Shown here one piece after another: positions 1 through 64,000 of a stretch of DNA of 64,000 nucleotides. The stretch lies in contig JBAYJK010000003.1 in assembly GCA_041665145.1 (NCBI GenBank), forward strand, positions 69,177 through 133,176, in the 5' to 3' direction. Made by a program: the position numbers and the translations under genes. The notes below the pieces were generated by a model. That model saw only the letters and a list, made by a program, of their open reading frames with translations. It was not told the origin of the DNA and made no database searches. The stretch comes from Patescibacteria group bacterium. GTDB lineage: Bacteria > Patescibacteriota > Microgenomatia > UBA1406. How positions within the stretch are numbered: position 1 is the first letter of the stretch; every line of letters starts with the position of its first letter.

Positions 1-249
1 AAAGAACAGTTGGTTGGTGTTTTTAGTTTGCACGAGCTTTTACTTGCTAACCAAGATGAATTGATTTTTAAGTTTATGAACCAGAATTTGGTTGAAGTAC
101 TACTCACTACCCCGGTGCATATTGCCATACATAAAATGCTCAAATACCACGTCAGTGCGGTTCCCGTAATAGATAATGAGCGCCGCATGGTCGGGTTGCT
201 CACCATAGACGACGTAAGTGAATATATTGAAAAAAAAATCTTTAAATGA
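1..249 (+). CDS. CBS-domain protein, C-terminal fragment (5' end outside window)
   Basis: Frame 1 is open from base 1. The segment ...HVSAVPVIDNERRMVGLLTIDDV... is a typical CBS-pair pattern. The stop TGA overlaps the next start (ATGA at 246-249). Confidence 0.7.
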   Translation, partial: KEQLVGVFSLHELLLANQDELIFKFMNQNLVEVLLTTPVHIAIHKMLKYHVSAVPVIDNERRMVGLLTIDDVSEYIEKKIFK

Positions 250-1511
250 AAAAACTGCCTTTTTTCTGGACTCTTTTCCGTAGACGTGTAGTCTTATTTT
301 TCATGGTGTTCGGACCGGCAACCATTGCTGCAATGGCAGACAACGATGCCTCGGGGGTAGCAACGTATGCTATCGCTGGTGCGAAGCTCGGATATCCGGT
401 GCTCTTTATACTAGGAATAGTCACTGTGCTTTTGGGAGTCACACAAGAAATGGGAATGAGACTGACTCTGGTAACGCGCAAAGGTCTCGGGGACCATATC
501 CGCGAGCAAAAAGGTGTTCTGTTGGCAGTTTTGTTTTTCGTAGGCTTATTCATTGCAAATATGGGCACTATAATAGTAAATATTGCAGCTTTCAAAACCA
601 CCGCCAGTCTACTTCACTTACCCGCGATACCTTTGGTTGTAATACTGGTGTTGGTTGTCTTTGTTTTTGTAATAAAGGGAGATTATAAGCTAACCCAAAA
701 CATAATGTTGTTGTCTTGTTTTCTCTACTTTGCTTATATTTTTTCGGCGTTTAAGTCGCAGCCAAACTGGTTTGAAGCCGTCTCAAATCTCTTTTTCCCA
801 CACGGCGCTGTTCTTACCGGTGAATACGTCCGGAACTACGCTGTAATTGGTCTCGGGGTTCTGGGTACTACCATAACACCATGGGGACAGTTTTTTATCA
901 GTTCGTTTGCGTATGACAAAAAGATTGATAAAGCTAAACTGAAATATTCGCAATTTGAAACGTATGTCGGTGCCTTTTTGACGGATTTCTTTTCTTTTTT
1001 CATGATTGTGGCTACCGCTGCAACGTTGTTTGTAAATAAAATCCCGTTGGTTTCCGGGGAGCAGGCGGCTATGGCAATTAAACCGTTTGCAGGCAATCTT
1101 GCTGCAATGCTGTTTGCTATTGGCATTATGAATGCCGGTTTTATGGGAGTTGTAGTTGTTTCGCTATCAACAGCGTACACATTTGCCGAATTTTTTGGTT
1201 TGTCCGGAAGTTTAGATACCAGCTTCAAAGAAAGTAAAGGGTTTTACACAATTTTTATTGTGCAGCTGTTGTTGGCTTCGTGTATCGCATTGTTACCGTT
1301 CATTTCACTTTTCAAACTTGCAATCGCTTCTCAAATATTTAACGCAATGCTCATGCCGTTTGTATTCTACTTCCTCATAAAATTTACCGACAGTAAAGAA
1401 CTTATGGGTGAATTTACAAATCACGCATGGCAACGCACCATAGCTATAATCGGATCTGTAACTATATCCATAGTATCAGTTGTCGTTCTCATCTTTTCCA
1501 TCTTCTTTTAG
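246..1511 (+). CDS. Nramp/SLC11-related cation transporter with a non-canonical metal site
   Basis: 421 aa and polytopic. The TM1 motif is D-A-S-G-V-A-T-..-AGAKLGY where canonical Nramp has DPGN-x-AT-..-GxxFGY. The TM6 motif is GTTITPWGQFF where canonical Nramp has GAxxMPHNLYLHS. Confidence 0.8.
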   Translation: MKKLPFFWTLFRRRVVLFFMVFGPATIAAMADNDASGVATYAIAGAKLGYPVLFILGIVTVLLGVTQEMGMRLTLVTRKGLGDHIREQKGVLLAVLFFVGLFIANMGTIIVNIAAFKTTASLLHLPAIPLVVILVLVVFVFVIKGDYKLTQNIMLLSCFLYFAYIFSAFKSQPNWFEAVSNLFFPHGAVLTGEYVRNYAVIGLGVLGTTITPWGQFFISSFAYDKKIDKAKLKYSQFETYVGAFLTDFFSFFMIVATAATLFVNKIPLVSGEQAAMAIKPFAGNLAAMLFAIGIMNAGFMGVVVVSLSTAYTFAEFFGLSGSLDTSFKESKGFYTIFIVQLLLASCIALLPFISLFKLAIASQIFNAMLMPFVFYFLIKFTDSKELMGEFTNHAWQRTIAIIGSVTISIVSVVVLIFSIFF

Positions 1512-2254
1512 ATGACCTCCGCTTGAAATGGCAATGGAAACGCGTTTATTGCGTTTACCCGTGCACTATGTGCGGCAATTCCCACCTTTCTACAATAATG
1601 TTCAAAAGCTGAAAGCTTTTGCGAAGTTGCATGCATACACCCCAGTGTTGCGGGGATATCATCCGTAAATAAGTCAATGGTAGGAACCGGGAAACCCATG
1701 AATATCGGAACCGGTGCAGAATTGACATAAAACGGATCTGAGACGTCAAAACCGAACCGTAAAGCCAACTCTCGGAGTCCCGGGGAAGTTGACCCTGCGA
1801 TTTTGTGCGTACTTGTATTCTGTTGCGATTGGAGTTCTAATTGAGTCGTCAGGAGCAATGTGTCGGTGAGAAGAAGCAGTTCGGTCTCAAGGAGTCGTGC
1901 TCTGTTTTTTGATGGAGTGTCCTCGAAAAAAGGCACAAGGTGAATTGAGAAATATGGTTCATGTGCGTCTACCACATGAATGCGGTTCTCTACCCGTGAC
2001 CTAAATCTCTGAGCATGCGCATATATGGTGCGGGCGAGCACTATCGATCCGGCCGGAAATAGCTCGACTTTTTCAAGACCGTCCGAGTACAGATCATAGT
2101 GGTGTTTGATGGTCATTGTGGTCAGCGTGGAATGAATGCGCATGAGTTCGTCAATCGGAGTCAATTCAAGTCTCCGGCGTAACTTTGCAAGAGCAGCTTT
2201 TGTGTGCGGAAGATGAACTTCGCCCTCCCACAGCAAATCTATTTTGGGTGCCAT
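1508..2254 (-). CDS. hypothetical protein (248 aa)
   Basis: Long ORF with TATAAT (reverse complement of 2261-2266) 6 nt upstream of the ATG at 2254. I recognise no motif. Confidence 0.6.
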   Translation of the reverse strand: MAPKIDLLWEGEVHLPHTKAALAKLRRRLELTPIDELMRIHSTLTTMTIKHHYDLYSDGLEKVELFPAGSIVLARTIYAHAQRFRSRVENRIHVVDAHEPYFSIHLVPFFEDTPSKNRARLLETELLLLTDTLLLTTQLELQSQQNTSTHKIAGSTSPGLRELALRFGFDVSDPFYVNSAPVPIFMGFPVPTIDLFTDDIPATLGCMHATSQKLSAFEHYCRKVGIAAHSARVNAINAFPLPFQAEVI

Positions 2255-2382
2255 GAGTATATTATACTATAGGATTTAGTATTATTCATCTTCGGTACTG
2301 CTCACAAAATAATATTAAAACTCTTGACATTAATTATAAATATTCTATTATTTATCCTAATTATTAATTAAATTACTATAAT

Positions 2383-3816
2383 ATGTCAGATACTTCTCTT
2401 CGAACGTTTCTCGAGATTCCGTATGATGAGCTGGAAGCACGTAACGTCTCGGCACGGAAAGCTGCAATAACGGAAACTCAAGAAGCTTTGGAAAAGGAGT
2501 ATCGTGCGTATCTTACCAAGGAAAAACGGATAAAAGCGGTAACGTTGTGTTTTACTGACATCGAAGGACGTTTTCATATGCTTGACTACGACAAGAAATT
2601 TTTTTTGAGTCACTCCGACAATCTGACTTTCGACGGTTCATCCATACGCGGATTTTCCGTTCTTAAGGAGTCGGATTTACGTTTGGAAATCGATTGGGCG
2701 AGTATACGCTGGTTACCTTCAGATATTTTCGGGCCGGGTAAAGTAGTCATGTTCGCATATGTCCAGAACAGAGACAGGAGTCCCTATTTGTCAGATTTCA
2801 GAAGCCGGCTGCGACTGTATACGGAAGAGTTGAAAAAAAAGCAGGGAGTAACGGCTTTTGCTTCAACAGAGATAGAAGGATTCGTTGTGCGGGGAGTTAA
2901 TGCCGAGCAAATGTATACCGAGGAAAAAGGTTTTGAGTTAATCTCGGGCAGCGGGTACTATCACTCCCTTCCTCTTGATGAGCTGCGTGTTTTTATTGAC
3001 CGCTCAGCGGAAGCACAACGGGCAATGGGATTTCAGAACGAGAAAGACCATCCCGAAGTTGCGCCGGCACAGTTTGAATTGAATTTCACGTTCACCGACG
3101 TTCTGACGCTCGCCGATACGATTCAGCTTTATAAATTGGTGTGTCGTCAGGTCGCAAACAATCTGGGAATGACCGCAACATTTTTACCGAAACCTGTTGC
3201 GGGGATAAACGGCAGCGGAATGCACATAAACTTGTCGTTGGGAAAAAACGGAAAGAATATTTTTTATAAAAAGAATGGAGCCGATGGTTTATCAAATGCC
3301 GCATGGGATGCGGTGAGCAAACTGTTGAATCATGCTCCGGAACTGTGCCTCCTTCTCAACCCGAGCGTTAATGCATATCGGAGACTTGATCCGCATTTCG
3401 AAGCACCGAATCAGATAAAAGTTTCTGCAATCGACCGGGGTTCCATGATCCGTATTCCCGTTGCCGACGAACGGAGTGCGCGGATAGAGATCCGGTCCGT
3501 TGCACCGGATGTAAACCCCTACGTTGCTTTATACAGCATATTGAAGATTATCAACGAAGGAAGCGCGCTGCAAAAGGACGAAGAAAAACGTGATCGGGTA
3601 CGTTTTCTTCCCGGAAATATCTATGATGCTATCCGGCTTTTTAAGGCAAGTGATTTTATGGGAAAAATTCTCGGTGAAGACAATCAGGCAAAGTACGCTG
3701 CCTATAAACAGTCGGCTGCGGACAGAAGTCCGAAAGATCTCGGAACAATTGTCAAGAAGTCCGAAATAATCTACCACCACGAAGTGACGAACCAGATGTT
3801 GTGGAATAGATTTTAA
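2383..3816 (+). CDS. glnA: glutamine synthetase
   Basis: 477 aa. It has the GS signature NGSGMHINLSL, PKPVAGINGSG, and the C-terminal region SARIEIRSVAPDVNPY. A TTGACA (2324-2329) N16 TATTAT promoter lies upstream. Confidence 0.9.
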   Translation: MSDTSLRTFLEIPYDELEARNVSARKAAITETQEALEKEYRAYLTKEKRIKAVTLCFTDIEGRFHMLDYDKKFFLSHSDNLTFDGSSIRGFSVLKESDLRLEIDWASIRWLPSDIFGPGKVVMFAYVQNRDRSPYLSDFRSRLRLYTEELKKKQGVTAFASTEIEGFVVRGVNAEQMYTEEKGFELISGSGYYHSLPLDELRVFIDRSAEAQRAMGFQNEKDHPEVAPAQFELNFTFTDVLTLADTIQLYKLVCRQVANNLGMTATFLPKPVAGINGSGMHINLSLGKNGKNIFYKKNGADGLSNAAWDAVSKLLNHAPELCLLLNPSVNAYRRLDPHFEAPNQIKVSAIDRGSMIRIPVADERSARIEIRSVAPDVNPYVALYSILKIINEGSALQKDEEKRDRVRFLPGNIYDAIRLFKASDFMGKILGEDNQAKYAAYKQSAADRSPKDLGTIVKKSEIIYHHEVTNQMLWNRF

Positions 3817-3828
3817 TAGACTAGTCAC

Positions 3829-3884
3829 GAGTCTAAGAGTCTCAATGTCTGAATGTCTAAATGTCTGAATGTCTAAATGTCTAA
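3829..3884. repeat. 7 tandem 8-nt units (GAGTCTMA x2, ATGTCTRA x5)
   Basis: Read directly from the sequence. It fills the spacer between the convergent glnA and nuclease genes, and the nuclease stop codon lies in the last unit. Confidence 0.9.
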
Positions 3885-4747
3885 AGTATAATACTGGTGT
3901 CTTCGATGCTGGAAGATTTGTTGAGAATATACACGTCGTTATCCATACTGTTGACACCGATGAACTCGGCCTTGTGTTGGAGGATAGCCTCCATCGGCTT
4001 ACAGAAACTGCAACCCGTTTTGTGCGGACATTTAAATAAATTCAGCTTTCGTGCAAGCTTAATTTTTTTGGCAATTTCCAATACGGACGCAAACGATTCT
4101 TCTGCATCTGGTAACCGTTGTTCGGCAAGATCATCGGACCGCTCGATATACCAATAACTTGCCCTCTCTACCTTCCGTTTTTGGCAGTTGGTGACTAACA
4201 GATAGTAGATGGGAAGTTGTAACGATTCCGAATCTTCATCGTGTTTTCCGGTCTTAAAGTCTATAATGTGCACGCTGTCGGTTTCGGGAAAATATTCCAG
4301 CCAATCAATTTTGCCGCACAAAATAATGTTTTCTTCCGGTGAAAGAAAAAAATACGGCAAATCCATGCTTATTTTCACGGCTTTATTTTTCAAGGGCCCC
4401 GGATGTTTTTGCACGCGGGAAAGCATGGCTTCAGCACGATTTTTATACTCGAGTTCTGTTTCTTTGTTAGTAAAGCCACCTTTTTTTCCACTTATTTTCG
4501 ACCATACAAAATCAAGCTTAACGGTTAACGGTTCGGCAAATCGCCGTTCGGAAGGAAGAATAGACAAAGATTCGAGAACTTCATGTACTGCACTTCCGAG
4601 AGCAAGCGGCGGACTCATCAGTTTTATTTTGTGCCCTGTCACCGGATCGCGGTACATATTCTTCAGGTAATACGAACGGGGGCATTTCAAAAAATCGCTG
4701 ATTGAACTGTGTGAAACCCACGTGGCGGAATAACGGTCGGCGATCAT
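3881..4747 (-). CDS. PD-(D/E)XK nuclease, RecB/Cas4-like, with a 4-Cys cluster
   Basis: N-terminal SISDFLKCPRSYY, core GKIDWLEY...HIIDFKTGK (D..D/ExK), and C-terminal CPHKTGCSFC. The four Cys are arranged as in AddB/Cas4 Fe-S nucleases. Confidence 0.75.
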   Translation of the reverse strand: MIADRYSATWVSHSSISDFLKCPRSYYLKNMYRDPVTGHKIKLMSPPLALGSAVHEVLESLSILPSERRFAEPLTVKLDFVWSKISGKKGGFTNKETELEYKNRAEAMLSRVQKHPGPLKNKAVKISMDLPYFFLSPEENIILCGKIDWLEYFPETDSVHIIDFKTGKHDEDSESLQLPIYYLLVTNCQKRKVERASYWYIERSDDLAEQRLPDAEESFASVLEIAKKIKLARKLNLFKCPHKTGCSFCKPMEAILQHKAEFIGVNSMDNDVYILNKSSSIEDTSIIL

Positions 4748-4770
4748 AGGGATATTATAACGTATTCAAT

Positions 4771-4820
4771 TACACAAATGACAAATTCACAAATACACAA
4801 ATTAAATTCAAAATTCAAAT
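4771..4820. repeat. 8-nt-phased A-rich repeat (CACAAATN / ATTCAAAN units)
   Basis: tacacaaa tgacaaat tcacaaat acacaaat taaattca aaattcaa, immediately upstream of the nuclease promoter. Confidence 0.8.
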
Positions 4821-4828
4821 GCTTAATC

Positions 4829-6595
4829 TCAAAAGAGTTCAAACTGTTCAAGAAGTTTTTTGTTTCCCTCAATCTGGTAACGCAATAAATCGGAATAGAT
4901 TCCTTTTCGCGTTGAGAGTTCTTTCGGCTTACCGTAATCTACCACCTGACCGTTGTCGATCACGATGACTTTATCTACGTTTTGGATGGTCGAAAAACGG
5001 TGGGCAATGATAATCACCAACTTATCTTTCATCAGGTGCCTCATGCCTTCCTGCACTTCGTTTTCCGAACGGGAGTCAAGGCTTGAAGTTGCTTCGTCCA
5101 GAATCAGAATCGGAGCATTCTTGTAAGATGCGCGCGCAATCTGAATCCGCTGTTTTTGACCCCCCGACAGGCGCACTCCCCGTTCTCCCACTTCGCTGTC
5201 TATACCCTTCGGGAGTTTCATGACGAAGTCATAGGCATTTGCCTGTTTCAGTGACGCAAGAACTTTCTGTTCGTCATACTCCATGCCGTATGATACATTT
5301 TCTTTTATGGTCGTAGAAAATAATTCGTTCTCCTGAAACACGAGCGCAATGGATTCACGTACTGTCCGGTAATCCAAAGTCGAATACTTTTTTCCTGAGA
5401 GAAGCAGTGTTCCTTTCGTCGGTTCGTACAGCTTCAGTATGAGGTTAACAATGGTTGACTTCCCCACTCCACTGTGGCCGACAAGCGCAACCGATTCCTG
5501 TTTTCCGATGTCAAACGAAATGTTTTTTAACACCATGTCAGACGATTCGTATTTGAAAGAAACATTTTTAAACGCGAGCGTCGGGCTTTTTGACGGCTTA
5601 CCCCGTTGAACTTTTGTGTAATCTTCCGTTGAGGGAAGTTTCATGATCTCGAAAAATTCGCGGGAACCACTTTCGGCCATTTGCACACGGGATAAAATGA
5701 AAGACATCGCAAATAACGGCCGTCTGGCAAGATTGACCATTTCGAGAATGAGTACCATTTCACTGATTGAAAGGTTACCCGAAAACGTGTTGTAGAAAAC
5801 AAGGATGCTGACAATACTCAGTATGACAACGAGACTACCGTTCCGGAAAAAATCAACGGTATGATATACGGCACTTTGATGCGCATATATTTTATTACTT
5901 TCGTCTAACTTCTGAGAAACTGTCCGGGCTTCAGTACTTTCATTGAGAAAGCTTTTTACGAGTTTGATGTTGCTGATAACTTCCTGAATCCGACCGCGGG
6001 TGTAATCTTCAATAACATTCTTTTTCTTCTCTTCTTCCCCCCACCATTTTGCCGAGTAGTAACTGAGGATGAGGTAAATCGGAAATAAAAGCGACATAAA
6101 AAAAGCGATCCACACGTTAAAGTAGGCAATAATCGATATGGTCAGTATGCTCTGCAGAATTGAGGGAAGAATGAAGTTGGTTGCCGTATTCATAAAGTCA
6201 TAAATGGTGCTGATTCCCCTGCTGAGTTGATTGAGGATCTTACCCGAGATTTCCGAATCAAAATAACTCTGCGGAAGCGTAAGTACTTTCGAATAGAACA
6301 TATCTGTCAAAAATTTCCGCAGCTTACCGGCGAAATGATCTCCAAGCCGTTCATTCGCAATACTTATTGTCATGCCGAGAAAACTGGCGGCAAAAGCGAT
6401 GACGATGAGTAAAGATACGGCACCGAGGTTGCCGCTCGAACTTTTTATCTGAAGCACGATCTGATCGATGACAAGTTTTGATAAAAGCGGTGCAATCATT
6501 TCCACCACGCCGCCGACGACGATGAGTAATGCAAGTGCCGCGATGAGATGATATAAGGGTTCTGATATTTGAATAATTTTCGCGATATTTTTCAC
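4829..6595 (-). CDS. ABC exporter, fused permease/ATPase (MsbA-like type I exporter)
   Basis: N-terminal 6-TM domain, Walker A GHSGVGKST, signature LSGGQKQR, Walker B ILILDEATS. Confidence 0.9.
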   Translation of the reverse strand: MKNIAKIIQISEPLYHLIAALALLIVVGGVVEMIAPLLSKLVIDQIVLQIKSSSGNLGAVSLLIVIAFAASFLGMTISIANERLGDHFAGKLRKFLTDMFYSKVLTLPQSYFDSEISGKILNQLSRGISTIYDFMNTATNFILPSILQSILTISIIAYFNVWIAFFMSLLFPIYLILSYYSAKWWGEEEKKKNVIEDYTRGRIQEVISNIKLVKSFLNESTEARTVSQKLDESNKIYAHQSAVYHTVDFFRNGSLVVILSIVSILVFYNTFSGNLSISEMVLILEMVNLARRPLFAMSFILSRVQMAESGSREFFEIMKLPSTEDYTKVQRGKPSKSPTLAFKNVSFKYESSDMVLKNISFDIGKQESVALVGHSGVGKSTIVNLILKLYEPTKGTLLLSGKKYSTLDYRTVRESIALVFQENELFSTTIKENVSYGMEYDEQKVLASLKQANAYDFVMKLPKGIDSEVGERGVRLSGGQKQRIQIARASYKNAPILILDEATSSLDSRSENEVQEGMRHLMKDKLVIIIAHRFSTIQNVDKVIVIDNGQVVDYGKPKELSTRKGIYSDLLRYQIEGNKKLLEQFELF

Positions 6596-7555
6596 TTAGC
6601 CATTATATCTAATTCCGTCGATTTTAGCCCGCTCATTTGTGTAGACAAGCCGTTCAACAAGCTTTTGGATATTATAACGAGGAGCTGGTGTTTCCCGAGC
6701 GATTGTAGCAGTTGGAGGCTTGTTGAATACCGCCACATCATTGCAAATTTTTCCGGCATCAATTATTTGCAATGGTGCGTGTGTCGCAACAAGTTGTGGT
6801 ACTGTTGTCTCTGCCGTTGCGCGGACAGGCAATGTTACCACGGCAATCATATCGGTCCCTAAACCTTTGGCTAATTGCCAGAATGATGCTATTGCAGACG
6901 CGTCCATAAGTTTACGTGCTGTATGACCCTTGAGCAAATGAGCGGCTATATGGTCAATGCCGGACGTAATAAGCGGAGCTATGGCGTATGCTCCCCAAAC
7001 AAATGACATGACGTAGGCAAGTTGGTGATCAGTCATATTCACTGTTTCTAATCCGTACATGACTGCGATACCTGTGCGGATAGTATCGTATAAAAAAGCC
7101 ATCAGTTTAAGTTCCCGAAGTGATAATTTTTCAGCAAGATTGAGCGATTCGGAAATAGTTCTATCCGGAAGTCTTTCGAAGCACGGAATTCTGACGTGTA
7201 TAATCCGTGAGTTCCGGTGCTCCAACCCACACAGCCCTCCGGGAACAACCAGCGTCAATTGCCGCGTTTCTTCGGAATTTTGTTTTTCCGAGAGGTGTGC
7301 AATCGCCGGGATAGTACCGTACGTAGGGACAAGTAAGCCATTGTCCAGAGGTGAATATCTCACTACTGGAAAAGAGACTAAGGAAGCATGCGTGCTGGAG
7401 AGTGTTTCTGCCACATGATGCTCGTTAATACGGGATGCGCCTCCGATTCCCCCAAGTCCATGTAAGGTTAAAATAAGAGCTATTGTATCGAGTGTATCCT
7501 TAGGATATTGCACTTCATGTCTGTTTATTTTGTTCGGAAATTCGCTGCTGGCCAT
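6596..7555 (-). CDS. hypothetical protein (about 320 aa)
   Basis: Its stop abuts the ABC start (6595/6596). I prefer the ATG at 7555 (MASSEFPN...) because TATACT sits 5 nt upstream, and the longer 7732 start overlaps the next ORF. No motif recognised. Confidence 0.55.
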   Translation of the reverse strand: MASSEFPNKINRHEVQYPKDTLDTIALILTLHGLGGIGGASRINEHHVAETLSSTHASLVSFPVVRYSPLDNGLLVPTYGTIPAIAHLSEKQNSEETRQLTLVVPGGLCGLEHRNSRIIHVRIPCFERLPDRTISESLNLAEKLSLRELKLMAFLYDTIRTGIAVMYGLETVNMTDHQLAYVMSFVWGAYAIAPLITSGIDHIAAHLLKGHTARKLMDASAIASFWQLAKGLGTDMIAVVTLPVRATAETTVPQLVATHAPLQIIDAGKICNDVAVFNKPPTATIARETPAPRYNIQKLVERLVYTNERAKIDGIRYNG

Positions 7556-7583
7556 TCGATAGTATAACAAACTATAGGATATC

Positions 7584-7772
7584 TTACAAGTGTTTTGGCC
7601 AGTGAATTTGGGGGACACCGAGTGTCGCAATTGCCATTGAAAGAAGTGCTTCTTTGTATCTTCCTTGGATTCCCAGTTCAGCAGCCGCCGTGATAAAACC
7701 GACAGACCATGCACCGAGAGCAAACGTCTCAATTTTGTCCCTCAGCGACAGTCTGCGTTGTTCATTTGACAT
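7584..7772 (-). CDS. small hydrophobic protein (62 aa)
   Basis: TATAAT (reverse complement of 7778-7783) lies 5 nt upstream of the ATG. The central segment FALGAWSVGFITAAAELGI is hydrophobic. Confidence 0.45.
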   Translation of the reverse strand: MSNEQRRLSLRDKIETFALGAWSVGFITAAAELGIQGRYKEALLSMAIATLGVPQIHWPKHL

Positions 7773-7826
7773 AAGGTATTATATCAAAAACATCGATTTA
7801 GCTTTCAGGACGCCTCATACCTTCAC

Positions 7827-8102
7827 TTAATTTTTTCCTGTTTTAGCCTGACCTTCTGTCATGACGAGTAATTTTCCCAATTCCTCAATAAACTTCATGG
7901 CATGCTCCCGGCTCATGCCGAGACGAGAAACAATCCGTACTTGGTTTGTTGTCCCAAGTCGTTGACAAACATCCAAAACTACTCCGAACTGATTGGTGGA
8001 CATCAGGATACTGTCCGTGTACATGATGGGTGTCGTATCCAAGTTGACGTTTAAATTTACCTGTTCTTGCTTTGCCAGATCAGAGCTCTGTTTTGTCGTC
8101 AT
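7827..8102 (-). CDS. DUF3467-like small protein
   Basis: 91 aa. The pattern MYTDSILMSTNQFGVVLDV...VRIVSRLGMSREHAMKFIEELGKLL matches my recollection of DUF3467. Confidence 0.5.
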   Translation of the reverse strand: MTTKQSSDLAKQEQVNLNVNLDTTPIMYTDSILMSTNQFGVVLDVCQRLGTTNQVRIVSRLGMSREHAMKFIEELGKLLVMTEGQAKTGKN

Positions 8103-8161
8103 GAAAATAATGTAAACTAGTAACTACTGAGGTAATTCTAGCTTATTTCCCAAAAAAAAGT

Positions 8162-9133
8162 CTATTTGGTCCTCTGCGCAAGGGAGAGCGCATCTTCGAA
8201 TCGGGAAAAAGTTTGGGAACGGAATGTTGACCAACCAATGTGTCGGTACGGTTGTGGACCGCTGGTTGACGGTTCAATCTTCTCCATTCTTCGCTCAACA
8301 TAATACTGTTGCGGCGACTCTTTGCTTTTAAACACCAAAACCATGATGACGCGATTATCTGCAGTAAACGACCAATGATATACCGGGATATCCAGAGGGT
8401 CGGTAATTTTATTTGCACCTCTTTCTGCTGTTGATAATGATGTATACGTGCGCGATAGATGCGGAATCAAACGCGGGTTCTGAAGACGTTGAACAAGCGC
8501 ATCATAGTGTGTAAAGCAGTTATCTTCACCCAATTTTCCGGTGCCAACAAGGTGATACAGAATTTTAACTGCAAGCTGGCGATCTTTTAATACTTTTTCA
8601 CTAAACCACACCAGTTTATCCGCAAACTCGACAGCAAAGTCCAGGGTGTGTTTTGCATGACCGGCAATTTCTTTTGACCAAAAATCAATAAATATCAGCG
8701 CGTCTCCTTTTGCTTTTTGATCGGGACACGCATTCAGAATTTCAACCACCCCCCGAGGATAGCCGTAATTTAGCGGGTGACCGAGACCGCGCATGCACTG
8801 GCGTTCATCAAATGGTACGGAATCTTCCTCAAATTTGCCGATCGGCTCAAAAGGAAACCGTTTCTCCGGCCTTTCCATAAGGTCAACAAGTTGAGCATTC
8901 GCCGGTCTCATGTTTTCGAGCAGCCAGCGGTACCAAAAGTTTACGGTCGCGTACCGATTGCGCATTTCCAGTGCGCCTCTTTTTAAAATGAGCTCAAGCG
9001 GTATCGGGCAATTATTTCTTTTAGCCATTTCAAGTGCCTGCTCCTCCGGGGAAAGTGAGAGAAAAAAGTGGTCATCAAGCTCTCCAAGGTGCCCGCTTCC
9101 GCGAATCTCCGCTTCGGTAATTTCAGTTGGCAT
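8162..9133 (-). CDS. hypothetical protein (323 aa)
   Basis: Long ORF with TATAAT 5 nt upstream of the ATG at 9133. No motif recognised. Confidence 0.6.
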   Translation of the reverse strand: MPTEITEAEIRGSGHLGELDDHFFLSLSPEEQALEMAKRNNCPIPLELILKRGALEMRNRYATVNFWYRWLLENMRPANAQLVDLMERPEKRFPFEPIGKFEEDSVPFDERQCMRGLGHPLNYGYPRGVVEILNACPDQKAKGDALIFIDFWSKEIAGHAKHTLDFAVEFADKLVWFSEKVLKDRQLAVKILYHLVGTGKLGEDNCFTHYDALVQRLQNPRLIPHLSRTYTSLSTAERGANKITDPLDIPVYHWSFTADNRVIMVLVFKSKESPQQYYVERRMEKIEPSTSGPQPYRHIGWSTFRSQTFSRFEDALSLAQRTK

Positions 9134-9228
9134 GCTCTATTATAGCACTCTGATAAGCTGAAATGATTTTTTTAATAACCGCTTGCTATTTATGCGAATA
9201 TGCAGTATTTAATATAGGTAATAAATTT

Positions 9229-10278
9229 ATGGAAAAAACATTGATCAAACGGAAACGAAAATACACCGTTGCCCTCCTCTACCACTTTGTACCGAAGACC
9301 GAGAAAGTACAGGATGAAGAGCACACTCTGACTGACGGAGAAACAGGTACCCTGATTCCCTATTTCAAACGAGTGTTTGAAAGTCATGATTTTAGGGTTC
9401 AGATTATTAAAATCCGAACAGACAACTACATGGCACTCAAAAAAGTCAAAGCGGATTATATTTTCAATTTGGTGGACAGTACAGAAATGTATTTGCGTAT
9501 CGGGAAAATATTGACCAAGATGAGCATCCCGTTCTCCGGTGCCTCGTTGGTCGGAATGCGCATTTCAAGCAACAAACTGCTTATGAAACGGATGTTCGAT
9601 AAATACAATATTTCGACCCCAAAATACACCATTATTCACATGAAAGACAGGATTACCCGTGACCTCGTGCCGTCAAAGTTTCCGGTAATCGTGAAACCGG
9701 CTTTTGAGCACTGCAGTATCGGTATAACCGTTGATTCGATTGCAACAAACTATCGGAACTTTCGGGCGGTCGTGAAAATGTTGCGGAGTAAATTCAACCA
9801 AACGTTACTCGCGGAAGAATTTATTGCGGGCCGCGAATTTCAAGTGACTGTTCTCGATACCCCCCGACGGACAATTGCGTTTCCGATCGCAGAGATTAAA
9901 TTCCGCTACGGCAAGGGAAACAAATGGAATATTTACGGGTATGACGAAAAGTGGAATAAAAACGTCGAAAGTTATAAATACCGGTATTTTGTCGCCCCTG
10001 CTCCCGGAGTCCCGAAAGATATCATGTATAAAATTAAGAAAGAGTGTATTCGTTCGTTTCATGCGTTCAATATGCGCGATTATGCACGTTTTGATCTCCG
10101 CTATTCTCCGGAACGGAAAATGTGGTATTTTCTGGAAGCAAACGCAACGTGTGATCTGGACCCGAGTCCCAAAGAAGCTACTACCACCTCTGTCCGGGCA
10201 CGCGGCATGACGCTTGATGAGTTCATCATCAGCATTGTGAACGATACGCTTGAAAAACGAGAGCAAACGATGCAATAA
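9229..10278 (+). CDS. ATP-grasp enzyme (D-Ala-D-Ala ligase-like fold)
   Basis: Segments SNKLLMKRMFDKYNISTPKY, FPVIVKPAFEHCSIGI and EEFIAGREFQVTVL form the ATP-grasp pattern. The start is taken at MEKTLIK rather than the upstream ATG at 9163. Confidence 0.7.
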   Translation: MEKTLIKRKRKYTVALLYHFVPKTEKVQDEEHTLTDGETGTLIPYFKRVFESHDFRVQIIKIRTDNYMALKKVKADYIFNLVDSTEMYLRIGKILTKMSIPFSGASLVGMRISSNKLLMKRMFDKYNISTPKYTIIHMKDRITRDLVPSKFPVIVKPAFEHCSIGITVDSIATNYRNFRAVVKMLRSKFNQTLLAEEFIAGREFQVTVLDTPRRTIAFPIAEIKFRYGKGNKWNIYGYDEKWNKNVESYKYRYFVAPAPGVPKDIMYKIKKECIRSFHAFNMRDYARFDLRYSPERKMWYFLEANATCDLDPSPKEATTTSVRARGMTLDEFIISIVNDTLEKREQTMQ

Positions 10279-10285
10279 TGATAGT

Positions 10286-10657
10286 ATGAAAAACTTACTC
10301 CAAAACGTTACTCAACAGGCCAGAGACAATGAATATTTTAGAAGAGTTCTTGCAACCGGAAAGCATACACAGGTAGTTATTATGAGCATCGCGGTCGGTG
10401 AAGACATCGGTGAGGAAACACACGCGGAGAATGACCAGGTACTCTATCTACTTGAAGGTGAAGGCGAAGTTGTTCTGGATGGCGAGCGTTCCCCCTACAA
10501 AGCTGGTGATCTCGTACTTGTTTCTGCCGGTATAAAACATAATTTCATTAATACCGGCGAAGTCCCGTTGAAAATACTTACCACCTATTCTCCTTCCCAT
10601 CATCCTGAAGGAACGGTACATAAAACGAAAGAAGAAGCGGAAAAGGCGGAATATTAG
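10286..10657 (+). CDS. cupin-domain protein
   Basis: GEETHAENDQVLYLLEGEG...GDLVLVSAGIKHNFINTG shows cupin motifs 1 and 2. Confidence 0.8.
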   Translation: MKNLLQNVTQQARDNEYFRRVLATGKHTQVVIMSIAVGEDIGEETHAENDQVLYLLEGEGEVVLDGERSPYKAGDLVLVSAGIKHNFINTGEVPLKILTTYSPSHHPEGTVHKTKEEAEKAEY

Positions 10658-10669
10658 AATTACATTCTA

Positions 10670-10689
10670 GGGCCGGGCATGCCCGGCCC
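10670..10689. repeat. REP-like GC-rich perfect palindrome GGGCCGGGCATGCCCGGCCC (intergenic copy)
   Basis: A 20-nt perfect palindrome (16/20 G+C) in an AT-rich spacer between the convergent cupin and RayT-like genes. It may act as a bidirectional terminator hairpin. Confidence 0.85.
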
Positions 10690-10706
10690 GTACGAATTTA
10701 ACATTT

Positions 10707-11162
10707 TCATTTCCTTGGATTGTATTCAATATAGTTTCTGATTGCGGTTAATTCTTTTTCATTCCTGATGATTCGGTCATAAAATGATCGATGCCATTGA
10801 AAATTAATACCCAACAAATGAATTAATTTCGAAGATGTTGATTTGAATGACCCAATGATTGTCGGTAGTAGGGGCCGGGCATGCCCGGCCCGTGGAACAG
10901 AGAAGTTGTTTATTACAATAATTCCATGCACATGGTCCGGCATTACGATATGCCGGTCAATTGAAACGGATTCAAAATGTTCGGGGATTTGAAACCATGT
11001 TTGGTGCATGGTCGTTCCAATTGGGTTGACACATATGCGTCCATGTTTTATCTCACCGAATATATTTCCGCGTTCTTGTGCGCATATGGTAATAAAATAC
11101 CACGCGTTTGAAGAATAATTGAAGTTTCTGTACATATTGGACTTACGAACAACAAAGACCAC
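10707..11162 (-). CDS. REP-associated tyrosine transposase-like protein (RayT / IS200-type Y1 HUH)
   Basis: HUH motif PDHVHGIIVI and C-terminal QWHRSFYDRIIRNEKELTAIRNYIEYNP, typical of COG1943/RayT. The start is uncertain (GTG at 11162 or ATG at 11135). Confidence 0.8.
   Translation of the reverse strand: MVFVVRKSNMYRNFNYSSNAWYFITICAQERGNIFGEIKHGRICVNPIGTTMHQTWFQIPEHFESVSIDRHIVMPDHVHGIIVINNFSVPRAGHARPLLPTIIGSFKSTSSKLIHLLGINFQWHRSFYDRIIRNEKELTAIRNYIEYNPRK
10872..10891. repeat. Second copy of the REP-like palindrome, embedded in-frame in the RayT-like CDS
   Basis: The same 20-mer with the same TA..GT flanks. It encodes ...PRAGHARPLL... Confidence 0.85.
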
Positions 11163-11210
11163 AAAACAAACTTATTCTAAGTCGAGCCTTATTACAACGG
11201 TTTATAAGCA

Positions 11211-11981
11211 TCATTCTAATTCAAATTCTGCAAAAACAGGATAATGGTCGGTAAGAGCGTCTGACAGGATTTCGCTGTTAATATATTCCATGCCGCGATA
11301 CAAAACGTGATCGTATTTTCTTCCCCTGGGTGTAGTCGAAGTAGTAAGGGGAACTTCAAAAATGCCCTGCTTACTCAACAACGGTGCAAATTGTTCCAAC
11401 GAGTCACTATCAATATTGAAATCTCCGGTAAGAAGGAAATGTGGCGCGCTTTCATGAATTTTTTCGTAAAAATCCTCCCGTAATTTTGCAGCATCTTGCC
11501 CGAACGGGTCGATCCCCAGTTTCCTGAATGGTATGAGGTGTACTGTCTCAATCAACACTTTCCTTTTTTTCAATATATCTATAGTGACTTTGGTGACGCC
11601 CTTGTCGTGCGTAATCCAGGTTTTCCCGCTCATTTTAAAAGACAAATGCGGGTTTTTAAACAACGTGAAAGAATGATCTATTATTGGAAACCGGGATATA
11701 ACACCCTGACTGAGCATCATCTGCGGATCAATGTGGGACTCCCCATAGGCATCGTGTCGCACGTAATGCAACTTTGTCATACTTGACAGTATCTGAAGCT
11801 GATCATATCCGCCCATTTTATGAGACTCCTGAAATGTAACAATATCAACGTTATACTTTTTGATCACCGAAGAAATATATGACAAATCAACCGTGGTGTA
11901 GCTTGCGTATACGGAAGAATCGGCGTTTTCCTCACGAATTCTGCCACCACCAATATTCCATTGTAATACTCGGATCTTCAT
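11211..11981 (-). CDS. endonuclease/exonuclease/phosphatase (EEP) family protein
   Basis: N-terminal MKIRVLQWNIGGG, TFQES, LLTGDFN and C-terminal TDHYPV. Confidence 0.85.
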   Translation of the reverse strand: MKIRVLQWNIGGGRIREENADSSVYASYTTVDLSYISSVIKKYNVDIVTFQESHKMGGYDQLQILSSMTKLHYVRHDAYGESHIDPQMMLSQGVISRFPIIDHSFTLFKNPHLSFKMSGKTWITHDKGVTKVTIDILKKRKVLIETVHLIPFRKLGIDPFGQDAAKLREDFYEKIHESAPHFLLTGDFNIDSDSLEQFAPLLSKQGIFEVPLTTSTTPRGRKYDHVLYRGMEYINSEILSDALTDHYPVFAEFELE

Positions 11982-12002
11982 AAAAAGAGTATATCACCTC
12001 TT

Positions 12003-12485
12003 TTATTCCAGCGGCTTTTTGACCAAACGGTAGTTGGGAACAATCTGGATAATGTTTCCGTTATCGTCTTCGATTGTTCTGGCGCCGGTTTTTTGAACAT
12101 ACTGTTCAAGGTAACCCGAAAGCATCTCATTGGCATGCTTCAACTCTTCACGAAGATTCTTCACTTTGTCTGCGACAGCAACTGTTCCCGGCTGTTGAGC
12201 GATTTTTTCTTTTGCGGCTGTTTTTACTTTTTTAACCTCTTTTTCTTTTTCGGTTGCTTCATGAAAATTGGCATCGTTCTCAAACGCGTCATTAAACATT
12301 GAACGTTGCTCCCTCATTTCTACTTTTAAGCGATTGATGTCACCCATATAACGCTTTATAAGCGTATCAAGCTGAAGCGATTGTTCCACTTCTCCATTGA
12401 CTTCCGGAGTCAAATTTTGTGTCTCAGCAGTCTCCGGAACAATGGTTGCTTCTTCTGGGGTAATGGCAGTTTTGTCGTCATTCAT
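12003..12485 (-). CDS. hypothetical coiled-coil protein (160 aa)
   Basis: ORF with a charged, K/E-rich central region. No motif recognised. Confidence 0.55.
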   Translation of the reverse strand: MNDDKTAITPEEATIVPETAETQNLTPEVNGEVEQSLQLDTLIKRYMGDINRLKVEMREQRSMFNDAFENDANFHEATEKEKEVKKVKTAAKEKIAQQPGTVAVADKVKNLREELKHANEMLSGYLEQYVQKTGARTIEDDNGNIIQIVPNYRLVKKPLE

Positions 12486-12571
12486 AATAATATAATAGAA
12501 CTAATAATGAGAATAATAACTATACTCGAAGAGTGCGGAACAAATCAAGGTGATAATTTCCCGGTAGGCGC

Positions 12572-12588
12572 TTTCAGCTTAATTTCAG
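12572..12588 (+). promoter_or_regulatory. Direct repeat TTTCAG-N5-TTTCAG, candidate operator of the adjacent OmpR-family regulator
   Basis: Two identical hexamers with 11-bp spacing, 9 nt upstream of TATAAT (12598-12603). That box is 7 nt from the ATG at 12611. Confidence 0.55.
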
Positions 12589-12610
12589 TCAAATTGGTAT
12601 AATTGACCCA

Positions 12611-13285
12611 ATGAGAATTCTGGTCGTTGAGGATGAACATCGGATTGCAAATTCAATCAAAACCGGCCTTCAGCAGGAAAAGTACGCTGTCGATATCTGT
12701 TATTCGGGTGATGAAGGCTTTGACTTGGCGTCTACTGAAGAATATGATGCGATTATTCTGGATTTGATGCTTCCCGGAATGGACGGTCTGGCAATTTGCA
12801 GGAACCTTCGAAAATCCCGCATACACACTCCAATTCTTATGTTGACGGCTAAAGGTCAAATTCAAGATAAGGTGACCGGACTGGATGCCGGTGCTGATGA
12901 TTATTTAACAAAACCCTTTTCATTTGAAGAGCTGTTGGCAAGACTGCGGGCGCTTGTTCGACGTCCTCGCGTAGCGCTTGAGACGGTACTATCCGTAGGC
13001 ACGCTGAAGCTTGATCCTAAAGCTTATACGGTTACTAGAAGCGGAAACGCTCTCAGCCTCTCAAGTAAAGAGTTTTCGCTCCTGGAGTACCTCGTGCGAA
13101 ACCAAGGCAAAATTCTGACGAAAGATCAGATTATCAGTCATGTCTGGGATTACGATGCGGATGTTCTACCCAACACCGTTGAAGTTTATATTCGTAATCT
13201 CCGAATTAAAATAGACGAACCGTTTAAAAAAGAAAAACCGCTCATTCGTACCGTGCGGGGTTTCGGTTACCAGATAGAAGAATAA
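12611..13285 (+). CDS. OmpR/PhoB-family response regulator
   Basis: Receiver domain (MRILVVEDE, DAIILDLMLPGMDG, LTAK) plus a winged-helix C-terminus (TVRGFGY). Confidence 0.95.
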   Translation: MRILVVEDEHRIANSIKTGLQQEKYAVDICYSGDEGFDLASTEEYDAIILDLMLPGMDGLAICRNLRKSRIHTPILMLTAKGQIQDKVTGLDAGADDYLTKPFSFEELLARLRALVRRPRVALETVLSVGTLKLDPKAYTVTRSGNALSLSSKEFSLLEYLVRNQGKILTKDQIISHVWDYDADVLPNTVEVYIRNLRIKIDEPFKKEKPLIRTVRGFGYQIEE

Positions 13286-13287
13286 TT

Positions 13288-14310
13288 ATGTTTCATGGAG
13301 CTCGATTAAAACTAACTGCCTGGTATCTGCTTATTGTCATGCTGGTAAGCATGGCATTCAGTGCTGTGATTTACCGGGGGCTCATGAGTGAGGTAGAACG
13401 ATTTGCCCACACACAGGAGCTGCGGATCATGCGGGGTTTCCCGAATGATATTCGTGTTCCGTATCTTTTAATTGATAAAGATTTTATCAATGAAACACGC
13501 AGAAGACTTATTCTGACTCTTGTTTTTATTAACGGATCCATTTTTTTTGTATCGGGAGCACTCGGTTACTTATTATCGGGAAAAACGCTTGAGCCGATCA
13601 AAGAAATGGTGGATGAGCAGAACAGGTTTATAACTGATGCCTCACATGAATTGCGTACTCCGCTTACTGCCCTTAAAAGTTCGATGGAAGTTTATCTGAG
13701 AGGAAAAACTCCTACCCTCACTGAAGCAAAAACGCTTGTAGTTGACAGCATAGCTGATGTCAATAAGCTTCAATCCCTCTCCGAGAGTTTACTTCAACTG
13801 ACACAGTACCAAAATAAGCCACAAGGTATAGTTTTTAAGAACGTATCGGTAGCTGAAATTGTTGAAGCCGCAAAAAAACAGATAAAAGCCGTTGCTGCGA
13901 AACGGGGGCTCACTATTAAAGATGATATTGCTGATATTTCGGTGAACGGTAATTCCGATAGCCTGACTGAATTACTGGTGATACTTTTGGACAACGCAGT
14001 GAAATACAGTTTGCCGGATAGTAAAACTATCCATATTGCGGCAAAGCGACTCGATGGAAATGCAGAAATCTCAGTTACGGATTCGGGAATAGGTATAAGT
14101 AAAAAAGATATTCCGCGAATTTTCGACAGGTTCTACCGTGCAGATGCAGCACGCACACGATCGAATTTCGGAGGCTATGGGCTTGGATTGGCAATTGCGC
14201 AAAAGATAGTCGCTCTGCACAACGGAACGATACGTGTACAGAGTGCTGAAGGAAACGGCAGTAAATTTACCATAACGCTTCCCGCTGCCGTCAGACAATA
14301 TAGGAGCTAA
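13288..14310 (+). CDS. sensor histidine kinase
   Basis: Two TM segments, H-box SHELRTPLT, N box LLDNAVKY, G boxes DSGIGI and GYGLGLAI. Confidence 0.95.
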   Translation: MFHGARLKLTAWYLLIVMLVSMAFSAVIYRGLMSEVERFAHTQELRIMRGFPNDIRVPYLLIDKDFINETRRRLILTLVFINGSIFFVSGALGYLLSGKTLEPIKEMVDEQNRFITDASHELRTPLTALKSSMEVYLRGKTPTLTEAKTLVVDSIADVNKLQSLSESLLQLTQYQNKPQGIVFKNVSVAEIVEAAKKQIKAVAAKRGLTIKDDIADISVNGNSDSLTELLVILLDNAVKYSLPDSKTIHIAAKRLDGNAEISVTDSGIGISKKDIPRIFDRFYRADAARTRSNFGGYGLGLAIAQKIVALHNGTIRVQSAEGNGSKFTITLPAAVRQYRS

Positions 14311-15031
14311 ACCCTTTAGTGAAAATTGCCATTCCGTTTTTATCAATCAGGTAACCTTCAAATCCCGGAAGCTTTTCTATAAACGCAATGCCTTTATACC
14401 CCATGGCAACTGCGGCAGTTGAAAAGCGGTCAGCTTCATACGCATTCGGACCGATGACTGAAAGACTGACAATATCCGTAATCTTTGTCTTCGGCTGTAA
14501 CGGGTTATAAATCTGCTGGTCGCGTATATTTGTCCGTGAAGTTGCCAGAGCACAATCACGTAAAGTGATCACTTTTACCACTTGTTCGTGTTTAAACGGG
14601 TGCCGTATACCGACGTGCCACGGTTTTCCTTTATCGTTTTTACCATGTGCCTCTATATCACTGCCTGCTTCTATGTAAAAGTTTTCAAACCCATCCTCCG
14701 TGAGTAGTATTGAAGCATTGTGAATTGCCCAGCCCTTCACCATACCCGAAGGGTCTAGTTTCTTTCCATTTTGAATATTAAAATAACCCCCCGTTTCGTC
14801 TTTGGTATCTTCACATAAGGCAAGAACAGTACGCATGTCGTCGCTGTAAACCTCCTCCTCCAACTCTCCCCTGTTAATCTGTGACAGCTCGCTGTCTTTC
14901 TCATCGGGATCGAATGTATGATGAACGTAGCTGAAATAATCGAAGATTTTGTCGAAAGTTTTCTGAGTTACTTCGGCGTCATTAACTTCGACAGTAACGG
15001 GTATGTCCACTATAATTCGTGTTTCTTTCAT
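14291..15031 (-). CDS. apbE: FAD:protein FMN transferase (ApbE family)
   Basis: LDPSGMVKGWAI and ALATSRTN resemble the ApbE motifs (DxgGiaKGyA, vATSG). Confidence 0.7.
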   Translation of the reverse strand: MKETRIIVDIPVTVEVNDAEVTQKTFDKIFDYFSYVHHTFDPDEKDSELSQINRGELEEEVYSDDMRTVLALCEDTKDETGGYFNIQNGKKLDPSGMVKGWAIHNASILLTEDGFENFYIEAGSDIEAHGKNDKGKPWHVGIRHPFKHEQVVKVITLRDCALATSRTNIRDQQIYNPLQPKTKITDIVSLSVIGPNAYEADRFSTAAVAMGYKGIAFIEKLPGFEGYLIDKNGMAIFTKGFSSYIV

Positions 15032-15034
15032 GGC

Positions 15035-16297
15035 TTATTTATTCAACACGCCCACGTTTGTGCCGGCCGTTTTAAAAGCACTTACCAGCATTTCGACGTC
15101 GGCAACCGTATGAGAAGCCGAAAGCTGAACACGAAGTTCGTCCCGTCCGGCGGTGACTACCGGGTAACTCAAATTGGTTACCAGGAATTGTCGCTCAAAC
15201 AGATTGTCAGCAAGTGCTCTGCATTTTGCGGCGTCACCTATTAAAACAGGTTGTATCGGGTGAACGGACTCTGCGGCAAATGTGAAGCCTGCCTTTTTCA
15301 TCGCTGTTTTAAACAATTGTGTCATTTCCTGTAAGTGCGCAATCATTTTCTTCCCTGCCTTGCTATCTACAAGATTAATAGATGCCAAAGCCGCGCCGGC
15401 AGTGCCCGGAGAAATTGAATTTGAGTAAATATATGTTGCAGCAGATTCCCTCAAGTAATCGATGACTTTTTTTGAAGCAACAACGTATCCTCCATCGGCT
15501 CCGAACCCTTTGCCAAGTGTTCCGACCAACACGTCTGCTTGTGCAGTGCATAATTCTTCCGTGCCGCGACCGGTAGGACCAAATGCCGCAATTCCATGAC
15601 AATCGTCAACAACCAACAGTACACCGTGTTCGTACTGCTCATCATATTTATCAACAACTTCCCGGATTTTCTTCAGGTCCTGATATTCACCGAGCATGCT
15701 GAATACTCCGTCGGTAACCACGAGGGCTCGCTTGACTGTATTCTTTCTGGCTTCCAATATTTCCTCCAAATGCGCGGCGTCCAAATGTCTGAAAACTTCC
15801 CGATGGTCTTTGGGAAGGTTTGCAACACGAATGCCGTCAATGATGCTGCGGTGGTTTAAGGCGTCCGATACAACAAGCACATCCGGGGTAACGGCGGTAT
15901 CTTTCCGTTGTCCCTGAATTAAACAGAATAATACGGCCATATTGGTAGCAAACGCAGACGAAAAAACCATAGCGGCTTCACGGTTGTGAAATTTTGCTAA
16001 AGCGTTTTCGAGATCTACGTGCACTTTTAATGATCCGGAAATAAACCGCACTGCTCCCGGCCCTGAACCGTACGTTTCCGAAGCTTCATGCTCTGCAGCA
16101 ATAAGGTCCGGGTGATGACGAAGTCCGAGGTAGTCATTGGAATTAAAAATTTTTACTTCCTTGCCACCCATGAGTGCATAGGAATGAGGATACTCCGTAA
16201 ATCCATCAATAACTCTTTCATGACGTTTGGATGTTTTCACGCTGTCGATGGTTGCGACTTCCTTGTCAAGAAGTGCAAAAAAGTTAGTTTTACTCAT
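15035..16297 (-). CDS. kbl: 2-amino-3-ketobutyrate CoA ligase (glycine C-acetyltransferase), PLP-dependent
   Basis: AONS/KBL family pattern with DDCHG and GTLGKGFG (PLP lysine). It overlaps the upstream tdh-like gene by 4 nt. Confidence 0.8.
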   Translation of the reverse strand: MSKTNFFALLDKEVATIDSVKTSKRHERVIDGFTEYPHSYALMGGKEVKIFNSNDYLGLRHHPDLIAAEHEASETYGSGPGAVRFISGSLKVHVDLENALAKFHNREAAMVFSSAFATNMAVLFCLIQGQRKDTAVTPDVLVVSDALNHRSIIDGIRVANLPKDHREVFRHLDAAHLEEILEARKNTVKRALVVTDGVFSMLGEYQDLKKIREVVDKYDEQYEHGVLLVVDDCHGIAAFGPTGRGTEELCTAQADVLVGTLGKGFGADGGYVVASKKVIDYLRESAATYIYSNSISPGTAGAALASINLVDSKAGKKMIAHLQEMTQLFKTAMKKAGFTFAAESVHPIQPVLIGDAAKCRALADNLFERQFLVTNLSYPVVTAGRDELRVQLSASHTVADVEMLVSAFKTAGTNVGVLNK

Positions 16298-17238
16298 GCT
16301 TTTTGAATTTTAATTTTTATATTTTTAAACATATCAATTGCCATTTCGTGGAGTCCGTAGGTATGTTTCCACCCCCAGTCTTTACGCGCCTGACTATCAT
16401 CGATTTTTGTCGGCCAACTGTCCGCAATTGCCTGGTGAAAGTCGGGCTTATACTCACAGGTGAAACCCGGTACGAGTTTTTTGATCTCTGCTACAAGCTC
16501 CTCTGGTGCAAAGCTGAACGCGGCAAAATTATAGCTCGTGCGTACGGTCAAATTTCTGCTGTCTGCATTCATGAGATCTATGGTTCCTTTAATGGCATCC
16601 TCCATATACATCATGGGTAGCGAGGTTCCTTCTTTGAGGAAGCACTCAAAATGTTTGGTTTTTATGGCATCATAAAATATCTGAATGGCGTATTCTGTGG
16701 TGCCGGCTCCCGGAGCGGCTTTGTACCCCAATAAGCCAGGGTATCGCACACTTCGCACATCAACACCATATTTGAGATTGTAGTACTGACATAACAATTC
16801 TCCTGAAACCTTATTCACGCCGTACATGGTGGTCGGTTCAAGCACCGTGTGCTGCGGTGTGTTGTGCTTTGGAGTTGTCGTTCCGAACGCGGCAATGGAG
16901 CTTGGCCAAAATATCTTGAATTTACGGTCTATGGCAAGATCAAGTACATGTTTCAAACTTAAATAATTCACTTCCCACGCTAGCTGCGGATTCTTTTCAC
17001 TGCCGCCGGACAATATTCCTGCAAGATGAAAAACGGTGTCAATCTGATGATCATCGATAATTTTTGCGAGACCCTCCTTGTCTGTGACACTTCCTTTTAC
17101 GAGGATTCCGTCAAACCCCTCGTGGACTACCGAGTGACCGAGACAGATCACATTTTCCCGACCGTATTGTTTTTGGAGTGCTTCCACCAAGTCGGTACCG
17201 ACGAGGCCGAATGCTCCGGTGACAAGTATTTTTTTCAT
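16294..17238 (-). CDS. tdh: L-threonine 3-dehydrogenase, extended-SDR (epimerase-like) type
   Basis: Rossmann motif VTGAFGLVGTDL, catalytic YGVNKVSGE (YxxxK), and operon context with kbl. The start is moved to MKKILVTG because TACAAT lies 6 nt upstream. Confidence 0.7.
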   Translation of the reverse strand: MKKILVTGAFGLVGTDLVEALQKQYGRENVICLGHSVVHEGFDGILVKGSVTDKEGLAKIIDDHQIDTVFHLAGILSGGSEKNPQLAWEVNYLSLKHVLDLAIDRKFKIFWPSSIAAFGTTTPKHNTPQHTVLEPTTMYGVNKVSGELLCQYYNLKYGVDVRSVRYPGLLGYKAAPGAGTTEYAIQIFYDAIKTKHFECFLKEGTSLPMMYMEDAIKGTIDLMNADSRNLTVRTSYNFAAFSFAPEELVAEIKKLVPGFTCEYKPDFHQAIADSWPTKIDDSQARKDWGWKHTYGLHEMAIDMFKNIKIKIQKA

Positions 17239-17256
17239 ATTTCTATTGTACAACTT

Positions 17257-18258
17257 TTAACCGTTTGCCAGTTGACCACATGCGGCTTTTATGTCATCGC
17301 CCATGGTCACCCGGACCGTATGTTGCAACCCGTATTTGCTCAAAATGTTTGAGAATTGACGTACAGCTTGAGGAGTTGAGCGTTGATACGAATTTCCTGC
17401 GACCGGGTTATACGGAATTAGATTTACATGTGTCAGATGGGTTCCGAGCAAATTAACCAATTCTTCAGCATGGTGCGGTGTATCATTCACGGAATCGATC
17501 AAAATGTACTCGAAGCTTACCCGTTTGTTTGTCCGCTGGGCATACTCATGGAATACGTCCAGCAGTTCCGGTAAGGGGAATTTTAATGCGACAGGCATAA
17601 TTTTTTCCCGGAGTTTTTGATTCGGCGCATGCAGGCTTAAAGCGAGACGCCCTTTATATTCCGTCTTTAAAAGCTCTTTAAGATTCGGTGTAATTCCCGA
17701 CGTAGAAATTGTTATGCGCCGCATGCTGAGAGCCAATTTTTCCGGGTCGCAGAATACACGGATAGCTTCCATAACGTTTTGTAAATTTATAAGCGGCTCA
17801 CCCATTCCCATAAATACGATGTTGGTTACTTTTTCTTTGTCTTTTTTAAGAAATCGTTCGAAATACAAAACCTGATCAACAATTTCCCGTCCAGTTAGTT
17901 GCGCTTTAAAACCCATTTTTCCGGTAGCACAGAATGTACATCCGATCGGGCATCCGATCATACAACTTACACAAACGGTGTTTCTGCCGTCCCTGTGTCT
18001 CATAAGTACGGCTTCCAAAAATTGACCGTCTGAAACCCGGCTCAATAACACTTTCACCGTTTTTTTATCTGCTGACTCCAGCTCTTTAACCTTGTTTAGT
18101 GTGGAAAACGGAATTGTGTGAATTAATTTTTCACGCAATGCTTTCGGCCAAGTAGTTACTTCATCAATTGACTCGGCAAAATCAACATAAAAGGCCTGGT
18201 GAAATTGAGAGGCACGGTAAGCGGGTAGGTTATTATCCGTGATAAATTTTCCGATCAT
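17257..18258 (-). CDS. rlmN: 23S rRNA/tRNA (adenine-C2)-methyltransferase, radical SAM
   Basis: CVSCMIGCPIGCTFCATG, GMGEPL, and a C-terminal conserved Cys (DIKAACGQL). The start is set at 18258 because TATAAT lies 6 nt upstream. Confidence 0.9.
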   Translation of the reverse strand: MIGKFITDNNLPAYRASQFHQAFYVDFAESIDEVTTWPKALREKLIHTIPFSTLNKVKELESADKKTVKVLLSRVSDGQFLEAVLMRHRDGRNTVCVSCMIGCPIGCTFCATGKMGFKAQLTGREIVDQVLYFERFLKKDKEKVTNIVFMGMGEPLINLQNVMEAIRVFCDPEKLALSMRRITISTSGITPNLKELLKTEYKGRLALSLHAPNQKLREKIMPVALKFPLPELLDVFHEYAQRTNKRVSFEYILIDSVNDTPHHAEELVNLLGTHLTHVNLIPYNPVAGNSYQRSTPQAVRQFSNILSKYGLQHTVRVTMGDDIKAACGQLANG

Positions 18259-18274
18259 AGGTAAATTATACCAA

Positions 18275-19456
18275 TTAGAATATGTACAGCTCATCAGTTG
18301 CACGGGTAACTGCGGTATACAGCCAGCGTTTCCAATCCGATTCAGTCATCTTTTTAAATCGTTCTTCGAAAAGTACGACGCGCTTTGCCTGACTTCCCTG
18401 CGCTTTGTGCACAGTAAGTGCGTACCCGAAATCAAACAAATCCCCGATTGAAGTTTCTTTGCGATTTTCCGTAAAATTAAAAGGTGTGAGTGCGTCAAAT
18501 TGCGGTTTATACAGAAGACCGGAATAATTTTTATCTTCCCCATCCATCCGGATATCCGCCTCGTACCACATGATGTCTTTACTTTCTATCGTCATGATTG
18601 TTCCGAGCATGCCGTTAAAAATCTGATGTTGGTGATTGTTGCGCAAACAGATAACCCTATCCCCCGCTGAAGGTTCCGGATCTTCAAAACCGAGAGCTGT
18701 CCGAATAAATCGATTTAAGCGACGACGGGTATTGTTGTAACCGCACAATACCAATGTCTCGCTTGTATAGTTAGTCAAGAGTTCTGTCAAGAAATCACCC
18801 GCCTCCGTATCTTCCTTGGCATGTTTAATAACATATTGAGAATATCGTCCCACATCAATTACCCCTTTTGTTCGGGCGGCTATTGAAAGATCAATTATTG
18901 GGTCTCCTGCGGACTGGCGGTGAATCTGTTCCAAAAGAAGATTCGGTTTTTGCATCAGATTAAAATTCCCCGCAATCGGCGGGAGTTGTCCGTGGTCTCC
19001 GACGACGATCATCGGAATTTTGTACGAAACCAAATGATTCCAAATGGTGCTGTCTACCATGGATGCCTCATCGATAATAATAAGTTCTCGATCTATTTTT
19101 TCCTTTTTCTTCCACCCGGTAATTTCCTCCCGTTCGTTGATGACCGGTGTGTAAATAAGCGAGTGAATAGTGCCGATAGTATCTTGCGGGTAAAATGACT
19201 CGCTTTCCTTTATTTTAGTTTGCAATACTCGCGCAGCCTTACCGGTGTAGCTCGCAAAGCCCACCTTCAGTTTCGGATTTTTTTCATGAAGTGTATTTCT
19301 TAAAATAGAAATAAGTGTGGTTTTCCCCGTTCCTGCATAACCGCCGAGCGTTATGAATTGGCGGGTTAAACGCTCTTTTTCAAACCACGCGATGAGTGCG
19401 GAAAGTGCGTTCTCCTGGTCTTTCGATACCAGAAGTTTCTGAGCAGGAGTTGTCAT
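18275..19456 (-). CDS. SF1 RecD/Dda-like DNA helicase
   Basis: Walker A GGYAGTGKTT, IIIDEASM, VGDHGQLPPI, ALTVHKAQGSQ and YTAVTRA. Confidence 0.85.
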   Translation of the reverse strand: MTTPAQKLLVSKDQENALSALIAWFEKERLTRQFITLGGYAGTGKTTLISILRNTLHEKNPKLKVGFASYTGKAARVLQTKIKESESFYPQDTIGTIHSLIYTPVINEREEITGWKKKEKIDRELIIIDEASMVDSTIWNHLVSYKIPMIVVGDHGQLPPIAGNFNLMQKPNLLLEQIHRQSAGDPIIDLSIAARTKGVIDVGRYSQYVIKHAKEDTEAGDFLTELLTNYTSETLVLCGYNNTRRRLNRFIRTALGFEDPEPSAGDRVICLRNNHQHQIFNGMLGTIMTIESKDIMWYEADIRMDGEDKNYSGLLYKPQFDALTPFNFTENRKETSIGDLFDFGYALTVHKAQGSQAKRVVLFEERFKKMTESDWKRWLYTAVTRATDELYIF

Positions 19457-19541
19457 GGACGTAGTCTAGCAAATTATCTGACACATTAGTAAATTAATAT
19501 AGGATATTCATCCTAGTAAGTAGAGGAATCAGTCACCTCCT

Positions 19542-19560
19542 GGCAACTGCCGCAGTTGCC
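19542..19560 (-). terminator. hairpin GGCAACTG-CCG-CAGTTGCC abutting the stop of the DUF2079 gene
   Basis: An 8-bp perfect stem directly after the stop codon, but with no clear T-run. Confidence 0.35.
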
Positions 19561-21039
19561 TCAGGGGGTAATGAAATCTTTTCTTTTGAAGAGGTAGAAT
19601 TTGCCGATGTTACTTACCAGCTCATGCTCAGGGGAAATTGACATGGCTGCCACAATGTCCACATCTATCGGCTGATAGTTTCCCACAATTCTTTCCTCGG
19701 TAAGCACGGCCACAAAATCCGCTGAACTTGTCGCGTCAGGCATGGTGTAAGCGGTGAGCCGGTGAGTAAGATGTGGGCGCACATTACTGGACGCTGTAAT
19801 AGACGCCGATTGCGGAATAGTTTGTAAAACTTTTTCGAAAGCAATGTCATCTGCGTCCGGACGGAACACCCGTTGCCAGGTAGATGGAGTTGAAGGTAAG
19901 GGGCTATGGTGATAGTTTACCCGCACGGCTCCTACAACAGTAAGGAATAGAAACAAATAGAATAAAATATTTCGAATTGCAGATTGTTTAACTAACCTAC
20001 TCAGTATCTTTCGGACTATAAAAACTCCGAATATGGCAGCGATAACTAACGCAGGCGTTACGCCGCTGTCGTAGTGAAAAAAGGTACTGCGCATCTGAGC
20101 ATGTGTGCTGATGATATTAATAATAAGCTCCGGTAAAGCCAAAATAAGAAACGGAAAGCCCACAAGCGGAAGGAAGATAAACGGCTTCAGCAAATTCACA
20201 TAGTATGTCCACACATCAGGAGCTTTTAGAAAGCTGTCCAATAACCGATTGGAAGTGCTGGTGAATATGTCTTTCCCTGAATCGGAAAAGTTGTACCAGG
20301 AAAAAGCCCAATGAGCGTTGTTCGGGCTGAAATGAGGAATTACGATGAACACCGTTACATAAAACCACAGCGCGCCGGCGACAACCGTCAATGCTCCTAT
20401 TTTTTTGTATTGCGAAAAAACTGTTAAATACAGCCCGATCATGACAATGAACAGGGATATTTCCTCTTTGGTTATGAGGGCTAAAAAGACGAATACAGTA
20501 AACCATGTCCACCTTCGTGAATACGCAAAGTAGAAAACAGAAATAAGTAACGGAATTGCCAAAGAAACTGCGTGAAAATCATACATATTCGTCCATTGCA
20601 TTCCCGGATTCAATAAATAAAGTATGACAATTACGACCGCCGGAATTTTTTGCTTTAACACTTTTTGTGCCAAAAGATACGTCGGAATCGCTCCCAGCGC
20701 CAGAATCACCGACTGGGTTATGAGCAACATTCGTACGTTATTCCAGATAAGGTATATCGGTGACAGTAGCGCAAGCATTAAGTCCGCATGAATGGCAAAG
20801 CGTGAAATTACTCCGGAGCCACTCGTCAAACTAAAAAATCTACCGTTCAGGGTGCTCCATACTGTTTGATCCATGTTGGCCAGGTCGTAGTTGGAATTGA
20901 AAGATTCGTGCCGCAAAATAGTGTATTTCGAAAGGACAAGGGCATAGGCAACTATGAGTATTCCCACAACGATGATGTCCCAGTTCTTTTTCAGAAGCGT
21001 CAGAAAACCGTGCAAGGTAAGCGAGTTATTTTTTTTCAT
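19561..21039 (-). CDS. DUF2079-family polytopic membrane protein (putative glycosyl/arabinosyl-transferase-like)
   Basis: 492 aa with many TM segments. The N-terminal motif FNSNYDLANMDQTVWSTLNG is typical of DUF2079. Confidence 0.75.
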   Translation of the reverse strand: MKKNNSLTLHGFLTLLKKNWDIIVVGILIVAYALVLSKYTILRHESFNSNYDLANMDQTVWSTLNGRFFSLTSGSGVISRFAIHADLMLALLSPIYLIWNNVRMLLITQSVILALGAIPTYLLAQKVLKQKIPAVVIVILYLLNPGMQWTNMYDFHAVSLAIPLLISVFYFAYSRRWTWFTVFVFLALITKEEISLFIVMIGLYLTVFSQYKKIGALTVVAGALWFYVTVFIVIPHFSPNNAHWAFSWYNFSDSGKDIFTSTSNRLLDSFLKAPDVWTYYVNLLKPFIFLPLVGFPFLILALPELIINIISTHAQMRSTFFHYDSGVTPALVIAAIFGVFIVRKILSRLVKQSAIRNILFYLFLFLTVVGAVRVNYHHSPLPSTPSTWQRVFRPDADDIAFEKVLQTIPQSASITASSNVRPHLTHRLTAYTMPDATSSADFVAVLTEERIVGNYQPIDVDIVAAMSISPEHELVSNIGKFYLFKRKDFITP

Positions 21040-21979
21040 AATCTACCGGAATGTAATCTTTCATTTTATGTTGCCGAACCATAAGCTCGGCAATCAGTCC
21101 TATCGAAAACAACTGTAAACCCGCAAGCAGTAACAGTATTGATAGCATGAGTAATGGACGGTGTCCGATACTGATTCCCTGAAAATGTAATACGGATAAA
21201 TACGAGCCAAAAAGCACGCCGAACATTATGCTGAGTAAACCGATCGAGCCAAAGAGGTGCATCGGCCTCTCGGAAAAACGGCTCAAGAAACCTGTCGTCA
21301 TGTAATCGAAGAAACCTTGAAAAATTCGCGAACCACCATATTTGCTTTTCCCGTATTTACGTTCGTGGTGAATCACAGGTAGTTCTGTTACGGAAAAACC
21401 TTGTTGAAATGCCAAAAAAGGTATAAAACGGTGAAGTTCTCCATATAAAAACAACTCTGCAGTCACCGGAGTTTTGAACGCCTTCAAACCGGAGTTAAAG
21501 TCATGCAACTGTAAGCCGGAAGTTTTTTGCATAACGGCGTTAAACAACTTCGAGGCAAGCAGTTTGGTAAACGGATCTTTCCGGTTTTTCTTCCATCCAA
21601 CCACCAAATCATACCCTTCTTTGAGTTTGCTTAAAAGTAAAGGAATATTTTCCGGTCCGTCCTGCAAATCACCGTCCATGGTGACCACAATGCTACCGCT
21701 GACACGTTTAAATCCTTCGTTAAGCGCTGTTGATTTTCCCAAGTTTTTTCTGAAACTGACAATTTTGAGACGGAAGCTCTGTGATGAAATCTCCTGCAAA
21801 ATTTTAAGTGTGTTATCCGTCGAACCGTCGTTAATAAAGATCAATTCAAAAGTATATGCATGCAGTTTGGCGATACATTTTTCAGTTAAATACCGCAGAA
21901 GCTCCGGAATACTCCGAGATTCATTGTAAAGCGGAATGACTATCGAAATTAATTGTTTTTTTTGCATTATTCGAATCAT
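21026..21979 (-). CDS. family 2 glycosyltransferase (polyprenol-phosphate sugar transferase, GtrB/DPM1-like)
   Basis: SIVIPLYNE, FINDGSTD, MDGDLQD, plus two C-terminal TM helices. Confidence 0.9.
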   Translation of the reverse strand: MIRIMQKKQLISIVIPLYNESRSIPELLRYLTEKCIAKLHAYTFELIFINDGSTDNTLKILQEISSQSFRLKIVSFRKNLGKSTALNEGFKRVSGSIVVTMDGDLQDGPENIPLLLSKLKEGYDLVVGWKKNRKDPFTKLLASKLFNAVMQKTSGLQLHDFNSGLKAFKTPVTAELFLYGELHRFIPFLAFQQGFSVTELPVIHHERKYGKSKYGGSRIFQGFFDYMTTGFLSRFSERPMHLFGSIGLLSIMFGVLFGSYLSVLHFQGISIGHRPLLMLSILLLLAGLQLFSIGLIAELMVRQHKMKDYIPVDYEKK

Positions 21980-22416
21980 CTGTACTTATTAAAGTACTGC
22001 GAATACACTTTTAAAGTGTATTGAAAACCCGTATGAAGATTTTGAGGTAGATCATCTAGACGAAACCATTTCAGTTCATCTGCTTTTTCGGTCTCATTAA
22101 GTCTCACTTCCTTTGCATTAACTAAAACGAAAAATGGCACAGCTACCCAATGAGTTTTCTTTCCGTCATGTACCCGTAAAATAGAATGTGCGGGAAGTTG
22201 TTCCTGTATTTTTCCTTTACACCCGTACTCTTCCTCGACTTCTCTCAGCACACTTTCTTCGAGTGTCTGCCCGAACTCCAGTTGCCCACTTCCCGGGTCC
22301 CATGCACCATGCTCATCACGGCAATTTTTGCTCCGTTTGTGCAGCACGAAGTTTCCGTTTCCATCATTACAGTAGAACGGAGTGCTCACGCCGATGTAAT
22401 CGATGCCTATTTTCAT
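21976..22416 (-). CDS. NUDIX hydrolase
   Basis: Nudix box GSGQLEFGQTLEESVLREVEEEYG. Confidence 0.9.
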   Translation of the reverse strand: MKIGIDYIGVSTPFYCNDGNGNFVLHKRSKNCRDEHGAWDPGSGQLEFGQTLEESVLREVEEEYGCKGKIQEQLPAHSILRVHDGKKTHWVAVPFFVLVNAKEVRLNETEKADELKWFRLDDLPQNLHTGFQYTLKVYSQYFNKYR

Positions 22417-22422
22417 TTGCTG

Positions 22423-22962
22423 CTATTTTAAACCCTTTATATAACTAAACAATTCTTCCTCATAGCCGATTCTGTTCCACTCGGGTTTTTTGTCCCATAG
22501 AATGATTTGTTCGAGCTCTTCCCTGTCAATAAGTCGGAGCTGGTCTATTTCTTCTTTTTCGAAAGCAATGTTTTCTATGTTGCATTCCCACTGCAATACA
22601 AATAAGCCGATAAACTCGTGAGCATGTGGAGCTTTAAAAACTCCGTATTGTTTGAGATCGCTCCTACTTATTCGCAAACCGAGCTCTTCACGCAGTTCTT
22701 GAGTAGCAGTCTCCGCGTAGCCGTCATGAGGTCCGAGATGGCCTCCGAAAAAAGGTTCCCACTTGCCCGGGCTGGAATCCTTTTGCAAGGAACGCTGTTG
22801 GCACAGTATCTCCTGTTTACCATTCACAATCCACACGTGAGCTGTCCGATGCCAATACCCTTTTTTATGGACAATCTCGCGCTTGAGCGGTTCAATGGGA
22901 TGGTTATTTTCATCAACTACAAAAAGTATTTCGTCTTTATTTATCGTCATGGCTTTCTCCAC
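22423..22962 (-). CDS. NUDIX hydrolase (Idi-like)
   Basis: Nudix box GGHLGPHDGYAETATQELREELGL. The upstream HRTAHVWIVN...CQQRS segment resembles IPP isomerase-type Nudix proteins. Confidence 0.8.
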   Translation of the reverse strand: MEKAMTINKDEILFVVDENNHPIEPLKREIVHKKGYWHRTAHVWIVNGKQEILCQQRSLQKDSSPGKWEPFFGGHLGPHDGYAETATQELREELGLRISRSDLKQYGVFKAPHAHEFIGLFVLQWECNIENIAFEKEEIDQLRLIDREELEQIILWDKKPEWNRIGYEEELFSYIKGLK

Positions 22963-23672
22963 GTACCGAACCCGTAATCTGCGGGGTACAAAACAATTTC
23001 GTTCTCCCGTTTTTCTGCTTTCAGTATCTCAATAAGCTTATTACTTACCCACTCCGGGGTGAAATATGCTGACCCTGCCTTGTTACGCTCTTTTTTTTGC
23101 TCAAGCGTCAGCGCTTCCCCGGTACCGAATGGAGTAAGCGTGCTGCCGAGGGTTATGAGGCAAAATGATGGCTCTCTTTCTTTAAATTCCTCAGCTAAAC
23201 TGAGTGATAAACCACGAAGCGCAAACTTTGTTGAGCAATACAAAGATCTGTTTTTCATGGGAATAACACCCGCGCCTGATCCGATGTTTAAAACAATAGT
23301 TCCAGGATTGCTGAGTAATGGTAAAAGATTTTTCATAAGCACAAACGGTGCGGTAACATTTATGGCAAATGATGTTTCCCATTCTTCAACGGTTGCTTCC
23401 TCAATACTTTTGTAAATCCCAATTCCTGCAATATTAACTAGTACGTCAATTTTTGGAAAATCAGTTTTTATCCTACCAATTAGTTTTGAAAGCTCCTCTT
23501 TATTTGAAAGATCGCATGCATAATTCTTACATTTGTCAGGAAGTGTAGTAGCGATTTTTCTATGAGTAATAAGAATGAGTACAGCACCCTCTTCCAGCAA
23601 TTTAGCAATAAGTGTGCTTCCAATTCCTCCATCTGCACCGGTGACAAGAATTGTTTTTCCTGATAATTCCAC
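22947..23672 (-). CDS. short-chain dehydrogenase/reductase
   Basis: TGADGGIGS, NIAG, and YCSTKFAL (YxxxK). Confidence 0.9.
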   Translation of the reverse strand: MELSGKTILVTGADGGIGSTLIAKLLEEGAVLILITHRKIATTLPDKCKNYACDLSNKEELSKLIGRIKTDFPKIDVLVNIAGIGIYKSIEEATVEEWETSFAINVTAPFVLMKNLLPLLSNPGTIVLNIGSGAGVIPMKNRSLYCSTKFALRGLSLSLAEEFKEREPSFCLITLGSTLTPFGTGEALTLEQKKERNKAGSAYFTPEWVSNKLIEILKAEKRENEIVLYPADYGFGTWRKP

Positions 23673-23710
23673 GAGATTAGTTTAGCAGATTTAAACACCC
23701 GAGTATATAT

Positions 23711-23741
23711 TTGACTTATTGCAAATTATTTGCAATAATAT
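23711..23741 (+). promoter_or_regulatory. zur-znu promoter with a palindromic Fur/Zur-box candidate
   Basis: TTGACT (23711-23716), then the 17-bp perfect inverted repeat TTGCAAAT-T-ATTTGCAA (23719-23735), overlapping the -10 region (TAATAT 23736-23741). Confidence 0.6.
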
Positions 23742-23745
23742 TCAC

Positions 23746-24153
23746 ATGGATATTTCAGAAAACTTGAGAAGGCATGGGTGCAGAGTTACGAAACCTCGTT
23801 TGGAACTATTGAAGGTACTTGCTGACTTCCCACTGACTGTGCAGGAAATTTACGTAAGACTAGAAAAACGAAACAAACACATAGATCTTGCATCTGTTTA
23901 CCGTTCTCTTGAGCTTTTTGCCGATATGGGAATAGTTAACACTATAGACCTTGGAGAAGACAAAAAACGGTATGAATTGGTTGGTAATTCACATCACCAC
24001 CACGTGGTTTGCACTGAATGCAAGTCTATTCAAGATGTTGCTATGGATGAGCAACAGTTACTTGCGAGTGTAAAAATAAAGTCGAAGTTTAAGATAACTT
24101 CGCACAGTCTGGAATTTTTTGGTTTGTGTGAAAATTGTCAACACTCCAATTAA
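23746..24153 (+). CDS. zur: Fur-family metalloregulator, probably Zur
   Basis: Winged HTH, HHHHVVC-x2-C...CENC. It sits directly upstream of znuABC. The ATG at 23746 is preferred over the TTG at 23719, which lies inside the operator. Confidence 0.8.
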   Translation: MDISENLRRHGCRVTKPRLELLKVLADFPLTVQEIYVRLEKRNKHIDLASVYRSLELFADMGIVNTIDLGEDKKRYELVGNSHHHHVVCTECKSIQDVAMDEQQLLASVKIKSKFKITSHSLEFFGLCENCQHSN

Positions 24154-24169
24154 TTGTTTAATCGAATAA

Positions 24170-25060
24170 ATGAAAAGAATATATAAATATGCTGTCTTAT
24201 TTGCTTCAGTAGTAGTGGTTGTGTGTTTCTTGGCATTGTTGACTAATAATGCCAAGCCGCGTGGCCCGTCTGACAAACTGCAAGTTTCAACATCATTCTA
24301 TCCGTTGTATTTTTTTGCCTCCGAAATCGGCGGAAGCAATGCAACGGTGTATAACATAACGCCCGTCGGTGTGGAACCGCACGACTATGAACCAACTGCT
24401 CAGGATATTGCACGAATAGAAAACAACGATCTGTTGATTCTCAACGGAAAAGGATTGGAATCATGGGGAAATAGATTTACCAATTCGGGGTCGACGAAAG
24501 CGCATGTGGCTGTTGTGGGAGAGATTGATGCGACTTCAGATCCTCATGTGTGGTTAGATCCCAATCTTGCACGGATTGAAGTTCAAAAGATTGCTGACGC
24601 GTACACCAAGGTTGACCCGGCATATAGCAACGACTATATTTCCCGTACAGAAAAACTATTATTACAGCTTGACGAGCTTGATAAGGAGTTTACAGACGCG
24701 TTCAAGAATTGCTCACAGAAAAACTTTGTTACTTCACACGAAGCATTCGGATATTTAGCCAAGGCATACGGTTTAAAGCAAGTGCCTATAGCAGGCTTGT
24801 CTCCTGATGCTGAACCGTCGTCGCAACAGTTGGCGCGGGTAGCAAAATTCGCGAAAGATAATAACTTGAAGTTCATATTTTTTGAGAGTCTCGTCAGTCC
24901 GAAATTGGCAGAAACAATAGCACAGGAAGTCGCTGTAAAAACGCTGGTTCTTGACCCGCTTGAGGGAATAAGCGACACTGATAGTGCGGCAGGAAAAAAT
25001 TACTTTACGGTAATGCGGCAAAACCTTTTAAATTTGAGAACGGCGTTATCATGCAAATAG
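24170..25060 (+). CDS. znuA: zinc/manganese ABC transporter substrate-binding protein (TroA/ZnuA cluster 9)
   Basis: N-terminal anchor, EPHDYEP, DPHVWLDP, SHEAFGYL. Confidence 0.85.
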   Translation: MKRIYKYAVLFASVVVVVCFLALLTNNAKPRGPSDKLQVSTSFYPLYFFASEIGGSNATVYNITPVGVEPHDYEPTAQDIARIENNDLLILNGKGLESWGNRFTNSGSTKAHVAVVGEIDATSDPHVWLDPNLARIEVQKIADAYTKVDPAYSNDYISRTEKLLLQLDELDKEFTDAFKNCSQKNFVTSHEAFGYLAKAYGLKQVPIAGLSPDAEPSSQQLARVAKFAKDNNLKFIFFESLVSPKLAETIAQEVAVKTLVLDPLEGISDTDSAAGKNYFTVMRQNLLNLRTALSCK

Positions 25061-25812
25061 ACCATACTACAAACGTTATCGAGCTTAGAGACGTAAGTTT
25101 TTCCTATGGATCTGAAACGGTGCTTGATCATGTTAGTCTTAATGTTCACAAAGGTGATTATGTAGGTGTGATTGGCCCGAACGGCGGTGGGAAAACAACG
25201 CTTATCAAAATTCTGCTCGGTCTGTTGAAGCCGGATTCGGGAAGTGTGCGGCTTTTCGGTTCTGACATAGAAATATTTAAGCAACGTTCAAAGATAGGTT
25301 ATGTTCCTCAGAAGGCCACGAGTTTTGATAATGCATTCCCCGCTTCGGTTTTTGAAGTTGTCTCCATGGGTTTGTATGGTAAAAAAGGCCTGTTCCATGG
25401 TCTTGAAGCTACAGACAGAGAAAAGATTGCACGGGCACTTAGGCAGGTCGAAATGCTCGACTACAAAGACAGAATCATGAGTGATCTTTCCGGTGGACAG
25501 CAGCAGCGGGTGTTTATTGCCCGCGCACTTGCTTCCCACCCTGAAGTAATTATTCTTGATGAGCCGACGGTAGGTGTCGATGCGAAGACCCAGGCTTCGT
25601 TTTACAAACTGCTGAAGAATCTGCATCAGAATTTCGGTTTAACCCTGGTTTTAGTATCACACGATGTTGAGGTTGTCGCTCATGAAACAACAGAACTTGC
25701 ATGCGTAAATAAGACGCTTATTTACGACAGAAATCCGAAAGATTTCCTCGCCACGAACGGCCTTAAACGGATGTACAGCAAAGAAGTTAAATTAGTTTTT
25801 CATAATCACTAA
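25051..25812 (+). CDS. znuC: zinc ABC transporter ATPase
   Basis: Walker A GPNGGGKTT, LSGGQQQR, ILDEPT. Confidence 0.9.
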   Translation: MQIDHTTNVIELRDVSFSYGSETVLDHVSLNVHKGDYVGVIGPNGGGKTTLIKILLGLLKPDSGSVRLFGSDIEIFKQRSKIGYVPQKATSFDNAFPASVFEVVSMGLYGKKGLFHGLEATDREKIARALRQVEMLDYKDRIMSDLSGGQQQRVFIARALASHPEVIILDEPTVGVDAKTQASFYKLLKNLHQNFGLTLVLVSHDVEVVAHETTELACVNKTLIYDRNPKDFLATNGLKRMYSKEVKLVFHNH

Positions 25813-26615
25813 TGTTGGATATATTTCAGTACAGCTTTGTACTTCGCGGGTTTGAAGCGGGAATTATTGTTGCCATTATTGCACCGCTTATCGGAATATT
25901 TCTTGTCCTCAGAAGGTACTCTCTGATCGCAGATACGCTTGCGCATGTTTCGCTCGCCGGCATTGCCGTGGGGCTGCTTTTGAAAATTAATCCCGTGGTA
26001 ACCGCACTCGTCTCATCAGTATTCTCATCATTGATTATAGAACGTCTGCGTATCAGCAAACGAGTCTATGGTGAATCCGCGCTTGCCATTTTTCTTTCCG
26101 GAAGTTTAGCTGTTGCGGTTATTCTGATCAGTCTTGCGAATGGATTCAGTAGTAACATTATGAACTACCTCTTTGGCTCAATTGTGACAGTTACGCAATC
26201 CGATATATATATTATCGCGGGGTTCGGAGCGCTCGTAGTTGCTCTGATTTTTGCATTTTACAAGGAACTTGTTTTTGTCAGCTTTGACGAGGAAGCTGCT
26301 CAAGTTGCCGGCATACCGACAAGATTCATCAATTCTCTGCTTATTGTATTGGCCGCGTTGACAGTTTCTTTAGCAATTCCCATTATCGGGGTTTTACTTA
26401 TATCGGCACTGATGGTTATTCCTGTAGTCAGCGCACTGCAGTTTAAGAAAAGTTTTATCGCAACCATTTTTATTGCAGATGCTATTTCAATTTTTTCGGT
26501 GGTAGCCGGAATAATTCTGTCGTTCTATCTTAACTTGTCTACGGGGGGAACAGTAGTTTTGATAGCTATTGCCATTTTCATTCTTTCCCTTCTCAAAAAT
26601 CAGAAGAGAGGGTAA
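25812..26615 (+). CDS. znuB: zinc ABC transporter permease
   Basis: ABC-3 family polytopic permease in operon context. Confidence 0.85.
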   Translation: MLDIFQYSFVLRGFEAGIIVAIIAPLIGIFLVLRRYSLIADTLAHVSLAGIAVGLLLKINPVVTALVSSVFSSLIIERLRISKRVYGESALAIFLSGSLAVAVILISLANGFSSNIMNYLFGSIVTVTQSDIYIIAGFGALVVALIFAFYKELVFVSFDEEAAQVAGIPTRFINSLLIVLAALTVSLAIPIIGVLLISALMVIPVVSALQFKKSFIATIFIADAISIFSVVAGIILSFYLNLSTGGTVVLIAIAIFILSLLKNQKRG

Positions 26616-27129
26616 TCCAATATCGGCCGGTAGCGGGTTTATTGGGGTCTGACTGGATCGCGTTTTCAAGCATGCCGCCGTTTGCTTCGATAACTTTTTT
26701 CGAAGGTGTGTTCTCTACCGAACAAGTAACAAGCACTTTCTGCAACCCGATCTCTTTCGCTTTTTTCAATGCAAGTTCCAAAAGCTTCTTCCCCAACCCT
26801 TTTCCACGCATTGAAGGACGGATATCGTAACCAACATGACCGCCTTCACGCAATAAATAATCCGTGAGCTCATGACGAATGGCCACTCTGCCGATAATCT
26901 TTTCACCATCTACAAGCCAGAATGTTGATTGCGGAACGCGATCCGGCGGGAGATTCTCTCCCCGTGACTCTTTAAGAAGATGAGTTACATATACTTCAAA
27001 ATCTTTTTCAAGATCTGCTACTTTCAGCTCATAGATATCTCTCCGGTAAGGTGATTCAACGGCTTGATATTCCTTTACGGCATCAATAAACGACTGTTTA
27101 TATCGTACGTTTGGTTCTACGAGTTCCAT
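26593..27129 (-). CDS. GNAT N-acetyltransferase
   Basis: Acetyl-CoA motif RGKGLGKKLLELALKKAKEIG. Confidence 0.85.
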   Translation of the reverse strand: MELVEPNVRYKQSFIDAVKEYQAVESPYRRDIYELKVADLEKDFEVYVTHLLKESRGENLPPDRVPQSTFWLVDGEKIIGRVAIRHELTDYLLREGGHVGYDIRPSMRGKGLGKKLLELALKKAKEIGLQKVLVTCSVENTPSKKVIEANGGMLENAIQSDPNKPATGRYWITLSSDF

Positions 27130-27136
27130 GTGAGAA

Positions 27137-27469
27137 TTATACCACTAAGGGATCAAGGTCTTCCTGTGCCGGACCCTTAATTACCTTACCTTCTTTGGAA
27201 AACTTAGATCCGTGGCAGGGACAAACCCAATTTTTGTCTTTACTGCTCCAGTCGACAACACATCCTAAGTGTGGGCATACGGGTGAAAGCATAACATTCT
27301 CTTTCTCACTTTTCTTATACACAGCAACTTTTTTTCCATTCTGTTGAACAACAGCTCCCTCACCTTGCTTAAGGTCAGCAATAGTCTTGTCTGTTTTTCC
27401 GAATCTGCCTTTTATAAAATTGCCGGGAAAGTTCAAACCTTGCTTAAGAATGTTGGAAATATTTGTCAT
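27137..27469 (-). CDS. Rieske [2Fe-2S] domain protein
   Basis: CPHLGC...CPCHGSKF. Confidence 0.9.
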   Translation of the reverse strand: MTNISNILKQGLNFPGNFIKGRFGKTDKTIADLKQGEGAVVQQNGKKVAVYKKSEKENVMLSPVCPHLGCVVDWSSKDKNWVCPCHGSKFSKEGKVIKGPAQEDLDPLVV

Positions 27470-27542
27470 GTTGCAATTATAGTCTCTTTTTATGTTACAA
27501 GTTCACGTTTGATTTATCGACTTCAATATCCTATAATATTGT

Positions 27543-28175
27543 ATGCCAAAAGAGGTTAATTACCGAGAAGTGAAAGCAGAGAAACTGACGCCTTTATTTA
27601 AAGAAATAGAAATTGGGCATGGTCAGATACTTCCTCCACATTGCTGGGTTGAGTCTTCAGATTTCTACTACTGTGCTCTGCTTGTCGGAACAAATGGAGC
27701 CGGAGAAGTCCGTGTGGCGCACTCTAGCCCGAATGTAGAGCTGTATGATATTATGGCTTTCAGACATTTTACGTTCGGTTTCCCTCCAAACGTATTTCGG
27801 GAGCACCTGCCACAAATCTATCGGACTTTTGCACATATTGCCAAGTGCGATGCACAAGTACCGGGAATAGTTTACGCCTATGCGCGCCACGGAAGGGGTT
27901 ATCTGTGGAACGATCTTGAACTGGCCCGGGATTTAGTTTTTGAGTATCCGGAAAACACTGACTTATATACGGAACTAGGGTGGAACTTAGATTTGTTACG
28001 AAGTGCTCGTTTTACTCATGAGCCAATTGATGGTTCGTGTAAAGTCCCTTTTCATGCTGTTGTAGGCCTACAACAGTTTGGCGAAATGAGGAGATTGATT
28101 ACGAGCGTAACACAACCGGGAAAGCAATTGTACAGACATGTGATGGACTTTAGCTCTGTGATTACGAAAAATTAA
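27543..28175 (+). CDS. hypothetical protein (210 aa)
   Basis: ORF with TATAAT 5 nt upstream of the ATG. No motif recognised. Confidence 0.55.
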   Translation: MPKEVNYREVKAEKLTPLFKEIEIGHGQILPPHCWVESSDFYYCALLVGTNGAGEVRVAHSSPNVELYDIMAFRHFTFGFPPNVFREHLPQIYRTFAHIAKCDAQVPGIVYAYARHGRGYLWNDLELARDLVFEYPENTDLYTELGWNLDLLRSARFTHEPIDGSCKVPFHAVVGLQQFGEMRRLITSVTQPGKQLYRHVMDFSSVITKN

Positions 28176-30840
28176 CCAGTCTCATACGCTCGTTTATTGC
28201 TTTGAAAATATCGGACAGCAGTACGTAAATTAAACCTGCTGTCACGGCAATTATGATCTCAATAATTCCAATAGGGGCAGTCTGAAAGGCTTTGTTAAGT
28301 GGCGTGTAGATAACCAGAAGCGTAATTCCCAGAGAAACAGCTGATGCTAGAAACAAGTATTTATTTACGAACAGCGACCGTGTCAAAACAGGAAACCTGA
28401 ATGACCGGTAGATGAAAGCACCAGCAATTTCAAGGACTATTAGTGTAAATAAAAGTGTAGTGCGTGAAACGTCCGCTGAGTTTCCGAATATATTGAAGGA
28501 GATGTAGTATGCCGCAAGACTCATTGCACCCATGGTCATGCCACTTATTACTAATGAGGCATAGAGCGATCTTGTCAGGATATTGGCGTTACGTCGGGGC
28601 CGGTCACTCATGACATCTTTTGAAGAGTGATTCACGGCAAGCGTAATTGCCGGCAAATCGTCGGTTACCAAATTCATGAACAATATGTGGAGAGATAGAA
28701 GAATTGGTGTCTGCCAGCCTAAAAGCGGTGAAAATATAACGCTAAACAACAGTATCATCAGCTCTGCGTAATTACACGACAACTGGTATGTTACAAATTT
28801 GCGCAGATTATTGAAAATAGTCCTTCCTTCCCGGATAGCTTCGACAATTGTGACAAAATTGTCGTCTTTCAAAGTAAGATCCGCAACAGATCGGGAAACA
28901 TCGGTTCCCGACTTCCCCATCGCGACTCCAATGTTGGCTTCTTTAAGTGCCGGTGCGTCGTTTACCCCGTCACCTGTCATCGTAACCACTTCACCGAGCT
29001 GTTTAAGCGTATTGACGATGCGTAATTTATGCTCGGGACGTACGCGCGCAAAAATAACCGCTTCCTGTAATGCAACCGCCAGTTCGCTGTCGCTCATTGC
29101 ATCAAGTTCGTCTCCCTCGTAGGCTTTGCCGATGAGCCCTATTTGAGTGGCTATTGCGACCGCGGTAGTTTTATGATCGCCGGTAATCATTTTCACTCGA
29201 ATTCCGGCGGCAGTACACACCTCGATAGTCTCCTTCACTCCTTCACGGGGGGGATCTTCAATCCCGACGATACCAAGAAACGTGAGCGGTGCTTTTTCGT
29301 GAGTAGGTTTCAATTCACAATAGGCAAGCGCCAAAGTTCTGTAAGAGTTATCAGATAATTCAGTGGTTTGTGCAAGCAGGGACTCCCGCTCTTTACTGTC
29401 GAGAGCAATCCGTTCATTGCCTTTAAATTGGTATCTTGAGAGCTTTACAATTACTTCCGGAGCGCCTTTGGCGTAAAGGTACGTCCGGCCGTGTATCTCG
29501 ACTTTAGTGAACATGATCTTGGTCTCCGGTGTGAACGGTATTTCTTCGAGTATTCTATGTTGCAGGTCTTCCCGATAAATTTTTGCCTTGGCGGCAAGAA
29601 TCAACAGTGCTACTTCTGTATGTGACCCGAGTGCTTTGTATTCAGTCGGGGTCTCTGTTTTCTGTATGCTCGCACTGTTACATACAACGCAACATCTCAG
29701 AAGTTCTGACAATTGTCTGTTACCCTCAATGGACACGGGCTGATTATTTAACGTGAACTCTCCCTGGTTGGAATAGCCGACTCCCGAAACATCAAGGACC
29801 TTTCCGTCCAGAACGATTTTCTTTACCGTCATTTCCCCTTTTGTGAGCGTGCCCGTTTTGTCCGTGCAGATTACGGTTGTCTCACCGAGAGTTTCGATTA
29901 TGGACATGCGGTTGACGATTGCATTCTTCTTTGCCATCCGAGTCGTCCCGGCGGCAAGCGAAGTCATAAGCACTACCGGAAGGCCTTCCGGGAAGGCGGA
30001 AACGGCAAGGGCGATGGCAAGCACTAATATGTGCGTAAGGGTAGCAGAAGAAAAGTCTTTGGCTTGGAAAAGAAGTACGACCGAAATAAAAATCGAAATA
30101 GAGATTGCCACCACAACCATAATACCGGCGATTGCGTTAACTTTTTTCTGTAACGGAAGCTCTTTGACGGTTTCGGTGATGAGCGTTGATATTTGGCCGA
30201 ATTTTGTGTTCATTCCGGTATGGGTCACCACAAACGTACATTTCCCATTCACAACATAACTTCCCATAAACAGTATGCTTTCATTTTTTGATGTACCGGA
30301 TGCGCTTTTTAACGCACGCTTAGTCTGTTCGGCAGACTCCCCGGTGAGTATGGATTCGTCAACGCGCAAAGCGGTTTCATGAACAATCTTACCGTCAGCC
30401 GGTACGCGATCACCGCTTCTGATTACAACAACATCTCCCGGTACAACTGCTCTGGTTTCGATTTGCTGTTCTCTTCCGTCGCGAATCACCGTACAGGTAA
30501 GTACCATCATATTTTTCAAGGCCTCTATAGCAACATCCGCCTTATACTCCTGGACAAAAGAGATGGTTACGATGAGTGACAGCACCAACATGATTACAAT
30601 TCCGGTTACCAGTTCGCCTACAAGAAGCGATACGACGGCTGCAAACAACAAAAGGTACACAATAAAATTGCTCTTGAGTGTTTTAACAAATCTGACAAGC
30701 GGAGAGGTGTGGTGGCTTTCCGCTATTTCGTTATTTCCCCATTTTTCAAGTCGCTCTTGTGCCTCAAACGTAGTAAGACCGGTTATAAGAGTATCCACAG
30801 TATCAGTATAAAGATCTAACAGAACTTTGACAACCTGCAA
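28162..30840 (-). CDS. P2-type cation-transporting ATPase (Ca2+/Mg2+-ATPase-like)
   Basis: TGES, CTDKTGTLT, MITGD, TGDGVNDAPAL, and 10-TM topology. The apparent start codon is TTG. Confidence 0.9.
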   Translation of the reverse strand: MQVVKVLLDLYTDTVDTLITGLTTFEAQERLEKWGNNEIAESHHTSPLVRFVKTLKSNFIVYLLLFAAVVSLLVGELVTGIVIMLVLSLIVTISFVQEYKADVAIEALKNMMVLTCTVIRDGREQQIETRAVVPGDVVVIRSGDRVPADGKIVHETALRVDESILTGESAEQTKRALKSASGTSKNESILFMGSYVVNGKCTFVVTHTGMNTKFGQISTLITETVKELPLQKKVNAIAGIMVVVAISISIFISVVLLFQAKDFSSATLTHILVLAIALAVSAFPEGLPVVLMTSLAAGTTRMAKKNAIVNRMSIIETLGETTVICTDKTGTLTKGEMTVKKIVLDGKVLDVSGVGYSNQGEFTLNNQPVSIEGNRQLSELLRCCVVCNSASIQKTETPTEYKALGSHTEVALLILAAKAKIYREDLQHRILEEIPFTPETKIMFTKVEIHGRTYLYAKGAPEVIVKLSRYQFKGNERIALDSKERESLLAQTTELSDNSYRTLALAYCELKPTHEKAPLTFLGIVGIEDPPREGVKETIEVCTAAGIRVKMITGDHKTTAVAIATQIGLIGKAYEGDELDAMSDSELAVALQEAVIFARVRPEHKLRIVNTLKQLGEVVTMTGDGVNDAPALKEANIGVAMGKSGTDVSRSVADLTLKDDNFVTIVEAIREGRTIFNNLRKFVTYQLSCNYAELMILLFSVIFSPLLGWQTPILLSLHILFMNLVTDDLPAITLAVNHSSKDVMSDRPRRNANILTRSLYASLVISGMTMGAMSLAAYYISFNIFGNSADVSRTTLLFTLIVLEIAGAFIYRSFRFPVLTRSLFVNKYLFLASAVSLGITLLVIYTPLNKAFQTAPIGIIEIIIAVTAGLIYVLLSDIFKAINERMRLVNFS

Positions 30841-30857
30841 ACTGCTATAATTTACTC

Positions 30858-31244
30858 ATGGTGCTAGAAAAAGAAGATGGTGCTGATAGGCTTGGTGTCT
30901 CTCCGATAGACCAGCTTATATCTATGGCAGAACGTTTGGGTGTCGGCGAAACAATGGAGATGAGAACCGTGCGCGTAGAGGCATTGGCTGCTCTGGATTT
31001 GGTTACTCTGAAAACTCTGATTGTGAGATATCATGAATTGGGCGAATTGATTGTGAATGCCAAACCGGATAATCCGAAAGCTCAGATCGGTTTATCTCTT
31101 TTAATCACTGCCATCTATTTTTCCAAAGGAATGCGTGCCGATTACAAGGCAGGAATTGAAGATGCATTACTGTATGCAGAGCATATTGGTGAAACCGAGC
31201 TTGTGGAGTCTCTTACAAAGTTAATGCATCCTGCGCGGCCTTAA
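30858..31244 (+). CDS. hypothetical protein (128 aa)
   Basis: ORF with TATAAT (30846-30851) 6 nt upstream of the ATG. Confidence 0.5.
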   Translation: MVLEKEDGADRLGVSPIDQLISMAERLGVGETMEMRTVRVEALAALDLVTLKTLIVRYHELGELIVNAKPDNPKAQIGLSLLITAIYFSKGMRADYKAGIEDALLYAEHIGETELVESLTKLMHPARP

Positions 31245-32295
31245 GATGTGTATTGTAAAATAAGGCAAGTTCAAACTCTCTTCGTGCTGCTTCGGGATTT
31301 CCCTGTTTTACAAAAACTTTTCCGCGTAACATATAGAGCTCGGAAAAAGCACGGTTACCATTCTTCAAAACCTGTTCAGTCAAATCTAAAACTTTACTAT
31401 AATTACCCGCTACATAGTAGGACTGTATGGGCTCAATTTGATACCATAATGTCCGGAACGGAAGGTAGGCTTGCACGGTTTCAAACTCTTTAATGGAGCG
31501 CTGATAGTCTCCGGTGTGAAAAAGCGCTACGGAGAGATTGAATCTGGCGTTGTTGTCCCTCGGATCTGCAGTGAGTTCCTGCTCTGCGTTTTTGACGGCA
31601 TCCTGCCACGCCTTATTCTTGTCGGTGTGTTCTTTGAGAATTTCTTTGAGAAGTTCTATTTTGTTTTTCGGAATGAGCACGAGATATTCATAATTGAATT
31701 TCTTCCACAGTTCACTAAACTCCTGAAATGTGTAAGTAAGACCGGCGCCTTGCAGTGAATCATCTTGTATGAATACACCCGTTGTTTCGTCAAAACCCTT
31801 TACAACGCGATAATGGCCTATATCGGTGTCCATTGTTAATAAGGTACGAGTAATTACCGGTAGCTCCTGTGCTATAAACTGTTTCAATATCTCCGGATTT
31901 CCCATCGGGCGGTGGTACGGTATGAGCCCATATTCGCGGGCCTTCTCTCCTAGCTCTTCGAGAGTAACCGACTTATCGTCGTTGTCTCCACTCTGGACTT
32001 GGTACGGGCGGAGAGTAGCTGCTAACTCCTCTTGGCTCGCCGAAATAGCATAGAATTTGAGCGCCATGGATAATGCCGCCGGCCCACAGTTATTGAACGA
32101 CTGAAAAATATGGTAATCCGTAGCAAGAACTTTGCGTATCGGACCCGGTGTTGGCGTAGCAGGTTGTGGCGATTCACTTCGGGTGACTGAATCTGCAGGA
32201 TTTTCATAAACACGTTCCCGCATTACCATACGGAAACCAATTACAAGTAACGTGATGAGAATCACAAACATATTTATTTTGATAAAATTTCTCAT
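31213..32295 (-). CDS. membrane-anchored C39-like cysteine peptidase domain + TPR repeats
   Basis: N-terminal TM, FQSFNNCGPAALSMAL (papain-like C39_2 catalytic Cys context), and C-terminal TPR-like repeats. Confidence 0.6.
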   Translation of the reverse strand: MRNFIKINMFVILITLLVIGFRMVMRERVYENPADSVTRSESPQPATPTPGPIRKVLATDYHIFQSFNNCGPAALSMALKFYAISASQEELAATLRPYQVQSGDNDDKSVTLEELGEKAREYGLIPYHRPMGNPEILKQFIAQELPVITRTLLTMDTDIGHYRVVKGFDETTGVFIQDDSLQGAGLTYTFQEFSELWKKFNYEYLVLIPKNKIELLKEILKEHTDKNKAWQDAVKNAEQELTADPRDNNARFNLSVALFHTGDYQRSIKEFETVQAYLPFRTLWYQIEPIQSYYVAGNYSKVLDLTEQVLKNGNRAFSELYMLRGKVFVKQGNPEAARREFELALFYNTHLKAAQDALTL

Positions 32296-32330
32296 AAAAG
32301 TCGGTTAGTAATTTATTACATTATATAGCA

Positions 32331-33401
32331 ATGCCTTCAGTTCAAAACAAAAAGATGAAAATTGCGGCGGGTGCAATACTAGTCTGCGCATCCCTGATTC
32401 TTGCACTTAGTCTTGTCAGGTCAACTGCGTTCAGAAATACCGGCAGTCCAGTGAGTCGGGTGGCAAAAGAATCACAGATTGAGCCTACACCATTTCCTTT
32501 TCAGGAAATGACAATTCCCTATCTCCGTTCGCGGGAGTACGAGAGTTCTCTTGGGGAGTTACGGCGCGTTACCCAGAACACGGATTATACTTCGTACATT
32601 ACCGACTATGACTCGGACGGTTTGCTGATTCAAGCATACATAACAATTCCAACGGGTGAGAAACCACGTAAGGGCTGGCCGGCTGTTGTGTTCGTACATG
32701 GGTATATTCCTCCCCAAAACTACAGCACTTCCGATAGCTATAGTTCGTATGTAGATTATTTGGCCAGGAATAAATACGTGGTTTTTAAAATTGACTTACG
32801 CGGGCACGGAACCTCACACGGCGAACCTATGGGCGCATATTATTCGTCAGATTATATTATAGATACCCTCAATGCCCGCGCTGCTCTGCAGAGATCTGAC
32901 TTAATCGACCCTCAGCGCATCGGGTTATACGGACACTCTATGGCAGGGAATGTCGTTACCCGAGCAATGGCTGCACGACCCGATATTCCCGCTGTCGCCG
33001 TTTGGGCGGGTGCAGTGTATACCTATGCAGATTTTTCAGAGTTCAGTATCAACGACAATTCATATCGCCCACCGTCGGACGATTCTCCCGGACGGAGACG
33101 AAGAAACGAAATGCTTTCGATGTACGGTGAGTTCAACGCTGAGAGTTTCTTTTGGAAGCTCGTGCCGATGACTAATTTTCTGAAGGACATGCAAGGCGCA
33201 ATTCAGCTGAGCCATTGCGTGGATGACACGGTTGTCAGCGTAGATTACAGCAGGAATCTGAGCGCGCTACTTGATAAGGCCTCGATAGTGCACGAGAGTA
33301 TCGAATACCCGAACGGTGGACACAACTTCACCGGAAAAACTTTTAACGTTGCAATGGACAGAACTATTGCTTTTTTTGATACATACCTTAAGTCTCGCTA
33401 A
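32331..33401 (+). CDS. membrane-anchored alpha/beta hydrolase (S9 prolyl-oligopeptidase/DLH-like), paralog 1
   Basis: N-terminal TM, VFVHGY, nucleophile elbow GHSMAG, and C-terminal GGHNF. Confidence 0.7.
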   Translation: MPSVQNKKMKIAAGAILVCASLILALSLVRSTAFRNTGSPVSRVAKESQIEPTPFPFQEMTIPYLRSREYESSLGELRRVTQNTDYTSYITDYDSDGLLIQAYITIPTGEKPRKGWPAVVFVHGYIPPQNYSTSDSYSSYVDYLARNKYVVFKIDLRGHGTSHGEPMGAYYSSDYIIDTLNARAALQRSDLIDPQRIGLYGHSMAGNVVTRAMAARPDIPAVAVWAGAVYTYADFSEFSINDNSYRPPSDDSPGRRRRNEMLSMYGEFNAESFFWKLVPMTNFLKDMQGAIQLSHCVDDTVVSVDYSRNLSALLDKASIVHESIEYPNGGHNFTGKTFNVAMDRTIAFFDTYLKSR

Positions 33402-33447
33402 TACTCGCTGTGCCATAACAATGTTTCAGTTGTGATATGCGTCACGA

Positions 33448-33464
33448 TTTCAGGAGATTTTCAG
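33448..33464 (+). promoter_or_regulatory. Second TTTCAG-N5-TTTCAG direct repeat (same box as at 12572)
   Basis: TTTCAGgagatTTTCAG lies 10 nt upstream of TATATA (33475-33480), which is 6 nt from the ATG at 33487. A third TTTCAG is at 33424-33429. Confidence 0.5.
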
Positions 33465-33486
33465 GTATGATTGTTATATATATTAT

Positions 33487-34554
33487 ATGAACACACATAT
33501 ATTAAAGTTTGTAACTTTAGTTGCCTTTCTGTCAATCATTGGTTACGGCGCGTACTCGTATTCTACGAGGAATACTACATCTGGAAAATCGTCACTGCTT
33601 AATATAGAAAACCGCAAAAGGCAAAATGATGGTGGACCAGAAAAATTGGAACCCCACCCGCTTTCCATCGAAGCATTAAGAAATGGAGAGTACCCGGGCA
33701 GTGATGTAACCATTGAGCAGGAGTTATCCGACGGGAGTAACTATAAGCGGTATATTGCTTCATATAAATCCGAGGGTCTTAAAATTTATGCACTCCTCAC
33801 CGTGCCGAACGGCCAAAAACCTAAGTCCGGATGGCCGGTTGTTATTTTTAACCACGGCTACATCCCTCCGAGTCAGTATGTTACTACGGAGCGGTACATA
33901 GCATACACTGATGCATTTTCAAGTAAAGGATATATAGTCTTCAGATCCGATTATCGTGGGCATGGAAATTCTGAGGGAGAAGGTAACAGTTACGGGTCAA
34001 ACGGCTATACGATTGATATTCTGAACGCAGTGGCGACTATGAAAAAGTACTCGGAAGCTGACCCGAAAAGAATCGGAATGTGGGGTCATTCGATGGGCGG
34101 ATATATTACGCTGCGGGCAATGGTTGCCAGCAAGGACATTAAGGCCGGCGTTATTTGGGCCGGTGTTGTCGCATCTTATCCGGATCTTCTTGCAAAGTGG
34201 CGCAGAGGAACAGGAAACCCTACTCCGTTCCCCACGACTTCTTCCCGAGGCGGTTGGCGCACGGGGTTGATTAGTGAGTTCGGTACGCCGGAAGAAAACC
34301 CTGAATTCTGGAATTCAATTTCTGCAAATTCATATCTTGCCGATATTTCCGGTCCGCTGCAATTGCATCATGGTACCGCCGACCATTCCGTGCCACACGC
34401 GTTTTCGGAAACTCTGGAGGACCAGATGAAAAAGGCGGGTAAAACAGTTGATTTACATATTTATCCGGGTGACGAGCATGACATCCCGAATAATTTTACT
34501 GTTGCCATGGAAAGATCGGTCGCTTTTTTTGACAAATATGTGAAGTCAAAATAA
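33487..34554 (+). CDS. membrane-anchored alpha/beta hydrolase (S9/DLH-like), paralog 2
   Basis: Same architecture as 32331-33401, with IFNHGY, GHSMGG and GDEHD. Confidence 0.7.
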   Translation: MNTHILKFVTLVAFLSIIGYGAYSYSTRNTTSGKSSLLNIENRKRQNDGGPEKLEPHPLSIEALRNGEYPGSDVTIEQELSDGSNYKRYIASYKSEGLKIYALLTVPNGQKPKSGWPVVIFNHGYIPPSQYVTTERYIAYTDAFSSKGYIVFRSDYRGHGNSEGEGNSYGSNGYTIDILNAVATMKKYSEADPKRIGMWGHSMGGYITLRAMVASKDIKAGVIWAGVVASYPDLLAKWRRGTGNPTPFPTTSSRGGWRTGLISEFGTPEENPEFWNSISANSYLADISGPLQLHHGTADHSVPHAFSETLEDQMKKAGKTVDLHIYPGDEHDIPNNFTVAMERSVAFFDKYVKSK

Positions 34555-34566
34555 GATTGTTAGTAC

Positions 34567-36264
34567 TTATCCGAAAGTAAACGCAAACAGTTCCGCATTG
34601 CTGTCTTCGAACTCGAGTCGGAGAACATGGCGTCCGGGAACCGTAAGATTAATCAGTTTGTAGAGGCGATCTTTATTTACAGTGACCGTACCTTTAACAA
34701 CATCTTCCCCTGAATCTTGTATTTTGTCATCCAGATACACCCGGACTTTTGCCGGATCTCCTGTGGCCCGCATAACCAAAAACACTTCCTGAGAATCAAA
34801 ATTTATCGTCAGAGATGCTCCCTTTTGAGGATTGGCATACTCTTCCATTACGGTCCACTTACCGGCGTAGGCAACCTGATCATACCCCAAGTTTTGAGGA
34901 GCCGTATATGTTTCAAGAGTGTTTTTCTTAATAGTTTCAGGTGAAGCAAAGTTCCGGATTCGCCCGTGTCCCAAGTAAGTTTCGGGAGTTTCTGCGTTAA
35001 CCGTATACGTAGGATTATCTATTTTTTGCGTCACGTCGGAGAGGCCTGTCTCCTTCAGTAATTCCTGAATAATCTTTTCACTATCGTCGTATGCTCCTTC
35101 ACCGAAATGCGTATATCTGATAGTGCCGTCTTTGTCGATAAAATATTTTGCCGGCCAATAACGGTTCTCATACGCATGCCACGTGGAAAAATCGTTATCT
35201 TGGACAATGGGATACGTAAGTTTAAAGTCTTTAATTGCTTGGGCAACATTCTCTTTGTTTTTCTCAAACTCAAACTCCGGAGTATGCACACCGATGATGA
35301 CCAATCCTTTATCCTTATATTTCTCATTCCACTCTCGAAGATACGGGAGGGTTCTTTGACAATTTATGCATGTATATGTCCAGAAATCTATCAGTACAAC
35401 TTTTCCCCTTAGTTCTGCGAGTGTCAAAGGGACGGTGTTAAACCACGCTCCACCCGGAATTATTTCCGGGGCTCGTGGACCTGTCGGTACTTCTTCTTTC
35501 AAATCAGTCCCTGAATTTTTGTCTAATTGATTGCGAATTAACTCGTTATCCTCAAATTTTGTAAGGCCGACGCCGTATTGCGGAAAAGCGTTTAATACAA
35601 ATGTCTGGAATTTTCGATCTATATTAAACATAATGCCGATCGCAGTCATAATCATTAAGATCCCAAACAACTTTTGAAGTGTGCCCAGGTTTGATACCAG
35701 CCACGGTACCCGTCGTAAGGCGTTTTGTCCTCCCAGTATGATTAAAAACATCGGTATGGCAGTTCCAAGTGAATATGCAAGGGTGATGAGGAAGCTGTCA
35801 AAGGTAACGGTTCCCGTTATGGCGAGAGAAATAACCGACGCCAATATCGGGCCGACACAAGGAGTCCAGAGTAGGCCGACGGAAAGACCTATAAGTAACC
35901 CTCCACTAAAACCGGTTCGGTTCTGGTTGTGGGGCATAAAGCCGGCAAACTTGGAAAATATTCGTTCAATCTGCTCCTGAAATTGCGGAATGAGCAACGA
36001 TGTTCCGAAGCCTGCAATCACCAGCACAGACAGTAATCGGAGAGACTCGGACGGAATGCCGCTGAGTCTGACTATCGTTGAAAGAAAAAGTGTAAAAAAA
36101 GTAAAGCTGAGCACGAACCCGATAACTACTCCCACCGGACGGGATTTTCCGGTGTTTACTCCCCCAACACTTGAAGAAAGAATGATCGGAAGTATAGGAA
36201 GAATACACGGTGAGAGTACGGTTATCAGCCCGGCTAAAAATGCAAACGCTATGAGTAAAATCAT
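34567..36264 (-). CDS. DipZ-like protein: CcdA/DsbD membrane domain + TlpA-like thioredoxin + C-terminal beta domain
   Basis: N-terminal LSPCILPILP and WTPCVGPIL (CcdA motifs), then FWTYTCINCQ (thioredoxin CxxC). Confidence 0.75.
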   Translation of the reverse strand: MILLIAFAFLAGLITVLSPCILPILPIILSSSVGGVNTGKSRPVGVVIGFVLSFTFFTLFLSTIVRLSGIPSESLRLLSVLVIAGFGTSLLIPQFQEQIERIFSKFAGFMPHNQNRTGFSGGLLIGLSVGLLWTPCVGPILASVISLAITGTVTFDSFLITLAYSLGTAIPMFLIILGGQNALRRVPWLVSNLGTLQKLFGILMIMTAIGIMFNIDRKFQTFVLNAFPQYGVGLTKFEDNELIRNQLDKNSGTDLKEEVPTGPRAPEIIPGGAWFNTVPLTLAELRGKVVLIDFWTYTCINCQRTLPYLREWNEKYKDKGLVIIGVHTPEFEFEKNKENVAQAIKDFKLTYPIVQDNDFSTWHAYENRYWPAKYFIDKDGTIRYTHFGEGAYDDSEKIIQELLKETGLSDVTQKIDNPTYTVNAETPETYLGHGRIRNFASPETIKKNTLETYTAPQNLGYDQVAYAGKWTVMEEYANPQKGASLTINFDSQEVFLVMRATGDPAKVRVYLDDKIQDSGEDVVKGTVTVNKDRLYKLINLTVPGRHVLRLEFEDSNAELFAFTFG

Positions 36265-36265
36265 G

Positions 36266-36745
36266 TTACTTAAGATTAGAAAGCAATTCGTTTATTTGTC
36301 CGCCGTTCCACTTTGTCACTTCGTTACCGGTACTGTCTATCTGAATAAATGTGTGTTGGTACGTTATGCCATACTTTTGGGCCAAGTCTTTCTCTTCCTG
36401 GTCAGTATCTGGATCGTTATAATTAACTCGGAGAAGCGTTACATCTTCGGGAATCTTCGCGCTGTTTTGTGTAAAGCTCTCATCGGCCGGTCTGCATGTC
36501 GGACACCACGAAGCATAGAAAAACAAGACTCTCCGACCTGTTACAGCTTTCTCGAGGGCGGCGGCTGAATACTCAACATACCGTGAGGTTGCCATCATAT
36601 TGTCCTCCGTTTTTTTCATCATCACCTCCCCTTCTTTTTTCATCATCGAGTCTGGTTCCGAAGGACTCTGAACAAGGGCAAAAGCACCGATTCCGAACAC
36701 TAAAACAGCTGCGGTTATACCGAAAACGATTATTTGTTTTTTCAT
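36266..36745 (-). CDS. membrane-anchored thioredoxin-like protein
   Basis: FFYASWCPTCRP. The start is taken at MKKQIIVFG. Confidence 0.8.
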   Translation of the reverse strand: MKKQIIVFGITAAVLVFGIGAFALVQSPSEPDSMMKKEGEVMMKKTEDNMMATSRYVEYSAAALEKAVTGRRVLFFYASWCPTCRPADESFTQNSAKIPEDVTLLRVNYNDPDTDQEEKDLAQKYGITYQHTFIQIDSTGNEVTKWNGGQINELLSNLK

Positions 36746-36787
36746 ACAAACATCGTAGTAAATCAAAATAAAAATGTCAAGTCGACT

Positions 36788-37141
36788 TTACATTCTGAAG
36801 TGAGAATAGATTCGGGAGAGCAGCTTGGAGAACACCATTGCACACAGCGCGATAACGAGCCACGGATCAATTTCATGTTTGAGTGCTTGCATAATAATTC
36901 CGATAATTAATGTGCCGACCCCCACAAGATATGAGATTCTTCCTGCTGTTAGAATGTGCATCGACTCCCGTTCATCGGAAGATTTTTCTCTGAAAAGATA
37001 TGCCGCGAATGTAAGAAAAGAAACTATGAATCCGACAATGAGCATGGACTGCAGACTATCTGGCATAGTCAAGTTTCCCGGGTTCAAAAACAGTAATGCA
37101 ATTGCGAGTATTGCGATAGCGCTGACGGTTTCGATTATCAT
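36788..37141 (-). CDS. small 4-TM membrane protein (DUF2178-like partner of an HTH regulator)
   Basis: Hydrophobic 117 aa protein directly downstream of the XRE-type HTH gene. Confidence 0.5.
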   Translation of the reverse strand: MIIETVSAIAILAIALLFLNPGNLTMPDSLQSMLIVGFIVSFLTFAAYLFREKSSDERESMHILTAGRISYLVGVGTLIIGIIMQALKHEIDPWLVIALCAMVFSKLLSRIYSHFRM

Positions 37142-37143
37142 AA

Positions 37144-37350
37144 TTACTCCACTATTGTAAACAATTTTTCGACGCTCGTGTCGAAATACTTGGCAATTTT
37201 TAATGCCAATAGAACTGAAGGTGTGTAGTTGCCTTTCTCGATTGCAATAATGGTCTGCCGAGTTACCCCAACGGCCATACCCAGCCCTTCTTGGGTAACT
37301 TTATTCTTGTTACGATAGTCCTGAACAAAATTACCGACGTATTGATTCAT
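37144..37350 (-). CDS. XRE/Cro-family HTH transcriptional regulator
   Basis: [29 protein letters not shown]. Confidence 0.9.
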
Positions 37351-37394
37351 ATGATGATTATATCACCGGACCGGGTATTGACTATCATGATTGT

Positions 37395-38024
37395 TCAATC
37401 CAAGTCGGAGAAATCCCTCAGTTCTTTCCAGTCCGTACGAAAATGTTTCAGGTCCTGTTTGTCGACGAATTTGTCATATTGGGAGTGAGCATTCTTGATT
37501 CTCCGATAATATTTTATCGGACACCAGTACCGTTCTGTTCGCCCTCCGATTTCAGCACTGTAGCGAATGAGATTGTTGACATAACTGCAATAGATGCAGT
37601 TAAATTTTTCCCAGAAATTCAAAAGCGAAAGCAGTTGACGGTCATAAGTGAAATATTGTTTGCGATCAACCAAGGGAATGCCGTAAAGGCGAAAACATAC
37701 ATTATGATAAACCTCAAGACAGACATGCCAGAAAATAGCCGGAAAAATCATAGAATAAATAAACGGAGCGCTCAGAAGATATCGCCAATTTACTGGAATT
37801 TCTAGAGTTTTGCTTTTTATCTTACAGATTTTCAAAGGCTCCTTCGGAACACTGACTTTTTGAGCTAACCCATGCTCCTTAATAAACTCATCGACTTTCT
37901 CGTCTATAGTTCTTTTTACTTCAGTCTGGAGCGATAAGAGCTTCTCCAAAATAGGGTTATTCTTAAACTTTCGCTGTTCCTCCTCGATCCACCTAAGAAT
38001 GTCTGAGTTTTGCATAAGTCCCAT
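37395..38024 (-). CDS. hypothetical membrane-associated protein with a conserved Cys pattern
   Basis: 209 aa with one hydrophobic stretch and the motif CIYCSYVNNLIRYSAEIGGRTERYWCPIKY. Confidence 0.5.
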   Translation of the reverse strand: MGLMQNSDILRWIEEEQRKFKNNPILEKLLSLQTEVKRTIDEKVDEFIKEHGLAQKVSVPKEPLKICKIKSKTLEIPVNWRYLLSAPFIYSMIFPAIFWHVCLEVYHNVCFRLYGIPLVDRKQYFTYDRQLLSLLNFWEKFNCIYCSYVNNLIRYSAEIGGRTERYWCPIKYYRRIKNAHSQYDKFVDKQDLKHFRTDWKELRDFSDLD

Positions 38025-38047
38025 TAAATCAGAAACTGAGGAAATAT

Positions 38048-38082
38048 ACTACTCAAATTAGATCCTTCGGCTAATGAGTAGT
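38048..38082 (-). terminator. hairpin ACTACTCA...TGAGTAGT with an inner TTAG..CTAA stem, downstream of the 38124 gene
   Basis: An 8-bp outer stem plus an inner stem around a CTTCG-type loop. The T-run is weak. Confidence 0.45.
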
Positions 38083-38123
38083 CTGTACTTGGTAGTATTA
38101 ATAGTTTTACTACTCGGGAGGCA

Positions 38124-38576
38124 TCAATTTTCCAGAGCTCTTGCCTTTTTTACCTGTTTTGCGTGAGTGCTTATGTGTCGGGCAATCATACTTAAGAAGT
38201 CAGCTGTTTCATAAGTTCTTCCCCCTTTGCTGTATGTCATTCTTGGGACTTTCTTAATAAGAATGCTCTTACGCAATGATTCGTGAGCTTTGTGCAATCT
38301 CTGTATCAGTTCTTTAATTGAGTATTTTTTCAAAGACATGACTCCGGCTGTGTTTATAGTGGACATTCCTTCAGGGAGCTGCGGATCTTTATGTTGAGCT
38401 AGAGCTTCGTAGTTTGCGGCGTAATTCTCATGCCAAAAGACTATATGGCACAACTCTTCTTTGACGGACCACTCACTTGTCGCCATTAATGTTGACTTTC
38501 TGCTACTTACTTCACTAATAAACGACTCGATGCTGTCGGTTAGTAAAGAAAATAATTTGCTATAACTGTTACTCAT
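38124..38576 (-). CDS. DinB/four-helix-bundle-like protein
   Basis: 150 aa with WSVKEELCHIVFWHENY and a C-terminal H-rich helix. The assignment is weak. Confidence 0.4.
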   Translation of the reverse strand: MSNSYSKLFSLLTDSIESFISEVSSRKSTLMATSEWSVKEELCHIVFWHENYAANYEALAQHKDPQLPEGMSTINTAGVMSLKKYSIKELIQRLHKAHESLRKSILIKKVPRMTYSKGGRTYETADFLSMIARHISTHAKQVKKARALEN

Positions 38577-38644
38577 AGAGTTATTGTATCATTCGCAACT
38601 TAAACTGTGTCGCTTGCAAATAAGTAATCAACGATATAAACTAT

Positions 38645-38953
38645 ATGAATATGAGTTCATATAGTTGCTGTTCGTCATCCACACCTCAATCGAAACAAGT
38701 AGCTTCCCTAACCGGTCTTTTGAAAATGGTTTCCGAAGAAAGCCGCTTGAAACTGATGTGTATTCTCCGTCAAAGAGAACATTGTGTGTGTGAAATCATG
38801 AAACATGTAGATTTGTCTCAGAGTTTGATTTCCCATCACCTCAAAGACCTCAAAGATGCGGGCATAGTATCCGCTGAAAAGAAAGGTCTTCGCGTATATT
38901 ACGCGTTGACAGAAAAAGGTAAACACATTATTAATTCACTATTCAAACTATGA
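38645..38953 (+). CDS. ArsR/SmtB-family metalloregulator
   Basis: RLKLMCIL...EHCVCEI and LSHHLKDLKDAGIV. Confidence 0.9.
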   Translation: MNMSSYSCCSSSTPQSKQVASLTGLLKMVSEESRLKLMCILRQREHCVCEIMKHVDLSQSLISHHLKDLKDAGIVSAEKKGLRVYYALTEKGKHIINSLFKL

Positions 38954-39195
38954 AAATTCAAGTACTTGGAAGCGGTTGTCCTACATGTAAGAAGTTATAT
39001 GAAATTACCCAAAAAGCAGTTACAGAGATCGGGCTGAATGAAAAGGTTGAGTATATAAGCGGAGCTGAAGGAACACGGGCTTTGATTGAAATTGGCTCTA
39101 TGAGTAGCCCAGTTTTGGCGATTGATGGGAAAATAGCAATGACCGGATTCACTCCCGATATCAACAAAATAAAAAGTTTAATAACAGCAAAGTAA
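38950..39195 (+). CDS. thioredoxin-fold redox-active disulfide protein 2 (MTH895/TM0996-like)
   Basis: MKIQVLGSGCPTCKKLYE. Confidence 0.8.
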   Translation: MKIQVLGSGCPTCKKLYEITQKAVTEIGLNEKVEYISGAEGTRALIEIGSMSSPVLAIDGKIAMTGFTPDINKIKSLITAK

Positions 39196-39200
39196 GTACT

Positions 39201-40181
39201 ATGGATGTATTCAAGCCGATTCAGCTATTTGCAGATCTTATTACGTATCAGTGGCTACGGATTACTCCCCTTTCCTATTTGGGAAACGGAGTAAATTTCT
39301 TTGTGTATGATGTCATGAAAATCGGATTGTTACTTATCGTAATCAATTACATGATGGCAATTACGCGTTACTACTTCCCCATGGAAAGAGTACGGGATAT
39401 TTTGACCAAAAGAAGGTGGTTCGGCCTCGATTATCTCTTCGCCGCTCTTCTTGGTGTAGTAACACCGTTCTGTTCCTGCTCTTCTATTCCCTTATTTATC
39501 GGTTTTGTCGGAGCGGGTATTCCGTTGGGTGTTACGTCCGCCTTTCTGATCGCCTCACCGCTGGTGAATGAGTCATCGCTATATCTGTTTCCCGCCATGT
39601 TTGGTTGGAAAGTAACCATAATTTATAACATTCTTGGTATGGCAGTAGCCATACTGGGAGGTATGATTATTCAAAAACTTGGTTTGGAAAAGTACATCAA
39701 ACAAGACCTTTTGAAGTTTAAATCGCGACGTCAGGTTGAAACGGAAAATGGAGGCAATTCCTTGTCTGTAAAAGAGCAATTGAAATATTTTTGGACTGAC
39801 GGTATGAATATTACGAAAACGGTTTTCCCATATGTGGTTCTGGGAGTTGGTGCTGGCGCACTTATTCACGGTTTTGTACCGGCGTCATTTGTCGAAAAAT
39901 ATTTGTCGAGTAAGGCATGGTGGGCAGTTCCGGTTGCAACATTGTTGGGCGCTCCACTTTACGCTAACTCTGTGAGTGTGATTCCCGTTATGGAGGCAAT
40001 GGTCGGCAAGGGTGTTCCGTTGGGAACCGCTCTTTCATTTATGACTGCTATTGTTACCGTCTCTATTCCCGAATCCATGATTTTGAGAAAAGTAATGAAA
40101 TGGCAACTCTTGGCTCTGTTTTTTGGCATCACAATAGCCGGCATCATGCTCATGGGCTACATATTTAATGCAATTTTATAA
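39201..40181 (+). CDS. COG0701-type permease (ArsP-like)
   Basis: Polytopic, with TPFCSCSSIPLF, in the common ArsR/thioredoxin-like/permease arrangement. Confidence 0.75.
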   Translation: MDVFKPIQLFADLITYQWLRITPLSYLGNGVNFFVYDVMKIGLLLIVINYMMAITRYYFPMERVRDILTKRRWFGLDYLFAALLGVVTPFCSCSSIPLFIGFVGAGIPLGVTSAFLIASPLVNESSLYLFPAMFGWKVTIIYNILGMAVAILGGMIIQKLGLEKYIKQDLLKFKSRRQVETENGGNSLSVKEQLKYFWTDGMNITKTVFPYVVLGVGAGALIHGFVPASFVEKYLSSKAWWAVPVATLLGAPLYANSVSVIPVMEAMVGKGVPLGTALSFMTAIVTVSIPESMILRKVMKWQLLALFFGITIAGIMLMGYIFNAIL

Positions 40182-40182
40182 A

Positions 40183-40674
40183 CTAAGATGTGCCCTTCAA
40201 TTTGCCTTCCGTCGTTTCTATTTGCTCAGATAGGGATTTAGAATCAGTAAATAGCAGCGTTGACATCCCTACAGATTGAGCGGCCTTAATATTTTCCTCC
40301 TGGTCATCTATAAACAAAATTTCGTGTGGTCTTTTTCCTAATTTTGTTGCTACAGTATGGTAGGCTTGCGGATCTCTTTTAGCTATATTTAATTCTTCAG
40401 CTGAAAGTATGGTATCGAAAATACCGCTTAGTTCTTTTTGTACCTCAGGCGCATTTTGAATACTTCCGGAAGTAAACATATTCACAGAGAATTTACTTTT
40501 CAATGAATGATACAGTGATAATATTTCTTTATCTAATCTGTAATAGTCCCAGAAATTAAACGGTTTGCCGCTTGATAGTAAATCTTTATACAATCCGTTT
40601 AACGTTCCGCTATAGTGCGGGTCTTTAGGAAAGAGAATTACAAACGAAAAGTCGGAAAGGATAGTAGTGACCAT
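40183..40674 (-). CDS. HAD-superfamily hydrolase
   Basis: The C-terminal ILFIDDQEENIKAAQSVGM is a HAD motif IV context. N-terminal motif I is degenerate (SDFSFVI). Confidence 0.6.
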   Translation of the reverse strand: MVTTILSDFSFVILFPKDPHYSGTLNGLYKDLLSSGKPFNFWDYYRLDKEILSLYHSLKSKFSVNMFTSGSIQNAPEVQKELSGIFDTILSAEELNIAKRDPQAYHTVATKLGKRPHEILFIDDQEENIKAAQSVGMSTLLFTDSKSLSEQIETTEGKLKGTS

Positions 40675-40694
40675 ACGGTGATTATATCACTAGT

Positions 40695-41177
40695 TTATAA
40701 TTGCTTCCTATACCATACGACTTCAAAAGAGTTGCCTCCGCCCTCAGTGTAATATTCTTTTTCTTTCTCCATTTTCACGTATCCATTTTTCTCGTAAAAA
40801 CTTTGTGCCATTTTTTGCTGTGTAGATGTTTTAAGTTGTATTTCGCTAAACTTGCTTTTTCTTGCCGCTTCCTCCAGTTTCTGAATTATCTGTTGTGCGT
40901 AACCTTTTCTTCTATGATCTGGATGAACCCTCATCCTCCGTATTTGCGCTATGTTATGAAGCATTTTTCTATACCCTCCCATAGCCACAATCTTATTATC
41001 AACTAAACCTACTAGGAATTCTCCGCCATTAAAATAATGTCCTTCCATATCGTTAAAATCTGCTTCCCAGGGTCCACTCCTATAGCCGATTTCAGAATGA
41101 ATAGAACTAAGTTTATAAAGATTCCTTACGTTCTCATTGTCTGTATGTCGGTATCTTCTAATAATTAAGCTAGGCAT
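40695..41177 (-). CDS. GNAT N-acetyltransferase
   Basis: HPDHRRKGYAQQIIQKLEEAA. Confidence 0.85.
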   Translation of the reverse strand: MPSLIIRRYRHTDNENVRNLYKLSSIHSEIGYRSGPWEADFNDMEGHYFNGGEFLVGLVDNKIVAMGGYRKMLHNIAQIRRMRVHPDHRRKGYAQQIIQKLEEAARKSKFSEIQLKTSTQQKMAQSFYEKNGYVKMEKEKEYYTEGGGNSFEVVWYRKQL

Positions 41178-41251
41178 ACCTGAAGTATACCAAGTGCAAA
41201 AGAGAACTACCCAGGAAGTTGGGAAATTCTACTTGGTGCTATAATCACTGA

Positions 41252-42127
41252 ATGGAATTGCCTAAAGTGATCAAAAACGTTGGTTTTGAGTTTAGTTGGA
41301 GCGAACCCAAGGTTTGGGCTCTGAATATTTCTACGGAGAAAATGGCCATTAACGAGCTTGTCTGGCATCTTGAAGTTCCATTTTGGTCTTCTGGTAAGGA
41401 GTCCTACAACCTAACTCCCAAGGAAGTGCTTCAAAACCCGAAGTTACATGATGCCGAATTTAAAAGAATATCTGACTCAAATACTTCATATCCTCTGGAT
41501 ATTATGTTTTGGAAGAATAGATGGTTATTGCTTGATGGACTACATCGTTTGGCTAAGCTGTTTAATGAAAACAAAACTGAAGTAAATGTCAGGATTGTCC
41601 CTCATAATAAAATCCCCGAGATTTTAACGAGTCCCGGACAAGCCAACCAGTCTTGGATAAATCCGAAGGCAAAAATACGGGAGTCCCCTATTGCAGGAAA
41701 GGGCTTGTTTGCAAAAGAAGATTTCATGGTTGGTGAGGTGGTAGTCGTGTGGAGCGGTCTTTATACCAATGCTACTGAGGCAGAGAAAGCACGAAAAGCA
41801 GGAAAATTAGTTACGCAATGGGATGAAGATTTATACAGTGTTGAGGATCGGGGCGATGATAGTGGTTACTTTGTGAACCACTCGTGCGATTCCCATTTAT
41901 GGATGGAAGACGCATATACGCTTATTACCAGAAAACCTATTATGGCTGGCGAGGAAATAACAGCTGATTATGCGCTATGGGAAGCTGAAGATTATGTTTC
42001 AACGTGGAAATGCAAATGCGGTTTGCCAGATTGCAGAAAGACAATTACAGGAAAAGATTGGTTGCTCAAGTCTGTTCACAGTAGGTACCTGCACCACTTC
42101 TCTCCACTGATTAATAAAAGAATATAA
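41252..42127 (+). CDS. ParB/Srx-like N-terminal domain fused to a SET-domain methyltransferase
   Basis: The N-terminal LLLDGLHRLAKL is a DGxHR-type ParB-like motif. The C-terminus has GKGLFA, FVNHSCDSHLW, ITADY and a post-SET Cys cluster CKCGLPDC. Confidence 0.7.
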   Translation: MELPKVIKNVGFEFSWSEPKVWALNISTEKMAINELVWHLEVPFWSSGKESYNLTPKEVLQNPKLHDAEFKRISDSNTSYPLDIMFWKNRWLLLDGLHRLAKLFNENKTEVNVRIVPHNKIPEILTSPGQANQSWINPKAKIRESPIAGKGLFAKEDFMVGEVVVVWSGLYTNATEAEKARKAGKLVTQWDEDLYSVEDRGDDSGYFVNHSCDSHLWMEDAYTLITRKPIMAGEEITADYALWEAEDYVSTWKCKCGLPDCRKTITGKDWLLKSVHSRYLHHFSPLINKRI

Positions 42128-42139
42128 CGTCGGTCACTG

Positions 42140-42616
42140 TCACTTTAAGAATTTCCTCATTTCATGTTCGAACACCCTGCAAAACTCTTCCTCATATTTA
42201 TTCAGATGAATTAACATAATTTTACTTGAAAATTGTGATGCAAGGGCAGCTTTGTCAACCGTTGTCGTGTCCGTTATCCATGGCATTTTGGTAACATATC
42301 GACTTGCAGGGATAATATAAGCAATTTCCGAGTACCCTGCCTGAGAGCAGGCGCTCATACACATAAGACAAGGCTCGACAACCGTAACCATTGCAAGTCC
42401 TGGTGTGTAGTTGCTACCCTTCAATTGACCAACCTTTGTTACGAGCATTCTTTCGGAGTGAGCAGACGCATCATGATTAGTAACAACCAGGCTCTCCGCA
42501 GAATCAATCAAAACTCCGTTTTCTAACACTAAACCAGAATTTGCGAGGTTACCTTTTTGAGCAGAGTTCTCCATTAACTCTTTAAGTAGCTCTATTTGGT
42601 CTGAAGTTAACTCCAT
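42140..42616 (-). CDS. cytidine/deoxycytidylate-type zinc deaminase
   Basis: H(S)E...PCLMCMSAC (the HxE / PCxxC deaminase signature). Confidence 0.75.
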   Translation of the reverse strand: MELTSDQIELLKELMENSAQKGNLANSGLVLENGVLIDSAESLVVTNHDASAHSERMLVTKVGQLKGSNYTPGLAMVTVVEPCLMCMSACSQAGYSEIAYIIPASRYVTKMPWITDTTTVDKAALASQFSSKIMLIHLNKYEEEFCRVFEHEMRKFLK

Positions 42617-42655
42617 ACTGAAATTATATCACTAGTCCGAATCCAGGTTGGTGGA
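42617..42655 (-). repeat. Family-2 repeat with promoter cassette, copy D
   Basis: The minus strand reads ccaccaaCCtGGATTCGGACTAGTGATATAATttcagtATG (deaminase start). Confidence 0.8.
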
Positions 42656-42668
42656 ACCTCATATAAAG

Positions 42669-43343
42669 CTATATGGTTTCAGAAGCTAAGAAGTTCTCTA
42701 TTTCTTTCATTACCATATCACAATCTTTTTGTGAAAATCTAAAATTATGCTCCATATTTTCTCCCCTAACCACGAAAGGATTATTCGCACTTGCAACAAT
42801 TTTTTCTGTTTCTTCCTGCGAAATCTGTTTATCTGCCAATGCAATTAAGATCATAATCGGCTTATGCAATTCTTTAACTTCTTTTAAAGCAGAATACTGA
42901 AGTCCGTCCTCTACAAAAGTATAGGGTATTTCAAAATCTCTTATTTCTTGGGTATTTTCAGGTAAATCGCGTTTGGAATGTTTTGGAGCTTTCCCATTCC
43001 ATTTCTTTGCTAAATTCGAGATATCAACCGGAGAGCACAGCGAAACTACTTTTGTTACAGATGCAATTCTATTTCCTGCAATAATTGAAACGAGTCCTCC
43101 CAAGCTATGACCGATGAGTATTACTTCATTTGGTTGCGGAGGCTGATAAAATAAGACTCTCTCCTCAACTTGTTTAAGATAGTTGGTCGTAGAGTAATCC
43201 TTTGTGTTTCCTGTAGCCCAAAGGTTGCACGGATCAATTCTTTCCACAGTGTATCCAAGTTCAATAAGTCTTTTTTCAAACGTTTTGAAGTGAAGATAAT
43301 CTGGCGAGTCCAAGAAGCCAGGAAGCAATAAAGCAAGTTTCAT
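42669..43343 (-). CDS. alpha/beta hydrolase
   Basis: LLPGFLDS and nucleophile elbow GHSLGG. Confidence 0.75.
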   Translation of the reverse strand: MKLALLLPGFLDSPDYLHFKTFEKRLIELGYTVERIDPCNLWATGNTKDYSTTNYLKQVEERVLFYQPPQPNEVILIGHSLGGLVSIIAGNRIASVTKVVSLCSPVDISNLAKKWNGKAPKHSKRDLPENTQEIRDFEIPYTFVEDGLQYSALKEVKELHKPIMILIALADKQISQEETEKIVASANNPFVVRGENMEHNFRFSQKDCDMVMKEIENFLASETI

Positions 43344-43369
43344 ATCTGAAAATTATATCACGAAGAATA

Positions 43370-43421
43370 GTGCTGTGGAAGTAACGGACGTGGACCAGGA
43401 GGGCCTTATAGTGGTGTCTCA
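43370..43421 (+). repeat. Family-1 junction repeat, copy E
   Basis: GTGCTGtGGaAGTAACGGAcGTGGACCaGgAgGGCCTTATAgtGGTGTCTCA. Confidence 0.85.
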
Positions 43422-43439
43422 TATTTTAAGCTCAATTGA

Positions 43440-44417
43440 TTACTTCGTACGAAGTAGCATCAATATTAGTCCAATTGTTCTATCTCTATCTTTAGGAGTA
43501 CTTTCGGAGACAAGTATTGTTAACGCTGTTAGGGCTTCTGGAGTCAATTTTTGAGTATTTAATATATTGGTCTTTTTTAGAAACCAAACAAATACAAAAG
43601 CACCGCTTCTTTTATTTCCGTCCACAAATGGGTGACCTTTAACAATAAGATATAGAAGATTAGCTGCTTTTTCCTCTGCTGTAGGGTACAACTCTTTTCC
43701 ATTGAATGTTTGAAACACAGTTCTAACAATCCCAGTTAGTCTTCCTTCTTCTTTCTCGCGACCGAAAAGGAGACCTGCTTCTTTATCTCCAATTAACTCT
43801 TCCTTTAGATTTACAATTAACTTACTGACTTGGCTGGCTGTAAGCTCAAAAACACTTTTAATCTTACCGGATTTAGGAAGAGAGTCTTTATCGTAGGTAT
43901 CAAGAGAAAGCCATGTTGATGCAAAAGTTTTTATTAACTCAAGTGTGTTTTGTGTAGAAATCTGACTCTCTGGCAGTAACTCCTGCACTTCGTTAAGCAC
44001 CTTAAGGAAAGTGTTATAATTTTTTTCTAAAATTCTTCTGTTGAGAGTGTAACCCTTTATAATATGTTGCTTGAGTGTCTTTGTTGCCCATTGACGGAAT
44101 CTTGTAGCATTTATTGAGTTTACTCGATAACCAATAGAAAGAACAAGGTCCAAGTTATAATACTCAACTTTCCTCAAGATTTTTCTTGTTCCTTCAGTCT
44201 GAACTGTTTCCAAAACGGAAACAGTTGACTCTCTCTCAAGCTCACGAGTTGTAAAAATATTCTTAACATGTTTTGAGATAGCTCCTTTTTGTACGTTAAA
44301 AAGTTGAGCTACTTGCATCTGAGTAAGCAAAATCGTTTCATTAACAGCATCAAGCTGTACCTCTACTGCGCCGTTTTGAGCCTGATAGACCATAATTTGT
44401 TTACTTTCTTTTTCCAT
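43440..44417 (-). CDS. RhuM-like N-terminal domain fused to a Fic/Doc domain
   Basis: YYNLDLVLSIGYRVNS..RFRQWAT (RhuM pattern) and the C-terminal Fic/Doc motif GHPFVDGNKRSGAF. Confidence 0.8.
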   Translation of the reverse strand: MEKESKQIMVYQAQNGAVEVQLDAVNETILLTQMQVAQLFNVQKGAISKHVKNIFTTRELERESTVSVLETVQTEGTRKILRKVEYYNLDLVLSIGYRVNSINATRFRQWATKTLKQHIIKGYTLNRRILEKNYNTFLKVLNEVQELLPESQISTQNTLELIKTFASTWLSLDTYDKDSLPKSGKIKSVFELTASQVSKLIVNLKEELIGDKEAGLLFGREKEEGRLTGIVRTVFQTFNGKELYPTAEEKAANLLYLIVKGHPFVDGNKRSGAFVFVWFLKKTNILNTQKLTPEALTALTILVSESTPKDRDRTIGLILMLLRTK

Positions 44418-44502
44418 GTTTCAAAGTATAACAAAAAAGTGCTCAATCTAGATTAAGCAGTGTAGTTACAGGGATATAATCTGAGCTTACTTCTGAGTTT
44501 GT

Positions 44503-44545
44503 TGTGAGTAACGGATGCGAACCCGGAAGTTCTTATAGTGTTATA
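44503..44545 (+). repeat. Family-1 junction repeat, copy F (most diverged)
   Basis: tgtGAGTAACGGATGcGaACCcGgAaGttCTTATAGtGttata. Confidence 0.7.
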
Positions 44546-44607
44546 GATACAAGCATAACTAAGTAGATTTTTTAAATCCCCGATGAAGTCTTTAGTATAA
44601 TGTGACT

Positions 44608-45258
44608 ATGAAATTGCTATTAACTTCAGCAGGATTAACAAATCCATCAATTAGCCACGCAGCAGAAGAGCTGTTAGGCCAACCGGCTGAAGGAGTAAAG
44701 CTTGCTTTTATCCCGACTGCCGCCAACGTTGAGCCCGGTGACAAAAGTTGGATGATTCAAGACCTGAATAATTTTCAAAACGCAGGTTTTGAAGTAGATA
44801 TTGTTGATATCTCAGCGGTTTCAAAGGATACATGGTTGCCAAGACTGCTGGAATCTAAAATCTTGTTTTTGGGAGGTGGAAATACATTTCATCTGATGCA
44901 CTGGGTTCAAAAGTCAGGTTTACAGGAAGAACTTCCCTCTTTACTGAAAACGAGAGTATATGCCGGTATTAGTGCCGGAAGTTGCATTACGGGGCCTACC
45001 GTTTACAATTCAGTGCAAAACCTATTTGGTGAGAAATATGATCTTCAAATAAAAGCTGGTTTGGGTTTGGTTGGATTCCAATTTATTCCCCATCTGAACT
45101 CGGCATATTTTGACAAGATTCGGGAAGTAAACTTGCGAGAGGCATCTAAGAATCTTAAAGAGCCAGTATATGCTTTAGATGATAACTCTGCACTCAAGAT
45201 TACCGATGATAAGGTGGAAATAATTAGTGAGGGAGAGTATTTGTTATTCAATGCCTGA
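44608..45258 (+). CDS. S51 peptidase (dipeptidase E-like)
   Basis: FIPTAA, GGGNTFHL, GISAGS. The ATG at 44608 is preferred over the GTG at 44602 because TATAAT 44596-44601 lies 6 nt upstream. Confidence 0.75.
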   Translation: MKLLLTSAGLTNPSISHAAEELLGQPAEGVKLAFIPTAANVEPGDKSWMIQDLNNFQNAGFEVDIVDISAVSKDTWLPRLLESKILFLGGGNTFHLMHWVQKSGLQEELPSLLKTRVYAGISAGSCITGPTVYNSVQNLFGEKYDLQIKAGLGLVGFQFIPHLNSAYFDKIREVNLREASKNLKEPVYALDDNSALKITDDKVEIISEGEYLLFNA

Positions 45259-45275
45259 GTCAGTTGCAGTTTGAA

Positions 45276-45328
45276 ATTGTTGTGTCGTTATAACTCTTTC
45301 TACAAGACCAGTGCTGGGTTTTGCTGAT
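45276..45328 (+). repeat. Family-4 repeat, copy G
   Basis: GTCGTTATAActctttcTACAaGACcAGTGCTGGGTTTTGcTGAT. Confidence 0.8.
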
Positions 45329-45330
45329 AA

Positions 45331-45351
45331 AGTTGGAAAATTTTACCAACT
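45331..45351. terminator. hairpin AGTTGG-aaaatttta-CCAACT between convergent genes
   Basis: A 6-bp stem with an A/T loop, abutting the stop of the 45353 gene. Confidence 0.45.
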
Positions 45352-45352
45352 A

Positions 45353-46117
45353 TTATACTAAGCAAGTTCCGATCAACTCTACTATCCTGACAATATTTTT
45401 ATCTATGTCACCATCTCTCATAAAGGCGTGTGGAATTTGCTCATCTTCGATGTATGAACCTTTATTTTTGTCTGGAGTAAAATCAAAAAAAGATTTAACC
45501 ATTAACGTACTCAACCTCGGAAAATAACCAAATTTATCTGAACCCCTGTCAGCAACTGGTAGATACCCGTTCGGTCCATGGTTTCTCAGAAAAGAGTGAA
45601 TCACATCAATTATTACTGAAGAAGAAATTTTTGCTAACTTTTGGCTTATAGTCTCCTTGTTTGGATTATAACTTTCAAATCCGCTCCATGTTTTGGGATT
45701 TAAGCTTTGAGCTTCAGTAATATAATAATCTGCAGGATCTATAAAAACCACTTTCGAGATAAAAGGATCAAATTGTTTATCTAACAGCGCCTCAGTTGTG
45801 CTATACGCACCCATGCTTGTACATAAAATAGCTATTGATGAAAACTTAAGCATAGATTTAGAATACTGCAATATCTCTAGGAGATCCGAAGTTTGTTGGT
45901 TTAGTGTCGGTTGTTTGTTTTCTTCGACGCCGCTGAAGGAAAAAGTGACAACTGGTCTGTTTGTTCGTTTTTGCAGTTCAAGTACTAAAGCGTTAAAAGT
46001 ATTTCTCGTATCTCCACTTCCTCCGACGAATATAACTGCCTCGTTGCTACCACTTAATGGGAAGTAGTTCAGCGAAATAGGTCGCCCTGTAATTCTAGAA
46101 AGTGTCAGTTCTTGCAT
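45353..46117 (-). CDS. alpha/beta-hydrolase-fold protein
   Basis: VIFVGGSGD, elbow-like CTSMGA, and C-terminal PHAF. Confidence 0.55.
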   Translation of the reverse strand: MQELTLSRITGRPISLNYFPLSGSNEAVIFVGGSGDTRNTFNALVLELQKRTNRPVVTFSFSGVEENKQPTLNQQTSDLLEILQYSKSMLKFSSIAILCTSMGAYSTTEALLDKQFDPFISKVVFIDPADYYITEAQSLNPKTWSGFESYNPNKETISQKLAKISSSVIIDVIHSFLRNHGPNGYLPVADRGSDKFGYFPRLSTLMVKSFFDFTPDKNKGSYIEDEQIPHAFMRDGDIDKNIVRIVELIGTCLV

Positions 46118-46181
46118 AGCTAAATTATACTAAAGTCCGAATCCTAGTTGGGTACTGTTGTTACAGGGATATACTGTAAGG
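46118..46181 (-). repeat. Family-2/3 repeat with promoter, copy H
   Basis: The plus strand reads AGTCCGAATCCtaGTTGggtactgTTGTTACAgGGaTAtactGTAAG preceded by the -10 box of the 46117 gene. Confidence 0.8.
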
Positions 46182-46212
46182 CTAAATTTCTTGACAGGGA
46201 TTAGTTGAAAAT

Positions 46213-46282
46213 GGTAGCTAGTCTCGTGTTCAAGTACTGCACAAAACAGTTCTTTTCCTACTTGCTCTCCCCATAAGCTACC
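46213..46282 (-). terminator. 70-nt nested-helix element directly after the stop of the 46289 gene
   Basis: Outer 7-bp stem GGTAGCT/AGCTACC and inner 6-bp stem CAAGTA/TACTTG. On the minus strand it is followed by ATTTT. Confidence 0.4.
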
Positions 46283-46288
46283 GAAATA

Positions 46289-46930
46289 CTATTTAAGATA
46301 TCCTATTTTGTAAGCAAATATTGTTCCTAATACACCTAACGCAGCACTTACTGTAGCTGTTACTAAATTAACGATAATCTGGTCTCCATTTCTCTTAAGA
46401 AAACCCTTCACGTCGTGCCTTTTTGACAAAACTATTTCACTGTGTTTAAACAATCTAATATAAAACACCCAAACCGTCCAGGCTAAGAACAGACAATAGA
46501 AATATAAAACAATCTGAGATATTACTCCATGTAATAATAGCCTGAAGACGAAAAAGCCAATATATCCGACCCATAAAGTGTAATCAGAGTATAGAAAACT
46601 TGGCTTTCGAGTGGTTGTCAAAATTATTCTGTCTAATTTGTAGAACAATCCTGCCCCAAGGTTATTATTTGATCCTACGTATAATCTGGTCCATAATTTA
46701 TGCAGCTCTAAAGTCACGTACGGAGAACTTGAAGAAATTTTAAGATCAGTAATTGACTCATTTTCGTACTTCTTACATAGCTCTTTTACATTTGAGAATT
46801 CCAAACTCTTAGACACAATCTTATATCCGCTTTTTTCGACCAACAATAATTCCTCTATGGCCTCAAGTTGATCTACAAAGACTCTTATTGGTGAATATTT
46901 TCTTAGAAGTGGCTCATTAATTCTTTTCAT
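46289..46930 (-). CDS. hypothetical membrane protein (soluble N-domain + 3-4 TM)
   Basis: 213 aa. It overlaps the upstream gene by ATGA (46927-46930). Confidence 0.6.
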   Translation of the reverse strand: MKRINEPLLRKYSPIRVFVDQLEAIEELLLVEKSGYKIVSKSLEFSNVKELCKKYENESITDLKISSSSPYVTLELHKLWTRLYVGSNNNLGAGLFYKLDRIILTTTRKPSFLYSDYTLWVGYIGFFVFRLLLHGVISQIVLYFYCLFLAWTVWVFYIRLFKHSEIVLSKRHDVKGFLKRNGDQIIVNLVTATVSAALGVLGTIFAYKIGYLK

Positions 46931-47460
46931 TTTTCTTGGCTTACTTTCGTGCCATCAGAAAAAATTGCCTCTAACTTAGTAAAAACATCTGTTGGGTGCT
47001 GATCTTTTTGATCAAAAGAAAGCCTTTTTATTTCTGGTTCAACAAAAATTTGCGTTTTCTCTTTTTTCCCTTTTTCACCAGCATAGACGACAAGACGCAA
47101 ACCAGTTTTTGATTCCATGAGTCTTGAAACAACAAAAAACCTATTGTCTTTCGAAGATACTTTGCTTTCAGCAATAGGAGTTGCTTCGTTATCAATATTA
47201 ATAAAATGCATTGTTTTATAGGTCCTAGAGTTTATCTCCTTTAAGATAAATTGTTTCTCATAGTATACAAATCTAGGAATGGAATATATTTTATTACATT
47301 TCTCACATTGCAACTTCTTACTTGTATATTCGTTATCCGTATAATCGTCTAAATGTAGGTCTAATTCAATATAGTCCCTTGGACACAAGGGAACAGCTCT
47401 CGCGGGGCGCTGCCCTATGATCCACCTTACCCCATCGACAATAAAACCTACTTTTAACAT
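46927..47460 (-). CDS. hypothetical protein with a Zn-ribbon-like CPxx...CxxC
   Basis: 177 aa with LCPRDY...CEKCNK. It is translationally coupled to 46289-46930. Confidence 0.6.
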   Translation of the reverse strand: MLKVGFIVDGVRWIIGQRPARAVPLCPRDYIELDLHLDDYTDNEYTSKKLQCEKCNKIYSIPRFVYYEKQFILKEINSRTYKTMHFINIDNEATPIAESKVSSKDNRFFVVSRLMESKTGLRLVVYAGEKGKKEKTQIFVEPEIKRLSFDQKDQHPTDVFTKLEAIFSDGTKVSQEK

Positions 47461-47461
47461 T

Positions 47462-47513
47462 GTGCTGGGAGTAACGGATGTGGACCTGAAAGGCCTTATA
47501 ACGGTGTCTCACC
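47462..47513 (+). repeat. Family-1 junction repeat, copy I (island boundary)
   Basis: GTGCTGGGAGTAACGGATGTGGACCtGaAaGGCCTTATAacGGTGTCTCAcc. Confidence 0.85.
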
Positions 47514-47561
47514 TTTGAGGCTAAATGGGACATTTGGTACAGTATAAAAAGAAACAACTCA

Positions 47562-47578
47562 TCTTCATAAAATCTTAA
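47562..47578 (+). promoter_or_regulatory. Direct repeat TCTTCA-N5-TCTTAA (island RR box 1)
   Basis: 11-bp phasing, 12 nt upstream of TAGTAT (47591-47596), which is 6 nt from the ATG at 47603. Confidence 0.55.
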
Positions 47579-47602
47579 TTCATGTGGTTGTAGTATTTGA
47601 CT

Positions 47603-47863
47603 ATGTTTTATAAGAAAGAGATAGTTAAACAGCTAAACCTTTCTCAGCATACTGTTACAGATGTTATCAATGAACTTCCATCCGATTACGACTGGAAATT
47701 TCTCTGTCAGAAGATTGAGCTTGCGATAGTTAAACTTAACCGAGCTTCAGAACTGCTACGAATATACCATCTCGAGGTTTGTACCCTGAATAAACAAGAT
47801 AGAACAAAAACCACTTTAGGTTCTCAGACTATCAGTGAAGTTATGAAAGCATATAAATTTTAG
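47603..47863 (+). CDS. small protein with a possible HTH (86 aa)
   Basis: KQLNLSQHTVTDVI looks HTH-like. The ATG at 47603 is preferred over the TTG at 47597. Confidence 0.45.
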   Translation: MFYKKEIVKQLNLSQHTVTDVINELPSDYDWKFLCQKIELAIVKLNRASELLRIYHLEVCTLNKQDRTKTTLGSQTISEVMKAYKF

Positions 47864-47876
47864 CAAGAAGATAAAT

Positions 47877-48371
47877 ATGAGCTCAAAAGTTATAATTACT
47901 CTTTGCGTTTTCTTCGGCGTAATGCTCGGACTTGTTTTCTTTATAACAACTGGTCAAAAGCCGGATCTGGCGTCTATTGTATATTCCGCTCAAGATACTA
48001 ATCGGCCCAAAGTTGAGGCAAATAGCGTATTCAAAAACCTTGGGGAAATCAGCGTGTCCGATGTGAAAAAGCAGGACTTTTCTTTCAAAAATACAGGCAC
48101 CAAGCCTCTTCAGATTCTCGGAATTAGTTCGAGCTGCGGCTGTACAACAGGTCAGCTAATTTACAAAGGTACAACTACAAAACCATACAGTATGCATGCC
48201 CAAAGCGGATTCATTACTAACATAGCGCCAGGTGAAAGTGCCATAGTTCGCCTCGTATACCGCCCCGCGACTATGCCTGTGTACGGTCTCGTTGAGCGCG
48301 AAGTGTATGTAACGACAAACGATCCTCTTAATCAGAAATTGGTGTTTAGCATTAAAGCAAAGGTGAGGTAA
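47877..48371 (+). CDS. DUF1573-domain protein, membrane-anchored
   Basis: N-terminal TM, FKNTGTKPLQI and SSSCGCTTG. Confidence 0.75.
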   Translation: MSSKVIITLCVFFGVMLGLVFFITTGQKPDLASIVYSAQDTNRPKVEANSVFKNLGEISVSDVKKQDFSFKNTGTKPLQILGISSSCGCTTGQLIYKGTTTKPYSMHAQSGFITNIAPGESAIVRLVYRPATMPVYGLVEREVYVTTNDPLNQKLVFSIKAKVR

Positions 48372-48373
48372 AA

Positions 48374-49201
48374 ATGGATTCAAACTTTTTATTTGGCGTC
48401 TCATTGACAGCATCATTTCTCGCGGGAGTACTGGCACTATTTGCCCCGTGTTGTATAACATTTCTGTTCCCTTCATATCTTGGAACAATCTTCAAGGACG
48501 GCAAAAAGGTTATGTATTATACGTTTATCTTTGCGTTCGGCCTGGCCTTCGTCCTAGTTCCGATAGCACTTGGAATTAGGGCTGCTATATTCTTTCTCGA
48601 CACATACCATACACAAGTTTACTATCTCGGTGCGTTGGTTATGATTCTGATGGGTTTTTTAACACTTAAACCCGTACTCCATCTACCTCAGATATTTCAT
48701 GTCTCTAGCCCCCATGGAAAAAAAATTAACACAGGAACGGTTTTTGGATTAGGTCTTATGTCTGGACTAACTTCTGCCTGTTGCGCTCCAGTACTCTTTG
48801 CCGCTGTTACACTTACATCGCTGTCCCCCTCACTTTTACAGGCTTTTATCGTCTCAGCAGCATATATTGTCGGTATCGTCATGCCTTTGTTTATCATGTC
48901 AATGTTTTACGAAAAGGCAACTTCTCGGGTAACAGGAGCAAACAGACAGAAAATTTATCGGATTTTGAAGTTTGCGGGAGCCGCTTTATTTTTTCTTGCA
49001 GGTATACTGATAGCTTTATTCAATTTTTTTGGAAAAATACAGATGAACCAGATGGAACCATACAGCCAAAAAATTAGACTTATTTTTTTTGAAATTTCGA
49101 AATACTTCCAGAATCCGATAATCGACCTGGTAGTTTTTGGGATAGTTCTGCTTGCTTTTTACAAGTTACTACGTTATAAAGGCCATGAAAAAGAAGAATA
49201 A
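48374..49201 (+). CDS. DsbD/CcdA-family (DsbD_2) membrane thiol-disulfide transporter-like protein
   Basis: 6 TM, with LFAPCC in TM1 and TSACCAPV in TM4. Confidence 0.7.
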   Translation: MDSNFLFGVSLTASFLAGVLALFAPCCITFLFPSYLGTIFKDGKKVMYYTFIFAFGLAFVLVPIALGIRAAIFFLDTYHTQVYYLGALVMILMGFLTLKPVLHLPQIFHVSSPHGKKINTGTVFGLGLMSGLTSACCAPVLFAAVTLTSLSPSLLQAFIVSAAYIVGIVMPLFIMSMFYEKATSRVTGANRQKIYRILKFAGAALFFLAGILIALFNFFGKIQMNQMEPYSQKIRLIFFEISKYFQNPIIDLVVFGIVLLAFYKLLRYKGHEKEE

Positions 49202-50123
49202 TCTTTTGCCGGTAGTTATGGTTAGTGTTACTTTTAACGCGATTTTGGCTGCCATACTCATTACTCCCCGCGTCATAAGTTTAAAATCGACCCTTTTTAA
49301 ACCACAGGTATCTCCATCGACAAAAACTGTGGTAACCACCAAAAACAACTTGTTTGATCAAATTAACCCGGTTGCGGGGTATGAAATAAATGCATTGTAT
49401 AGAGATCTTGGCCCGAAACTTATAGCTTCGGGGGCAATAGATCGAGAGAAATTTCAAAGCACATATGAAAGATCTAGCCAACCGATGACAACAGAACAGA
49501 AACAAATTTTATTTAAAGGATCGAGCAAAAGAATAAAAGTAACCAGGGAAAACTCGTACTTTCTTCTTAATTTTTTCTGGGCTGTAGGGCTTGCCAATAA
49601 ATCTAAAATTCTCGACGAAGGAGATATGGTGAAATATGGCGGTAAAAGTGGTGCGGGCAATTTTGCCTCTACCGGAGGGTGGAGTTTGGCAAAAAGTGAG
49701 GCAATGAATTACTATTCAAAGTCGGAACTTATTTCGTTGACTGCAGAACAAGAAGCTCTCGTCGCTCTGGTAGCATCAAATATTTTCAGGCCTTGTTGTG
49801 ACAACTCAACGGCATTCCCGGACTGCAACCATGGGATGGCTTTATTGGGAGTCCTGCAACTTATGGCAGCAAACGGTGCAACTGAAAAAGACATGTATGA
49901 AGCGTCGAAATACTTCAACGCTTTTTGGTTCCCGGGAAACTATTATGATCTTGCATTATATTTTCAAAACAAGGAGGGAAAATCATTTAAAGATGTAGAT
50001 GCAAAGATCTTATTAAGTAAAGATTTCTCATCTGCAACTGCATCTCAAAATATTAAGCAATGGCTTGCTAATAAAGGATTAGTCCAGCAACCACCGAAAC
50101 AAGGTGGCGGATGCGGAGTATAA
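49185..50123 (+). CDS. membrane-anchored hypothetical protein with a PCCDNSTAFPDCNHG motif and a C-terminal GGGCGV
   Basis: 313 aa with an N-terminal TM. The start is at MKKKNN (49185), overlapping the previous gene by 17 nt. Confidence 0.6.
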   Translation: MKKKNNLLPVVMVSVTFNAILAAILITPRVISLKSTLFKPQVSPSTKTVVTTKNNLFDQINPVAGYEINALYRDLGPKLIASGAIDREKFQSTYERSSQPMTTEQKQILFKGSSKRIKVTRENSYFLLNFFWAVGLANKSKILDEGDMVKYGGKSGAGNFASTGGWSLAKSEAMNYYSKSELISLTAEQEALVALVASNIFRPCCDNSTAFPDCNHGMALLGVLQLMAANGATEKDMYEASKYFNAFWFPGNYYDLALYFQNKEGKSFKDVDAKILLSKDFSSATASQNIKQWLANKGLVQQPPKQGGGCGV

Positions 50124-50130
50124 TGCTCTT

Positions 50131-50799
50131 ATGAGGATTCTGATCGTCGAGGATGAACAAAGACTTTCTAATATTGTTCGAAAAGGATTCATTGAGGATG
50201 GTTTTGCTGTAGACCAAGCATTCGACGGTGAAGAGGGACAATACCTTGCTGAAAGTGAAGAGTATGATCTTATTGTGTTGGATATTGCATTACCTAAAGT
50301 CGATGGACTAACTCTCTGTAAAGAACTTCGTAATAAACAAATAAGAACCCCCGTTCTAATTTTAACCGCAAAGTCGAAAACGGAAGATAAAATAGCAGGG
50401 CTTGACTCAGGAGCTGACGACTATATGACAAAACCATTTTCTTTTGCTGAATTTCGCTCCCGTGTACACGCTCTTATCAGAAGAAGCCATCAAAATTCAT
50501 CCCCTGTTTTGGAAATTGAAGGTCTGGAGGTTGATCCATTGAAGCATATTGTGAAGAGAGACAGCAGGACAATAAGTTTGACTCCAAAGGAGTTTGCAAT
50601 TTTAGAGCTATTGATGAGGCATAAGGGTGAAGTGGTAAGCAGAACTATGATTACAGAGCATGTCTGGGATTATAATTTCGAGGGAATGAGTAACGTTGTT
50701 GATGTTTTCGTTACCACATTACGAAAGAAAATTAATCGGGGGTCAAAACACAAGCTCATACAAACGATTCATGGAGTCGGTTATAAGGTTGGAAGCTAA
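50131..50799 (+). CDS. OmpR-family response regulator (CopR/CusR-like by context)
   Basis: MRILIVEDE, LDIALPKVDG, TAK, HGVGYK. TATAAT 50119-50124 lies 6 nt upstream of the ATG. Confidence 0.9.
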   Translation: MRILIVEDEQRLSNIVRKGFIEDGFAVDQAFDGEEGQYLAESEEYDLIVLDIALPKVDGLTLCKELRNKQIRTPVLILTAKSKTEDKIAGLDSGADDYMTKPFSFAEFRSRVHALIRRSHQNSSPVLEIEGLEVDPLKHIVKRDSRTISLTPKEFAILELLMRHKGEVVSRTMITEHVWDYNFEGMSNVVDVFVTTLRKKINRGSKHKLIQTIHGVGYKVGS

Positions 50800-50800
50800 T

Positions 50801-52204
50801 ATGAATACCAAAAGCATACGATTCCGCATAATCTTCTGGTTCAGTCTGGCAATGTTTCTTGCGGCTGCATTTATTTTTTCCAGTTTTTATCTGGTAACAA
50901 CAAGGATACTTTTCAAACAAGTAGATAGCGAACTTTTGACACACGCGACTAAGTTATCACAGATCGTGACACGACAGGGTGTTAGTCTGCATGAGGTATT
51001 ATTGCAACAACAATTATTCACCGAATTCAGCAATATTCCGGGTATGGTTGTAGCCTTACTGGATGAAAATGGTATTGCTGTTAGCAGCTCGCTAAGTATG
51101 GATAGGCCATACGTTTCATATAACTATCTTTTCCAGCTAGCTCGGGGTTCCGCAAAACCAGTCTACTTAAACCAGGAAATTAGCAATGTACCTATGAGAT
51201 TCATTGCCCAGCCAATCAGAAGCGGATCGGATCTTGTAGGTATTGTACTCGTTGCACACCCTATTGATGCTATCCAGAAGTCTCTCAATACTCTTCTTAC
51301 GACCCTCGCGATACTGCTGGGGCTGCTCGTAATTCCAACGGTTCTCGGCGGATTAGTCCTCGCCGGAAAAATCATGCAACCCATATCTCATATAACCAAT
51401 AAAATTGACAAGATAAGTTCCGAACATCTTGAAGAGAGGGTGGATACATCCCGAACAGGGGATGAAATGGAAAAGCTTGGGGTTACCTTTAACAGTCTTC
51501 TAGATCGTCTTCAGGATTCGTTTCAACGGGAACGACAGTTCATCGGTGATGTTGCACATGAATTGAAGACCCCGGTTGCAACTCTTAAGAGCGGAATTGA
51601 ACTCGCGCTTTTAAAAAACAGGACAAACGATGAATACAGACAATTCTTCAAGGAAACTCTTATTGATGTCAATAGATTATCTACAACAATCAAAAATATT
51701 CTTGATCTTGCTTGGCTCGGGGCGGAGAGCTCACAAATTTCTGAGAACAGTTTTAATTTGTCGGTAACGCTTACCGAATTAAGCGAGATTGCAACAAAAC
51801 TAGCAGCTCAAAAACGTATAAGCATAAGAAACAATATTAGGCAAAATATATTTGTTATTGGAGTAGAAGACAAAATAACCAGAGCAATACTCAACATTAT
51901 TGATAACGCGATCAAATACACTCCAGTGGATAAAACTGTCAGTATTACTTTGCACAAAAGAGGCGGTAGCGCTATCCTTGAAATAACTGATACCGGTATC
52001 GGTATTTCGGAAAAAGAGATAGATCATATCTTCGAACGTTTTTATCGTGGCGCAAAAACTGCAAAAACATTAGGCTCAGGTCTCGGACTTGCCATTGCGC
52101 AGGGTATTATAAAAGCCCATCGCGGTGAAATTGATGTGACTAGTAAAGTCGGCAAAGGAACCACAGTTTCTATTACCTTGCCTATCAAAGGCATTCTATC
52201 ATAA
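50801..52204 (+). CDS. sensor histidine kinase (CopS/CusS-like by context)
   Basis: Two TM segments flanking a periplasmic-type domain, HAMP, H-box AHELKTPV, DNAIKYT, DTGIGI and GSGLGLAI. Confidence 0.9.
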   Translation: MNTKSIRFRIIFWFSLAMFLAAAFIFSSFYLVTTRILFKQVDSELLTHATKLSQIVTRQGVSLHEVLLQQQLFTEFSNIPGMVVALLDENGIAVSSSLSMDRPYVSYNYLFQLARGSAKPVYLNQEISNVPMRFIAQPIRSGSDLVGIVLVAHPIDAIQKSLNTLLTTLAILLGLLVIPTVLGGLVLAGKIMQPISHITNKIDKISSEHLEERVDTSRTGDEMEKLGVTFNSLLDRLQDSFQRERQFIGDVAHELKTPVATLKSGIELALLKNRTNDEYRQFFKETLIDVNRLSTTIKNILDLAWLGAESSQISENSFNLSVTLTELSEIATKLAAQKRISIRNNIRQNIFVIGVEDKITRAILNIIDNAIKYTPVDKTVSITLHKRGGSAILEITDTGIGISEKEIDHIFERFYRGAKTAKTLGSGLGLAIAQGIIKAHRGEIDVTSKVGKGTTVSITLPIKGILS

Positions 52205-52207
52205 CCA

Positions 52208-52224
52208 TCTTCACACTTTCCTAA
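52208..52224 (+). promoter_or_regulatory. Direct repeat TCTTCA-N5-TCCTAA (island RR box 3)
   Basis: Same phasing as box 1, 12 nt upstream of TATAGT (52237-52242). Confidence 0.5.
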
Positions 52225-52274
52225 TGCTACTCATTATATAGTTCAAATATATATAGCAATTTAATATAATCAAT

Positions 52275-52481
52275 ATGGAGTACCATGAAGCACCAACGTA
52301 CAACAGCAAAACGAGTGCAGTAATAACGTGGTTCCTTGTTTGTCTGTGTGCAGTTGTTGTTGTGGTTGTGGCGGTTACGGTGTTTAAGGTTAAGCTAAAT
52401 AGCTTGTTGTATGTAGGAATTCTTTTACTATGTCCGCTCATACATTTTGTGATGATGAAAAGCGGCAGCCATAAGCATTAA
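52275..52481 (+). CDS. DUF2933-like small membrane protein
   Basis: 68 aa with the C-terminal LLLCPLIHFVMMKSGSHKH pattern seen next to copper ATPases. Confidence 0.5.
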   Translation: MEYHEAPTYNSKTSAVITWFLVCLCAVVVVVVAVTVFKVKLNSLLYVGILLLCPLIHFVMMKSGSHKH

Positions 52482-52521
52482 CTACGACAAAAAATAAACA
52501 CAAAAGTGTTACGATAAAAGC

Positions 52522-54663
52522 ATGAAAATGAATCATGAAACGATGACTCACGATATGCATGATATGCACAGTCAACATGATATGCATTCAATGAAACCTA
52601 TGTCTGAATTGTCCTTCTGGGAAAAGCTAAAGATGAGTATGGCGATGAGTATGGGTATGGAACACACAGGTCTAGCCGGACGTGAGATGGCCAAACTTAT
52701 GGAACTAGACATAAGAAATAAGTTTTTCTTTTCTTTGTTTCTAACACTACCCATTCTTCTCTACTCCATGGGAAATATGATTTTCAAGTTGAATTTACCG
52801 TCCCCTCTTCCCATTCCCTGGCTTCTGTTTGTACTAACAACCCCCGTCTTTTTTTACGGAGGTTGGTTGTTTCTGTATTCCTCATTTCTTGAATTGCGTA
52901 AACGGCAACTTGGTATGTCCGTTCTGATAGCAATTGGTATTACGGCTGCATATGGGTTCAGCGTTGTGTTGACACTAACCGGAAGCGCTGATTCGTACTA
53001 TGAAGCAGCGGCAATGTTGATTACATTTGTACTTTTTGGGCATTGGATGGAAATGAAATCCAGGCGTGGAACCACTGACGCGCTTCAGGCTTTGTTTAAC
53101 CTCGTTCCTCCTCAGGCACGACTCTGGAAAAACAACGTGGAAACGATAGTATCTACTTCTGAAATCAAACTTGGGGATATCCTTGTACTTAAACCTGGAG
53201 ATAAGGTACCTGTTGATGGTGAAATTATTGAGGGAGAAACGGCAATTGATGAGTCGCTTGTTACGGGTGAATCAATCCCAGTTTTAAAGAAAATGGCCGA
53301 TACCGTGATTGGTGGTTCTATCAACACGTCCGGTTCAGTAAAATTTAAGGCTACTAAAGTCGGAAATGATACGGCGCTTGCGCAAATTGTTAAAATGGTC
53401 GAGACCGCCCAAAACTCTAAGGCTCCCGGACAGAAATTGGCTGATACATTTGCAAAATATCTGGTTATTATTGCCGTAGGAGGTGGGTTATTGACATTCT
53501 TTACCTGGTTTTTTGTTTTAGGTCAACCGCTGGTTGTCGCATTGACATTTGCTATTTCCACCATCGTCATCGCGTGCCCAGATGCACTTGGTTTGGCAAC
53601 ACCTACCGCTGTAGCGGTTGGGACTGGTCTTGGTGCAAAGCACAATATCCTTATAAAGGATGCTCCCACACTTGAACAGGTGTCCAAGATTCAGACAGTT
53701 GTTCTCGATAAGACGGGAACGCTTACCGAGGGAAAGCCAAAAGTTACTGATACAGTAGCTGCCTCAGGTTTTTCTCAAAGCGAAGTTCTCAGACTGACCG
53801 CAGCTGCCGAAACGAAGTCTGGTCACCCTCTCAGCAAGGCTATTCTTGAAGAAGTACATAGACTTACATTAAGCATACCTTCGAATATCGACAAATTTAA
53901 TTCCTTATCAGGTCTTGGGGTTGAGGCGTTTGTCGAAAATAGACATGTACTCGTCGGGACTATAAAACTTATGACCGATCGTAAGGTTGATATTTCTCCG
54001 CTTCAGAAAGATATCGACCGATTATTAGTAGAAGGCAAGACACTCATGATTCTAGCAATAGATAGTAAAATTGCGGGTGTGGTAGCTGCTGCTGACACGG
54101 TTAAACCTACTGCAAAAGACGCCATTACCGCAATGAGGCAATTAGGATTGGAGGTGGCTATGATTACTGGAGACAACAGACAAACAGCTGAGGCTGTTGG
54201 TACATTATTGGGCATTGACAGAATATTTTCCGAGGTACTACCGGCAGATAAAGAAACATACGTTAAAAAGCTTCAGGATGAGGGCAGATTCGTAGCAATG
54301 GTTGGTGATGGTGTCAATGATGCTCCGGCGCTTGCACGGGCAGATATAGGCATTGCCATAGGGGCAGGCACAGATGTTGCTATCGAGACAGCCAAGGTTG
54401 TTCTCATGAAATCGGATCCCGGAGATATTCTTCGTGCTATAAAATTATCAAAAGCAACAGTACGTAAAATGAAGGAAAATCTGGTGTGGGCAAGCATTTA
54501 CAACGTTTTAGCGATTCCTATAGCTGCTGGAGTTCTCTATCCGACTTTTGGTATTACGTTACGACCGGAGTTTTCAGCCCTTCTCATGTCAGCCTCTTCA
54601 ATTATTGTAGCAGTTAATGCTGTGTTGCTCAGAAGATCAGAAAAGGATCTAGTAACACTATAA
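52522..54663 (+). CDS. P1B-type heavy-metal ATPase with a His/Met-rich N-terminus and a CPD TM4 motif
   Basis: N-terminal MNHETMTHDMHDMHSQHDMHSM, TGES, IACPDALGLATP, DKTGTLT, GDGVNDAPAL, and TM6 MSASS. Confidence 0.9.
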   Translation: MKMNHETMTHDMHDMHSQHDMHSMKPMSELSFWEKLKMSMAMSMGMEHTGLAGREMAKLMELDIRNKFFFSLFLTLPILLYSMGNMIFKLNLPSPLPIPWLLFVLTTPVFFYGGWLFLYSSFLELRKRQLGMSVLIAIGITAAYGFSVVLTLTGSADSYYEAAAMLITFVLFGHWMEMKSRRGTTDALQALFNLVPPQARLWKNNVETIVSTSEIKLGDILVLKPGDKVPVDGEIIEGETAIDESLVTGESIPVLKKMADTVIGGSINTSGSVKFKATKVGNDTALAQIVKMVETAQNSKAPGQKLADTFAKYLVIIAVGGGLLTFFTWFFVLGQPLVVALTFAISTIVIACPDALGLATPTAVAVGTGLGAKHNILIKDAPTLEQVSKIQTVVLDKTGTLTEGKPKVTDTVAASGFSQSEVLRLTAAAETKSGHPLSKAILEEVHRLTLSIPSNIDKFNSLSGLGVEAFVENRHVLVGTIKLMTDRKVDISPLQKDIDRLLVEGKTLMILAIDSKIAGVVAAADTVKPTAKDAITAMRQLGLEVAMITGDNRQTAEAVGTLLGIDRIFSEVLPADKETYVKKLQDEGRFVAMVGDGVNDAPALARADIGIAIGAGTDVAIETAKVVLMKSDPGDILRAIKLSKATVRKMKENLVWASIYNVLAIPIAAGVLYPTFGITLRPEFSALLMSASSIIVAVNAVLLRRSEKDLVTL

Positions 54664-54689
54664 TTGCTGTCTTCAACGAAACTCTGAAA

Positions 54690-54706
54690 TCTTCATAAAA
54701 TCTTAA
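54690..54706 (+). promoter_or_regulatory. Direct repeat TCTTCA-N5-TCTTAA (island RR box 2)
   Basis: The 17-mer is identical to box 1. It lies 12 nt upstream of TATGCT (54719-54724), which is 7 nt from the ATG at 54732. An extra TCTTCA at 54669-54674 is 21 nt upstream. Confidence 0.55.
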
Positions 54707-54731
54707 CTGCCTGTCTTGTATGCTGTATTTT

Positions 54732-56579
54732 ATGAAAAAATGTAACATCAATATCAAAGGCATGCACTGCCGATCATGTGAATTGTTAATAGAAGACGAA
54801 TTACAAAAGGTACCCGGTATTGAACGGGTTTCAGTAAGCCACCAAACTGGGGTTGCCGAGTTATTCTACCGACACGGATTTAATGAACAGGCAGTTGCAC
54901 ATGCGATACAGAATGCCGGATACAGTATTGGGGTGAATGAAAAACCTCATATTTTTTCTCGGAACCACTGGGATTATGTTGATGTAGGAATTGCTTTCTT
55001 CATGGTAATGACCGTGTTTCTCCTTGCAAAAACATTCGGATTATTCAATTTGGGAAGTTCAATTTCGGGAAGCTACTCAAGCTTACCCATTGTGTTCATT
55101 GTCGGTCTCACCGCGGGAGTATCAACATGTATGGCAATGGTGGGCGGGTTGGTGCTCGGCGCTGCTGCTCGGTTTTCCGCGCAAAATCCAAATGCCAGCG
55201 CTCTCGAGAAATTCAAACCACATCTATTTTTTAATCTTGGAAGAATCACGTCATACACAGTTTTGGGAGGTGTGGTAGGTTTTGCTGGATCTCTGTTTCA
55301 GCTTTCTACTTCAGTTCTGGGAATTTTGACTGTTACAGTGGGGCTTGTCATGTTGCTTCTCGGAGGCCAACTTATCGAGATATTCCCTGTTTTAAAGCGA
55401 ATATCGTTTACTTTACCCAAAGGGATTTCTCGTATACTTGGTATTAAGGAGCAGACTCAGTCTGAATACAGTGACAAAGGTGCTGCAATTATGGGGGCTT
55501 CGACTTTTTTTCTACCCTGTGGTTTCACTCAGGCAATGCAACTATTTGCCATGAGTACCGGCAGTCCCGTAACAGGCGCGTTAACCATGGGTGTTTTCGC
55601 ACTTGGTACGGCGCCTGGATTGCTCAGTGTTGGTGGTCTTACATCCGTAATTAAAGGTGAGGCTGCGAAGATGTTTTTCAAGGTTGCTGGTGTTGTAGTT
55701 GTTCTGCTCGCCCTATTTAATATTTCAAATGGCCTTAACTTACTCGGGATTGGCCCGAACGTTCTTGGAGCTTTCAATACAAAGGCTGCAACGAATACAA
55801 CAGCTACTGATTCAAATGTCACCATCGCTAATGGGGTTCAGGAAGTTCGGATGACGCAAGATTCTTCCGGTTACACGCCTAATAGCTTTACTATCAAAAA
55901 AGGTACTCCAGTGAAATGGATTGTTACTTCAACTGATGTTAATACCTGTGCAAGTAGCATTGTGTCACAGCAGTTAGGTGTGCGCCAAGCACTGCAGTTA
56001 GGTGAGAACATCATAAATTTTACTCCAACAGAAACCGGTACAATCCGCTTTTCATGCATGATGGGAATGTATAATGGATCGTTTAATGTAGTTGATGAGA
56101 CTGAGACGTCGGCTGTTCCTTCTGTACTTGCCGCAGATGCAACGCCAGCGGGGGTGAGTGCGTTACCACTGCCAAGCACTACGACCACCAATGCAAAGTC
56201 ATCATGTGGCGGTTCTGGTGGAGGTGGTTGTGGATGCGGCTCAAAGCGTGCAGTGCCTACTCCAAACCCTAGCCAACCTATCGCAGAAGCCGTTGTTGAG
56301 AATAATGTACAGGTAATTAAGGCCACGTACACAAGTCTCGGCGATATCTCGCCCAACTTTTTTATCGTTAAAGCAAATCAACCGGTACGTTTCGAAGTTG
56401 ACGCGCAGGATAACGGCGAAGGTTGTATGGGCAGCATCACAGTTCCCAACCTGACAAATAAGGTGGATATTCTCACCAAAGGACAAAAGACGATTTTTGA
56501 ATTTACACCCAGTACTCCGGGTAACTACAATATCACTTGCGGGATGGGAATTCCGAGAGGCCAAATACAAGTTATTTAG
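54732..56579 (+). CDS. HMA domain + TauE/SafE-like membrane domain + two cupredoxin-like domains
   Basis: N-terminal GMHCRSCE, 6-8 TM (FFLPCGFTQAMQLFA), a Cys/Gly linker SSCGGSGGGGCGCGS, and two beta domains ending FSCMMGMYNG and ITCGMGIPRG. Confidence 0.75.
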   Translation: MKKCNINIKGMHCRSCELLIEDELQKVPGIERVSVSHQTGVAELFYRHGFNEQAVAHAIQNAGYSIGVNEKPHIFSRNHWDYVDVGIAFFMVMTVFLLAKTFGLFNLGSSISGSYSSLPIVFIVGLTAGVSTCMAMVGGLVLGAAARFSAQNPNASALEKFKPHLFFNLGRITSYTVLGGVVGFAGSLFQLSTSVLGILTVTVGLVMLLLGGQLIEIFPVLKRISFTLPKGISRILGIKEQTQSEYSDKGAAIMGASTFFLPCGFTQAMQLFAMSTGSPVTGALTMGVFALGTAPGLLSVGGLTSVIKGEAAKMFFKVAGVVVVLLALFNISNGLNLLGIGPNVLGAFNTKAATNTTATDSNVTIANGVQEVRMTQDSSGYTPNSFTIKKGTPVKWIVTSTDVNTCASSIVSQQLGVRQALQLGENIINFTPTETGTIRFSCMMGMYNGSFNVVDETETSAVPSVLAADATPAGVSALPLPSTTTTNAKSSCGGSGGGGCGCGSKRAVPTPNPSQPIAEAVVENNVQVIKATYTSLGDISPNFFIVKANQPVRFEVDAQDNGEGCMGSITVPNLTNKVDILTKGQKTIFEFTPSTPGNYNITCGMGIPRGQIQVI

Positions 56580-56593
56580 TTATTAACAAAACT

Positions 56594-56797
56594 ATGCAAT
56601 CAATGAAACTAACCGGACTTACTTGCAACGCTTGCAAGAAAGTCTCAGAAAAAAGGATCGGAGCAATAAGCGGAGTTCAAAAAGTTGATGTTTCCGTTGA
56701 ATTGGGTGTAGCAGTCATAGATTCCGATAGGCTACTATCAGTATTAGAAGTTAACAAAGTGCTTCAAGACACACCTTATAAAGCACTCGAGAAATAG
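56594..56797 (+). CDS. small HMA-like metallochaperone (CopZ-like)
   Basis: 67 aa with [12 protein letters not shown]. The start is taken at MQSMKL. Confidence 0.65.
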
Positions 56798-56798
56798 T

Positions 56799-59700
56799 AT
56801 GAATAGAATAATTGATCTTAAAATTGAAGGAATGCATTGTCAGTCGTGCGAAATGTTAATCAAAGATGAGCTGTCTTCCCTTTCGGGTGTCAAAGACGTT
56901 AGTACTGACTATAAAACTGGCCGCGGAACAGTCACTTTAACCAATCGGGTTACTTCAGACGCGGCAATTCTTGACTCTGTAAAAAATGCAGGGTATGTGG
57001 CTTCTGTAATTACTTCCAATCATCTGAGTAACAACGTATCACAATTGCCACAAGAAAAGGGAACATTTGCTTTTTTGAATTTCCCAAAGGAAATAGGTCT
57101 TGAAGGAACAATCGGCAAGAATGCAGAAGGACAGGTGACCATTAAAGGTAAGTTACGATTTAATTCTAACGAAAGCGATGAACCTCACCAACTCGCTCAG
57201 CCGAATAACGTTGTCGAAAATAATACTTTTGCTGGTAAAACGGAACGAACTAGTTTGGTCATTATAGGAATGCATTGTTCCTCTTGTGCCGCAATTATTG
57301 AGAGACAGTTAAAAAAGGTGACTGGTGTATCAGAAGCAAAAGTTAATTTCGCTTCTGAAAAAGCATCTGTAGTTTACAATTCGGGCGTAACAAAGACAGA
57401 AGATTTAATAAAAGCAGTTGAAAAATCTGGATACAAAGCTGCTCCCGCTCATACTGAAGACTCACAAGCTCAAGCAAAACGCCAAACATCAGAAATAAAG
57501 CATCAATGGAACAGATTCATTATCAGCATGGTGTTGTCGTCCCCAATGATTTATTTCATGTTTCTTGATTTCTTTAATTTTCTACCGGGAACCAAGCTCA
57601 TACTTCCCTACATTGGAATCATATCGTTTGTATTAGCAACACCCGTACAATTCATCATTGGCTCCAACTTTTACAAAGGAATGATTTCCGCCTTAAAGAT
57701 GCGTACGTTTAACATGGATAGTTTAATAGCTATAGGGACATCCGTTGCCTATTTCTATAGCGCTGCTAACTTTATCCAATACTTTATAACCAACAATTCC
57801 TTAATTGGCCTTGCAGGAGCCAAAATTCCAGATTTGTACTTTGAAACTGCAGCATTCCTTATTACGTTTGTTATTCTAGGAAAATTCCTTGAAGCAAAAG
57901 CCAAAGGAAGGACATCTGAAGCGATTAAGAAACTCATGGGTTTGCAGGCAAAAACAGCACGAGTTATACGAAACGGAGAGACAGTTGATATTCCTGTTGA
58001 CCAGGTTATCAAAAACGATATTATCATGGTTCGACCCGGAGAAAAAGTCCCCGTAGATGGAACGATTACGAAAGGCTCCTCTTCTATCGACGAATCAATG
58101 ATAACCGGTGAGAGTCTTCCTGTTGAAAAACATGTTGAGGACACAGTTATCGGCGGCACAATAAATAAAGTCGGTAGCTTTGAGTTTATGGCAACACGAG
58201 TGGGGTCTGAAACTACGCTCGCCCAAATTATCCGCCTCGTTGAAGACGCACAGGGTTCTAAGGCACCCATTCAAGCTGTTGCCGATAAGATTTCTGCATA
58301 CTTTGTTCCGGGTGTAATAGCACTTGCCGTTTTGACATTTGTTGTCTGGTTTTTCTTTTTAGGGTCAACGCTTTCTTTCGCTCTAATGGCATTTACGGCA
58401 GTTATTGTTATTGCCTGTCCTTGTGCTCTGGGCCTTGCCACCCCGACAGCCATAATGGTTGGAACGGGAGTTGGGGCTGAACATGGCATCTTAATCAAAG
58501 GTGGCGAACCATTGGAAAGTGCAAGTAAAATAAATACGATTGTTTTCGACAAAACAGGAACTATCACAAAAGGAAAGCCCGAAGTAACTGATGTTGAAGA
58601 TGTTGGTTCGCTTGACGATAAAGAAGTGCTTGCTATTTCTGCAAGTCTTGAAAAGCAATCCGAACACCCCCTTGCTGAAGCAATATATTCTTACTCTCAA
58701 GAGGAAGGTGTGACTCTTAAAGAAGTTGAGAAGTTTAGTGCAATTCCAGGCCATGGCGTCAAAGGGACTATTGGAAACAAAGATTACTTTTTCGGAAATC
58801 GCAAGCTTATTACCGAAACGCTTGGTTTGGATATCGGTAAGTTTGAACGGAAGCTCGTACGACTCGAAGAACAGGGAAAAACAGCAATGATCCTATCTTC
58901 AAAAGACGAAGTGCTTGGACTGATTGCTGTTGCTGATACGATAAAAACCACTTCGAGAGAAGCTATTGAAAAACTCAAGAAGATGAAGATTGAAGTATGG
59001 ATGATCACAGGGGACAATACCCGTACGGCTAAGGCAATTGCTGCACAAGTCGGTATTGACAATGTCCTCGCCGAAGTCTTGCCTCAAGATAAGGCCAACG
59101 AAGTAAAAAAACTTCAGGAACAAGGTAAAAAAGTAGCGATGGTAGGAGACGGTATTAATGACGCACCGGCACTTGCACAAGCTGAACTTGGAATTGCAAT
59201 GGGTTCGGGAACTGATGTTGCCATGGAAGCCGGAGGAATCGTCATCATTAAGAATGATCTCAGAGATGTAGTTAATGCACTCGATCTTTCCAAGAGCGCC
59301 GTGCAAAAAATACAACAAAACATGTTCTTTGCTTTGTTCTATAACGTTATCGGCATTCCAATCGCTGCGCGTGTATTTATGTTCGCGGGCCTTGTGTTAA
59401 AGCCGGAACTTGCTGGTCTTGCGATGGCACTTAGTTCAGTTTCTGTAGTAAGCAACTCACTGCTTCTTCGGCGCTACCGTCCGGGAAAAAAGAACTATAT
59501 ATCTATGTTTGCACCGATTGTTATGATGATCGCTTTTACGTTACTGTTTATCGAATTTGCACGGTTTAGTTCCACTATGGCTGCACCAAAGAAGATGGAT
59601 TCGAAAGTAACCAATTCTCGTGCAGTTAGTAATGTGGTAGAAATAAGCGCTCCCACTGGAGTTAAAAAACAGTTCTATATGGTAGGAAACAGTATTCCTA

Positions 59701-59948
59701 CAGAGTTATCAGGTCAGATACAAATGGAGGCATTCAATCCGGTATATATTGCAGGAAAGAAGTATAGTCCGATTTTTATAGGGTATGACGAGGCTCAGGT
59801 TATGATTGAGGAAAAACTATTTTCTAAACCGGGTGATACTATTAAGAACTTTTTTGGTAATGACATTATTGTCTCAGGCGTCTTAGTAAAGACTAATTCA
59901 GTTTTTGATACGTATCATTTTGTCAAGGAAGGGTTCCAATTAAGGTGA
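56799..59948 (+). CDS. copA: Cu+-type P1B ATPase with two N-terminal HMA domains and a ~150 aa C-terminal extension
   Basis: GMHCQSCE and [57 protein letters not shown], then an extra TM plus a soluble domain (59499-59945). Confidence 0.9.
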
Positions 59949-59978
59949 ATGAAATAAGTCTGCTATGAGGCCGATGTG

Positions 59979-60049
59979 CTGGGGGACGTGGATTCGGACC
60001 ACGATAAACAGCTCCAAAGGCTGCTGTCCTACCATTAGACGATCCCCCA
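59979..60049 (-). tRNA. tRNA-Gln (anticodon UUG), no encoded CCA
   Basis: The manual cloverleaf is TGGGGGA/TCCCCCA acceptor stem, GTCT/GGAC D stem, GCAGC-CTTTGGA-GCTGT anticodon arm, and CGTGG-TCCGAAT-CCACG T arm, with discriminator G. The 5' TGGGG.ATCG start resembles the bacterial tRNA-Gln I remember. Confidence 0.85.
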
Positions 60050-60126
60050 ATTGAACAGCAATATTCTAACATACAAATATTATCTTATAAAGGTAAATAA
60101 GATTAGACTAGTGATATACTTTAGTT

Positions 60127-60669
60127 ATGGCAAAGTACGATTTTAAGCCTTACTATTGTGAGTTTCCCAAGTTGTTTAAGGACGAACAACGTCGTCTTCG
60201 AAGTTTCCTTGGAAACAGCCCAGTAATTGAGCACTTCGGGAGCTCTGCTGTCCCTGGTCTTGGAGGAAAGGGGATCATCGATATTTTTGTTGCTGTTCCC
60301 AGAGATCAAATGAAATCGACGTCTGAGCTACTTCTAAAAGCAGGATACGGATATCGAGAAACTGGAGGTGACTCAGAACGATTGTTCCACCAACGTACTG
60401 TTTTGCATAGTGAGAATATCACTCAAATATACCATGTTCACGTTACTTTTCTTGAAAATGAGAATTTCAAGCAAGCAATTCTTTTTAGGAATTACTTACG
60501 AACACATGAGACTGATCGTCTTGAATATGCCCGAGTCAAAGAGATCGGTGCCAAGCTTGTAGAAGGTGTTGAAGACAAGAAATCGAAGAAAGAGCTCTAC
60601 ATGAAGGCTAAAGAGACTACGGTTGCAGCAATTCTTAAAAAAGCAATTGAAAGCAGTAAAAAATCCTGA
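60127..60669 (+). CDS. GrpB-family (UPF0157) nucleotidyltransferase-fold protein
   Basis: IEHFGSSAVPGLGGKGIIDI, HVHV, and FRNYLRTH. Confidence 0.8.
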   Translation: MAKYDFKPYYCEFPKLFKDEQRRLRSFLGNSPVIEHFGSSAVPGLGGKGIIDIFVAVPRDQMKSTSELLLKAGYGYRETGGDSERLFHQRTVLHSENITQIYHVHVTFLENENFKQAILFRNYLRTHETDRLEYARVKEIGAKLVEGVEDKKSKKELYMKAKETTVAAILKKAIESSKKS

Positions 60670-60672
60670 TTT

Positions 60673-61251
60673 TCACTTAAGTAAATTTAACTGCTTTCTT
60701 CTAATAATTAATAAAGTACTTTCAATAATATTGATTAATAAATTTGTTACCGGGTAAAGCCATGTGAGTAGGGAGTAATTTGCCAAAGCCAAAAGCCCCA
60801 AAAAGTTACGTACCGCACCCATCTTCCACGTAAAGAGTGTCTCGGAATGTGGATCTTTCCATGACTTTCGGATGGTGGGCAAGTTCGCAAGGGTGTTTAT
60901 GGTAACGATCAAAACGGTTGAGATAACCGGTTCTTTCGCGAAAATCCACACGCATGTTGCTATGAGTGCGATAATGAAAGTTATCGTATCAAACTTAGTT
61001 ATGTCTTTTTCTCCATTCTTGAGGCCTAAAATGTAAATGGTCAAGCAAAGAATAGCTGTGGCGAGGGTTGTATAGGCACCTGCACCACCTTTTCCTAAAA
61101 TCTGAAGCGCAAAAATGATAAAAGTTACAAATGCCCAGATAAACCAACTGTATATATGGGGTTTAGTTTTGCCTTTTACAGTATCCCAGATGTACGGAGC
61201 ATACCCAATGAAGGTTAAGATTACTGCTAGAGCCCCTAATACGTCTTTCAT
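60673..61251 (-). CDS. hypothetical 6-TM membrane protein
   Basis: 192 aa and hydrophobic. TATAAT lies 6 nt upstream of the ATG at 61251. Confidence 0.6.
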   Translation of the reverse strand: MKDVLGALAVILTFIGYAPYIWDTVKGKTKPHIYSWFIWAFVTFIIFALQILGKGGAGAYTTLATAILCLTIYILGLKNGEKDITKFDTITFIIALIATCVWIFAKEPVISTVLIVTINTLANLPTIRKSWKDPHSETLFTWKMGAVRNFLGLLALANYSLLTWLYPVTNLLINIIESTLLIIRRKQLNLLK

Positions 61252-61300
61252 GCGCTTATTATACTAAAAGCTATTCTCAGGAAGTACGAACGTTATTAGT

Positions 61301-61362
61301 CTTACTCGATACCCATGTAACAAGAACACAACCAGGATTCGGACTAGTGATATAATTTTATA
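61301..61362 (+). repeat. Family-2/3 repeat with promoter cassette, copy L (inverted relative to D and H)
   Basis: CTTACtcgaTAcCCaTGTAACAAgaacacaaCCaGGATTCGGACTAGTGATATAATtttataATG. 29 of 30 nt are identical to copy D across aaattatatcactagtccgaatccNggttg. Confidence 0.85.
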
Positions 61363-61668
61363 ATGACGAAACTATTATCCTTGCTTCTGGCAATTTCCTT
61401 TGTGACTACTCCTAATGTATTTTTTCGTATTGCTAGTTACCTTGATCCACATGGGGGATTTGAAGACTTGGGCTTAGCTGTTTTTGTTTTCGGCTTGTCG
61501 ATTATATTCATAACATTTTATGTATTCGTATTTGCCTATATCTACGTCAGAATATTTAAAAGAAAAGACTTTCAGAATATTTTTAAAGGCTCTGTGCTCT
61601 GGCTACTAGGACTTGCGCTTCTCGGCAATTTGTTTATTTTTCTTAAAAGCCTCTTACTTAAACACTAA
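61363..61668 (+). CDS. small 3-TM membrane protein
   Basis: 101 aa. TATAAT 61351-61356 lies 6 nt upstream of the ATG. Confidence 0.5.
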   Translation: MTKLLSLLLAISFVTTPNVFFRIASYLDPHGGFEDLGLAVFVFGLSIIFITFYVFVFAYIYVRIFKRKDFQNIFKGSVLWLLGLALLGNLFIFLKSLLLKH

Positions 61669-61763
61669 TTGTTTATTGCGAAGCGTAAAATTTCCCGACT
61701 TATTTTCTCGAATAACGATAATAGTATATTGAAAAACGATAAATCGTGGAATATACTGTCAAT

Positions 61764-62240
61764 ATGAAACGAGGTTCCACTTTATTTCTAAAGGTCGTAA
61801 TTTTACTCACTGCCATTAGTGTGCTTACCGCCATGCTTTGGTTCCCTCAAACTGAGGGAAGAGCTGCTAACTTAGATCTAATCAGTATTTATACAGATCC
61901 CGTTATTATTTATATGTATATAGCATCAATTTCTTTCTTCATTGGGCTATATCAGGCATTTAAACTACTAAATCTTATTGACGCTAACAAAGCATTCTCC
62001 CAAGGTGCTGTTAATACACTCAAAAATATGAAGTTTTCCTCACTTACCCTTATCGGATTAATTGCAGTAGCTGAAGGCTATATCCGTTTCTTTGCACACG
62101 GCGACGATCCAGCTGGTCCGACAATGCTTGGTTTTTGTTTAGTAATAGCATTTGCCGTTATTGCCACAGCAGCCAGTGTCTTTCAAAAACTTCTCCAAAA
62201 TGCTGTAGATATAAAATCAGAAATTGATTTAACTGTATAA
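61764..62240 (+). CDS. DUF2975-like membrane protein
   Basis: 4 TM, followed by a YozG-like HTH gene (a known pairing). The ATG at 61764 is preferred because TATACT 61752-61757 lies 6 nt upstream. Confidence 0.6.
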   Translation: MKRGSTLFLKVVILLTAISVLTAMLWFPQTEGRAANLDLISIYTDPVIIYMYIASISFFIGLYQAFKLLNLIDANKAFSQGAVNTLKNMKFSSLTLIGLIAVAEGYIRFFAHGDDPAGPTMLGFCLVIAFAVIATAASVFQKLLQNAVDIKSEIDLTV

Positions 62241-62249
62241 GTCACAAAT

Positions 62250-62474
62250 ATGGCAATAATAATCAACATAGATGTAATGTTAGCTAAGCGAAAGATGAGT
62301 GTTACCGAACTTACTACTGAGGTGGGTATTACAATGGCTAATCTTTCAATTTTGAAGAATGGAAAAGCAAAAGCTATACGCTTCTCAACACTCGAAGCTA
62401 TCTGCAAAGCCTTAGATTGCCAACCTGGAGATATTTTGGAATATAAAGAAACTTATGCGAGCCAAATTACTTAA
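62250..62474 (+). CDS. XRE-family HTH regulator (YozG-like)
   Basis: MLAKRKMSVTELTTEVGITMANLSILKNGKAKAIRFSTLEAICKALDCQPGDIL. Confidence 0.9.
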   Translation: MAIIINIDVMLAKRKMSVTELTTEVGITMANLSILKNGKAKAIRFSTLEAICKALDCQPGDILEYKETYASQIT

Positions 62475-62527
62475 ATAATGAGAATTTCTTTTCATGGTAT
62501 TTGCCCAGAGTAAAATTTCACAGCTTC

Positions 62528-62574
62528 ATCAACAAAACCCAGCACTAGTCCTGTAAAACGAATTATAACGACTC
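62528..62574 (-). repeat. Family-4 repeat, copy M (inverted)
   Basis: The reverse complement reads GTCGTTATAAttcgtttTACAgGACtAGTGCTGGGTTTTGtTGAT. Confidence 0.8.
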
Positions 62575-62600
62575 TGAATAATGTTGTGATATAATAGTTT

Positions 62601-63242
62601 ATGTTTTTAGAGCACTGGAAAAGGCTTTTTGCTGGCGACAGAGATAAGACTCATTTAACGAACGGAGGACTTGACTTGCGTGACGCTGAGCTTTTGGATG
62701 TTGCTGAATCGCGCGTTTTTAGAAAAGGTGGGTCTGTTTTAAAAATTTATGACACTCCTCTTTCAAGGGGAATAATTACTCGCTCCACGCTACAACTATA
62801 CAAAAGGCTCACCGGACAAGTCTCACAAGAACTAACCCAAAGATCTGATGAGTGGTCGTTTTCAGGGCAATGTATTTCTATACACTGGAACGTGGTGGAA
62901 ATAGACAATTTAGGAGAATTGCCTGGAACCGGAGATGCATGGTCTATGAGTAAATACGTGCCGGGAATTAATCTGAGAGATATGTATTACCCGCAGTGGG
63001 CTCGACGACAAGTTATACAACAAGCTGTCCTGAAAGGTCGCGAGGAGCAGATGAGAGGTTTATTGGACCGGGTATCGCTCGAAGTAAATGCACGGCTGAA
63101 TACAGATTTAACAGACATAGATCTTACCAATGTCATCGTAGATGCTTCAAATACAGGCTTATTATTCAATGTAACCGATGTCTGTGGAATAGTTTCAAAG
63201 GTTGATGGTGGTTATGCAAGAGTTCCATTGATGTTTGAGTAA
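62601..63242 (+). CDS. hypothetical protein, possibly an atypical kinase-like fold
   Basis: 213 aa. The pair DIDLTNVIVD ... FNVTDVCG weakly resembles a kinase catalytic loop and DFG. Confidence 0.4.
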   Translation: MFLEHWKRLFAGDRDKTHLTNGGLDLRDAELLDVAESRVFRKGGSVLKIYDTPLSRGIITRSTLQLYKRLTGQVSQELTQRSDEWSFSGQCISIHWNVVEIDNLGELPGTGDAWSMSKYVPGINLRDMYYPQWARRQVIQQAVLKGREEQMRGLLDRVSLEVNARLNTDLTDIDLTNVIVDASNTGLLFNVTDVCGIVSKVDGGYARVPLMFE

Positions 63243-63244
63243 TG

Positions 63245-63282
63245 CTATAAGGCCTTCTTGGTCCACATTCGTTACTCCCAGC
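63245..63282 (-). repeat. Family-1 junction repeat, copy K (inverted)
   Basis: The plus strand reads CTATAAGGCCttcttGGTCCACAttCGTTACTCCCAGCc, the reverse complement of the family consensus. Confidence 0.85.
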
Positions 63283-63332
63283 CAATTCTTCGCTAAAGCT
63301 TCGAAGTCATTTTAATTTGATAAAATATTTTT

Positions 63333-64000
63333 ATGAGAGTTGCATCCTACAATATATTAAGCGGTGGTTTTAATTCTTACAGTTATGATTCACCATTACC
63401 CGAGCGAATAGATATACTCAAAAAAGTAATTAAAAGTATTAATGCTGATTTTATTGGTCTTATAGATACTTTCAGGTGGGATAGTCTATATACCAACAAA
63501 CAACTAGCCGAGCTTTTTTCGTATAAAAGTGCCTATTGTATAAATTTGAATGACCAACGCTTGATAAAGAAAGGTCACAATAACGGAATAACCGTATTAA
63601 CTAATGTACCGGTTGATCATTTTGAAACAGTGAGGATCGAAACACGTAATGCAATTAAATCCACTCTTAAGATAAATAAAAACACTTTAGATATATTTAC
63701 GGTTTATTTGGATGATTTAAGCGAAGATACGAGAATATTGCAATCAAAAAAGTTGTTACAAAATGTCAGTCAGGACAATCCAACTATAGTCATGGGAGAT
63801 CTTAATACGCTCAGTGAACATGATATACCGAAAATTATTCCATTTATTGATCAATTAGCTACTGAAAGTCCTCAAATATATGAAGGCCTCCACTCAGTTT
63901 TAAGTGAAATGAAACGAGGGGAAGTAATAAAAATGTTTGAAGCTTATGGATTAAAAGATGCTGGAAAGAATGAAGGGCCCACTGCGCCTACAAGGTTAGT
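63333..64000 (+). CDS. endonuclease/exonuclease/phosphatase family protein (3' end outside window)
   Basis: This ORF is absent from the ORF track because it has no stop in the window. My own translation is MRVASYNILSGGF...TIVMGDLNTL... The frame stays open to base 64000. TAAAAT lies 6 nt upstream of the ATG. Confidence 0.75.
   Translation, partial: MRVASYNILSGGFNSYSYDSPLPERIDILKKVIKSINADFIGLIDTFRWDSLYTNKQLAELFSYKSAYCINLNDQRLIKKGHNNGITVLTNVPVDHFETVRIETRNAIKSTLKINKNTLDIFTVYLDDLSEDTRILQSKKLLQNVSQDNPTIVMGDLNTLSEHDIPKIIPFIDQLATESPQIYEGLHSVLSEMKRGEVIKMFEAYGLKDAGKNEGPTAPTRL

Follow-up and report, generated by a model that had tools for sequence, protein, structure and literature searches.

Boxes at start codons in the window

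The window is a 64,000-nt stretch of a 480-kb contig from an uncultured, ultra-small CPR/Microgenomates (Roizmanbacteria-like) bacterium with a genome of 42% GC. Its RlmN reaches no more than 64% full-length identity with those of Roizmanbacteria-like MAGs. An earlier note on this sequence had described a -10-like box shortly ahead of 'about 35 of about 77' start codons. With a box defined as at most one mismatch to TATAAT, A2 and T6 retained, and a gap of 5-8 nt to the start codon, 37 of about 75 genes carry one after curation of starts, which drew on independent gene calls for the source contig. The count becomes 42 once five TAnnnT boxes at gap 6 are included. The boxes are listed as hexamer, gap in nt and start codon.

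2252..2269, minus: tagTATAAT-6-ATG, 248-aa gene divergent from glnA-like gene
4745..4762, minus: TATAAT-6-ATG, PD-(D/E)XK nuclease gene
6593..6610, minus: TATAAT-6-GTG, ABC transporter; box within final codons of upstream same-strand gene
7553..7569, minus: tgtTATACT-5-ATG, 319-aa gene
7770..7786, minus: tgaTATAAT-5-ATG, 62-aa ORF
8100..8117, minus: TACATT-6-ATG (two mismatches, TAnnnT), 91-aa gene
9131..9147, minus: tgcTATAAT-5-ATG, 323-aa gene
10271..10288, plus: tgcAATAAT-6-ATG, cupin gene; start as in the independent call
11979..11996, minus: tgaTATACT-6-ATG, endonuclease/exonuclease/phosphatase gene
12483..12500, minus: TATTAT-6-ATG, 160-aa gene
12595..12613, plus: tggTATAAT-7-ATG, OmpR-type response regulator
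17236..17253, minus: TACAAT-6-ATG, NAD-dependent epimerase/dehydratase family gene
18256..18273, minus: tggTATAAT-6-ATG, rlmN; box within 3' end of RecD-like helicase gene
19454..19471, minus: tgcTAGACT-6-ATG (two mismatches), RecD-like helicase
22414..22433, minus: TAAAAT-8-ATG (weak), NUDIX gene
23670..23687, minus: tgcTAAACT-6-GTG (two mismatches), short-chain dehydrogenase
23731..23748, plus: tgcAATAAT-6-ATG, Fur-family regulator
27127..27144, minus: tggTATAAT-6-ATG, GNAT acetyltransferase
27467..27484, minus: TATAAT-6-ATG, Rieske protein; 73-bp divergent intergenic region with 27543
27529..27545, plus: TATAAT-5-ATG, 210-aa gene, divergent partner of Rieske gene
30796..30813, minus: TATACT-6-GTG, P-type cation ATPase
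30843..30860, plus: tgcTATAAT-6-ATG, 128-aa gene
37348..37365, minus: tgaTATAAT-6-ATG, HTH_3 regulator
38574..38591, minus: tgaTACAAT-6-ATG, DinB-like gene
40672..40689, minus: actagtgaTATAAT-6-ATG, HAD hydrolase
41175..41192, minus: tggTATACT-6-ATG, GNAT; 74-bp divergent intergenic region with 41252
41237..41254, plus: tgcTATAAT-6-ATG, SET-domain protein
42614..42631, minus: tgaTATAAT-6-ATG, deaminase; within repeated GGATTCGGACTAGTGATATAAT cassette
43341..43360, minus: tgaTATAAT-8-ATG, alpha/beta hydrolase
44415..44433, minus: tgtTATACT-7-ATG, RhuM/Fic protein
44593..44610, plus: tagTATAAT-6-ATG, S51 peptidase (pepE-like)
46115..46132, minus: tagTATAAT-6-ATG, 254-aa hydrolase; repeated cassette
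47588..47605, plus: TAGTAT-6-ATG (two mismatches), 86-aa gene
50116..50133, plus: TATAAT-6-ATG, second OmpR-type response regulator
52507..52524, plus: tgtTACGAT-6-ATG (two mismatches), P-type ATPase
56816..56834, plus: TAAAAT-7-ATG, HMA/P-type ATPase; start as in the independent call (1038 aa)
60112..60129, plus: actagtgaTATACT-6-ATG, GrpB
61249..61266, minus: tagTATAAT-6-ATG, 192-aa gene
61348..61365, plus: tgaTATAAT-6-ATG, 101-aa gene; repeated cassette
61749..61766, plus: TATACT-6-ATG, DUF2975 gene
62587..62603, plus: tgaTATAAT-5-ATG, 213-aa gene
63318..63335, plus: tgaTAAAAT-6-ATG, endonuclease/exonuclease/phosphatase gene

All 16 examples quoted in the earlier note are exact TATAAT, 5-7 nt ahead of the initial ATG of a long ORF. 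Its description of the gap as mostly exactly 6 fits these examples (13 of 16) and the curated boxes (32 of 42) alike; for the remaining ten the gap is 5, 7 or 8. In-frame stop codons within the box may raise the counts at 5 and 8 but leave gap 6 unaffected. Box genes start with ATG in 39 cases and GTG in three. The window holds 67 exact TATAAT, and 22 of them are placed 5-8 nt ahead of a gene start, 21 at ORFs of at least 100 aa and one at 37350 (68 aa).

The pattern is genuine and far above chance level. In a test free of gene calls, all ATG on both strands were compared with 100 second-order Markov shuffles. Exact TATAAT-6-ATG occurs 15 times versus 0.80 +/- 0.94 in shuffles (maximum 5); boxes with at most one mismatch at gap 6 number 31 versus 11.1 +/- 3.2, and exact boxes at gap 5 number 5 versus 0.8 (maximum 4). 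At all other gaps from 0 to 30, exact TATAAT is not above shuffles. When every maximal ORF is assigned its first start codon, blind to the box (73 genes), 29 of 73 carry one, compared with 12 of 927 internal in-frame start codons, or 2 of 363 if only ATG is counted.

The use of the box to settle ambiguous starts, as the earlier note did, mostly agrees with independent evidence. RlmN aligns with its relatives from residue 1, the S51 Pfam domain of the pepE-like protein begins at residue 3, the epimerase Pfam domain of the gene at 17236..17253 (called tdh in that note) begins within residues 3-4, and start 7555 is also the choice of the source contig's independent gene caller. At 61764, a candidate start, the rule parts from this caller, which took GTG 61746.

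Boxes are found at 24 of 38 operon-first (divergent or well-separated) genes and at 11 of 28 genes lying no more than 25 nt behind a same-strand neighbor, an association that is an enrichment and not exclusive. Five of these 11 tightly packed boxes are exact TATAAT (6595, 18258, 27129, 40674 and 50131). Boxes behind close same-strand genes are a pattern that a translation signal would give too. Divergent pairs with start codons 59-125 bp apart have one box per side (for example, 27469/27543, 41177/41252 and 30798/30858).

The box rule is not uniform along the contig. In an out-of-sample test on the contig with independent gene calls, the left flank of the window has boxes at 6 of 13 genes and the right flank at 1 of 9; the right flank, like the metal-resistance block, is comparatively box-poor. 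At the glnA-like gene at 2383 TATAAT directly abuts the ATG, and at 32295 the nearest TATAAT is 24 nt upstream; neither of these first genes can be leaderless from its nearest box. Most box-less genes lie within 25 nt of the upstream gene or overlap it, often as ATGA.

Promoter signature and Shine-Dalgarno use

Counted from the A of the ATG, the hexamer spans -12 to -7; the same span before the transcription start is the canonical sigma-70 distance. Of the 42 boxes, 25 have a TGn extension (~6% by chance), in keeping with the extended -10 boxes noted earlier, with T at -15 in 34 and G at -14 in 27. Within the hexamer, A-11 is best conserved, followed by T-12 and T-7. G never occurs at -1, where 35 of 42 boxes have T or C. 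An ATG-anchored profile of the 73 starts gives signal at -15/-14 (T, G), -12, -11 and -7 alone, together with depletion of G at -1 (3 of 73), and contains no purine-rich block. From the canonical placement of the box and the A at +1 preceded by a pyrimidine we infer that transcription would begin at the start codon.

As the earlier note had it, there is no obvious -35 element: across the 42 boxes, positions -30 to -40 hold no information content and the best -35 matches are near background. A two-hexamer promoter scan gave weak enrichment (55 vs 41 +/- 5.5). Over their first 40 nt, the predicted mRNAs are slightly less structured than internal windows of equal GC (-3.3 vs -4.5 kcal/mol, p = 0.03).

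Shine-Dalgarno (SD) use was scored as duplex energy with CACCUCCUUA in the region -20 to -4, with a cutoff of -6 kcal/mol. Duplexes at or below the cutoff precede 5 of 73 starts versus 9.9% of random positions in the window, so starts are not enriched, in agreement with the claim of virtually no SD; the mean energy at starts is -1.2 to -1.6 versus a background of -2.2. Box genes (2 of 37) and non-box genes (3 of 36, vs the 9.9% background) are alike in this. The window shows neither canonical SD-led initiation (6-7% of starts vs 10% background) nor a dual model in which non-box genes use SD. No motif is shared upstream of 33 box-less genes, whose upstream regions are AT-rich and G-poor with only the words TAA, TTA and TAAT enriched. 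Two SD-like exceptions stand out.

48357..48376, plus: aaaGGTGAGGtaaaaATG, the one strong site (-8.9 kcal/mol), 2 nt past the upstream stop
37139..37156, minus: GGAG ~9 nt ahead of ATG 37141 (-5.9 kcal/mol), operon-internal gene

The first, GGTGAGG ahead of start 48374, had been named in the earlier note and is present as claimed; 37141 is the other clear exception.

The window has no rRNA genes, and no 16S 3' motif was found in any of 96 loci fetched. Less frequent detection of the anti-SD motif is reported only for a subgroup of Parcubacteria (PMC9297842), and the 16S rRNA of Microgenomates has therefore probably kept it. If so, the absence of SD use is left without explanation.

Relatives and known systems

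Two independent sets of relatives have the same trait in weaker form. In 18 GTDB CPR loci, 20% of 283 genes have a box; the gaps again peak at 6, and SD stays at background. In 44 JGI relative loci the box is at 21.9% of 439 genes, gap 6 accounting for 10.5% vs 1.8% per gap, with a shoulder at gaps 7-11 and SD at 5.5% vs 8.2% background. The JGI comparison outgroups have 4.0% box and 32% SD (Fisher p = 8e-9); over both sets, outgroups range over 4-5% box and 26-32% SD.

Several known arrangements share features with the window. Extended -10 (TGn) sigma-70 promoters likewise combine a consensus -10 hexamer with TG at -15/-14 and can do without a -35, but the window employs this class systematically and at a fixed distance to the start codon. 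The leaderless transcriptomes of haloarchaea and other archaea (group D) are similar in that most first genes are leaderless (here predicted), functional SD is little or none and operon-internal genes are tightly coupled; they differ in having TATA/BRE boxes ~26 nt upstream and an archaeal initiation apparatus. Bacteroidetes (group B) also leave SD unused genome-wide and have AT/A-rich upstream regions, whereas their mRNAs are leadered and one motif precedes first and internal genes alike; the motif in the window is a promoter-type box that is commoner at first genes.

Probable leaderless transcripts and the alternatives

The counts above demonstrate the motif and its spacing, the sigma-70 signature, the lack of SD use and the distribution over the clade. 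We consider it likely that they reflect extended -10 sigma-70-type promoters at start codons giving leaderless mRNAs in a CPR/Microgenomates clade. The boxes (TGnTATAAT) would direct RNA polymerase to start at the A of the start codon or 1-2 nt from it. Since a promoter so placed would start transcription at or near this A, the transcripts would be leaderless, and their 5'-terminal AUG would be bound directly by the ribosome with no SD pairing. About half of the genes in the window would be organized in this way, including ~60% of operon-first genes and some tightly packed genes whose promoter would be embedded in the final codons of the upstream gene. Most of the box-less genes, those close behind or overlapping an upstream gene, would most likely rely on termination-reinitiation coupling or short unstructured leaders. 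We infer both the start position and these ribosome pathways from the sequence, and the leaderless reading is supported in that all of its predictions open to test at this level were borne out.

A variant with genuine promoters, but with many transcripts beginning 1-5 nt before the ATG or a few nt past it, is unlikely; it would yield near-leaderless mRNAs or the use of a downstream start codon. The ten boxes at gap 5, 7 or 8 and the relatives' shoulder would fit this, and start-site choice is known to shift by ~1 nt in characterized bacteria. However, the predominant gap of 6 puts the preferred purine seven positions past the hexamer, an A at +1 after a pyrimidine is the favored start context, and 5' UTRs of up to ~5 nt count as leaderless by convention.

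We give still less credence to the idea that the box is no promoter but serves translation initiation on leadered mRNAs independently of SD (as a group B-like motif or AT-rich unstructured patch). A genome without SD use might be expected to have another signal, and the boxes at closely packed genes, five of them exact, are compatible with one. A ribosome signal would not need the sigma-70-specific TG at -15/-14, A-11, T-12, T-7 and pyrimidine -1/A +1, however, nor does it agree with the enrichment at first genes or the 33 genes that lack both box and common motif. The divergent pairs, boxed on each side, leave no space for separate upstream promoters, and no bacterium is known to have a 16S tail complementary to UAUAAU. 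The hallmark of group B, the same motif at first and internal genes on leadered mRNAs, is not seen in the window.

An artefact of base composition, box-guided start choice or duplicated mobile promoter cassettes has a negligible chance of being the main explanation and was rejected: promoter regions do repeat within 40-63 kb (ACTAGTGATATAAT four times, GGATTCGGACT... three times) and some starts had first been chosen by the box, but the gap-6 peak outlasts shuffling and the first-start-codon rule, agrees with genes called independently on the source contig and is absent from AT-rich outgroup loci (27-35% GC), the 42 upstream sequences are unrelated apart from TGn, and box frequency is equal, at about half of genes, in the core (1-42 kb) and the repeat-rich region (42-64 kb).

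Leaderless layouts are familiar from mycobacteria and Deinococcus, and we did not find a leaderless -10/start-codon layout reported in the literature on CPR/Microgenomates. The layout matches the already-known 'group C' leaderless architecture, in a CPR/Microgenomates lineage. Group C of GeneMarkS-2 comprises Actinobacteria (Mycobacterium tuberculosis, M. smegmatis, Corynebacterium, Streptomyces) and Deinococcus-Thermus (Deinococcus deserti); in these genomes a Pribnow box lies 6-8 nt from the start of operon-first genes, which have no SD, and 25-60% of transcripts are leaderless (PMC6028130). The window shares the Pribnow-type box at a fixed short gap, its operon-first enrichment and the absence of SD on box genes. 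It differs in its lineage, its 42% GC and its near-perfect TATAAT with TGn and no -35; the group C lineages are high-GC. Whereas their remaining genes use SD, those of the window do not. The departure from known group C is thus that operon-internal genes, too, are without SD here.

Position and anatomy of the upstream box

Near-consensus TATAAT boxes lie at a fixed distance before start codons, and this observation from the earlier note is confirmed. All 16 of its quoted examples carry an exact TATAAT, each preceding the ATG of a long ORF by a gap (the nucleotides between box end and start codon) of 5-7 nt, exactly 6 in 13 of them. Both strands of the window contain 67 exact TATAAT hexamers in total, of which 22 sit 5-8 nt before a gene start codon. 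In a test independent of gene calls, TATAAT ending d nt upstream (d = 0-30) of every ATG on both strands was counted and compared with 100 second-order Markov shuffles. At d = 6 there were 15 exact boxes versus 0.80 +/- 0.94 (maximum 5) in shuffles, and 31 boxes with at most one mismatch versus 11.1 +/- 3.2. Exact boxes were also in excess at a gap of 5 (5 versus 0.8, maximum 4), and no other distance between 0 and 30 exceeded the shuffles.

Because starts chosen by their boxes would make the count circular, the start of each maximal ORF was set at its first start codon (73 genes), and a box was allowed one mismatch at most, never at A2 or T6, and a gap of 5-8. Such a box is found at 29 of 73 first start codons, whereas only 12 of 927 internal in-frame start codons have one (2/363 for internal in-frame ATG alone). 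Only at gaps 5 and 8 does the TAA within the box share the reading frame of the start codon, so it cannot produce an artefactual peak at 6. Curation, aided by an independent set of gene calls for the source contig, yielded 37 box genes of about 75 (22 exact, 15 one-mismatch), matching the previous estimate of about 35 of about 77, and five further genes have TAnnnT at gap 6. The gap in these 42 starts is 6 in 32, 5 in five, 7 in three and 8 in two, the same range and mode as claimed before.

The textbook sigma-70 extended -10 promoter combines a hexamer at -12 to -7 with a TG extension, dominant A-11 and T-7, and a pyrimidine at -1 followed by a purine at +1. When the 73 starts are aligned on the start codon, information appears only at -15/-14 (T, G), -12, -11, -7 and -1. 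A-11 is the strongest position (45/73), G occupies -1 in just three, and the alignment has no purine-rich block upstream. Anchoring on the box in the 42 starts gives T-15 in 34 and G-14 in 27, with the complete TGn extension in 25 (chance ~6%) and a 'TAG' variant replacing it in several of the remaining boxes. Position -1 is T or C in 35 of the 42 and G in none; 39 of these genes begin with ATG and three with GTG. No conservation was seen between -30 and -40 in these starts, where the best TTGACA matches were near background, in line with the earlier description of extended -10 boxes lacking an obvious -35. Since these promoters have no -35, a generic two-hexamer -35/-10 scan is of little use and gave weak enrichment (55 versus 41 +/- 5.5).

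Judged by its sequence, the motif is the signature of a sigma-70 extended -10 promoter. From established knowledge of such promoters, the predicted +1 at gap 6 would be the A of the ATG. Near-leaderless transcripts with leaders of 1-5 nt are likely for the minority of boxes at gaps 7-8 and for many genes in relatives.

Gene context and Shine-Dalgarno pairing

Of 38 genes that either diverge from their neighbor or lie more than 25 nt behind it, 24 have a box, compared with 11 of 28 genes at most 25 nt behind a same-strand gene. Divergent pairs, named by the window coordinates of their start codons, leave little space between genes:

27469/27543, divergent, 73 bp between start codons, box on both sides
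41177/41252, divergent, 74 bp between start codons
30798/30858, divergent, 59 bp between start codons

Gene 6595 directly follows the upstream stop and has its box in the last codons of the upstream gene, and the rlmN (18258) box is embedded in a helicase gene. Seventeen box-less genes lie at most 25 nt from the upstream gene or overlap it, several with a 4-nt ATGA overlap, a packing that suggests translational coupling. At the glutamine synthetase (glnA-like) gene 2383 (2371-2385, plus strand), TATAAT abuts the ATG (gap 0), so this box cannot yield a leaderless mRNA from that ATG; a short AT-rich leader, transcribed from a box located further upstream, is probable for this gene. Likewise, the nearest TATAAT of the first gene 32295 is 24 nt upstream, so it is not leaderless from that box. 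The predicted leaderless mRNAs fold slightly less stably over their first 40 nt than do internal windows of equal GC (-3.3 versus -4.5 kcal/mol, p = 0.03), which lends slight support to the leaderless reading. Intrinsic terminators (GC-rich hairpin plus T-run) were not enriched between 26500 and 46400 (14 versus 16.6 +/- 5.0 in shuffles).

Shine-Dalgarno (SD) potential was scored as the duplex energy of the -20 to -3 region with CACCUCCUUA, with a cut-off of -6 kcal/mol. Only 5 of 73 starts reach it (2/37 box genes, 3/36 box-less genes) versus 9.9% of random positions, and the mean energy of the 73 is weaker than background, which bears out the view that SD sites are virtually missing, with or without a box. 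Two SD-like sites are convincing: the GGTGAGG before 48374, already pointed out in the earlier note, and a GGAG before 37141. Upstream sequences of the 33 curated box-less genes are AT-rich and G-poor, enriched only in TAA, TTA and TAAT, and a de novo search there for an alternative ribosome-binding motif returned AT-rich words only and no purine motif. Rfam, searched for 16S rRNA in the window, matched only tRNA-Gln (59978-60049, minus strand), and a motif search for the 16S 3' region found nothing in any of 96 retrieved loci. In a study of CPR ribosomes, the anti-SD motif was less often detected only in a Parcubacteria subgroup, and bS1 tended to be shorter (PMC9297842); the former makes it probable that Microgenomates retain an anti-SD that they barely use.

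The box could instead be a non-SD translation signal on leadered mRNAs. Against this stand its sigma-70-specific features, its enrichment before first genes and the shortness of the intergenic regions between divergent genes. Read as a promoter for leaderless mRNAs, the box also helps to fix start codons, as had been proposed. RlmN translated from 18258 aligns with its relatives from residue 1, and their ORFs start at the same position; start 7555 was called independently; the pepE-like protein from 44608 has its S51 peptidase domain from residue 3; and the tdh product from 17238 enters an epimerase Rossmann domain at about residue 4. Competing candidates are 61764 versus 61746 and 47603 versus 47597.

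Recurrent cassettes and other repeats

Several repeats occur in the window:

42614-42680 (-), 46115-46180 (-) and 61300-61365 (+), ~55-nt promoter cassette (...CAACnnGGATTCGGACTAGTGATATAAT-6-ATG) common to three unrelated genes
43373-43410, 44500-44537, 47463-47500 (+) and 63246-63282 (inverted), four copies of the ~45-nt repeat GCTGGGAGTAACGGATGTGGACCnGnAAGGCCTTATAG
47563-47578 and 54691-54706 (+), exact 16-nt repeat CTTCATAAAATCTTAA
45284-45346 and 62510-62572, 63-nt inverted repeat, 84% complementary, arms 17 kb apart
10670-10693 and 10868-10891, GC-rich perfect palindrome GGGCCGGGCATGCCCGGCCC, copies 174 nt apart

The ~55-nt cassette may represent an operator shared by the three genes, or a promoter module that has been duplicated; the shorter ACTAGTGATATAAT is also found upstream of 40674 and 60127. 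Element GGATTCGGAC is identical to the reverse-complemented tRNA-Gln T-arm over just 10 nt, a match insufficient to regard GGATTCGGACT in the three cassettes as a tRNA remnant. The GCTGGGAGTAACGGATGTGGACCnGnAAGGCCTTATAG repeat bears a loose resemblance to the 3' half of the tRNA-Gln gene in reverse complement. Its copies delimit blocks at 43.4-44.5, 44.5-47.5 and 47.5-63.2 kb, the last with metal-resistance P-type ATPases, HMA proteins and a two-component system, and may be att-site remnants of integrated islands. Within the metal-resistance block, CTTCATAAAATCTTAA lies upstream of 47597/47603 and 54720; it may represent a leadered promoter, with TAAAAT 18-28 nt ahead of the ATG, or a site bound by a regulator. 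Both arms of the 63-nt repeat are intergenic, adjoining genes 44608-45258 and 62601. One palindrome copy occupies the gap after a cupin gene and the other falls within ORF 10707-11135, in a genome of 42% GC.

Paralogs also occur. Two alpha/beta hydrolases (S9/S33-like) stand in tandem (32331-33401 and 33487-34554), and two OmpR-type response regulators (12611-13285 and 50131-50799) are 79% identical over their first 42 nt, each with an exact TATAAT at leaderless distance.

Relatives, known systems and implications

Flanks and independent gene calls came from ENA contig ERZ27249449:k141_479163 (479,716 bp), which contains the window. A box precedes 6 of 13 left-flank genes, including ruvA, and 1 of 9 right-flank genes. 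In the ruvC-ruvA-ruvB cluster just outside the window (L034, the left flank, 2711-3289 and neighbors), ruvA has TATACT-6-ATG, and each of two small genes upstream carries an exact TATAAT, at gap 6 in one and gap 7 in the other; the rule thus extends to housekeeping genes beyond the window. Composition, start-selection bias or the spread of duplicated cassettes is rejected as the main cause of the pattern, because, although a few promoter cassettes do recur between 40 and 63 kb, the shuffles, the first-start-codon rule, the out-of-sample flanks and the box-anchored profile all oppose it.

Two Logan assemblies contain identical DNA. Across its full length, RlmN shares no more than 64% identity with GTDB genomes, and its closest relatives in GTDB genomes and JGI metagenomes reach 64-69%. 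The named GTDB relatives are Candidatus Roizmanbacteria and Gottesmanbacteria, both CPR Microgenomates, followed by a tier of Dependentiae (TM6) and other phyla. Almost no gene order is common to the window and the RlmN relatives compared. Footprinting of single boxes gave no informative promoter alignment, because the relatives are at 64-69% (RlmN) without synteny and the Logan contigs are 100% identical DNA. At orthologous rlmN starts in relatives, some boxes stand at leaderless distance and others 11-21 nt upstream.

Boxes (gap 5-8) and SD duplexes (at or below -6 kcal/mol) in relatives and outgroups
18 GTDB CPR loci, 283 genes: box 20%, gap-6 peak (26 genes); SD 8%, background 8%
11 GTDB outgroup loci, 166 genes: box 5%, no peak; SD 26%
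44 JGI loci with RlmN at least 50% identical, 439 genes: box 21.9%; SD 5.5%, background 8.2%
17 JGI outgroup loci, 175 genes: box 4.0%; SD 32%

JGI relatives differ from outgroups with Fisher p = 8e-9, and gap 6 alone accounts for 10.5% of genes in the 44 loci versus 1.8% per gap. Some loci come close to the window's level (L059, 10/26; L050, 8/21; L002, 6/21). Given a box peak without SD in both GTDB and JGI relatives and not in outgroups, the architecture is, on sequence comparison, a lineage trait, with this genome at the strong end.

The mechanism class is already known, since the same pattern, with a Pribnow box 6-8 nt ahead of the start in operon-first genes, is exactly what defines GeneMarkS-2 'group C'; its genomes are mainly Actinobacteria (90%) and Deinococcus-Thermus (97%), with experimental support in M. 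tuberculosis and D. deserti (PMC6028130). The likeness lies in the box and its distance before operon-first genes. Here, however, the lineage is CPR Microgenomates, the form is low-GC, near-consensus TGnTATAAT with no -35, and the dual-model feature of group C fails, as the non-leaderless genes are also without SD. No account of leaderless mRNAs in CPR/Patescibacteria emerged from full-text searches that paired leaderless or Shine-Dalgarno with CPR names; the matches were only citations of the GeneMarkS-2 title, YchF or leaderless secretion. Promoter and translation-initiation terms likewise led to nothing on gene-expression signals in a 2024 perspective on Patescibacteria biology.

Every available sequence-level test supports the predicted leaderless architecture of the window, and with it the earlier interpretation. 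A known architecture appears here in a lineage new to it and in an unusually pure form, free of SD; because architectures of this kind are well known, the advance is in lineage and degree, not principle. Gene-expression signals of CPR/Patescibacteria are almost uncharted, their ribosome is stripped down, and leaderless initiation is often discussed as the ancestral mode. We tentatively suggest, short of favoring it outright, that Roizmanbacteria-like Microgenomates, and perhaps much of CPR, may have abandoned SD-led initiation, with first genes leaderless from extended -10 promoters and the rest relying on reinitiation or unstructured AT-rich junctions.

If true, a third large lineage of bacteria would make mainly leaderless transcripts, and these would be the first such bacteria to combine low GC with a reduced ribosome (uL30 absent, bL9 usually absent, bS1 shortened). 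Start-codon annotation in CPR MAGs would gain from a simple rule, by which several starts in the window alone are already changed or fixed, and the boxes would offer ready promoter designs for the Patescibacteria genetic tools under development. A bacterium could then dispense with SD pairing at first and internal genes alike, and the reduction of the CPR ribosome would be linked, in a testable way, to leaderless initiation.

Follow-up and report, generated by a model that had tools for sequence, protein, structure and literature searches.

A REP-like palindrome beside and in frame within a RayT-like HUH nuclease gene of a Patescibacteria genome

How does a RayT-like gene come to carry, in frame within its own coding sequence, an exact copy of a GC-rich palindrome that also lies just past its stop codon, and is the internal copy selected or merely tolerated? 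The locus is situated in a 64-kb stretch of DNA (hereafter the window, meaning the whole stretch that was analysed) from a Patescibacteria MAG. An earlier note had described it as a RayT-like HUH enzyme accompanied by a REP-like palindrome, with a tolerated self-targeted insertion among the options offered for the internal copy. All coordinates given below are positions in the window.

Two exact copies of a GC-rich palindrome

The sequence GGGCCGGGCATGCCCGGCCC is a perfect 20-nt palindrome that occurs in two exact copies across the whole 64-kb window (10670–10689 and 10872–10891). A third match is absent from the 64 kb even when up to 3 mismatches are allowed, and 100 dinucleotide-preserving shuffles of the window yielded 0 matches, so that none are expected by chance. 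The G+C content of the palindrome is 18/20, a correction to the 16/20 counted previously, while the AT-rich surroundings described in the earlier note proved to be only moderately so (GC 0.42 for the window and 0.37 for the RayT-like gene without its palindrome). In a perfect-hairpin scan of the window, only these two perfect palindromes proved to be GC-rich (0.90), the other hairpins being AT-rich or unrelated. As single-stranded DNA, each copy is predicted to form, whichever strand is considered, an 8-bp stem capped by a CATG loop (~-11 kcal/mol). The features of the locus are as follows.

10667–10694, no strand assigned: downstream REP, consisting of CTA, the palindrome (10670–10689) and a GTACG tail
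10707–11162, minus strand: tnpA-REP / RayT-like HUH-Y1 nuclease gene, 151 aa from the GTG at 11162
10716–10733, minus strand: Tyr motif YIEYNP (Y144–P149, from alignment A1), with Y144 catalytic and N148 the presumed third metal ligand
10781–10798, minus strand: W123-H-R-S-F-Y128, the 'WQ' motif region (here WH), with W123 invariant in A1
10868–10891, plus strand: internal REP, consisting of a GTAG foot (10868–10871, on the antisense strand of the gene) and the palindrome (10872–10891)
10926–10934, minus strand: HUH motif H77-V78-H79 in MPDHVHGII (alignment A1; model strand 77–84)

The downstream copy lies between convergent stops, 12 nt after that of a cupin gene (end at 10657) and 17 nt after that of tnpA (10707–10709). 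The immediate flanks read cTA-palindrome-GTACG for the downstream copy and gTAG-palindrome-GTGGA for the internal copy. Translated on the minus strand, the internal palindrome encodes R91-A-G-H-A-R-P97 in the context ...SVP-RAGHARP-LLP..., between the HUH motif (H77–H79) and the catalytic tyrosine region (Y144–P149). In these respects the earlier description was accurate: the restriction of the palindrome to two sites, the 17-nt spacing from the stop, the shared TA and GT flanks with one extra G in the internal copy, and the in-frame translation of that copy were all reproduced. A second, independent assembly of the same genome in ENA (L001/L202) has the identical arrangement and, because it has the same sequence, excludes an assembly artefact.

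Beyond the window, ~19 kb of the same contig contained no further copies at up to 4 mismatches, giving a total of 2 copies in ~83 kb of the ~919-kb source contig; if random scatter is assumed, this density would allow up to roughly 30 more copies at 95% confidence, as an estimate. We counted this low number against the REPtron reading developed below, together with the lack of any REP upstream of the tnpA gene and the imperfect foot of the downstream copy (CTAG on one strand and GTAC on the other). No relevant Rfam family was found in 9500–12500; the one match there, weak and sub-threshold, was away from the hairpins (12039–12221, E=0.11) and unrelated.

The gene encodes a RayT-type HUH-Y1 nuclease

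The publicly annotated start of the gene is the ATG at 11135, which gives a protein of 142 aa (P0001), and its IMG label is 'REP element-mobilizing transposase RayT'. The search for relatives of the window protein recovered 152 homologs. In alignment A1, comprising 50 sequences (the window protein and 49 homologs), there is no variation at P75, H77, H79, W123, Y144 and I145 and at least 90% conservation at N148, and the resulting architecture (HUH / W / Y-I-x-x-N-P) is that of TnpA-REP. An AF2 model built on A1 (pLDDT 90, pTM 0.82) had 4er8_A as its top PDB match in Foldseek (E=1.6e-7, TM 0.67/0.62, rmsd 2.5 A), with the IS608, ISDra2 and IS200 TnpA structures ranking lower. A profile search against PDB sequences also retrieved 4er8_A (E=5e-6), with YIEYNP aligned to the YIYINP of 4er8. 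The model places R91–P97 within a coil (85–98) between the HUH strand (77–84) and a helix (99–116).

Some features were counted against the REPtron reading. The matches to NCBIfam NF047646 REP_Tyr_transpos (E=2.8e-16, 59.7 bits, equivalog cut-off 80) and to Pfam PF01797 Y1_Tnp (18.7 bits, cut-off 23) both fall below their cut-offs; the NCBIfam match is significant, and the cut-offs are operational thresholds rather than biological features. In addition, the protein ends 3 residues past the NP, which makes it shorter than most homologs in A1. The neighbouring genes encode a cupin and an Exo_endo_phos protein, tnpB is absent, and there is one tnpA copy in ~83 kb. Recent import of the gene from a GC-rich donor was ruled out, its GC content without the palindrome (0.37) being lower than the window mean (0.42). 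Fold, catalytic residues and homologs together support the identification of the gene as a RayT/TnpA-REP-type HUH-Y1 nuclease, as the earlier note had suggested.

The loop-coding segment across homologous loci

The internal copy was compared with the corresponding segment in a set of 84 loci (80 metagenome loci, the window and three genome loci), 9 of which were dropped from the statistics when a motif regex could not place the motifs, leaving n=75. In A1, the linker between the HUH motif and the next helix ('L..IIG.FK') is hypervariable in length and sequence and rich in indels. Across the 75 loci, the linker (HUH-to-W) has 4.01 perfect hairpins per kb when a stem of at least 10 is required. 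The corresponding figure is 0.25 for the flanks, 0.14 for the C-terminal part of the gene and 0.06 for its N-terminal part. A linker hairpin is present in 45/75 loci at a stem of at least 10 and in 56/75 at a stem of at least 8, and the 10-bp arm is flawless in 44/75 linkers. Individual linkers contain 0–3 hairpins, whose sequence differs from gene to gene, and the GT[AG]G feet of these hairpins are double in 22 cases, single in 32 and lacking in 12. In 12/56 loci the exact linker core is repeated outside the gene, mostly within ~100 nt of the gene ends, which is the layout seen in the window.

The same REP can be read in different frames. L142 and L188, whose proteins are 61% identical, both carry the REP GTAGGGGCACGGCATGCCGTGCCC(CTAC), and it is translated as VGARHAVPLH in the former and as CRGTACRAPT in the latter. 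Intact, degenerate and empty linkers all coexist among the loci, hairpin-free ones being found in the apparently intact genes of Gemmiger, L126 and L130. The RAGHARP peptide is confined to genes with the identical palindrome DNA, and homologs have other palindromes or none at this position. The same peptide with non-palindromic coding was sought as evidence for ancestral coding sequence, and since it was not found among the homologs, the reading of the internal copy as an in-frame insertion relative to the family, which the alignment had been proposed to check, is supported by these comparisons. Between genes with a protein identity of 54–65%, REP cores are 100% identical while four-fold sites are only 38–56% identical (near saturation), such that linker REPs are much better conserved than synonymous sites. 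Across the subclass considered below, it would thus be in the loop-coding segment that whichever REP type the host genome carries repeatedly lands and turns over.

Distribution of the palindrome in other genomes

When species-representative genomes were scanned, exact matches to the 20-mer were obtained in at least 120 stretches of DNA belonging to many lineages of high GC content (Bryobacteraceae, Acidobacteriia, Gemmiger and Actinomycetes MAGs). Among the matches listed, 119/138 occurrences are footed by GT[AG]G on one side or both, and three stretches contain both the 20-mer and a homolog of the window protein. Two of these homologs, from Gemmiger formicilis and a second Gemmiger sp., have no linker insert, and GTAG-footed copies of the 20-mer flank the gene, an arrangement that represents a textbook REPtron. 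The 24-mer of the window (GTAG plus the palindrome) matches exactly the REP that flanks the homolog in Gemmiger. The third homolog, in a Bryobacteraceae MAG, contains this palindrome inside its gene, located at the corresponding point of the linker and read in the frame used in the window (HGILVINEP-RAGHARP-LHTVVGAFK); at the insert, 27/28 nt are identical to the window, between proteins that are 38% identical. The palindrome that had been called REP-like is a genuine and widespread ('cosmopolitan') GTAG-tagged REP. Co-inheritance of enzyme and REP was ruled out as an account of this distribution, as the three enzymes associated with this exact 20-mer have a mutual identity of 36–39% and rank only ~63rd–67th of the 74 relatives of the window protein.

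Among named relatives, a Candidatus Shapirobacteria (CPR) protein comes closest, with 47% identity, and its gene lies among at least 10 REPs of the form GTAG-GGNNCAGGCATGCCTGNNCC-GTACGG, two of them within the gene itself and several within a neighbouring gene of 973 aa. These REPs have in common with the downstream copy of the window the GGCATGCC centre and the GTACG tail. The linker REP of Shapirobacteria is opposite in orientation to that of the window, with GTAG on the sense strand, which argues for independent insertions.

Comparison with known systems

REPs in frame inside tnpA-REP genes were reported for subclass 2.4 in the TnpA-Y1 protein classification of Quentin, Siguier, Chandler and Fichant (2018, BMC Genomics 19:475; PMC6006769). 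The arrangement in the window is real, and it was published in that year as typical of this enzyme subclass, so its novelty had been overestimated in the earlier note; the idea that the linker hairpins constitute an undescribed phenomenon was rejected on the same ground (PMC6006769). Subclass 2.4, equivalent to RAYT group 4, has the published signature NH[IFV]H / WQ / YIxNNP, an insert between beta3 and alphaC that varies in both sequence and length, an 8-residue insert at the end of alphaB and no conserved C-terminal extension domain (PMC6006769). The same study defines a 'long' REP by three G-C pairs at the foot together with a 5' GT[AG]G, and a 'double foot' as GT[AG]G...C[TC]AC. Its Table S1 gives the REP GTAGGGGCACGGCATGCCGTGCCC for the subclass 2.4 protein ACF44614, and it describes roles for the catalytic Y, for an N/Q metal ligand and for W94/Q95/R104 in GTAG recognition by E. 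coli TnpA-REP (PMC6006769).

The window protein resembles this subclass in its HUH-Y1 core, its variable beta3/alphaC loop insert, its in-frame REP and the absence of a C-terminal extension, evident from the terminal NPRK. The internal REP, which is single-footed (GTAG + GGG...CCC), is of the 'long' type, and the homolog set shares the Table S1 REP through L142 and L188. Differences were also observed: DHVH/WH/YIEYNP shows one deviation per motif from NH[IFV]H/WQ/YIxNNP, which was counted against the assignment, with the D and the WH being shared by the closest relatives (P0003 has MPDHVH and WH); the protein has 151 aa, as opposed to a published average of 194; it comes from a Patescibacteria (CPR) MAG, in contrast to the predominance of Cyanobacteria and Bacteroidetes among the published members; and there is a single flanking REP with an imperfect foot. 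According to Bertels et al. 2017 (PMC5581495), the 16-mers that flank group 4 RAYTs number only ~14 per replicon, and a low REP count is therefore normal for the group. The locus thus appears to be a TnpA-REP (RAYT) REPtron most like TnpA-Y1 subclass 2.4 (RAYT group 4), an assignment based on shared features and shared REP types rather than on the HMM of the authors of the classification.

E. coli TnpA-REP (YafM; PDB 4ER8, with the REP hairpin bound) is the best fold match and shares with the window protein the HUH, the W motif, the Y-I-x-x-N-P and a GTAG-tagged REP (PMC3333891, PMC3479197, PMC8266576), but it is only 18% identical and belongs to subclass 2.2, with a C-terminal tail. In contrast to the perfect palindrome of the window, the E. 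coli REP (REP/BIME) is an imperfect palindrome with a bulge, and hundreds of REPs are present in E. coli with none inside tnpA, whereas one is inside the gene in the window. Di Nocera et al. 2013 described GTAG-tagged REPs as located mostly between convergent or unidirectionally transcribed ORFs and as possible RNA elements, and also reported in-frame intragenic REPs that add few to tens of residues, are tolerated and sometimes occupy the same site in orthologs (PMC3733652). The window REP is likewise comparable to this GTAG-REP superfamily and to Rickettsia palindromic elements in being a short, GC-rich, GTAG-footed stem-loop with a convergent-ORF site and an in-frame insert. The intragenic REPs of that catalogue are, however, mainly in replication and repair genes (PMC3733652), while in the window the gene concerned encodes the presumed nuclease of the REP itself.

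The TnpA of IS200/IS605 elements (IS608, ISDra2) has the same HUH-Y1 fold (Foldseek ranks 2–30) and also uses an ssDNA hairpin with a 5' guide tetranucleotide. Unlike these elements, the window has neither distinct left-end and right-end subterminal hairpins nor tnpB, and its hairpins are two identical short REPs, one of them within the CDS, rather than IS ends. With no IS ends, no tnpB and a single gene copy in ~83 kb, an IS200/IS605 insertion sequence was ruled out.

Origin of the internal copy

We consider the locus best explained, with a probability of around 0.8, as a REPtron of the subclass 2.4 type, with one REP lying between convergent genes and a second that has landed in the loop-coding segment, preserving the frame, and been tolerated. 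By analogy with the enzymes of E. coli, Stenotrophomonas and Marinomonas on which the TnpA-REP mechanism is based (PMC3333891, PMC8266576), the 151-aa HUH/single-tyrosine nuclease would bind the folded REP hairpin on ssDNA and read its 5' GTAG foot, with Tyr-mediated cleavage and strand transfer or rejoining taking place beside the REP. Its cognate REP would be GTAG + GGGCCGGG-CATG-CCCGGCCC + a G(TACG) tail, of which both palindromes would be copies. One copy would occupy the usual place, just past the stop and between convergent genes, and the other would have entered the gene where the beta3/alphaC surface loop is encoded, its net length preserving the frame. The insert would add the short and probably disordered RAGHARP peptide away from the active site, where it may well be neutral. 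Tolerated self-targeted insertion, already among the options put forward earlier, is supported by our comparisons and is also the published interpretation (PMC6006769).

The most serious challenge to this explanation is that the internal hairpin is not just tolerated but selected, either as an autoregulatory site acting on the ssDNA or mRNA of its own gene or as a protected REP 'master copy', in which case selection on the reading frame of the enzyme would shield the REP from loss. Generalised to the family, the segment coding for the beta3/alphaC loop of subclass 2.4 would be a selected harbour for the cognate hairpin. Linker hairpins are found in 56/75 members and are 30 to 60 times as dense there as elsewhere in the gene, and a selected harbour would explain the flawless palindromes of most members (44/75 for the 10-bp arm), the identical cores at saturated synonymous sites (in the gene pairs with 54–65% protein and 38–56% four-fold-site identity) and the 27/28 nt that coincide at the same codon position in two genes, one from Patescibacteria and one from Acidobacteriota, with proteins only 38% identical. 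Mere tolerance fits poorly with REP cores that stay identical while four-fold sites approach saturation. However, empty linkers in the apparently intact genes of Gemmiger, L126 and L130, as well as degenerate copies, speak against a selected hairpin. Frame, orientation, copy number (0–3) and sequence all vary, for which recurrent insertion and decay is a better fit, and the conservation could also result from genomic REPs, themselves under constraint from the enzyme, being re-inserted or serving as donors in gene conversion. We therefore regard selection on the internal hairpin, and likewise the selected harbour across the subclass, as a minority possibility of fairly low probability.

Two further explanations are less probable still. 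The position of the downstream copy between convergent stops (12 nt from that of the cupin gene and 17 nt from that of tnpA), its stable GC hairpin on both strands and the preference of REPs for convergent or unidirectional ORF gaps, where they may act as RNA elements (PMC3733652), are in line with a primary role as a terminator or a 3'-end mRNA stabiliser for the two convergent genes, a role that would make its likeness to the internal copy secondary and would be compatible with tolerated insertion of the internal copy. On the other hand, no T-tract follows the downstream copy on either strand, a terminator scan of 10000–11500 was empty, the other hairpins of the window are AT-rich and unrelated, and the exact duplicate inside the neighbouring gene is left unexplained, so a primarily terminator-like function is very unlikely. 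That the internal palindrome is ancestral coding sequence, with its match to the downstream copy being coincidental or an assembly artefact, is consistent with the intact frame and the shortness of the peptide. It conflicts with the location of the segment in the hypervariable, indel-rich linker of A1, with the restriction of RAGHARP to identical palindrome DNA and with the reading of the same REP DNA in different frames in other homologs, while chance matches are not expected and the independent assembly agrees; this explanation is effectively excluded.

Implications for REP biology

The window itself matters little, since the arrangement is the published hallmark of the subclass and IMG already gives the gene the label RayT. 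What it adds is the occurrence of REPtrons with intragenic REPs in small CPR/Patescibacteria genomes, and the finding that one exact GTAG-tagged 20-mer is common to Firmicutes, Acidobacteriota, Actinomycetes MAGs and a CPR bacterium although the partner enzymes are only 36–39% identical. Whether the gene of such an enzyme acts as a hot spot or as a safe harbour for the substrate of that enzyme bears on how REPs spread and persist.

Start and neighbourhood of the window tnpA gene

The public annotation of the window tnpA protein, a RayT-like HUH-Y1 nuclease, places its start at ATG 11135 and gives a product of 142 aa, which leaves the following segment outside the coding sequence:

11136-11162, minus strand, segment of tnpA between the two candidate starts

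The family-conserved R6-K7 (consensus RKxNRL..YDYS) is encoded upstream of ATG 11135, so that, judged from the sequence, the true start may be GTG at 11162, giving 151 aa. No clear Shine-Dalgarno sequence precedes either GTG 11162 or ATG 11135. One gene of the Exo_endo_phos (EEP) family lies beside tnpA and a second in L204, a stretch of contig neighbourhood, and two further palindromic features lie in the window:

11211-11981, minus strand, EEP family nuclease/phosphatase gene, 48 nt upstream of tnpA
L204 10733-11569, second EEP gene, about 700 nt outside the window on its right-hand side
28057-28076, perfect 20-nt palindrome CTGTTGTAGGCCTACAACAG, GC 0.50, single copy
19542-19560, 9-bp GC-rich hairpin GGCAACTGCCGCAGTTGCC

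As the first EEP gene shares the orientation of tnpA and is this close to it, the two may be co-transcribed. In window composition, GC falls to 0.36–0.37 at 44001-48000.

The window palindrome in other genomes

The exact 20-mer of the window, with GTAG feet (the tetranucleotide 5' of the hairpin), occurs as many dispersed copies in Gemmiger formicilis and Gemmiger sp. (L091, L112 and about 25 other loci), Gemmiger being a member of the Firmicutes with a GC content of about 0.59. By eye, the tnpA coding sequence of the Gemmiger REPtron appeared more AT-rich than its surroundings. The palindrome is also carried by a Bryobacteraceae homolog, where, as in the window, it is in frame and read as RAGHARP:

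L098 3896-4330, plus strand, homolog with the in-frame RAGHARP palindrome

This gene has an in-frame TGA where the conserved Y128 is expected (WQRGY*DRIIR), which may mean either that it is a pseudogene or that the codon is recoded. It is bordered on either side by a different REP type, GTAGGGGCC(C/G)CATACATGCGGCCCG. The RAGHARP linker recurs in a metagenome contig (L145), whose protein is 99% identical to the Bryobacteraceae homolog.

REPs within related tnpA genes

Candidatus Shapirobacteria, the closest named relative, has a REP-rich tnpA locus (L206, GCA_000992725.1 LBUT01000018.1):

L206 9600-12800, REP-rich tnpA neighbourhood
L206 10225-13146, minus strand, adjoining 973-aa gene of unknown function

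At least 10 GTAG...GTACGG REPs are present in 20 kb, with compensatory stem variants (AAC/GTT, TGC/GCA, ATC/GAT, GGC/GCC), and about five lie inside the 973-aa gene. The tnpA gene itself contains two: the REP in the N-terminal beta-hairpin is read as VGCRHACTV, that of the linker as VGNRHACSV. A second Y1 gene is located 8 kb away. Another homolog also carries REP-like peptides:

L153 around 5001-5483, plus strand, homolog gene

Its REP-like linker reads IGRENRAPT, and a tandem REP-like peptide, VGAGSPRPIHAGSPRPIQ, is found elsewhere in the protein, after helix alphaC and before the W motif, indicating that the beta3/alphaC loop is not the sole permissive site.

Follow-up and report, generated by a model that had tools for sequence, protein, structure and literature searches.

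In a 64,000-nucleotide stretch of DNA from a Patescibacteria group bacterium (the window), a direct repeat, TTTCAG-N5-TTTCAG, stands in the promoter of an operon encoding a response regulator and its kinase and again, 21 kb away, ahead of a gene for a membrane-anchored hydrolase; it is probably the operator of that response regulator, which would thereby activate both its own operon and the hydrolase gene at 33487. Comparison with related genomes indicates that in uncultivated Microgenomates bacteria the box is a genuine site for regulator binding with deep conservation: it is conserved in sequence, keeps its position in the promoter, is specific to particular target genes, and co-varies with the recognition helix of the regulator. 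Because the box is a conserved site of this kind, the regulator/kinase locus and the 33487 locus almost certainly form one stress/defense regulon of an ordinary, well-known type. The features concerned are as follows.

12572-12588, + strand: box 1, TTTCAGcttaaTTTCAG, exact match; direct repeat TTTCAGc-N4-TTTCAG in the regulator/kinase operon promoter
12595-12603, + strand: TGgTATAAT, extended -10 element ahead of the regulator operon, from reading the sequence
12611-13285, + strand: OmpR/PhoB-family response regulator, 224 aa (Pfam Response_reg 110 bits, Trans_reg_C 91 bits)
13288-14310, + strand: cognate histidine kinase, 340 aa (Pfam HisKA 40.5 bits, HATPase_c 102 bits)
32331-33401, + strand: hydrolase A, alpha/beta-hydrolase with S9/S33-type Pfam matches, 5' of box 2
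33424-33429, + strand: a third TTTCAG, 24 nt 5' of box 2, probably incidental
33448-33464, + strand: box 2, TTTCAGgagatTTTCAG, exact match; direct repeat TTTCAGg-N4-TTTCAG ahead of hydrolase B
33472-33480, + strand: TGtTATATA, extended -10 element ahead of hydrolase B, from reading the sequence
33487-34554, + strand: hydrolase B, alpha/beta-hydrolase, 355 aa (Pfam Peptidase_S9 72.4 bits, cut-off 22.6, and others)

The first-pass annotation had reported these two boxes correctly, and on both strands of the whole window they are the only exact matches to TTTCAG-N5-TTTCAG. Box 1, with its 11-nt period, covers roughly positions -38 to -22 in the promoter of the regulator/kinase operon and is followed by 9 nt, TATAAT (12598-12603, with TG at 12595-12596), 7 nt, and the ATG at 12611. 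Box 2 holds the same promoter position and is followed by 10 nt, TATATA (33475-33480, with TG at 33472-33473), 6 nt, and the ATG at 33487; the two loci, said earlier to be laid out identically, therefore share their hexamers and spacing but not their distance to the -10 element (9 versus 10 nt). No -35-like hexamer was found 17 nt 5' of the -10 element of the regulator operon, where the sequence reads CAGCTT, and the -35 position of the hydrolase B promoter reads AGGAGA, with no consensus match; other promoters in the window do have a -35 match, for example TTGACA ahead of 30858. Both boxes thus have the hallmarks of pho-box-type promoters, namely, overlap with the -35 region, a missing -35 consensus, and a set spacing to the -10 element. 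Leaderless TATAAT promoters with 6 nt between the -10 element and the ATG are the norm in the window, and the hydrolase B transcript is probably leaderless because its ATG lies only 6 nt past the -10 box. The -10 elements of both promoters are TG extended, which could allow activator-independent transcription and lessen dependence on the regulator. The third TTTCAG, also pointed out earlier, exists but is out of the 11-nt phase because it lies 24 nt, not 22, from box 2, and among 140 related boxes there is no offset at which a third half-site is found repeatedly.

Both Pfam scores of the regulator exceed their cut-offs, giving it a receiver domain and a winged-helix output domain, the recognition helix being PNTVEVYIRNLRIKI (residues 187-201). 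Its closest relatives of solved structure are Thermotoga DrrD (1kgs) and then Mycobacterium tuberculosis PhoP (3r0j/5ed4; E = 1e-49). The best NCBIfam model, TIGR01387 (cztR_silR_copR), scores 243.2 bits where 279.2 would be required, and the models for PhoB (TIGR02154; 202.5 bits, cut-off 296.2), BaeR (170 of 380), and CseB (173 of 350) likewise fall below their cut-offs. The kinase gene starts 3 nt past the regulator stop codon, and its product, previously described as an orphan, is paired with the regulator as part of a conserved Microgenomates system. In the translation, read by eye, the kinase has two hydrophobic segments flanking a loop of ~43 aa in its inferred topology, with HisKA ~23 residues beyond the second segment; HAMP and PAS domains were not detected in it.

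For comparison, we used 80 further genomes from the Microgenomates (candidate phyla radiation [CPR]), each with an orthologous regulator (63-76% identity). (T/C)TCAG-N6-(T/C)TCAG was found at the same promoter position of the orthologous regulator gene in 79/80 genomes; measured against TTCAG-N6-TTCAG, 79 of the 80 promoters have three or fewer mismatches and 50 are perfect. As in a direct-repeat operator, an 11-nt step separates the half-sites, both in the window and in 79/80 orthologous promoters. Across the 81 regulator promoters (the 80 orthologs and the window), the gap between box and TATAAT is 8-11 nt in 77, and in most of them the ATG lies 6-11 nt past TATAAT; the gap is exactly 9 nt in 56 of the 80 orthologs. 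The fixed position of the box in 79/80 orthologous regulator operons points to autoregulation, as had been suggested from the window by itself. A weight matrix trained on 78 sites, all from other genomes (lowest training score, 12.5 bits), with its information content restricted to the two half-sites, puts the site at 12573 (21.5 bits) at the top of the window, followed by the one at 33449 (20.2 bits), the third scoring 10.7 bits.

From these sequences we infer that the regulator binds at the box, that it activates rather than represses, and that a signal is sensed. The kinase at 13288 would phosphorylate the regulator, which would bind as a head-to-tail dimer to the half-sites (T/C)TCAG(C), 11 nt apart, at about -38 to -22; the bound regulator would replace the missing -35 element and bring the housekeeping RNA polymerase to the leaderless promoter. 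As a result, the regulator/kinase operon would be positively autoregulated, and the gene at 33487, for the membrane-anchored hydrolase, would be induced. An 11-nt direct repeat over the -35 region is the norm in the OmpR/PhoB family.

An operator over the -35 region could also serve a repressor. It is conceivable, but in our judgment unlikely, that the same regulator represses, occluding the -35 region of constitutive extended -10 promoters until the signal lifts repression. This would fit the overlap of the box with -38 to -22 and the TGn-extended -10 elements of both window promoters, which can work without a -35 element. However, the TGn extension is not conserved at orthologous promoters (e.g., GAGTATAAT and GGCTATAAT), and these promoters likewise lack a -35 element, as expected if they depend on an activator. 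Moreover, the fixed 9-nt gap to the -10 element (56/80) is typical of activators that contact polymerase, and both PhoB and M. tuberculosis PhoP activate from this very position, standing in for the -35 element.

Within a genome, the boxes at the regulator promoter and at the target promoters match in their T/C variant (Fisher p = 2e-4, with kinship ignored), and CTCAG occupies at least one half-site for 22/25 regulators with G195-Y196 and for 0/58 with (R/K)-(N/S/K/A) (p = 3e-17, again ignoring kinship). Residues 195 and 196, inside the recognition helix, are the two positions of highest mutual information among 224, and we take them, from an alignment by eye with the PhoB sequence, to correspond to PhoB R200/R201. 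Across the genomes compared, the box variant, TTCAG or CTCAG, tracks these two recognition-helix residues, R/K-N or G-Y. Such co-variation argues against the box being read by another transcription factor or an alternative sigma factor, with the regulator operon merely co-regulated, a reading that we consider improbable. In its favor, the site is assigned to the neighboring regulator by inference, but an 11-nt direct repeat is the signature of the OmpR/PhoB family, the -10 element is the housekeeping TATAAT, and the box accompanies the regulator gene in 79/80 genomes.

The predicted regulon of relatives extends beyond the genes seen here. Three families of genes are found downstream of boxes: a HlyD/CusB-like adaptor (42 cases), a small secreted protein of ~160 aa with a hydrophobic N terminus (13 cases), and the B-type hydrolase (9 cases, including the window). 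L081, L082, L163, and L164 share a run of adaptor, ABC ATPase, and MacB/FtsX permease genes followed by hydrolase B and DUF5666, with a trypsin-like protease inside the run in L082 and a beta-lactamase-like gene (class A) in L081 and L164. The exporter operon of L081 includes a second hydrolase, which is of the A type where present in other relatives. The HlyD/YknX adaptor, ABC ATPase, and MacB_PCD/FtsX permease genes lie behind a matrix-scored box in L081, L082, and L164, and the exporter operon of L163 is preceded only by a TTAAG-N6-TTAAG variant, seen by eye and scoring <10 bits. Occasionally a cupredoxin (two genomes) or an amidase gene follows a box. As judged from these site positions, the box precedes an HlyD-type adaptor/MacB-type ABC exporter operon and the small secreted protein in most Microgenomates, and the orthologous hydrolase is often the last gene of the exporter operon; no homolog of the exporter adaptor was detected in this window (tblastn, E < 1e-3). 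Because the predicted targets comprise an exporter, a protease, a beta-lactamase-like protein, hydrolases, and a small secreted protein, the regulon looks like an inducible cell-envelope defense or detoxification response.

Hydrolase B has an N-terminal hydrophobic anchor and an S9-type catalytic domain with the serine motif GHSMGG, which in the A/B alignment conforms to GxSxG; the Asp and His positions were located by eye only. Its PDB matches are the catalytic domains of DPP4 (from ~470 to 630 or 720) and whole small esterases of ~250 aa, and with matches confined to these and a length of 355 aa it lacks an N-terminal beta-propeller. Hydrolase A is 36% identical to B and also has S9/S33-type matches. 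Scored with the matrix, the 150 nt 5' of 32331 reach no more than -11.7 bits, so that hydrolase A has no box of its own, as had been noted. Orthologs of the hydrolase stand directly behind a box in L022, L027, L050, L068, L074/L150, and L155, distally in a box-headed exporter operon adjoining the regulator genes in L081, L082, and L164, and directly after the kinase gene in L008 and L131. These arrangements uphold the link to 33487 drawn in the first-pass annotation, as does the fact that, apart from box 1, no site in the window but box 2 scores highly. Orthologs of both types are present in other genomes; L085 and L155 have both hydrolases behind one box in the order B-A, with A-type orthologs 54-59% identical. 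By this comparison, A and B are old paralogs. The regulatory subfunctionalization proposed earlier finds only partial support: because the paralogs are old and share one box in L085 and L155, it would at most be a feature of this lineage. The gene for the closest relative of the hydrolase (L161/L162, 79% identity) stands alone, and no site there exceeds 10 bits; at most CPR-like hydrolase loci of a metagenome scan, no nearby box reaches 14 bits, many of the contigs being short or possibly without the system. The place of the hydrolase in the regulon is therefore evolutionarily labile.

Box 2 might instead be a nonfunctional remnant of an older order of box, exporter operon, and hydrolase, left behind after rearrangement. 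We consider this very improbable: the hydrolase is indeed distal in the exporter operon of L081, L082, L163, and L164, and the closest relative, L161, has no box, but box 2 is a perfect repeat that at 20.2 bits is within the functional-looking range (training minimum, 12.5), it is correctly spaced to a good -10 element and a leaderless ATG, and decay should have cost it matches.

The first-pass annotation had also argued that the match between the two loci is unlikely to be due to chance. A priori, 0.02 exact occurrences of TTTCAG-N5-TTTCAG are expected per window, but ~26% of random sequences of 64 kb contain two copies of one hexamer-N5-hexamer repeat or another, a large look-elsewhere effect, and TTTCAG is twice as frequent in the window as the mean hexamer (35 versus 15.6 per strand). 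Because of this effect and because leaderless TATAAT-6-nt-ATG promoters are common, the raw two-site coincidence is weak evidence by itself, and it is the independent matrix that sustains the argument: a score of at least 20.2 bits has P ~1e-7 per position, so that ~0.012 chance matches are expected in the whole window. Near the regulator operons of relatives, 51 more boxes of at least 17 bits were found in 483 kb, against ~0.6 expected, and 46 of them have an ORF start 10-130 nt downstream. The reading that a frequent hexamer happened to recur in AT-rich spacers, for all the frequency of TTTCAG and of such repeats in random windows, is effectively refuted by the matrix probability, the retention of the site in 79/80 genomes, and the recurrence of boxes ahead of hydrolase orthologs, and we give it next to no weight.

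A broader joint reading is speculative and, taken as a whole, rather doubtful. The circuit may be a Microgenomates-wide inducible envelope-defense system that extends into some non-CPR lineages, its specificity having shifted with the helix residues ((R/K)-N reading TTCAG and G-Y reading CTCAG); the minimal kinase may sense via the neighboring MacB-type exporter, like the flux-sensing Bce systems, and here the circuit may have been rewired, with only one of two ancient hydrolase paralogs kept in it. If true, the pairing of (R/K)-N with TTCAG and of G-Y with CTCAG would be a natural, testable recognition code, and the circuit would be among the first cis-regulatory circuits defined in CPR bacteria.

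Among known systems, PhoB/PhoR (the Escherichia coli pho box) and PhoP/PhoR of M. tuberculosis likewise have an OmpR/PhoB-family regulator, an autoregulated operon, and a direct repeat of 11-nt period over and in place of the -35 element. The regulator described here is not an ortholog of theirs (202 bits with the PhoB model, below 296), its predicted regulon contains no phosphate genes, its promoters are leaderless, and its kinase lacks PAS and HAMP domains. The M. tuberculosis PhoP repeat consensus, A-C-(T/G)-(T/G)-(T/G)-Py-A-Pu-C, includes TGTTTCAGC (PMC3413638). The envelope stress systems BaeSR and CpxAR (E. coli), CssRS (Bacillus), and MprAB (Mycobacterium) are also autoregulated, OmpR type, and directed at exported or membrane targets, the counterparts here being hydrolases, a serine protease, the small secreted protein, and the adaptor and pump of an efflux system; the regulator, however, scores below the BaeR and CseB cut-offs, and its regulon content is deduced from site positions. 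MprA, too, uses a direct repeat resembling TCTCAG, and a protease gene next to its own is under its control. CopR/CusR/CzcR (TIGR01387) provide the best NCBIfam model, and a CusB/HlyD-like adaptor is among the putative targets, joined in two genomes by a cupredoxin, but the regulator falls below that subfamily's cut-off, the exporter is a MacB-type ABC transporter rather than an RND or P-type one, and no cop or cus box is known to be a TTCAG direct repeat. With the S9 prolyl oligopeptidase/DPP4 family, hydrolase B shares the catalytic domain but not the beta-propeller that gates the active site. Finally, the detoxification modules BceRS-BceAB, HssRS-HrtAB, and YknWXYZ differ in that the permease in relatives is MacB type, with an HlyD/YknX-like adaptor, rather than BceB type, that this window has no transporter, and that the kinase loop of ~43 aa exceeds the length usual for intramembrane-sensing kinases; yet the kinase here likewise has a minimal sensor, and in relatives, as in those modules, the regulator/kinase pair adjoins and would regulate an ABC exporter with an FtsX-type permease.

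The two loci were examined for their gene content. The first-pass annotation had called a response regulator, a kinase and two hydrolases, and all four calls were borne out by domain matches; both 17-nt elements likewise lie exactly where it had placed them. The features are as follows.

12572-12588 (+): box 1, TTTCAGcttaaTTTCAG, exact match to TTTCAG-N5-TTTCAG
12598-12603: TATAAT of the box 1 promoter, 9 nt after the box, with TG two bases upstream and the ATG 7 nt on
12611-13285 (+): regulator gene, receiver domain and OmpR-type winged-helix output domain
13288-14310 (+): kinase gene, HisKA/HATPase_c
32331-33401 (+): hydrolase A gene, alpha/beta-hydrolase with S9/S33-type matches
33448-33464 (+): box 2, TTTCAGgagatTTTCAG, exact match to TTTCAG-N5-TTTCAG
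33475-33480: TATATA of the box 2 promoter, 10 nt after the box, with TG upstream and the ATG (33487) 6 nt on
33487-34554 (+): hydrolase B gene, alpha/beta-hydrolase with S9/S33-type matches

These two boxes are the only exact matches to the repeat on either strand of the window. The regulator fell short of each curated NCBIfam cut-off (CopR/CusR subfamily, 243 against 279; PhoB, 202 against 296; CseB, 173 against 350; BaeR, 170 against 380), and its nearest solved relatives are Thermotoga DrrD and Mycobacterium tuberculosis PhoP. The kinase, whose earlier description as an orphan we rejected, has a loop of ~43 aa between two hydrophobic segments, and neither a HAMP nor a PAS domain was detected in it.

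It had been proposed that the recurrence of the repeat was unlikely by chance. The raw coincidence is weaker than it looks, as TTTCAG is about twice as common in the window as the average hexamer, the 15 hexamer-N5-hexamer repeats of the window are as many as expected, and about one in four random sequences of 64 kb has some repeat of this kind at two positions. Raw repeat statistics were therefore discarded as proof after this look-elsewhere test, and an independent comparative test was sought. We scanned both strands of the window with a 22-column weight matrix derived from 78 regulator-promoter sites, none of them from the window, and found that position 12573 (21.5 bits) ranked first and position 33449 (20.2 bits) second, the third-best site reaching only 10.7 bits. 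From the exact score distribution, a score of at least 20.2 bits has a probability of ~1e-7 per position, which corresponds to 0.012 hits expected across the window, and box 2 also lies at the correct distance from its -10 box.

The same scan agreed with the earlier claim that the hydrolase A gene lacks a box, the best upstream score being -11.7 bits. Two other details of the first-pass annotation did not survive: the distances to the -10 box are one base apart (9 and 10 nt) rather than equal, and the TTTCAG at 33424 is probably not part of the site, since it is out of phase (24 nt from the box, not 22) and has no counterpart elsewhere, no offset for a third half-site being enriched among 140 boxes. 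Between this TTTCAG and box 2 lies a CRP/FNR-type palindrome, TGTGAtatgcgTCACg (TGTGA-N6-TCACg, 9/10 match, 33431-33446, +), which may be due to chance, our own estimate for sites of this kind being ~0.5 per window.

A further 80 genomes carry an ortholog of the regulator (63-76% identity); almost all belong to the Microgenomates (Roizman-, Woese-, Ames-, Gottesman- and Woykebacteria and unnamed Patescibacteria), so that the window itself derives from a bacterium of the candidate phyla radiation (CPR). The repeat (T/C)TCAG-N6-(T/C)TCAG is present upstream of the regulator gene in 79 of the 80 and is perfect in 50, and the upstream regions cannot be aligned with one another. Only the two half-sites carry information (consensus tTTCAGCtnnTTtTCAGc); the gap between repeat and TATAAT is 9 nt (56 cases) or 8-11 nt, the ATG mostly following 6-11 nt on. 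By this comparison, we regard box 1 as a deeply conserved cis-element of the regulator/kinase operon.

In L164, a locus from a close relative, a boxed regulator start (46-aa open reading frame) is fused to an apparent kinase C-terminal end (1289-1590) directly before a boxed adaptor gene, which suggests either that most of the regulator/kinase operon has been deleted or that the junction is an artifact of assembly. In L100 (contig Ga0209172_10000106, 57% GC, probably from outside the CPR), four in-phase (C/T)TCAG half-sites with 11-nt spacing occupy the minus strand at 960-1120, a divergent half-site pair lies on the plus strand, and a further box (8440) lies ~1.3 kb upstream of a hydrolase homolog; from this locus, the box and regulator family seem to extend beyond the CPR.

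Dimers of the OmpR/PhoB family characteristically bind operators that are direct repeats with an 11-nt period. The base 5' of TCAG is either T or C, and within a genome the variant in the regulator's own box matches that in the boxes of its putative targets (Fisher P = 2e-4); among 224 regulator alignment positions, residues 195 and 196, within the recognition helix PNTVEVYIRNLRIKI, carry the most information on the box variant. Of the 25 genomes with G-Y at these residues, 22 have CTCAG in one or both half-sites, versus none of the 58 with (R/K)-(N/S/K/A), a difference with P = 3e-17 as computed without phylogenetic correction. We take the two residues to correspond to R200/R201 of PhoB, as aligned by eye with the PhoB sequence. 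The M. tuberculosis PhoP repeat has the consensus A-C-(T/G)-(T/G)-(T/G)-Py-A-Pu-C, which includes TGTTTCAGC (PMC3413638). The repeat length, the variant agreement and the co-variation at residues 195/196 point to the adjacent regulator as the predicted box-binding protein.

The 483 kb around the regulator operons contained another 51 boxes scoring 17 bits or more, against ~0.6 expected, and 7 were present in 382 kb of CPR-like hydrolase loci, against ~0.5 expected. Because the matrix under-scores TTAAG/TTAAG variants, as at the adaptor promoter of L163 (read by eye), these counts are lower bounds. The L163 site, TTAAGcattaaTTAAG (~1165-1200), lies before the adaptor gene, and a TAAAAT-like -10 box follows it after 9 nt; the site is an A-for-C box variant that scores <10 bits and is found in L077 too.

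The genes behind the boxes fall mainly into three families. In 42 cases the product is an HlyD/CusB-like membrane-fusion adaptor (~430 aa), whose gene usually comes immediately after that of the kinase. Another 13 cases encode a ~160-aa protein with a hydrophobic N terminus and no Pfam match, and B-type hydrolases account for 9, counting the window (L021/L022/L027, L050, L068, L074/L150 and L155). Boxes are also followed by a cupredoxin gene (L035 and L075) and by a gene for an Amidase_3 protein that is oriented divergently to the regulator gene (L041/L085). Two loci, L081 and L082, share a core of regulator, kinase, box, adaptor, ABC ATPase, MacB_PCD/FtsX permease, hydrolase B and DUF5666 protein, with a trypsin-like protease inside the run in L082 and a class A beta-lactamase-like protein and second hydrolase in L081. 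L163 and L164 also have this exporter-to-hydrolase operon, with hydrolases 75-78% identical to that of the window, and the hydrolase gene directly follows the kinase gene in L008 and L131 and is divergent from the regulator promoter in L126. This recurrent association, through a box of its own or operon membership, links the hydrolase to the system repeatedly, and the earlier proposal of a regulator-hydrolase B connection is thereby strengthened at the level of comparative sequence.

Within the window itself, the exporter operon is absent, and no homolog of the adaptor or the 160-aa protein was found. An ApbE-family gene (14291-15031, -) is convergent with the kinase gene, their 3' ends overlapping at 14291-14310, and in L163 an ApbE gene (483-1166) lies directly upstream of the adaptor/exporter/hydrolase operon; these positions hint that in this genome the kinase gene and the exporter/hydrolase genes were parted by an inversion or rearrangement. 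The closest hydrolase relative (L161/L162, 79% identity) is a solitary gene without a recognizable box, and at the majority of the CPR-like hydrolase loci retrieved by the metagenome scan there is no box nearby (about half of the 80 loci scanned were non-CPR, of higher G+C content and matching only from about residue 57, and were set aside). Therefore, regulon membership of the hydrolase would be labile.

The two hydrolases of the window are 36% identical to each other, and A-type orthologs (54-59% identity) occur in L085, L119 and L155; we thus consider A and B to be ancient paralogs. In L085 and L155, a single box precedes both genes, which are arranged B-A with 45 nt and 1 nt between them, whereas the window has the order A-B with the box in between, which would place hydrolase A outside box control. 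Regulatory subfunctionalization of the duplicates, as first proposed, would therefore be at most a feature of this lineage and not a general split. The escape of hydrolase A from the box is best read as a rearrangement specific to this lineage.

The repeat spans about -38 to -22 of the promoter, and the -35 position reads CAGCTT in the box 1 promoter and AGGAGA in the box 2 promoter; TTGACA-like hexamers are present in other window promoters, e.g., before 30858. Most likely, the phosphorylated regulator on the repeat would substitute for -35 recognition in the manner of a pho box and recruit the housekeeping polymerase, resulting in positive autoregulation and hydrolase induction. The main alternative is that the regulator represses by occlusion, for which the TG-extended -10 boxes of the window genome leave room; however, the TG extension is not kept in the orthologs, whereas the rigid 9-nt spacing is, which favors activation.

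Most window genes with their own promoter have a TATAAT that ends 6-7 nt before the start codon, with no Shine-Dalgarno spacer (26593-27129, -; 27137-27469, -; 30858, +; 40183-40674, -; 41252, +). Transcripts without a leader appear to be the rule throughout this genome, and a matching -10-to-ATG distance at the two boxed promoters was for this reason ruled out as evidence. A second promoter-proximal motif, GGATTCGGACT(A/T)(G/T)TGATATAAT, has 4 matches against 0.76 expected (42634-42644, -; 46134-46144, -; 61335-61345, +; 59990-60000, +, with 1 mismatch) and is found a short distance upstream of three leaderless genes, 42140-42616 (-), 45353-46117 (-) and 61363-61668 (+). It may represent another regulon or a repeated promoter cassette of the lower-GC part of the window.

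Gene regulation in the CPR is almost unexplored because most of these organisms cannot be grown, and we found no description of this system in the CPR in the literature. Our analysis provides a well-supported prediction of a regulon in an uncultivated lineage, comprising a concrete operator sequence conserved in at least 80 genomes, its predicted cognate regulator, and a recurring exported target set of ABC exporter, proteases, beta-lactamase-like protein and alpha/beta-hydrolases. The design is textbook OmpR/PhoB and mechanistically ordinary, so that its worth lies in annotating such a lineage rather than in new biology. The targets, which also include the small secreted protein, suggest an envelope-stress or detoxification response, a hint at how small-genome organisms may meet envelope or chemical stress. 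In its predicted mode of working, the system resembles PhoB- and PhoP-type activation, and in its targets it resembles the envelope-stress systems BaeSR, CpxAR, CssRS and MprAB.
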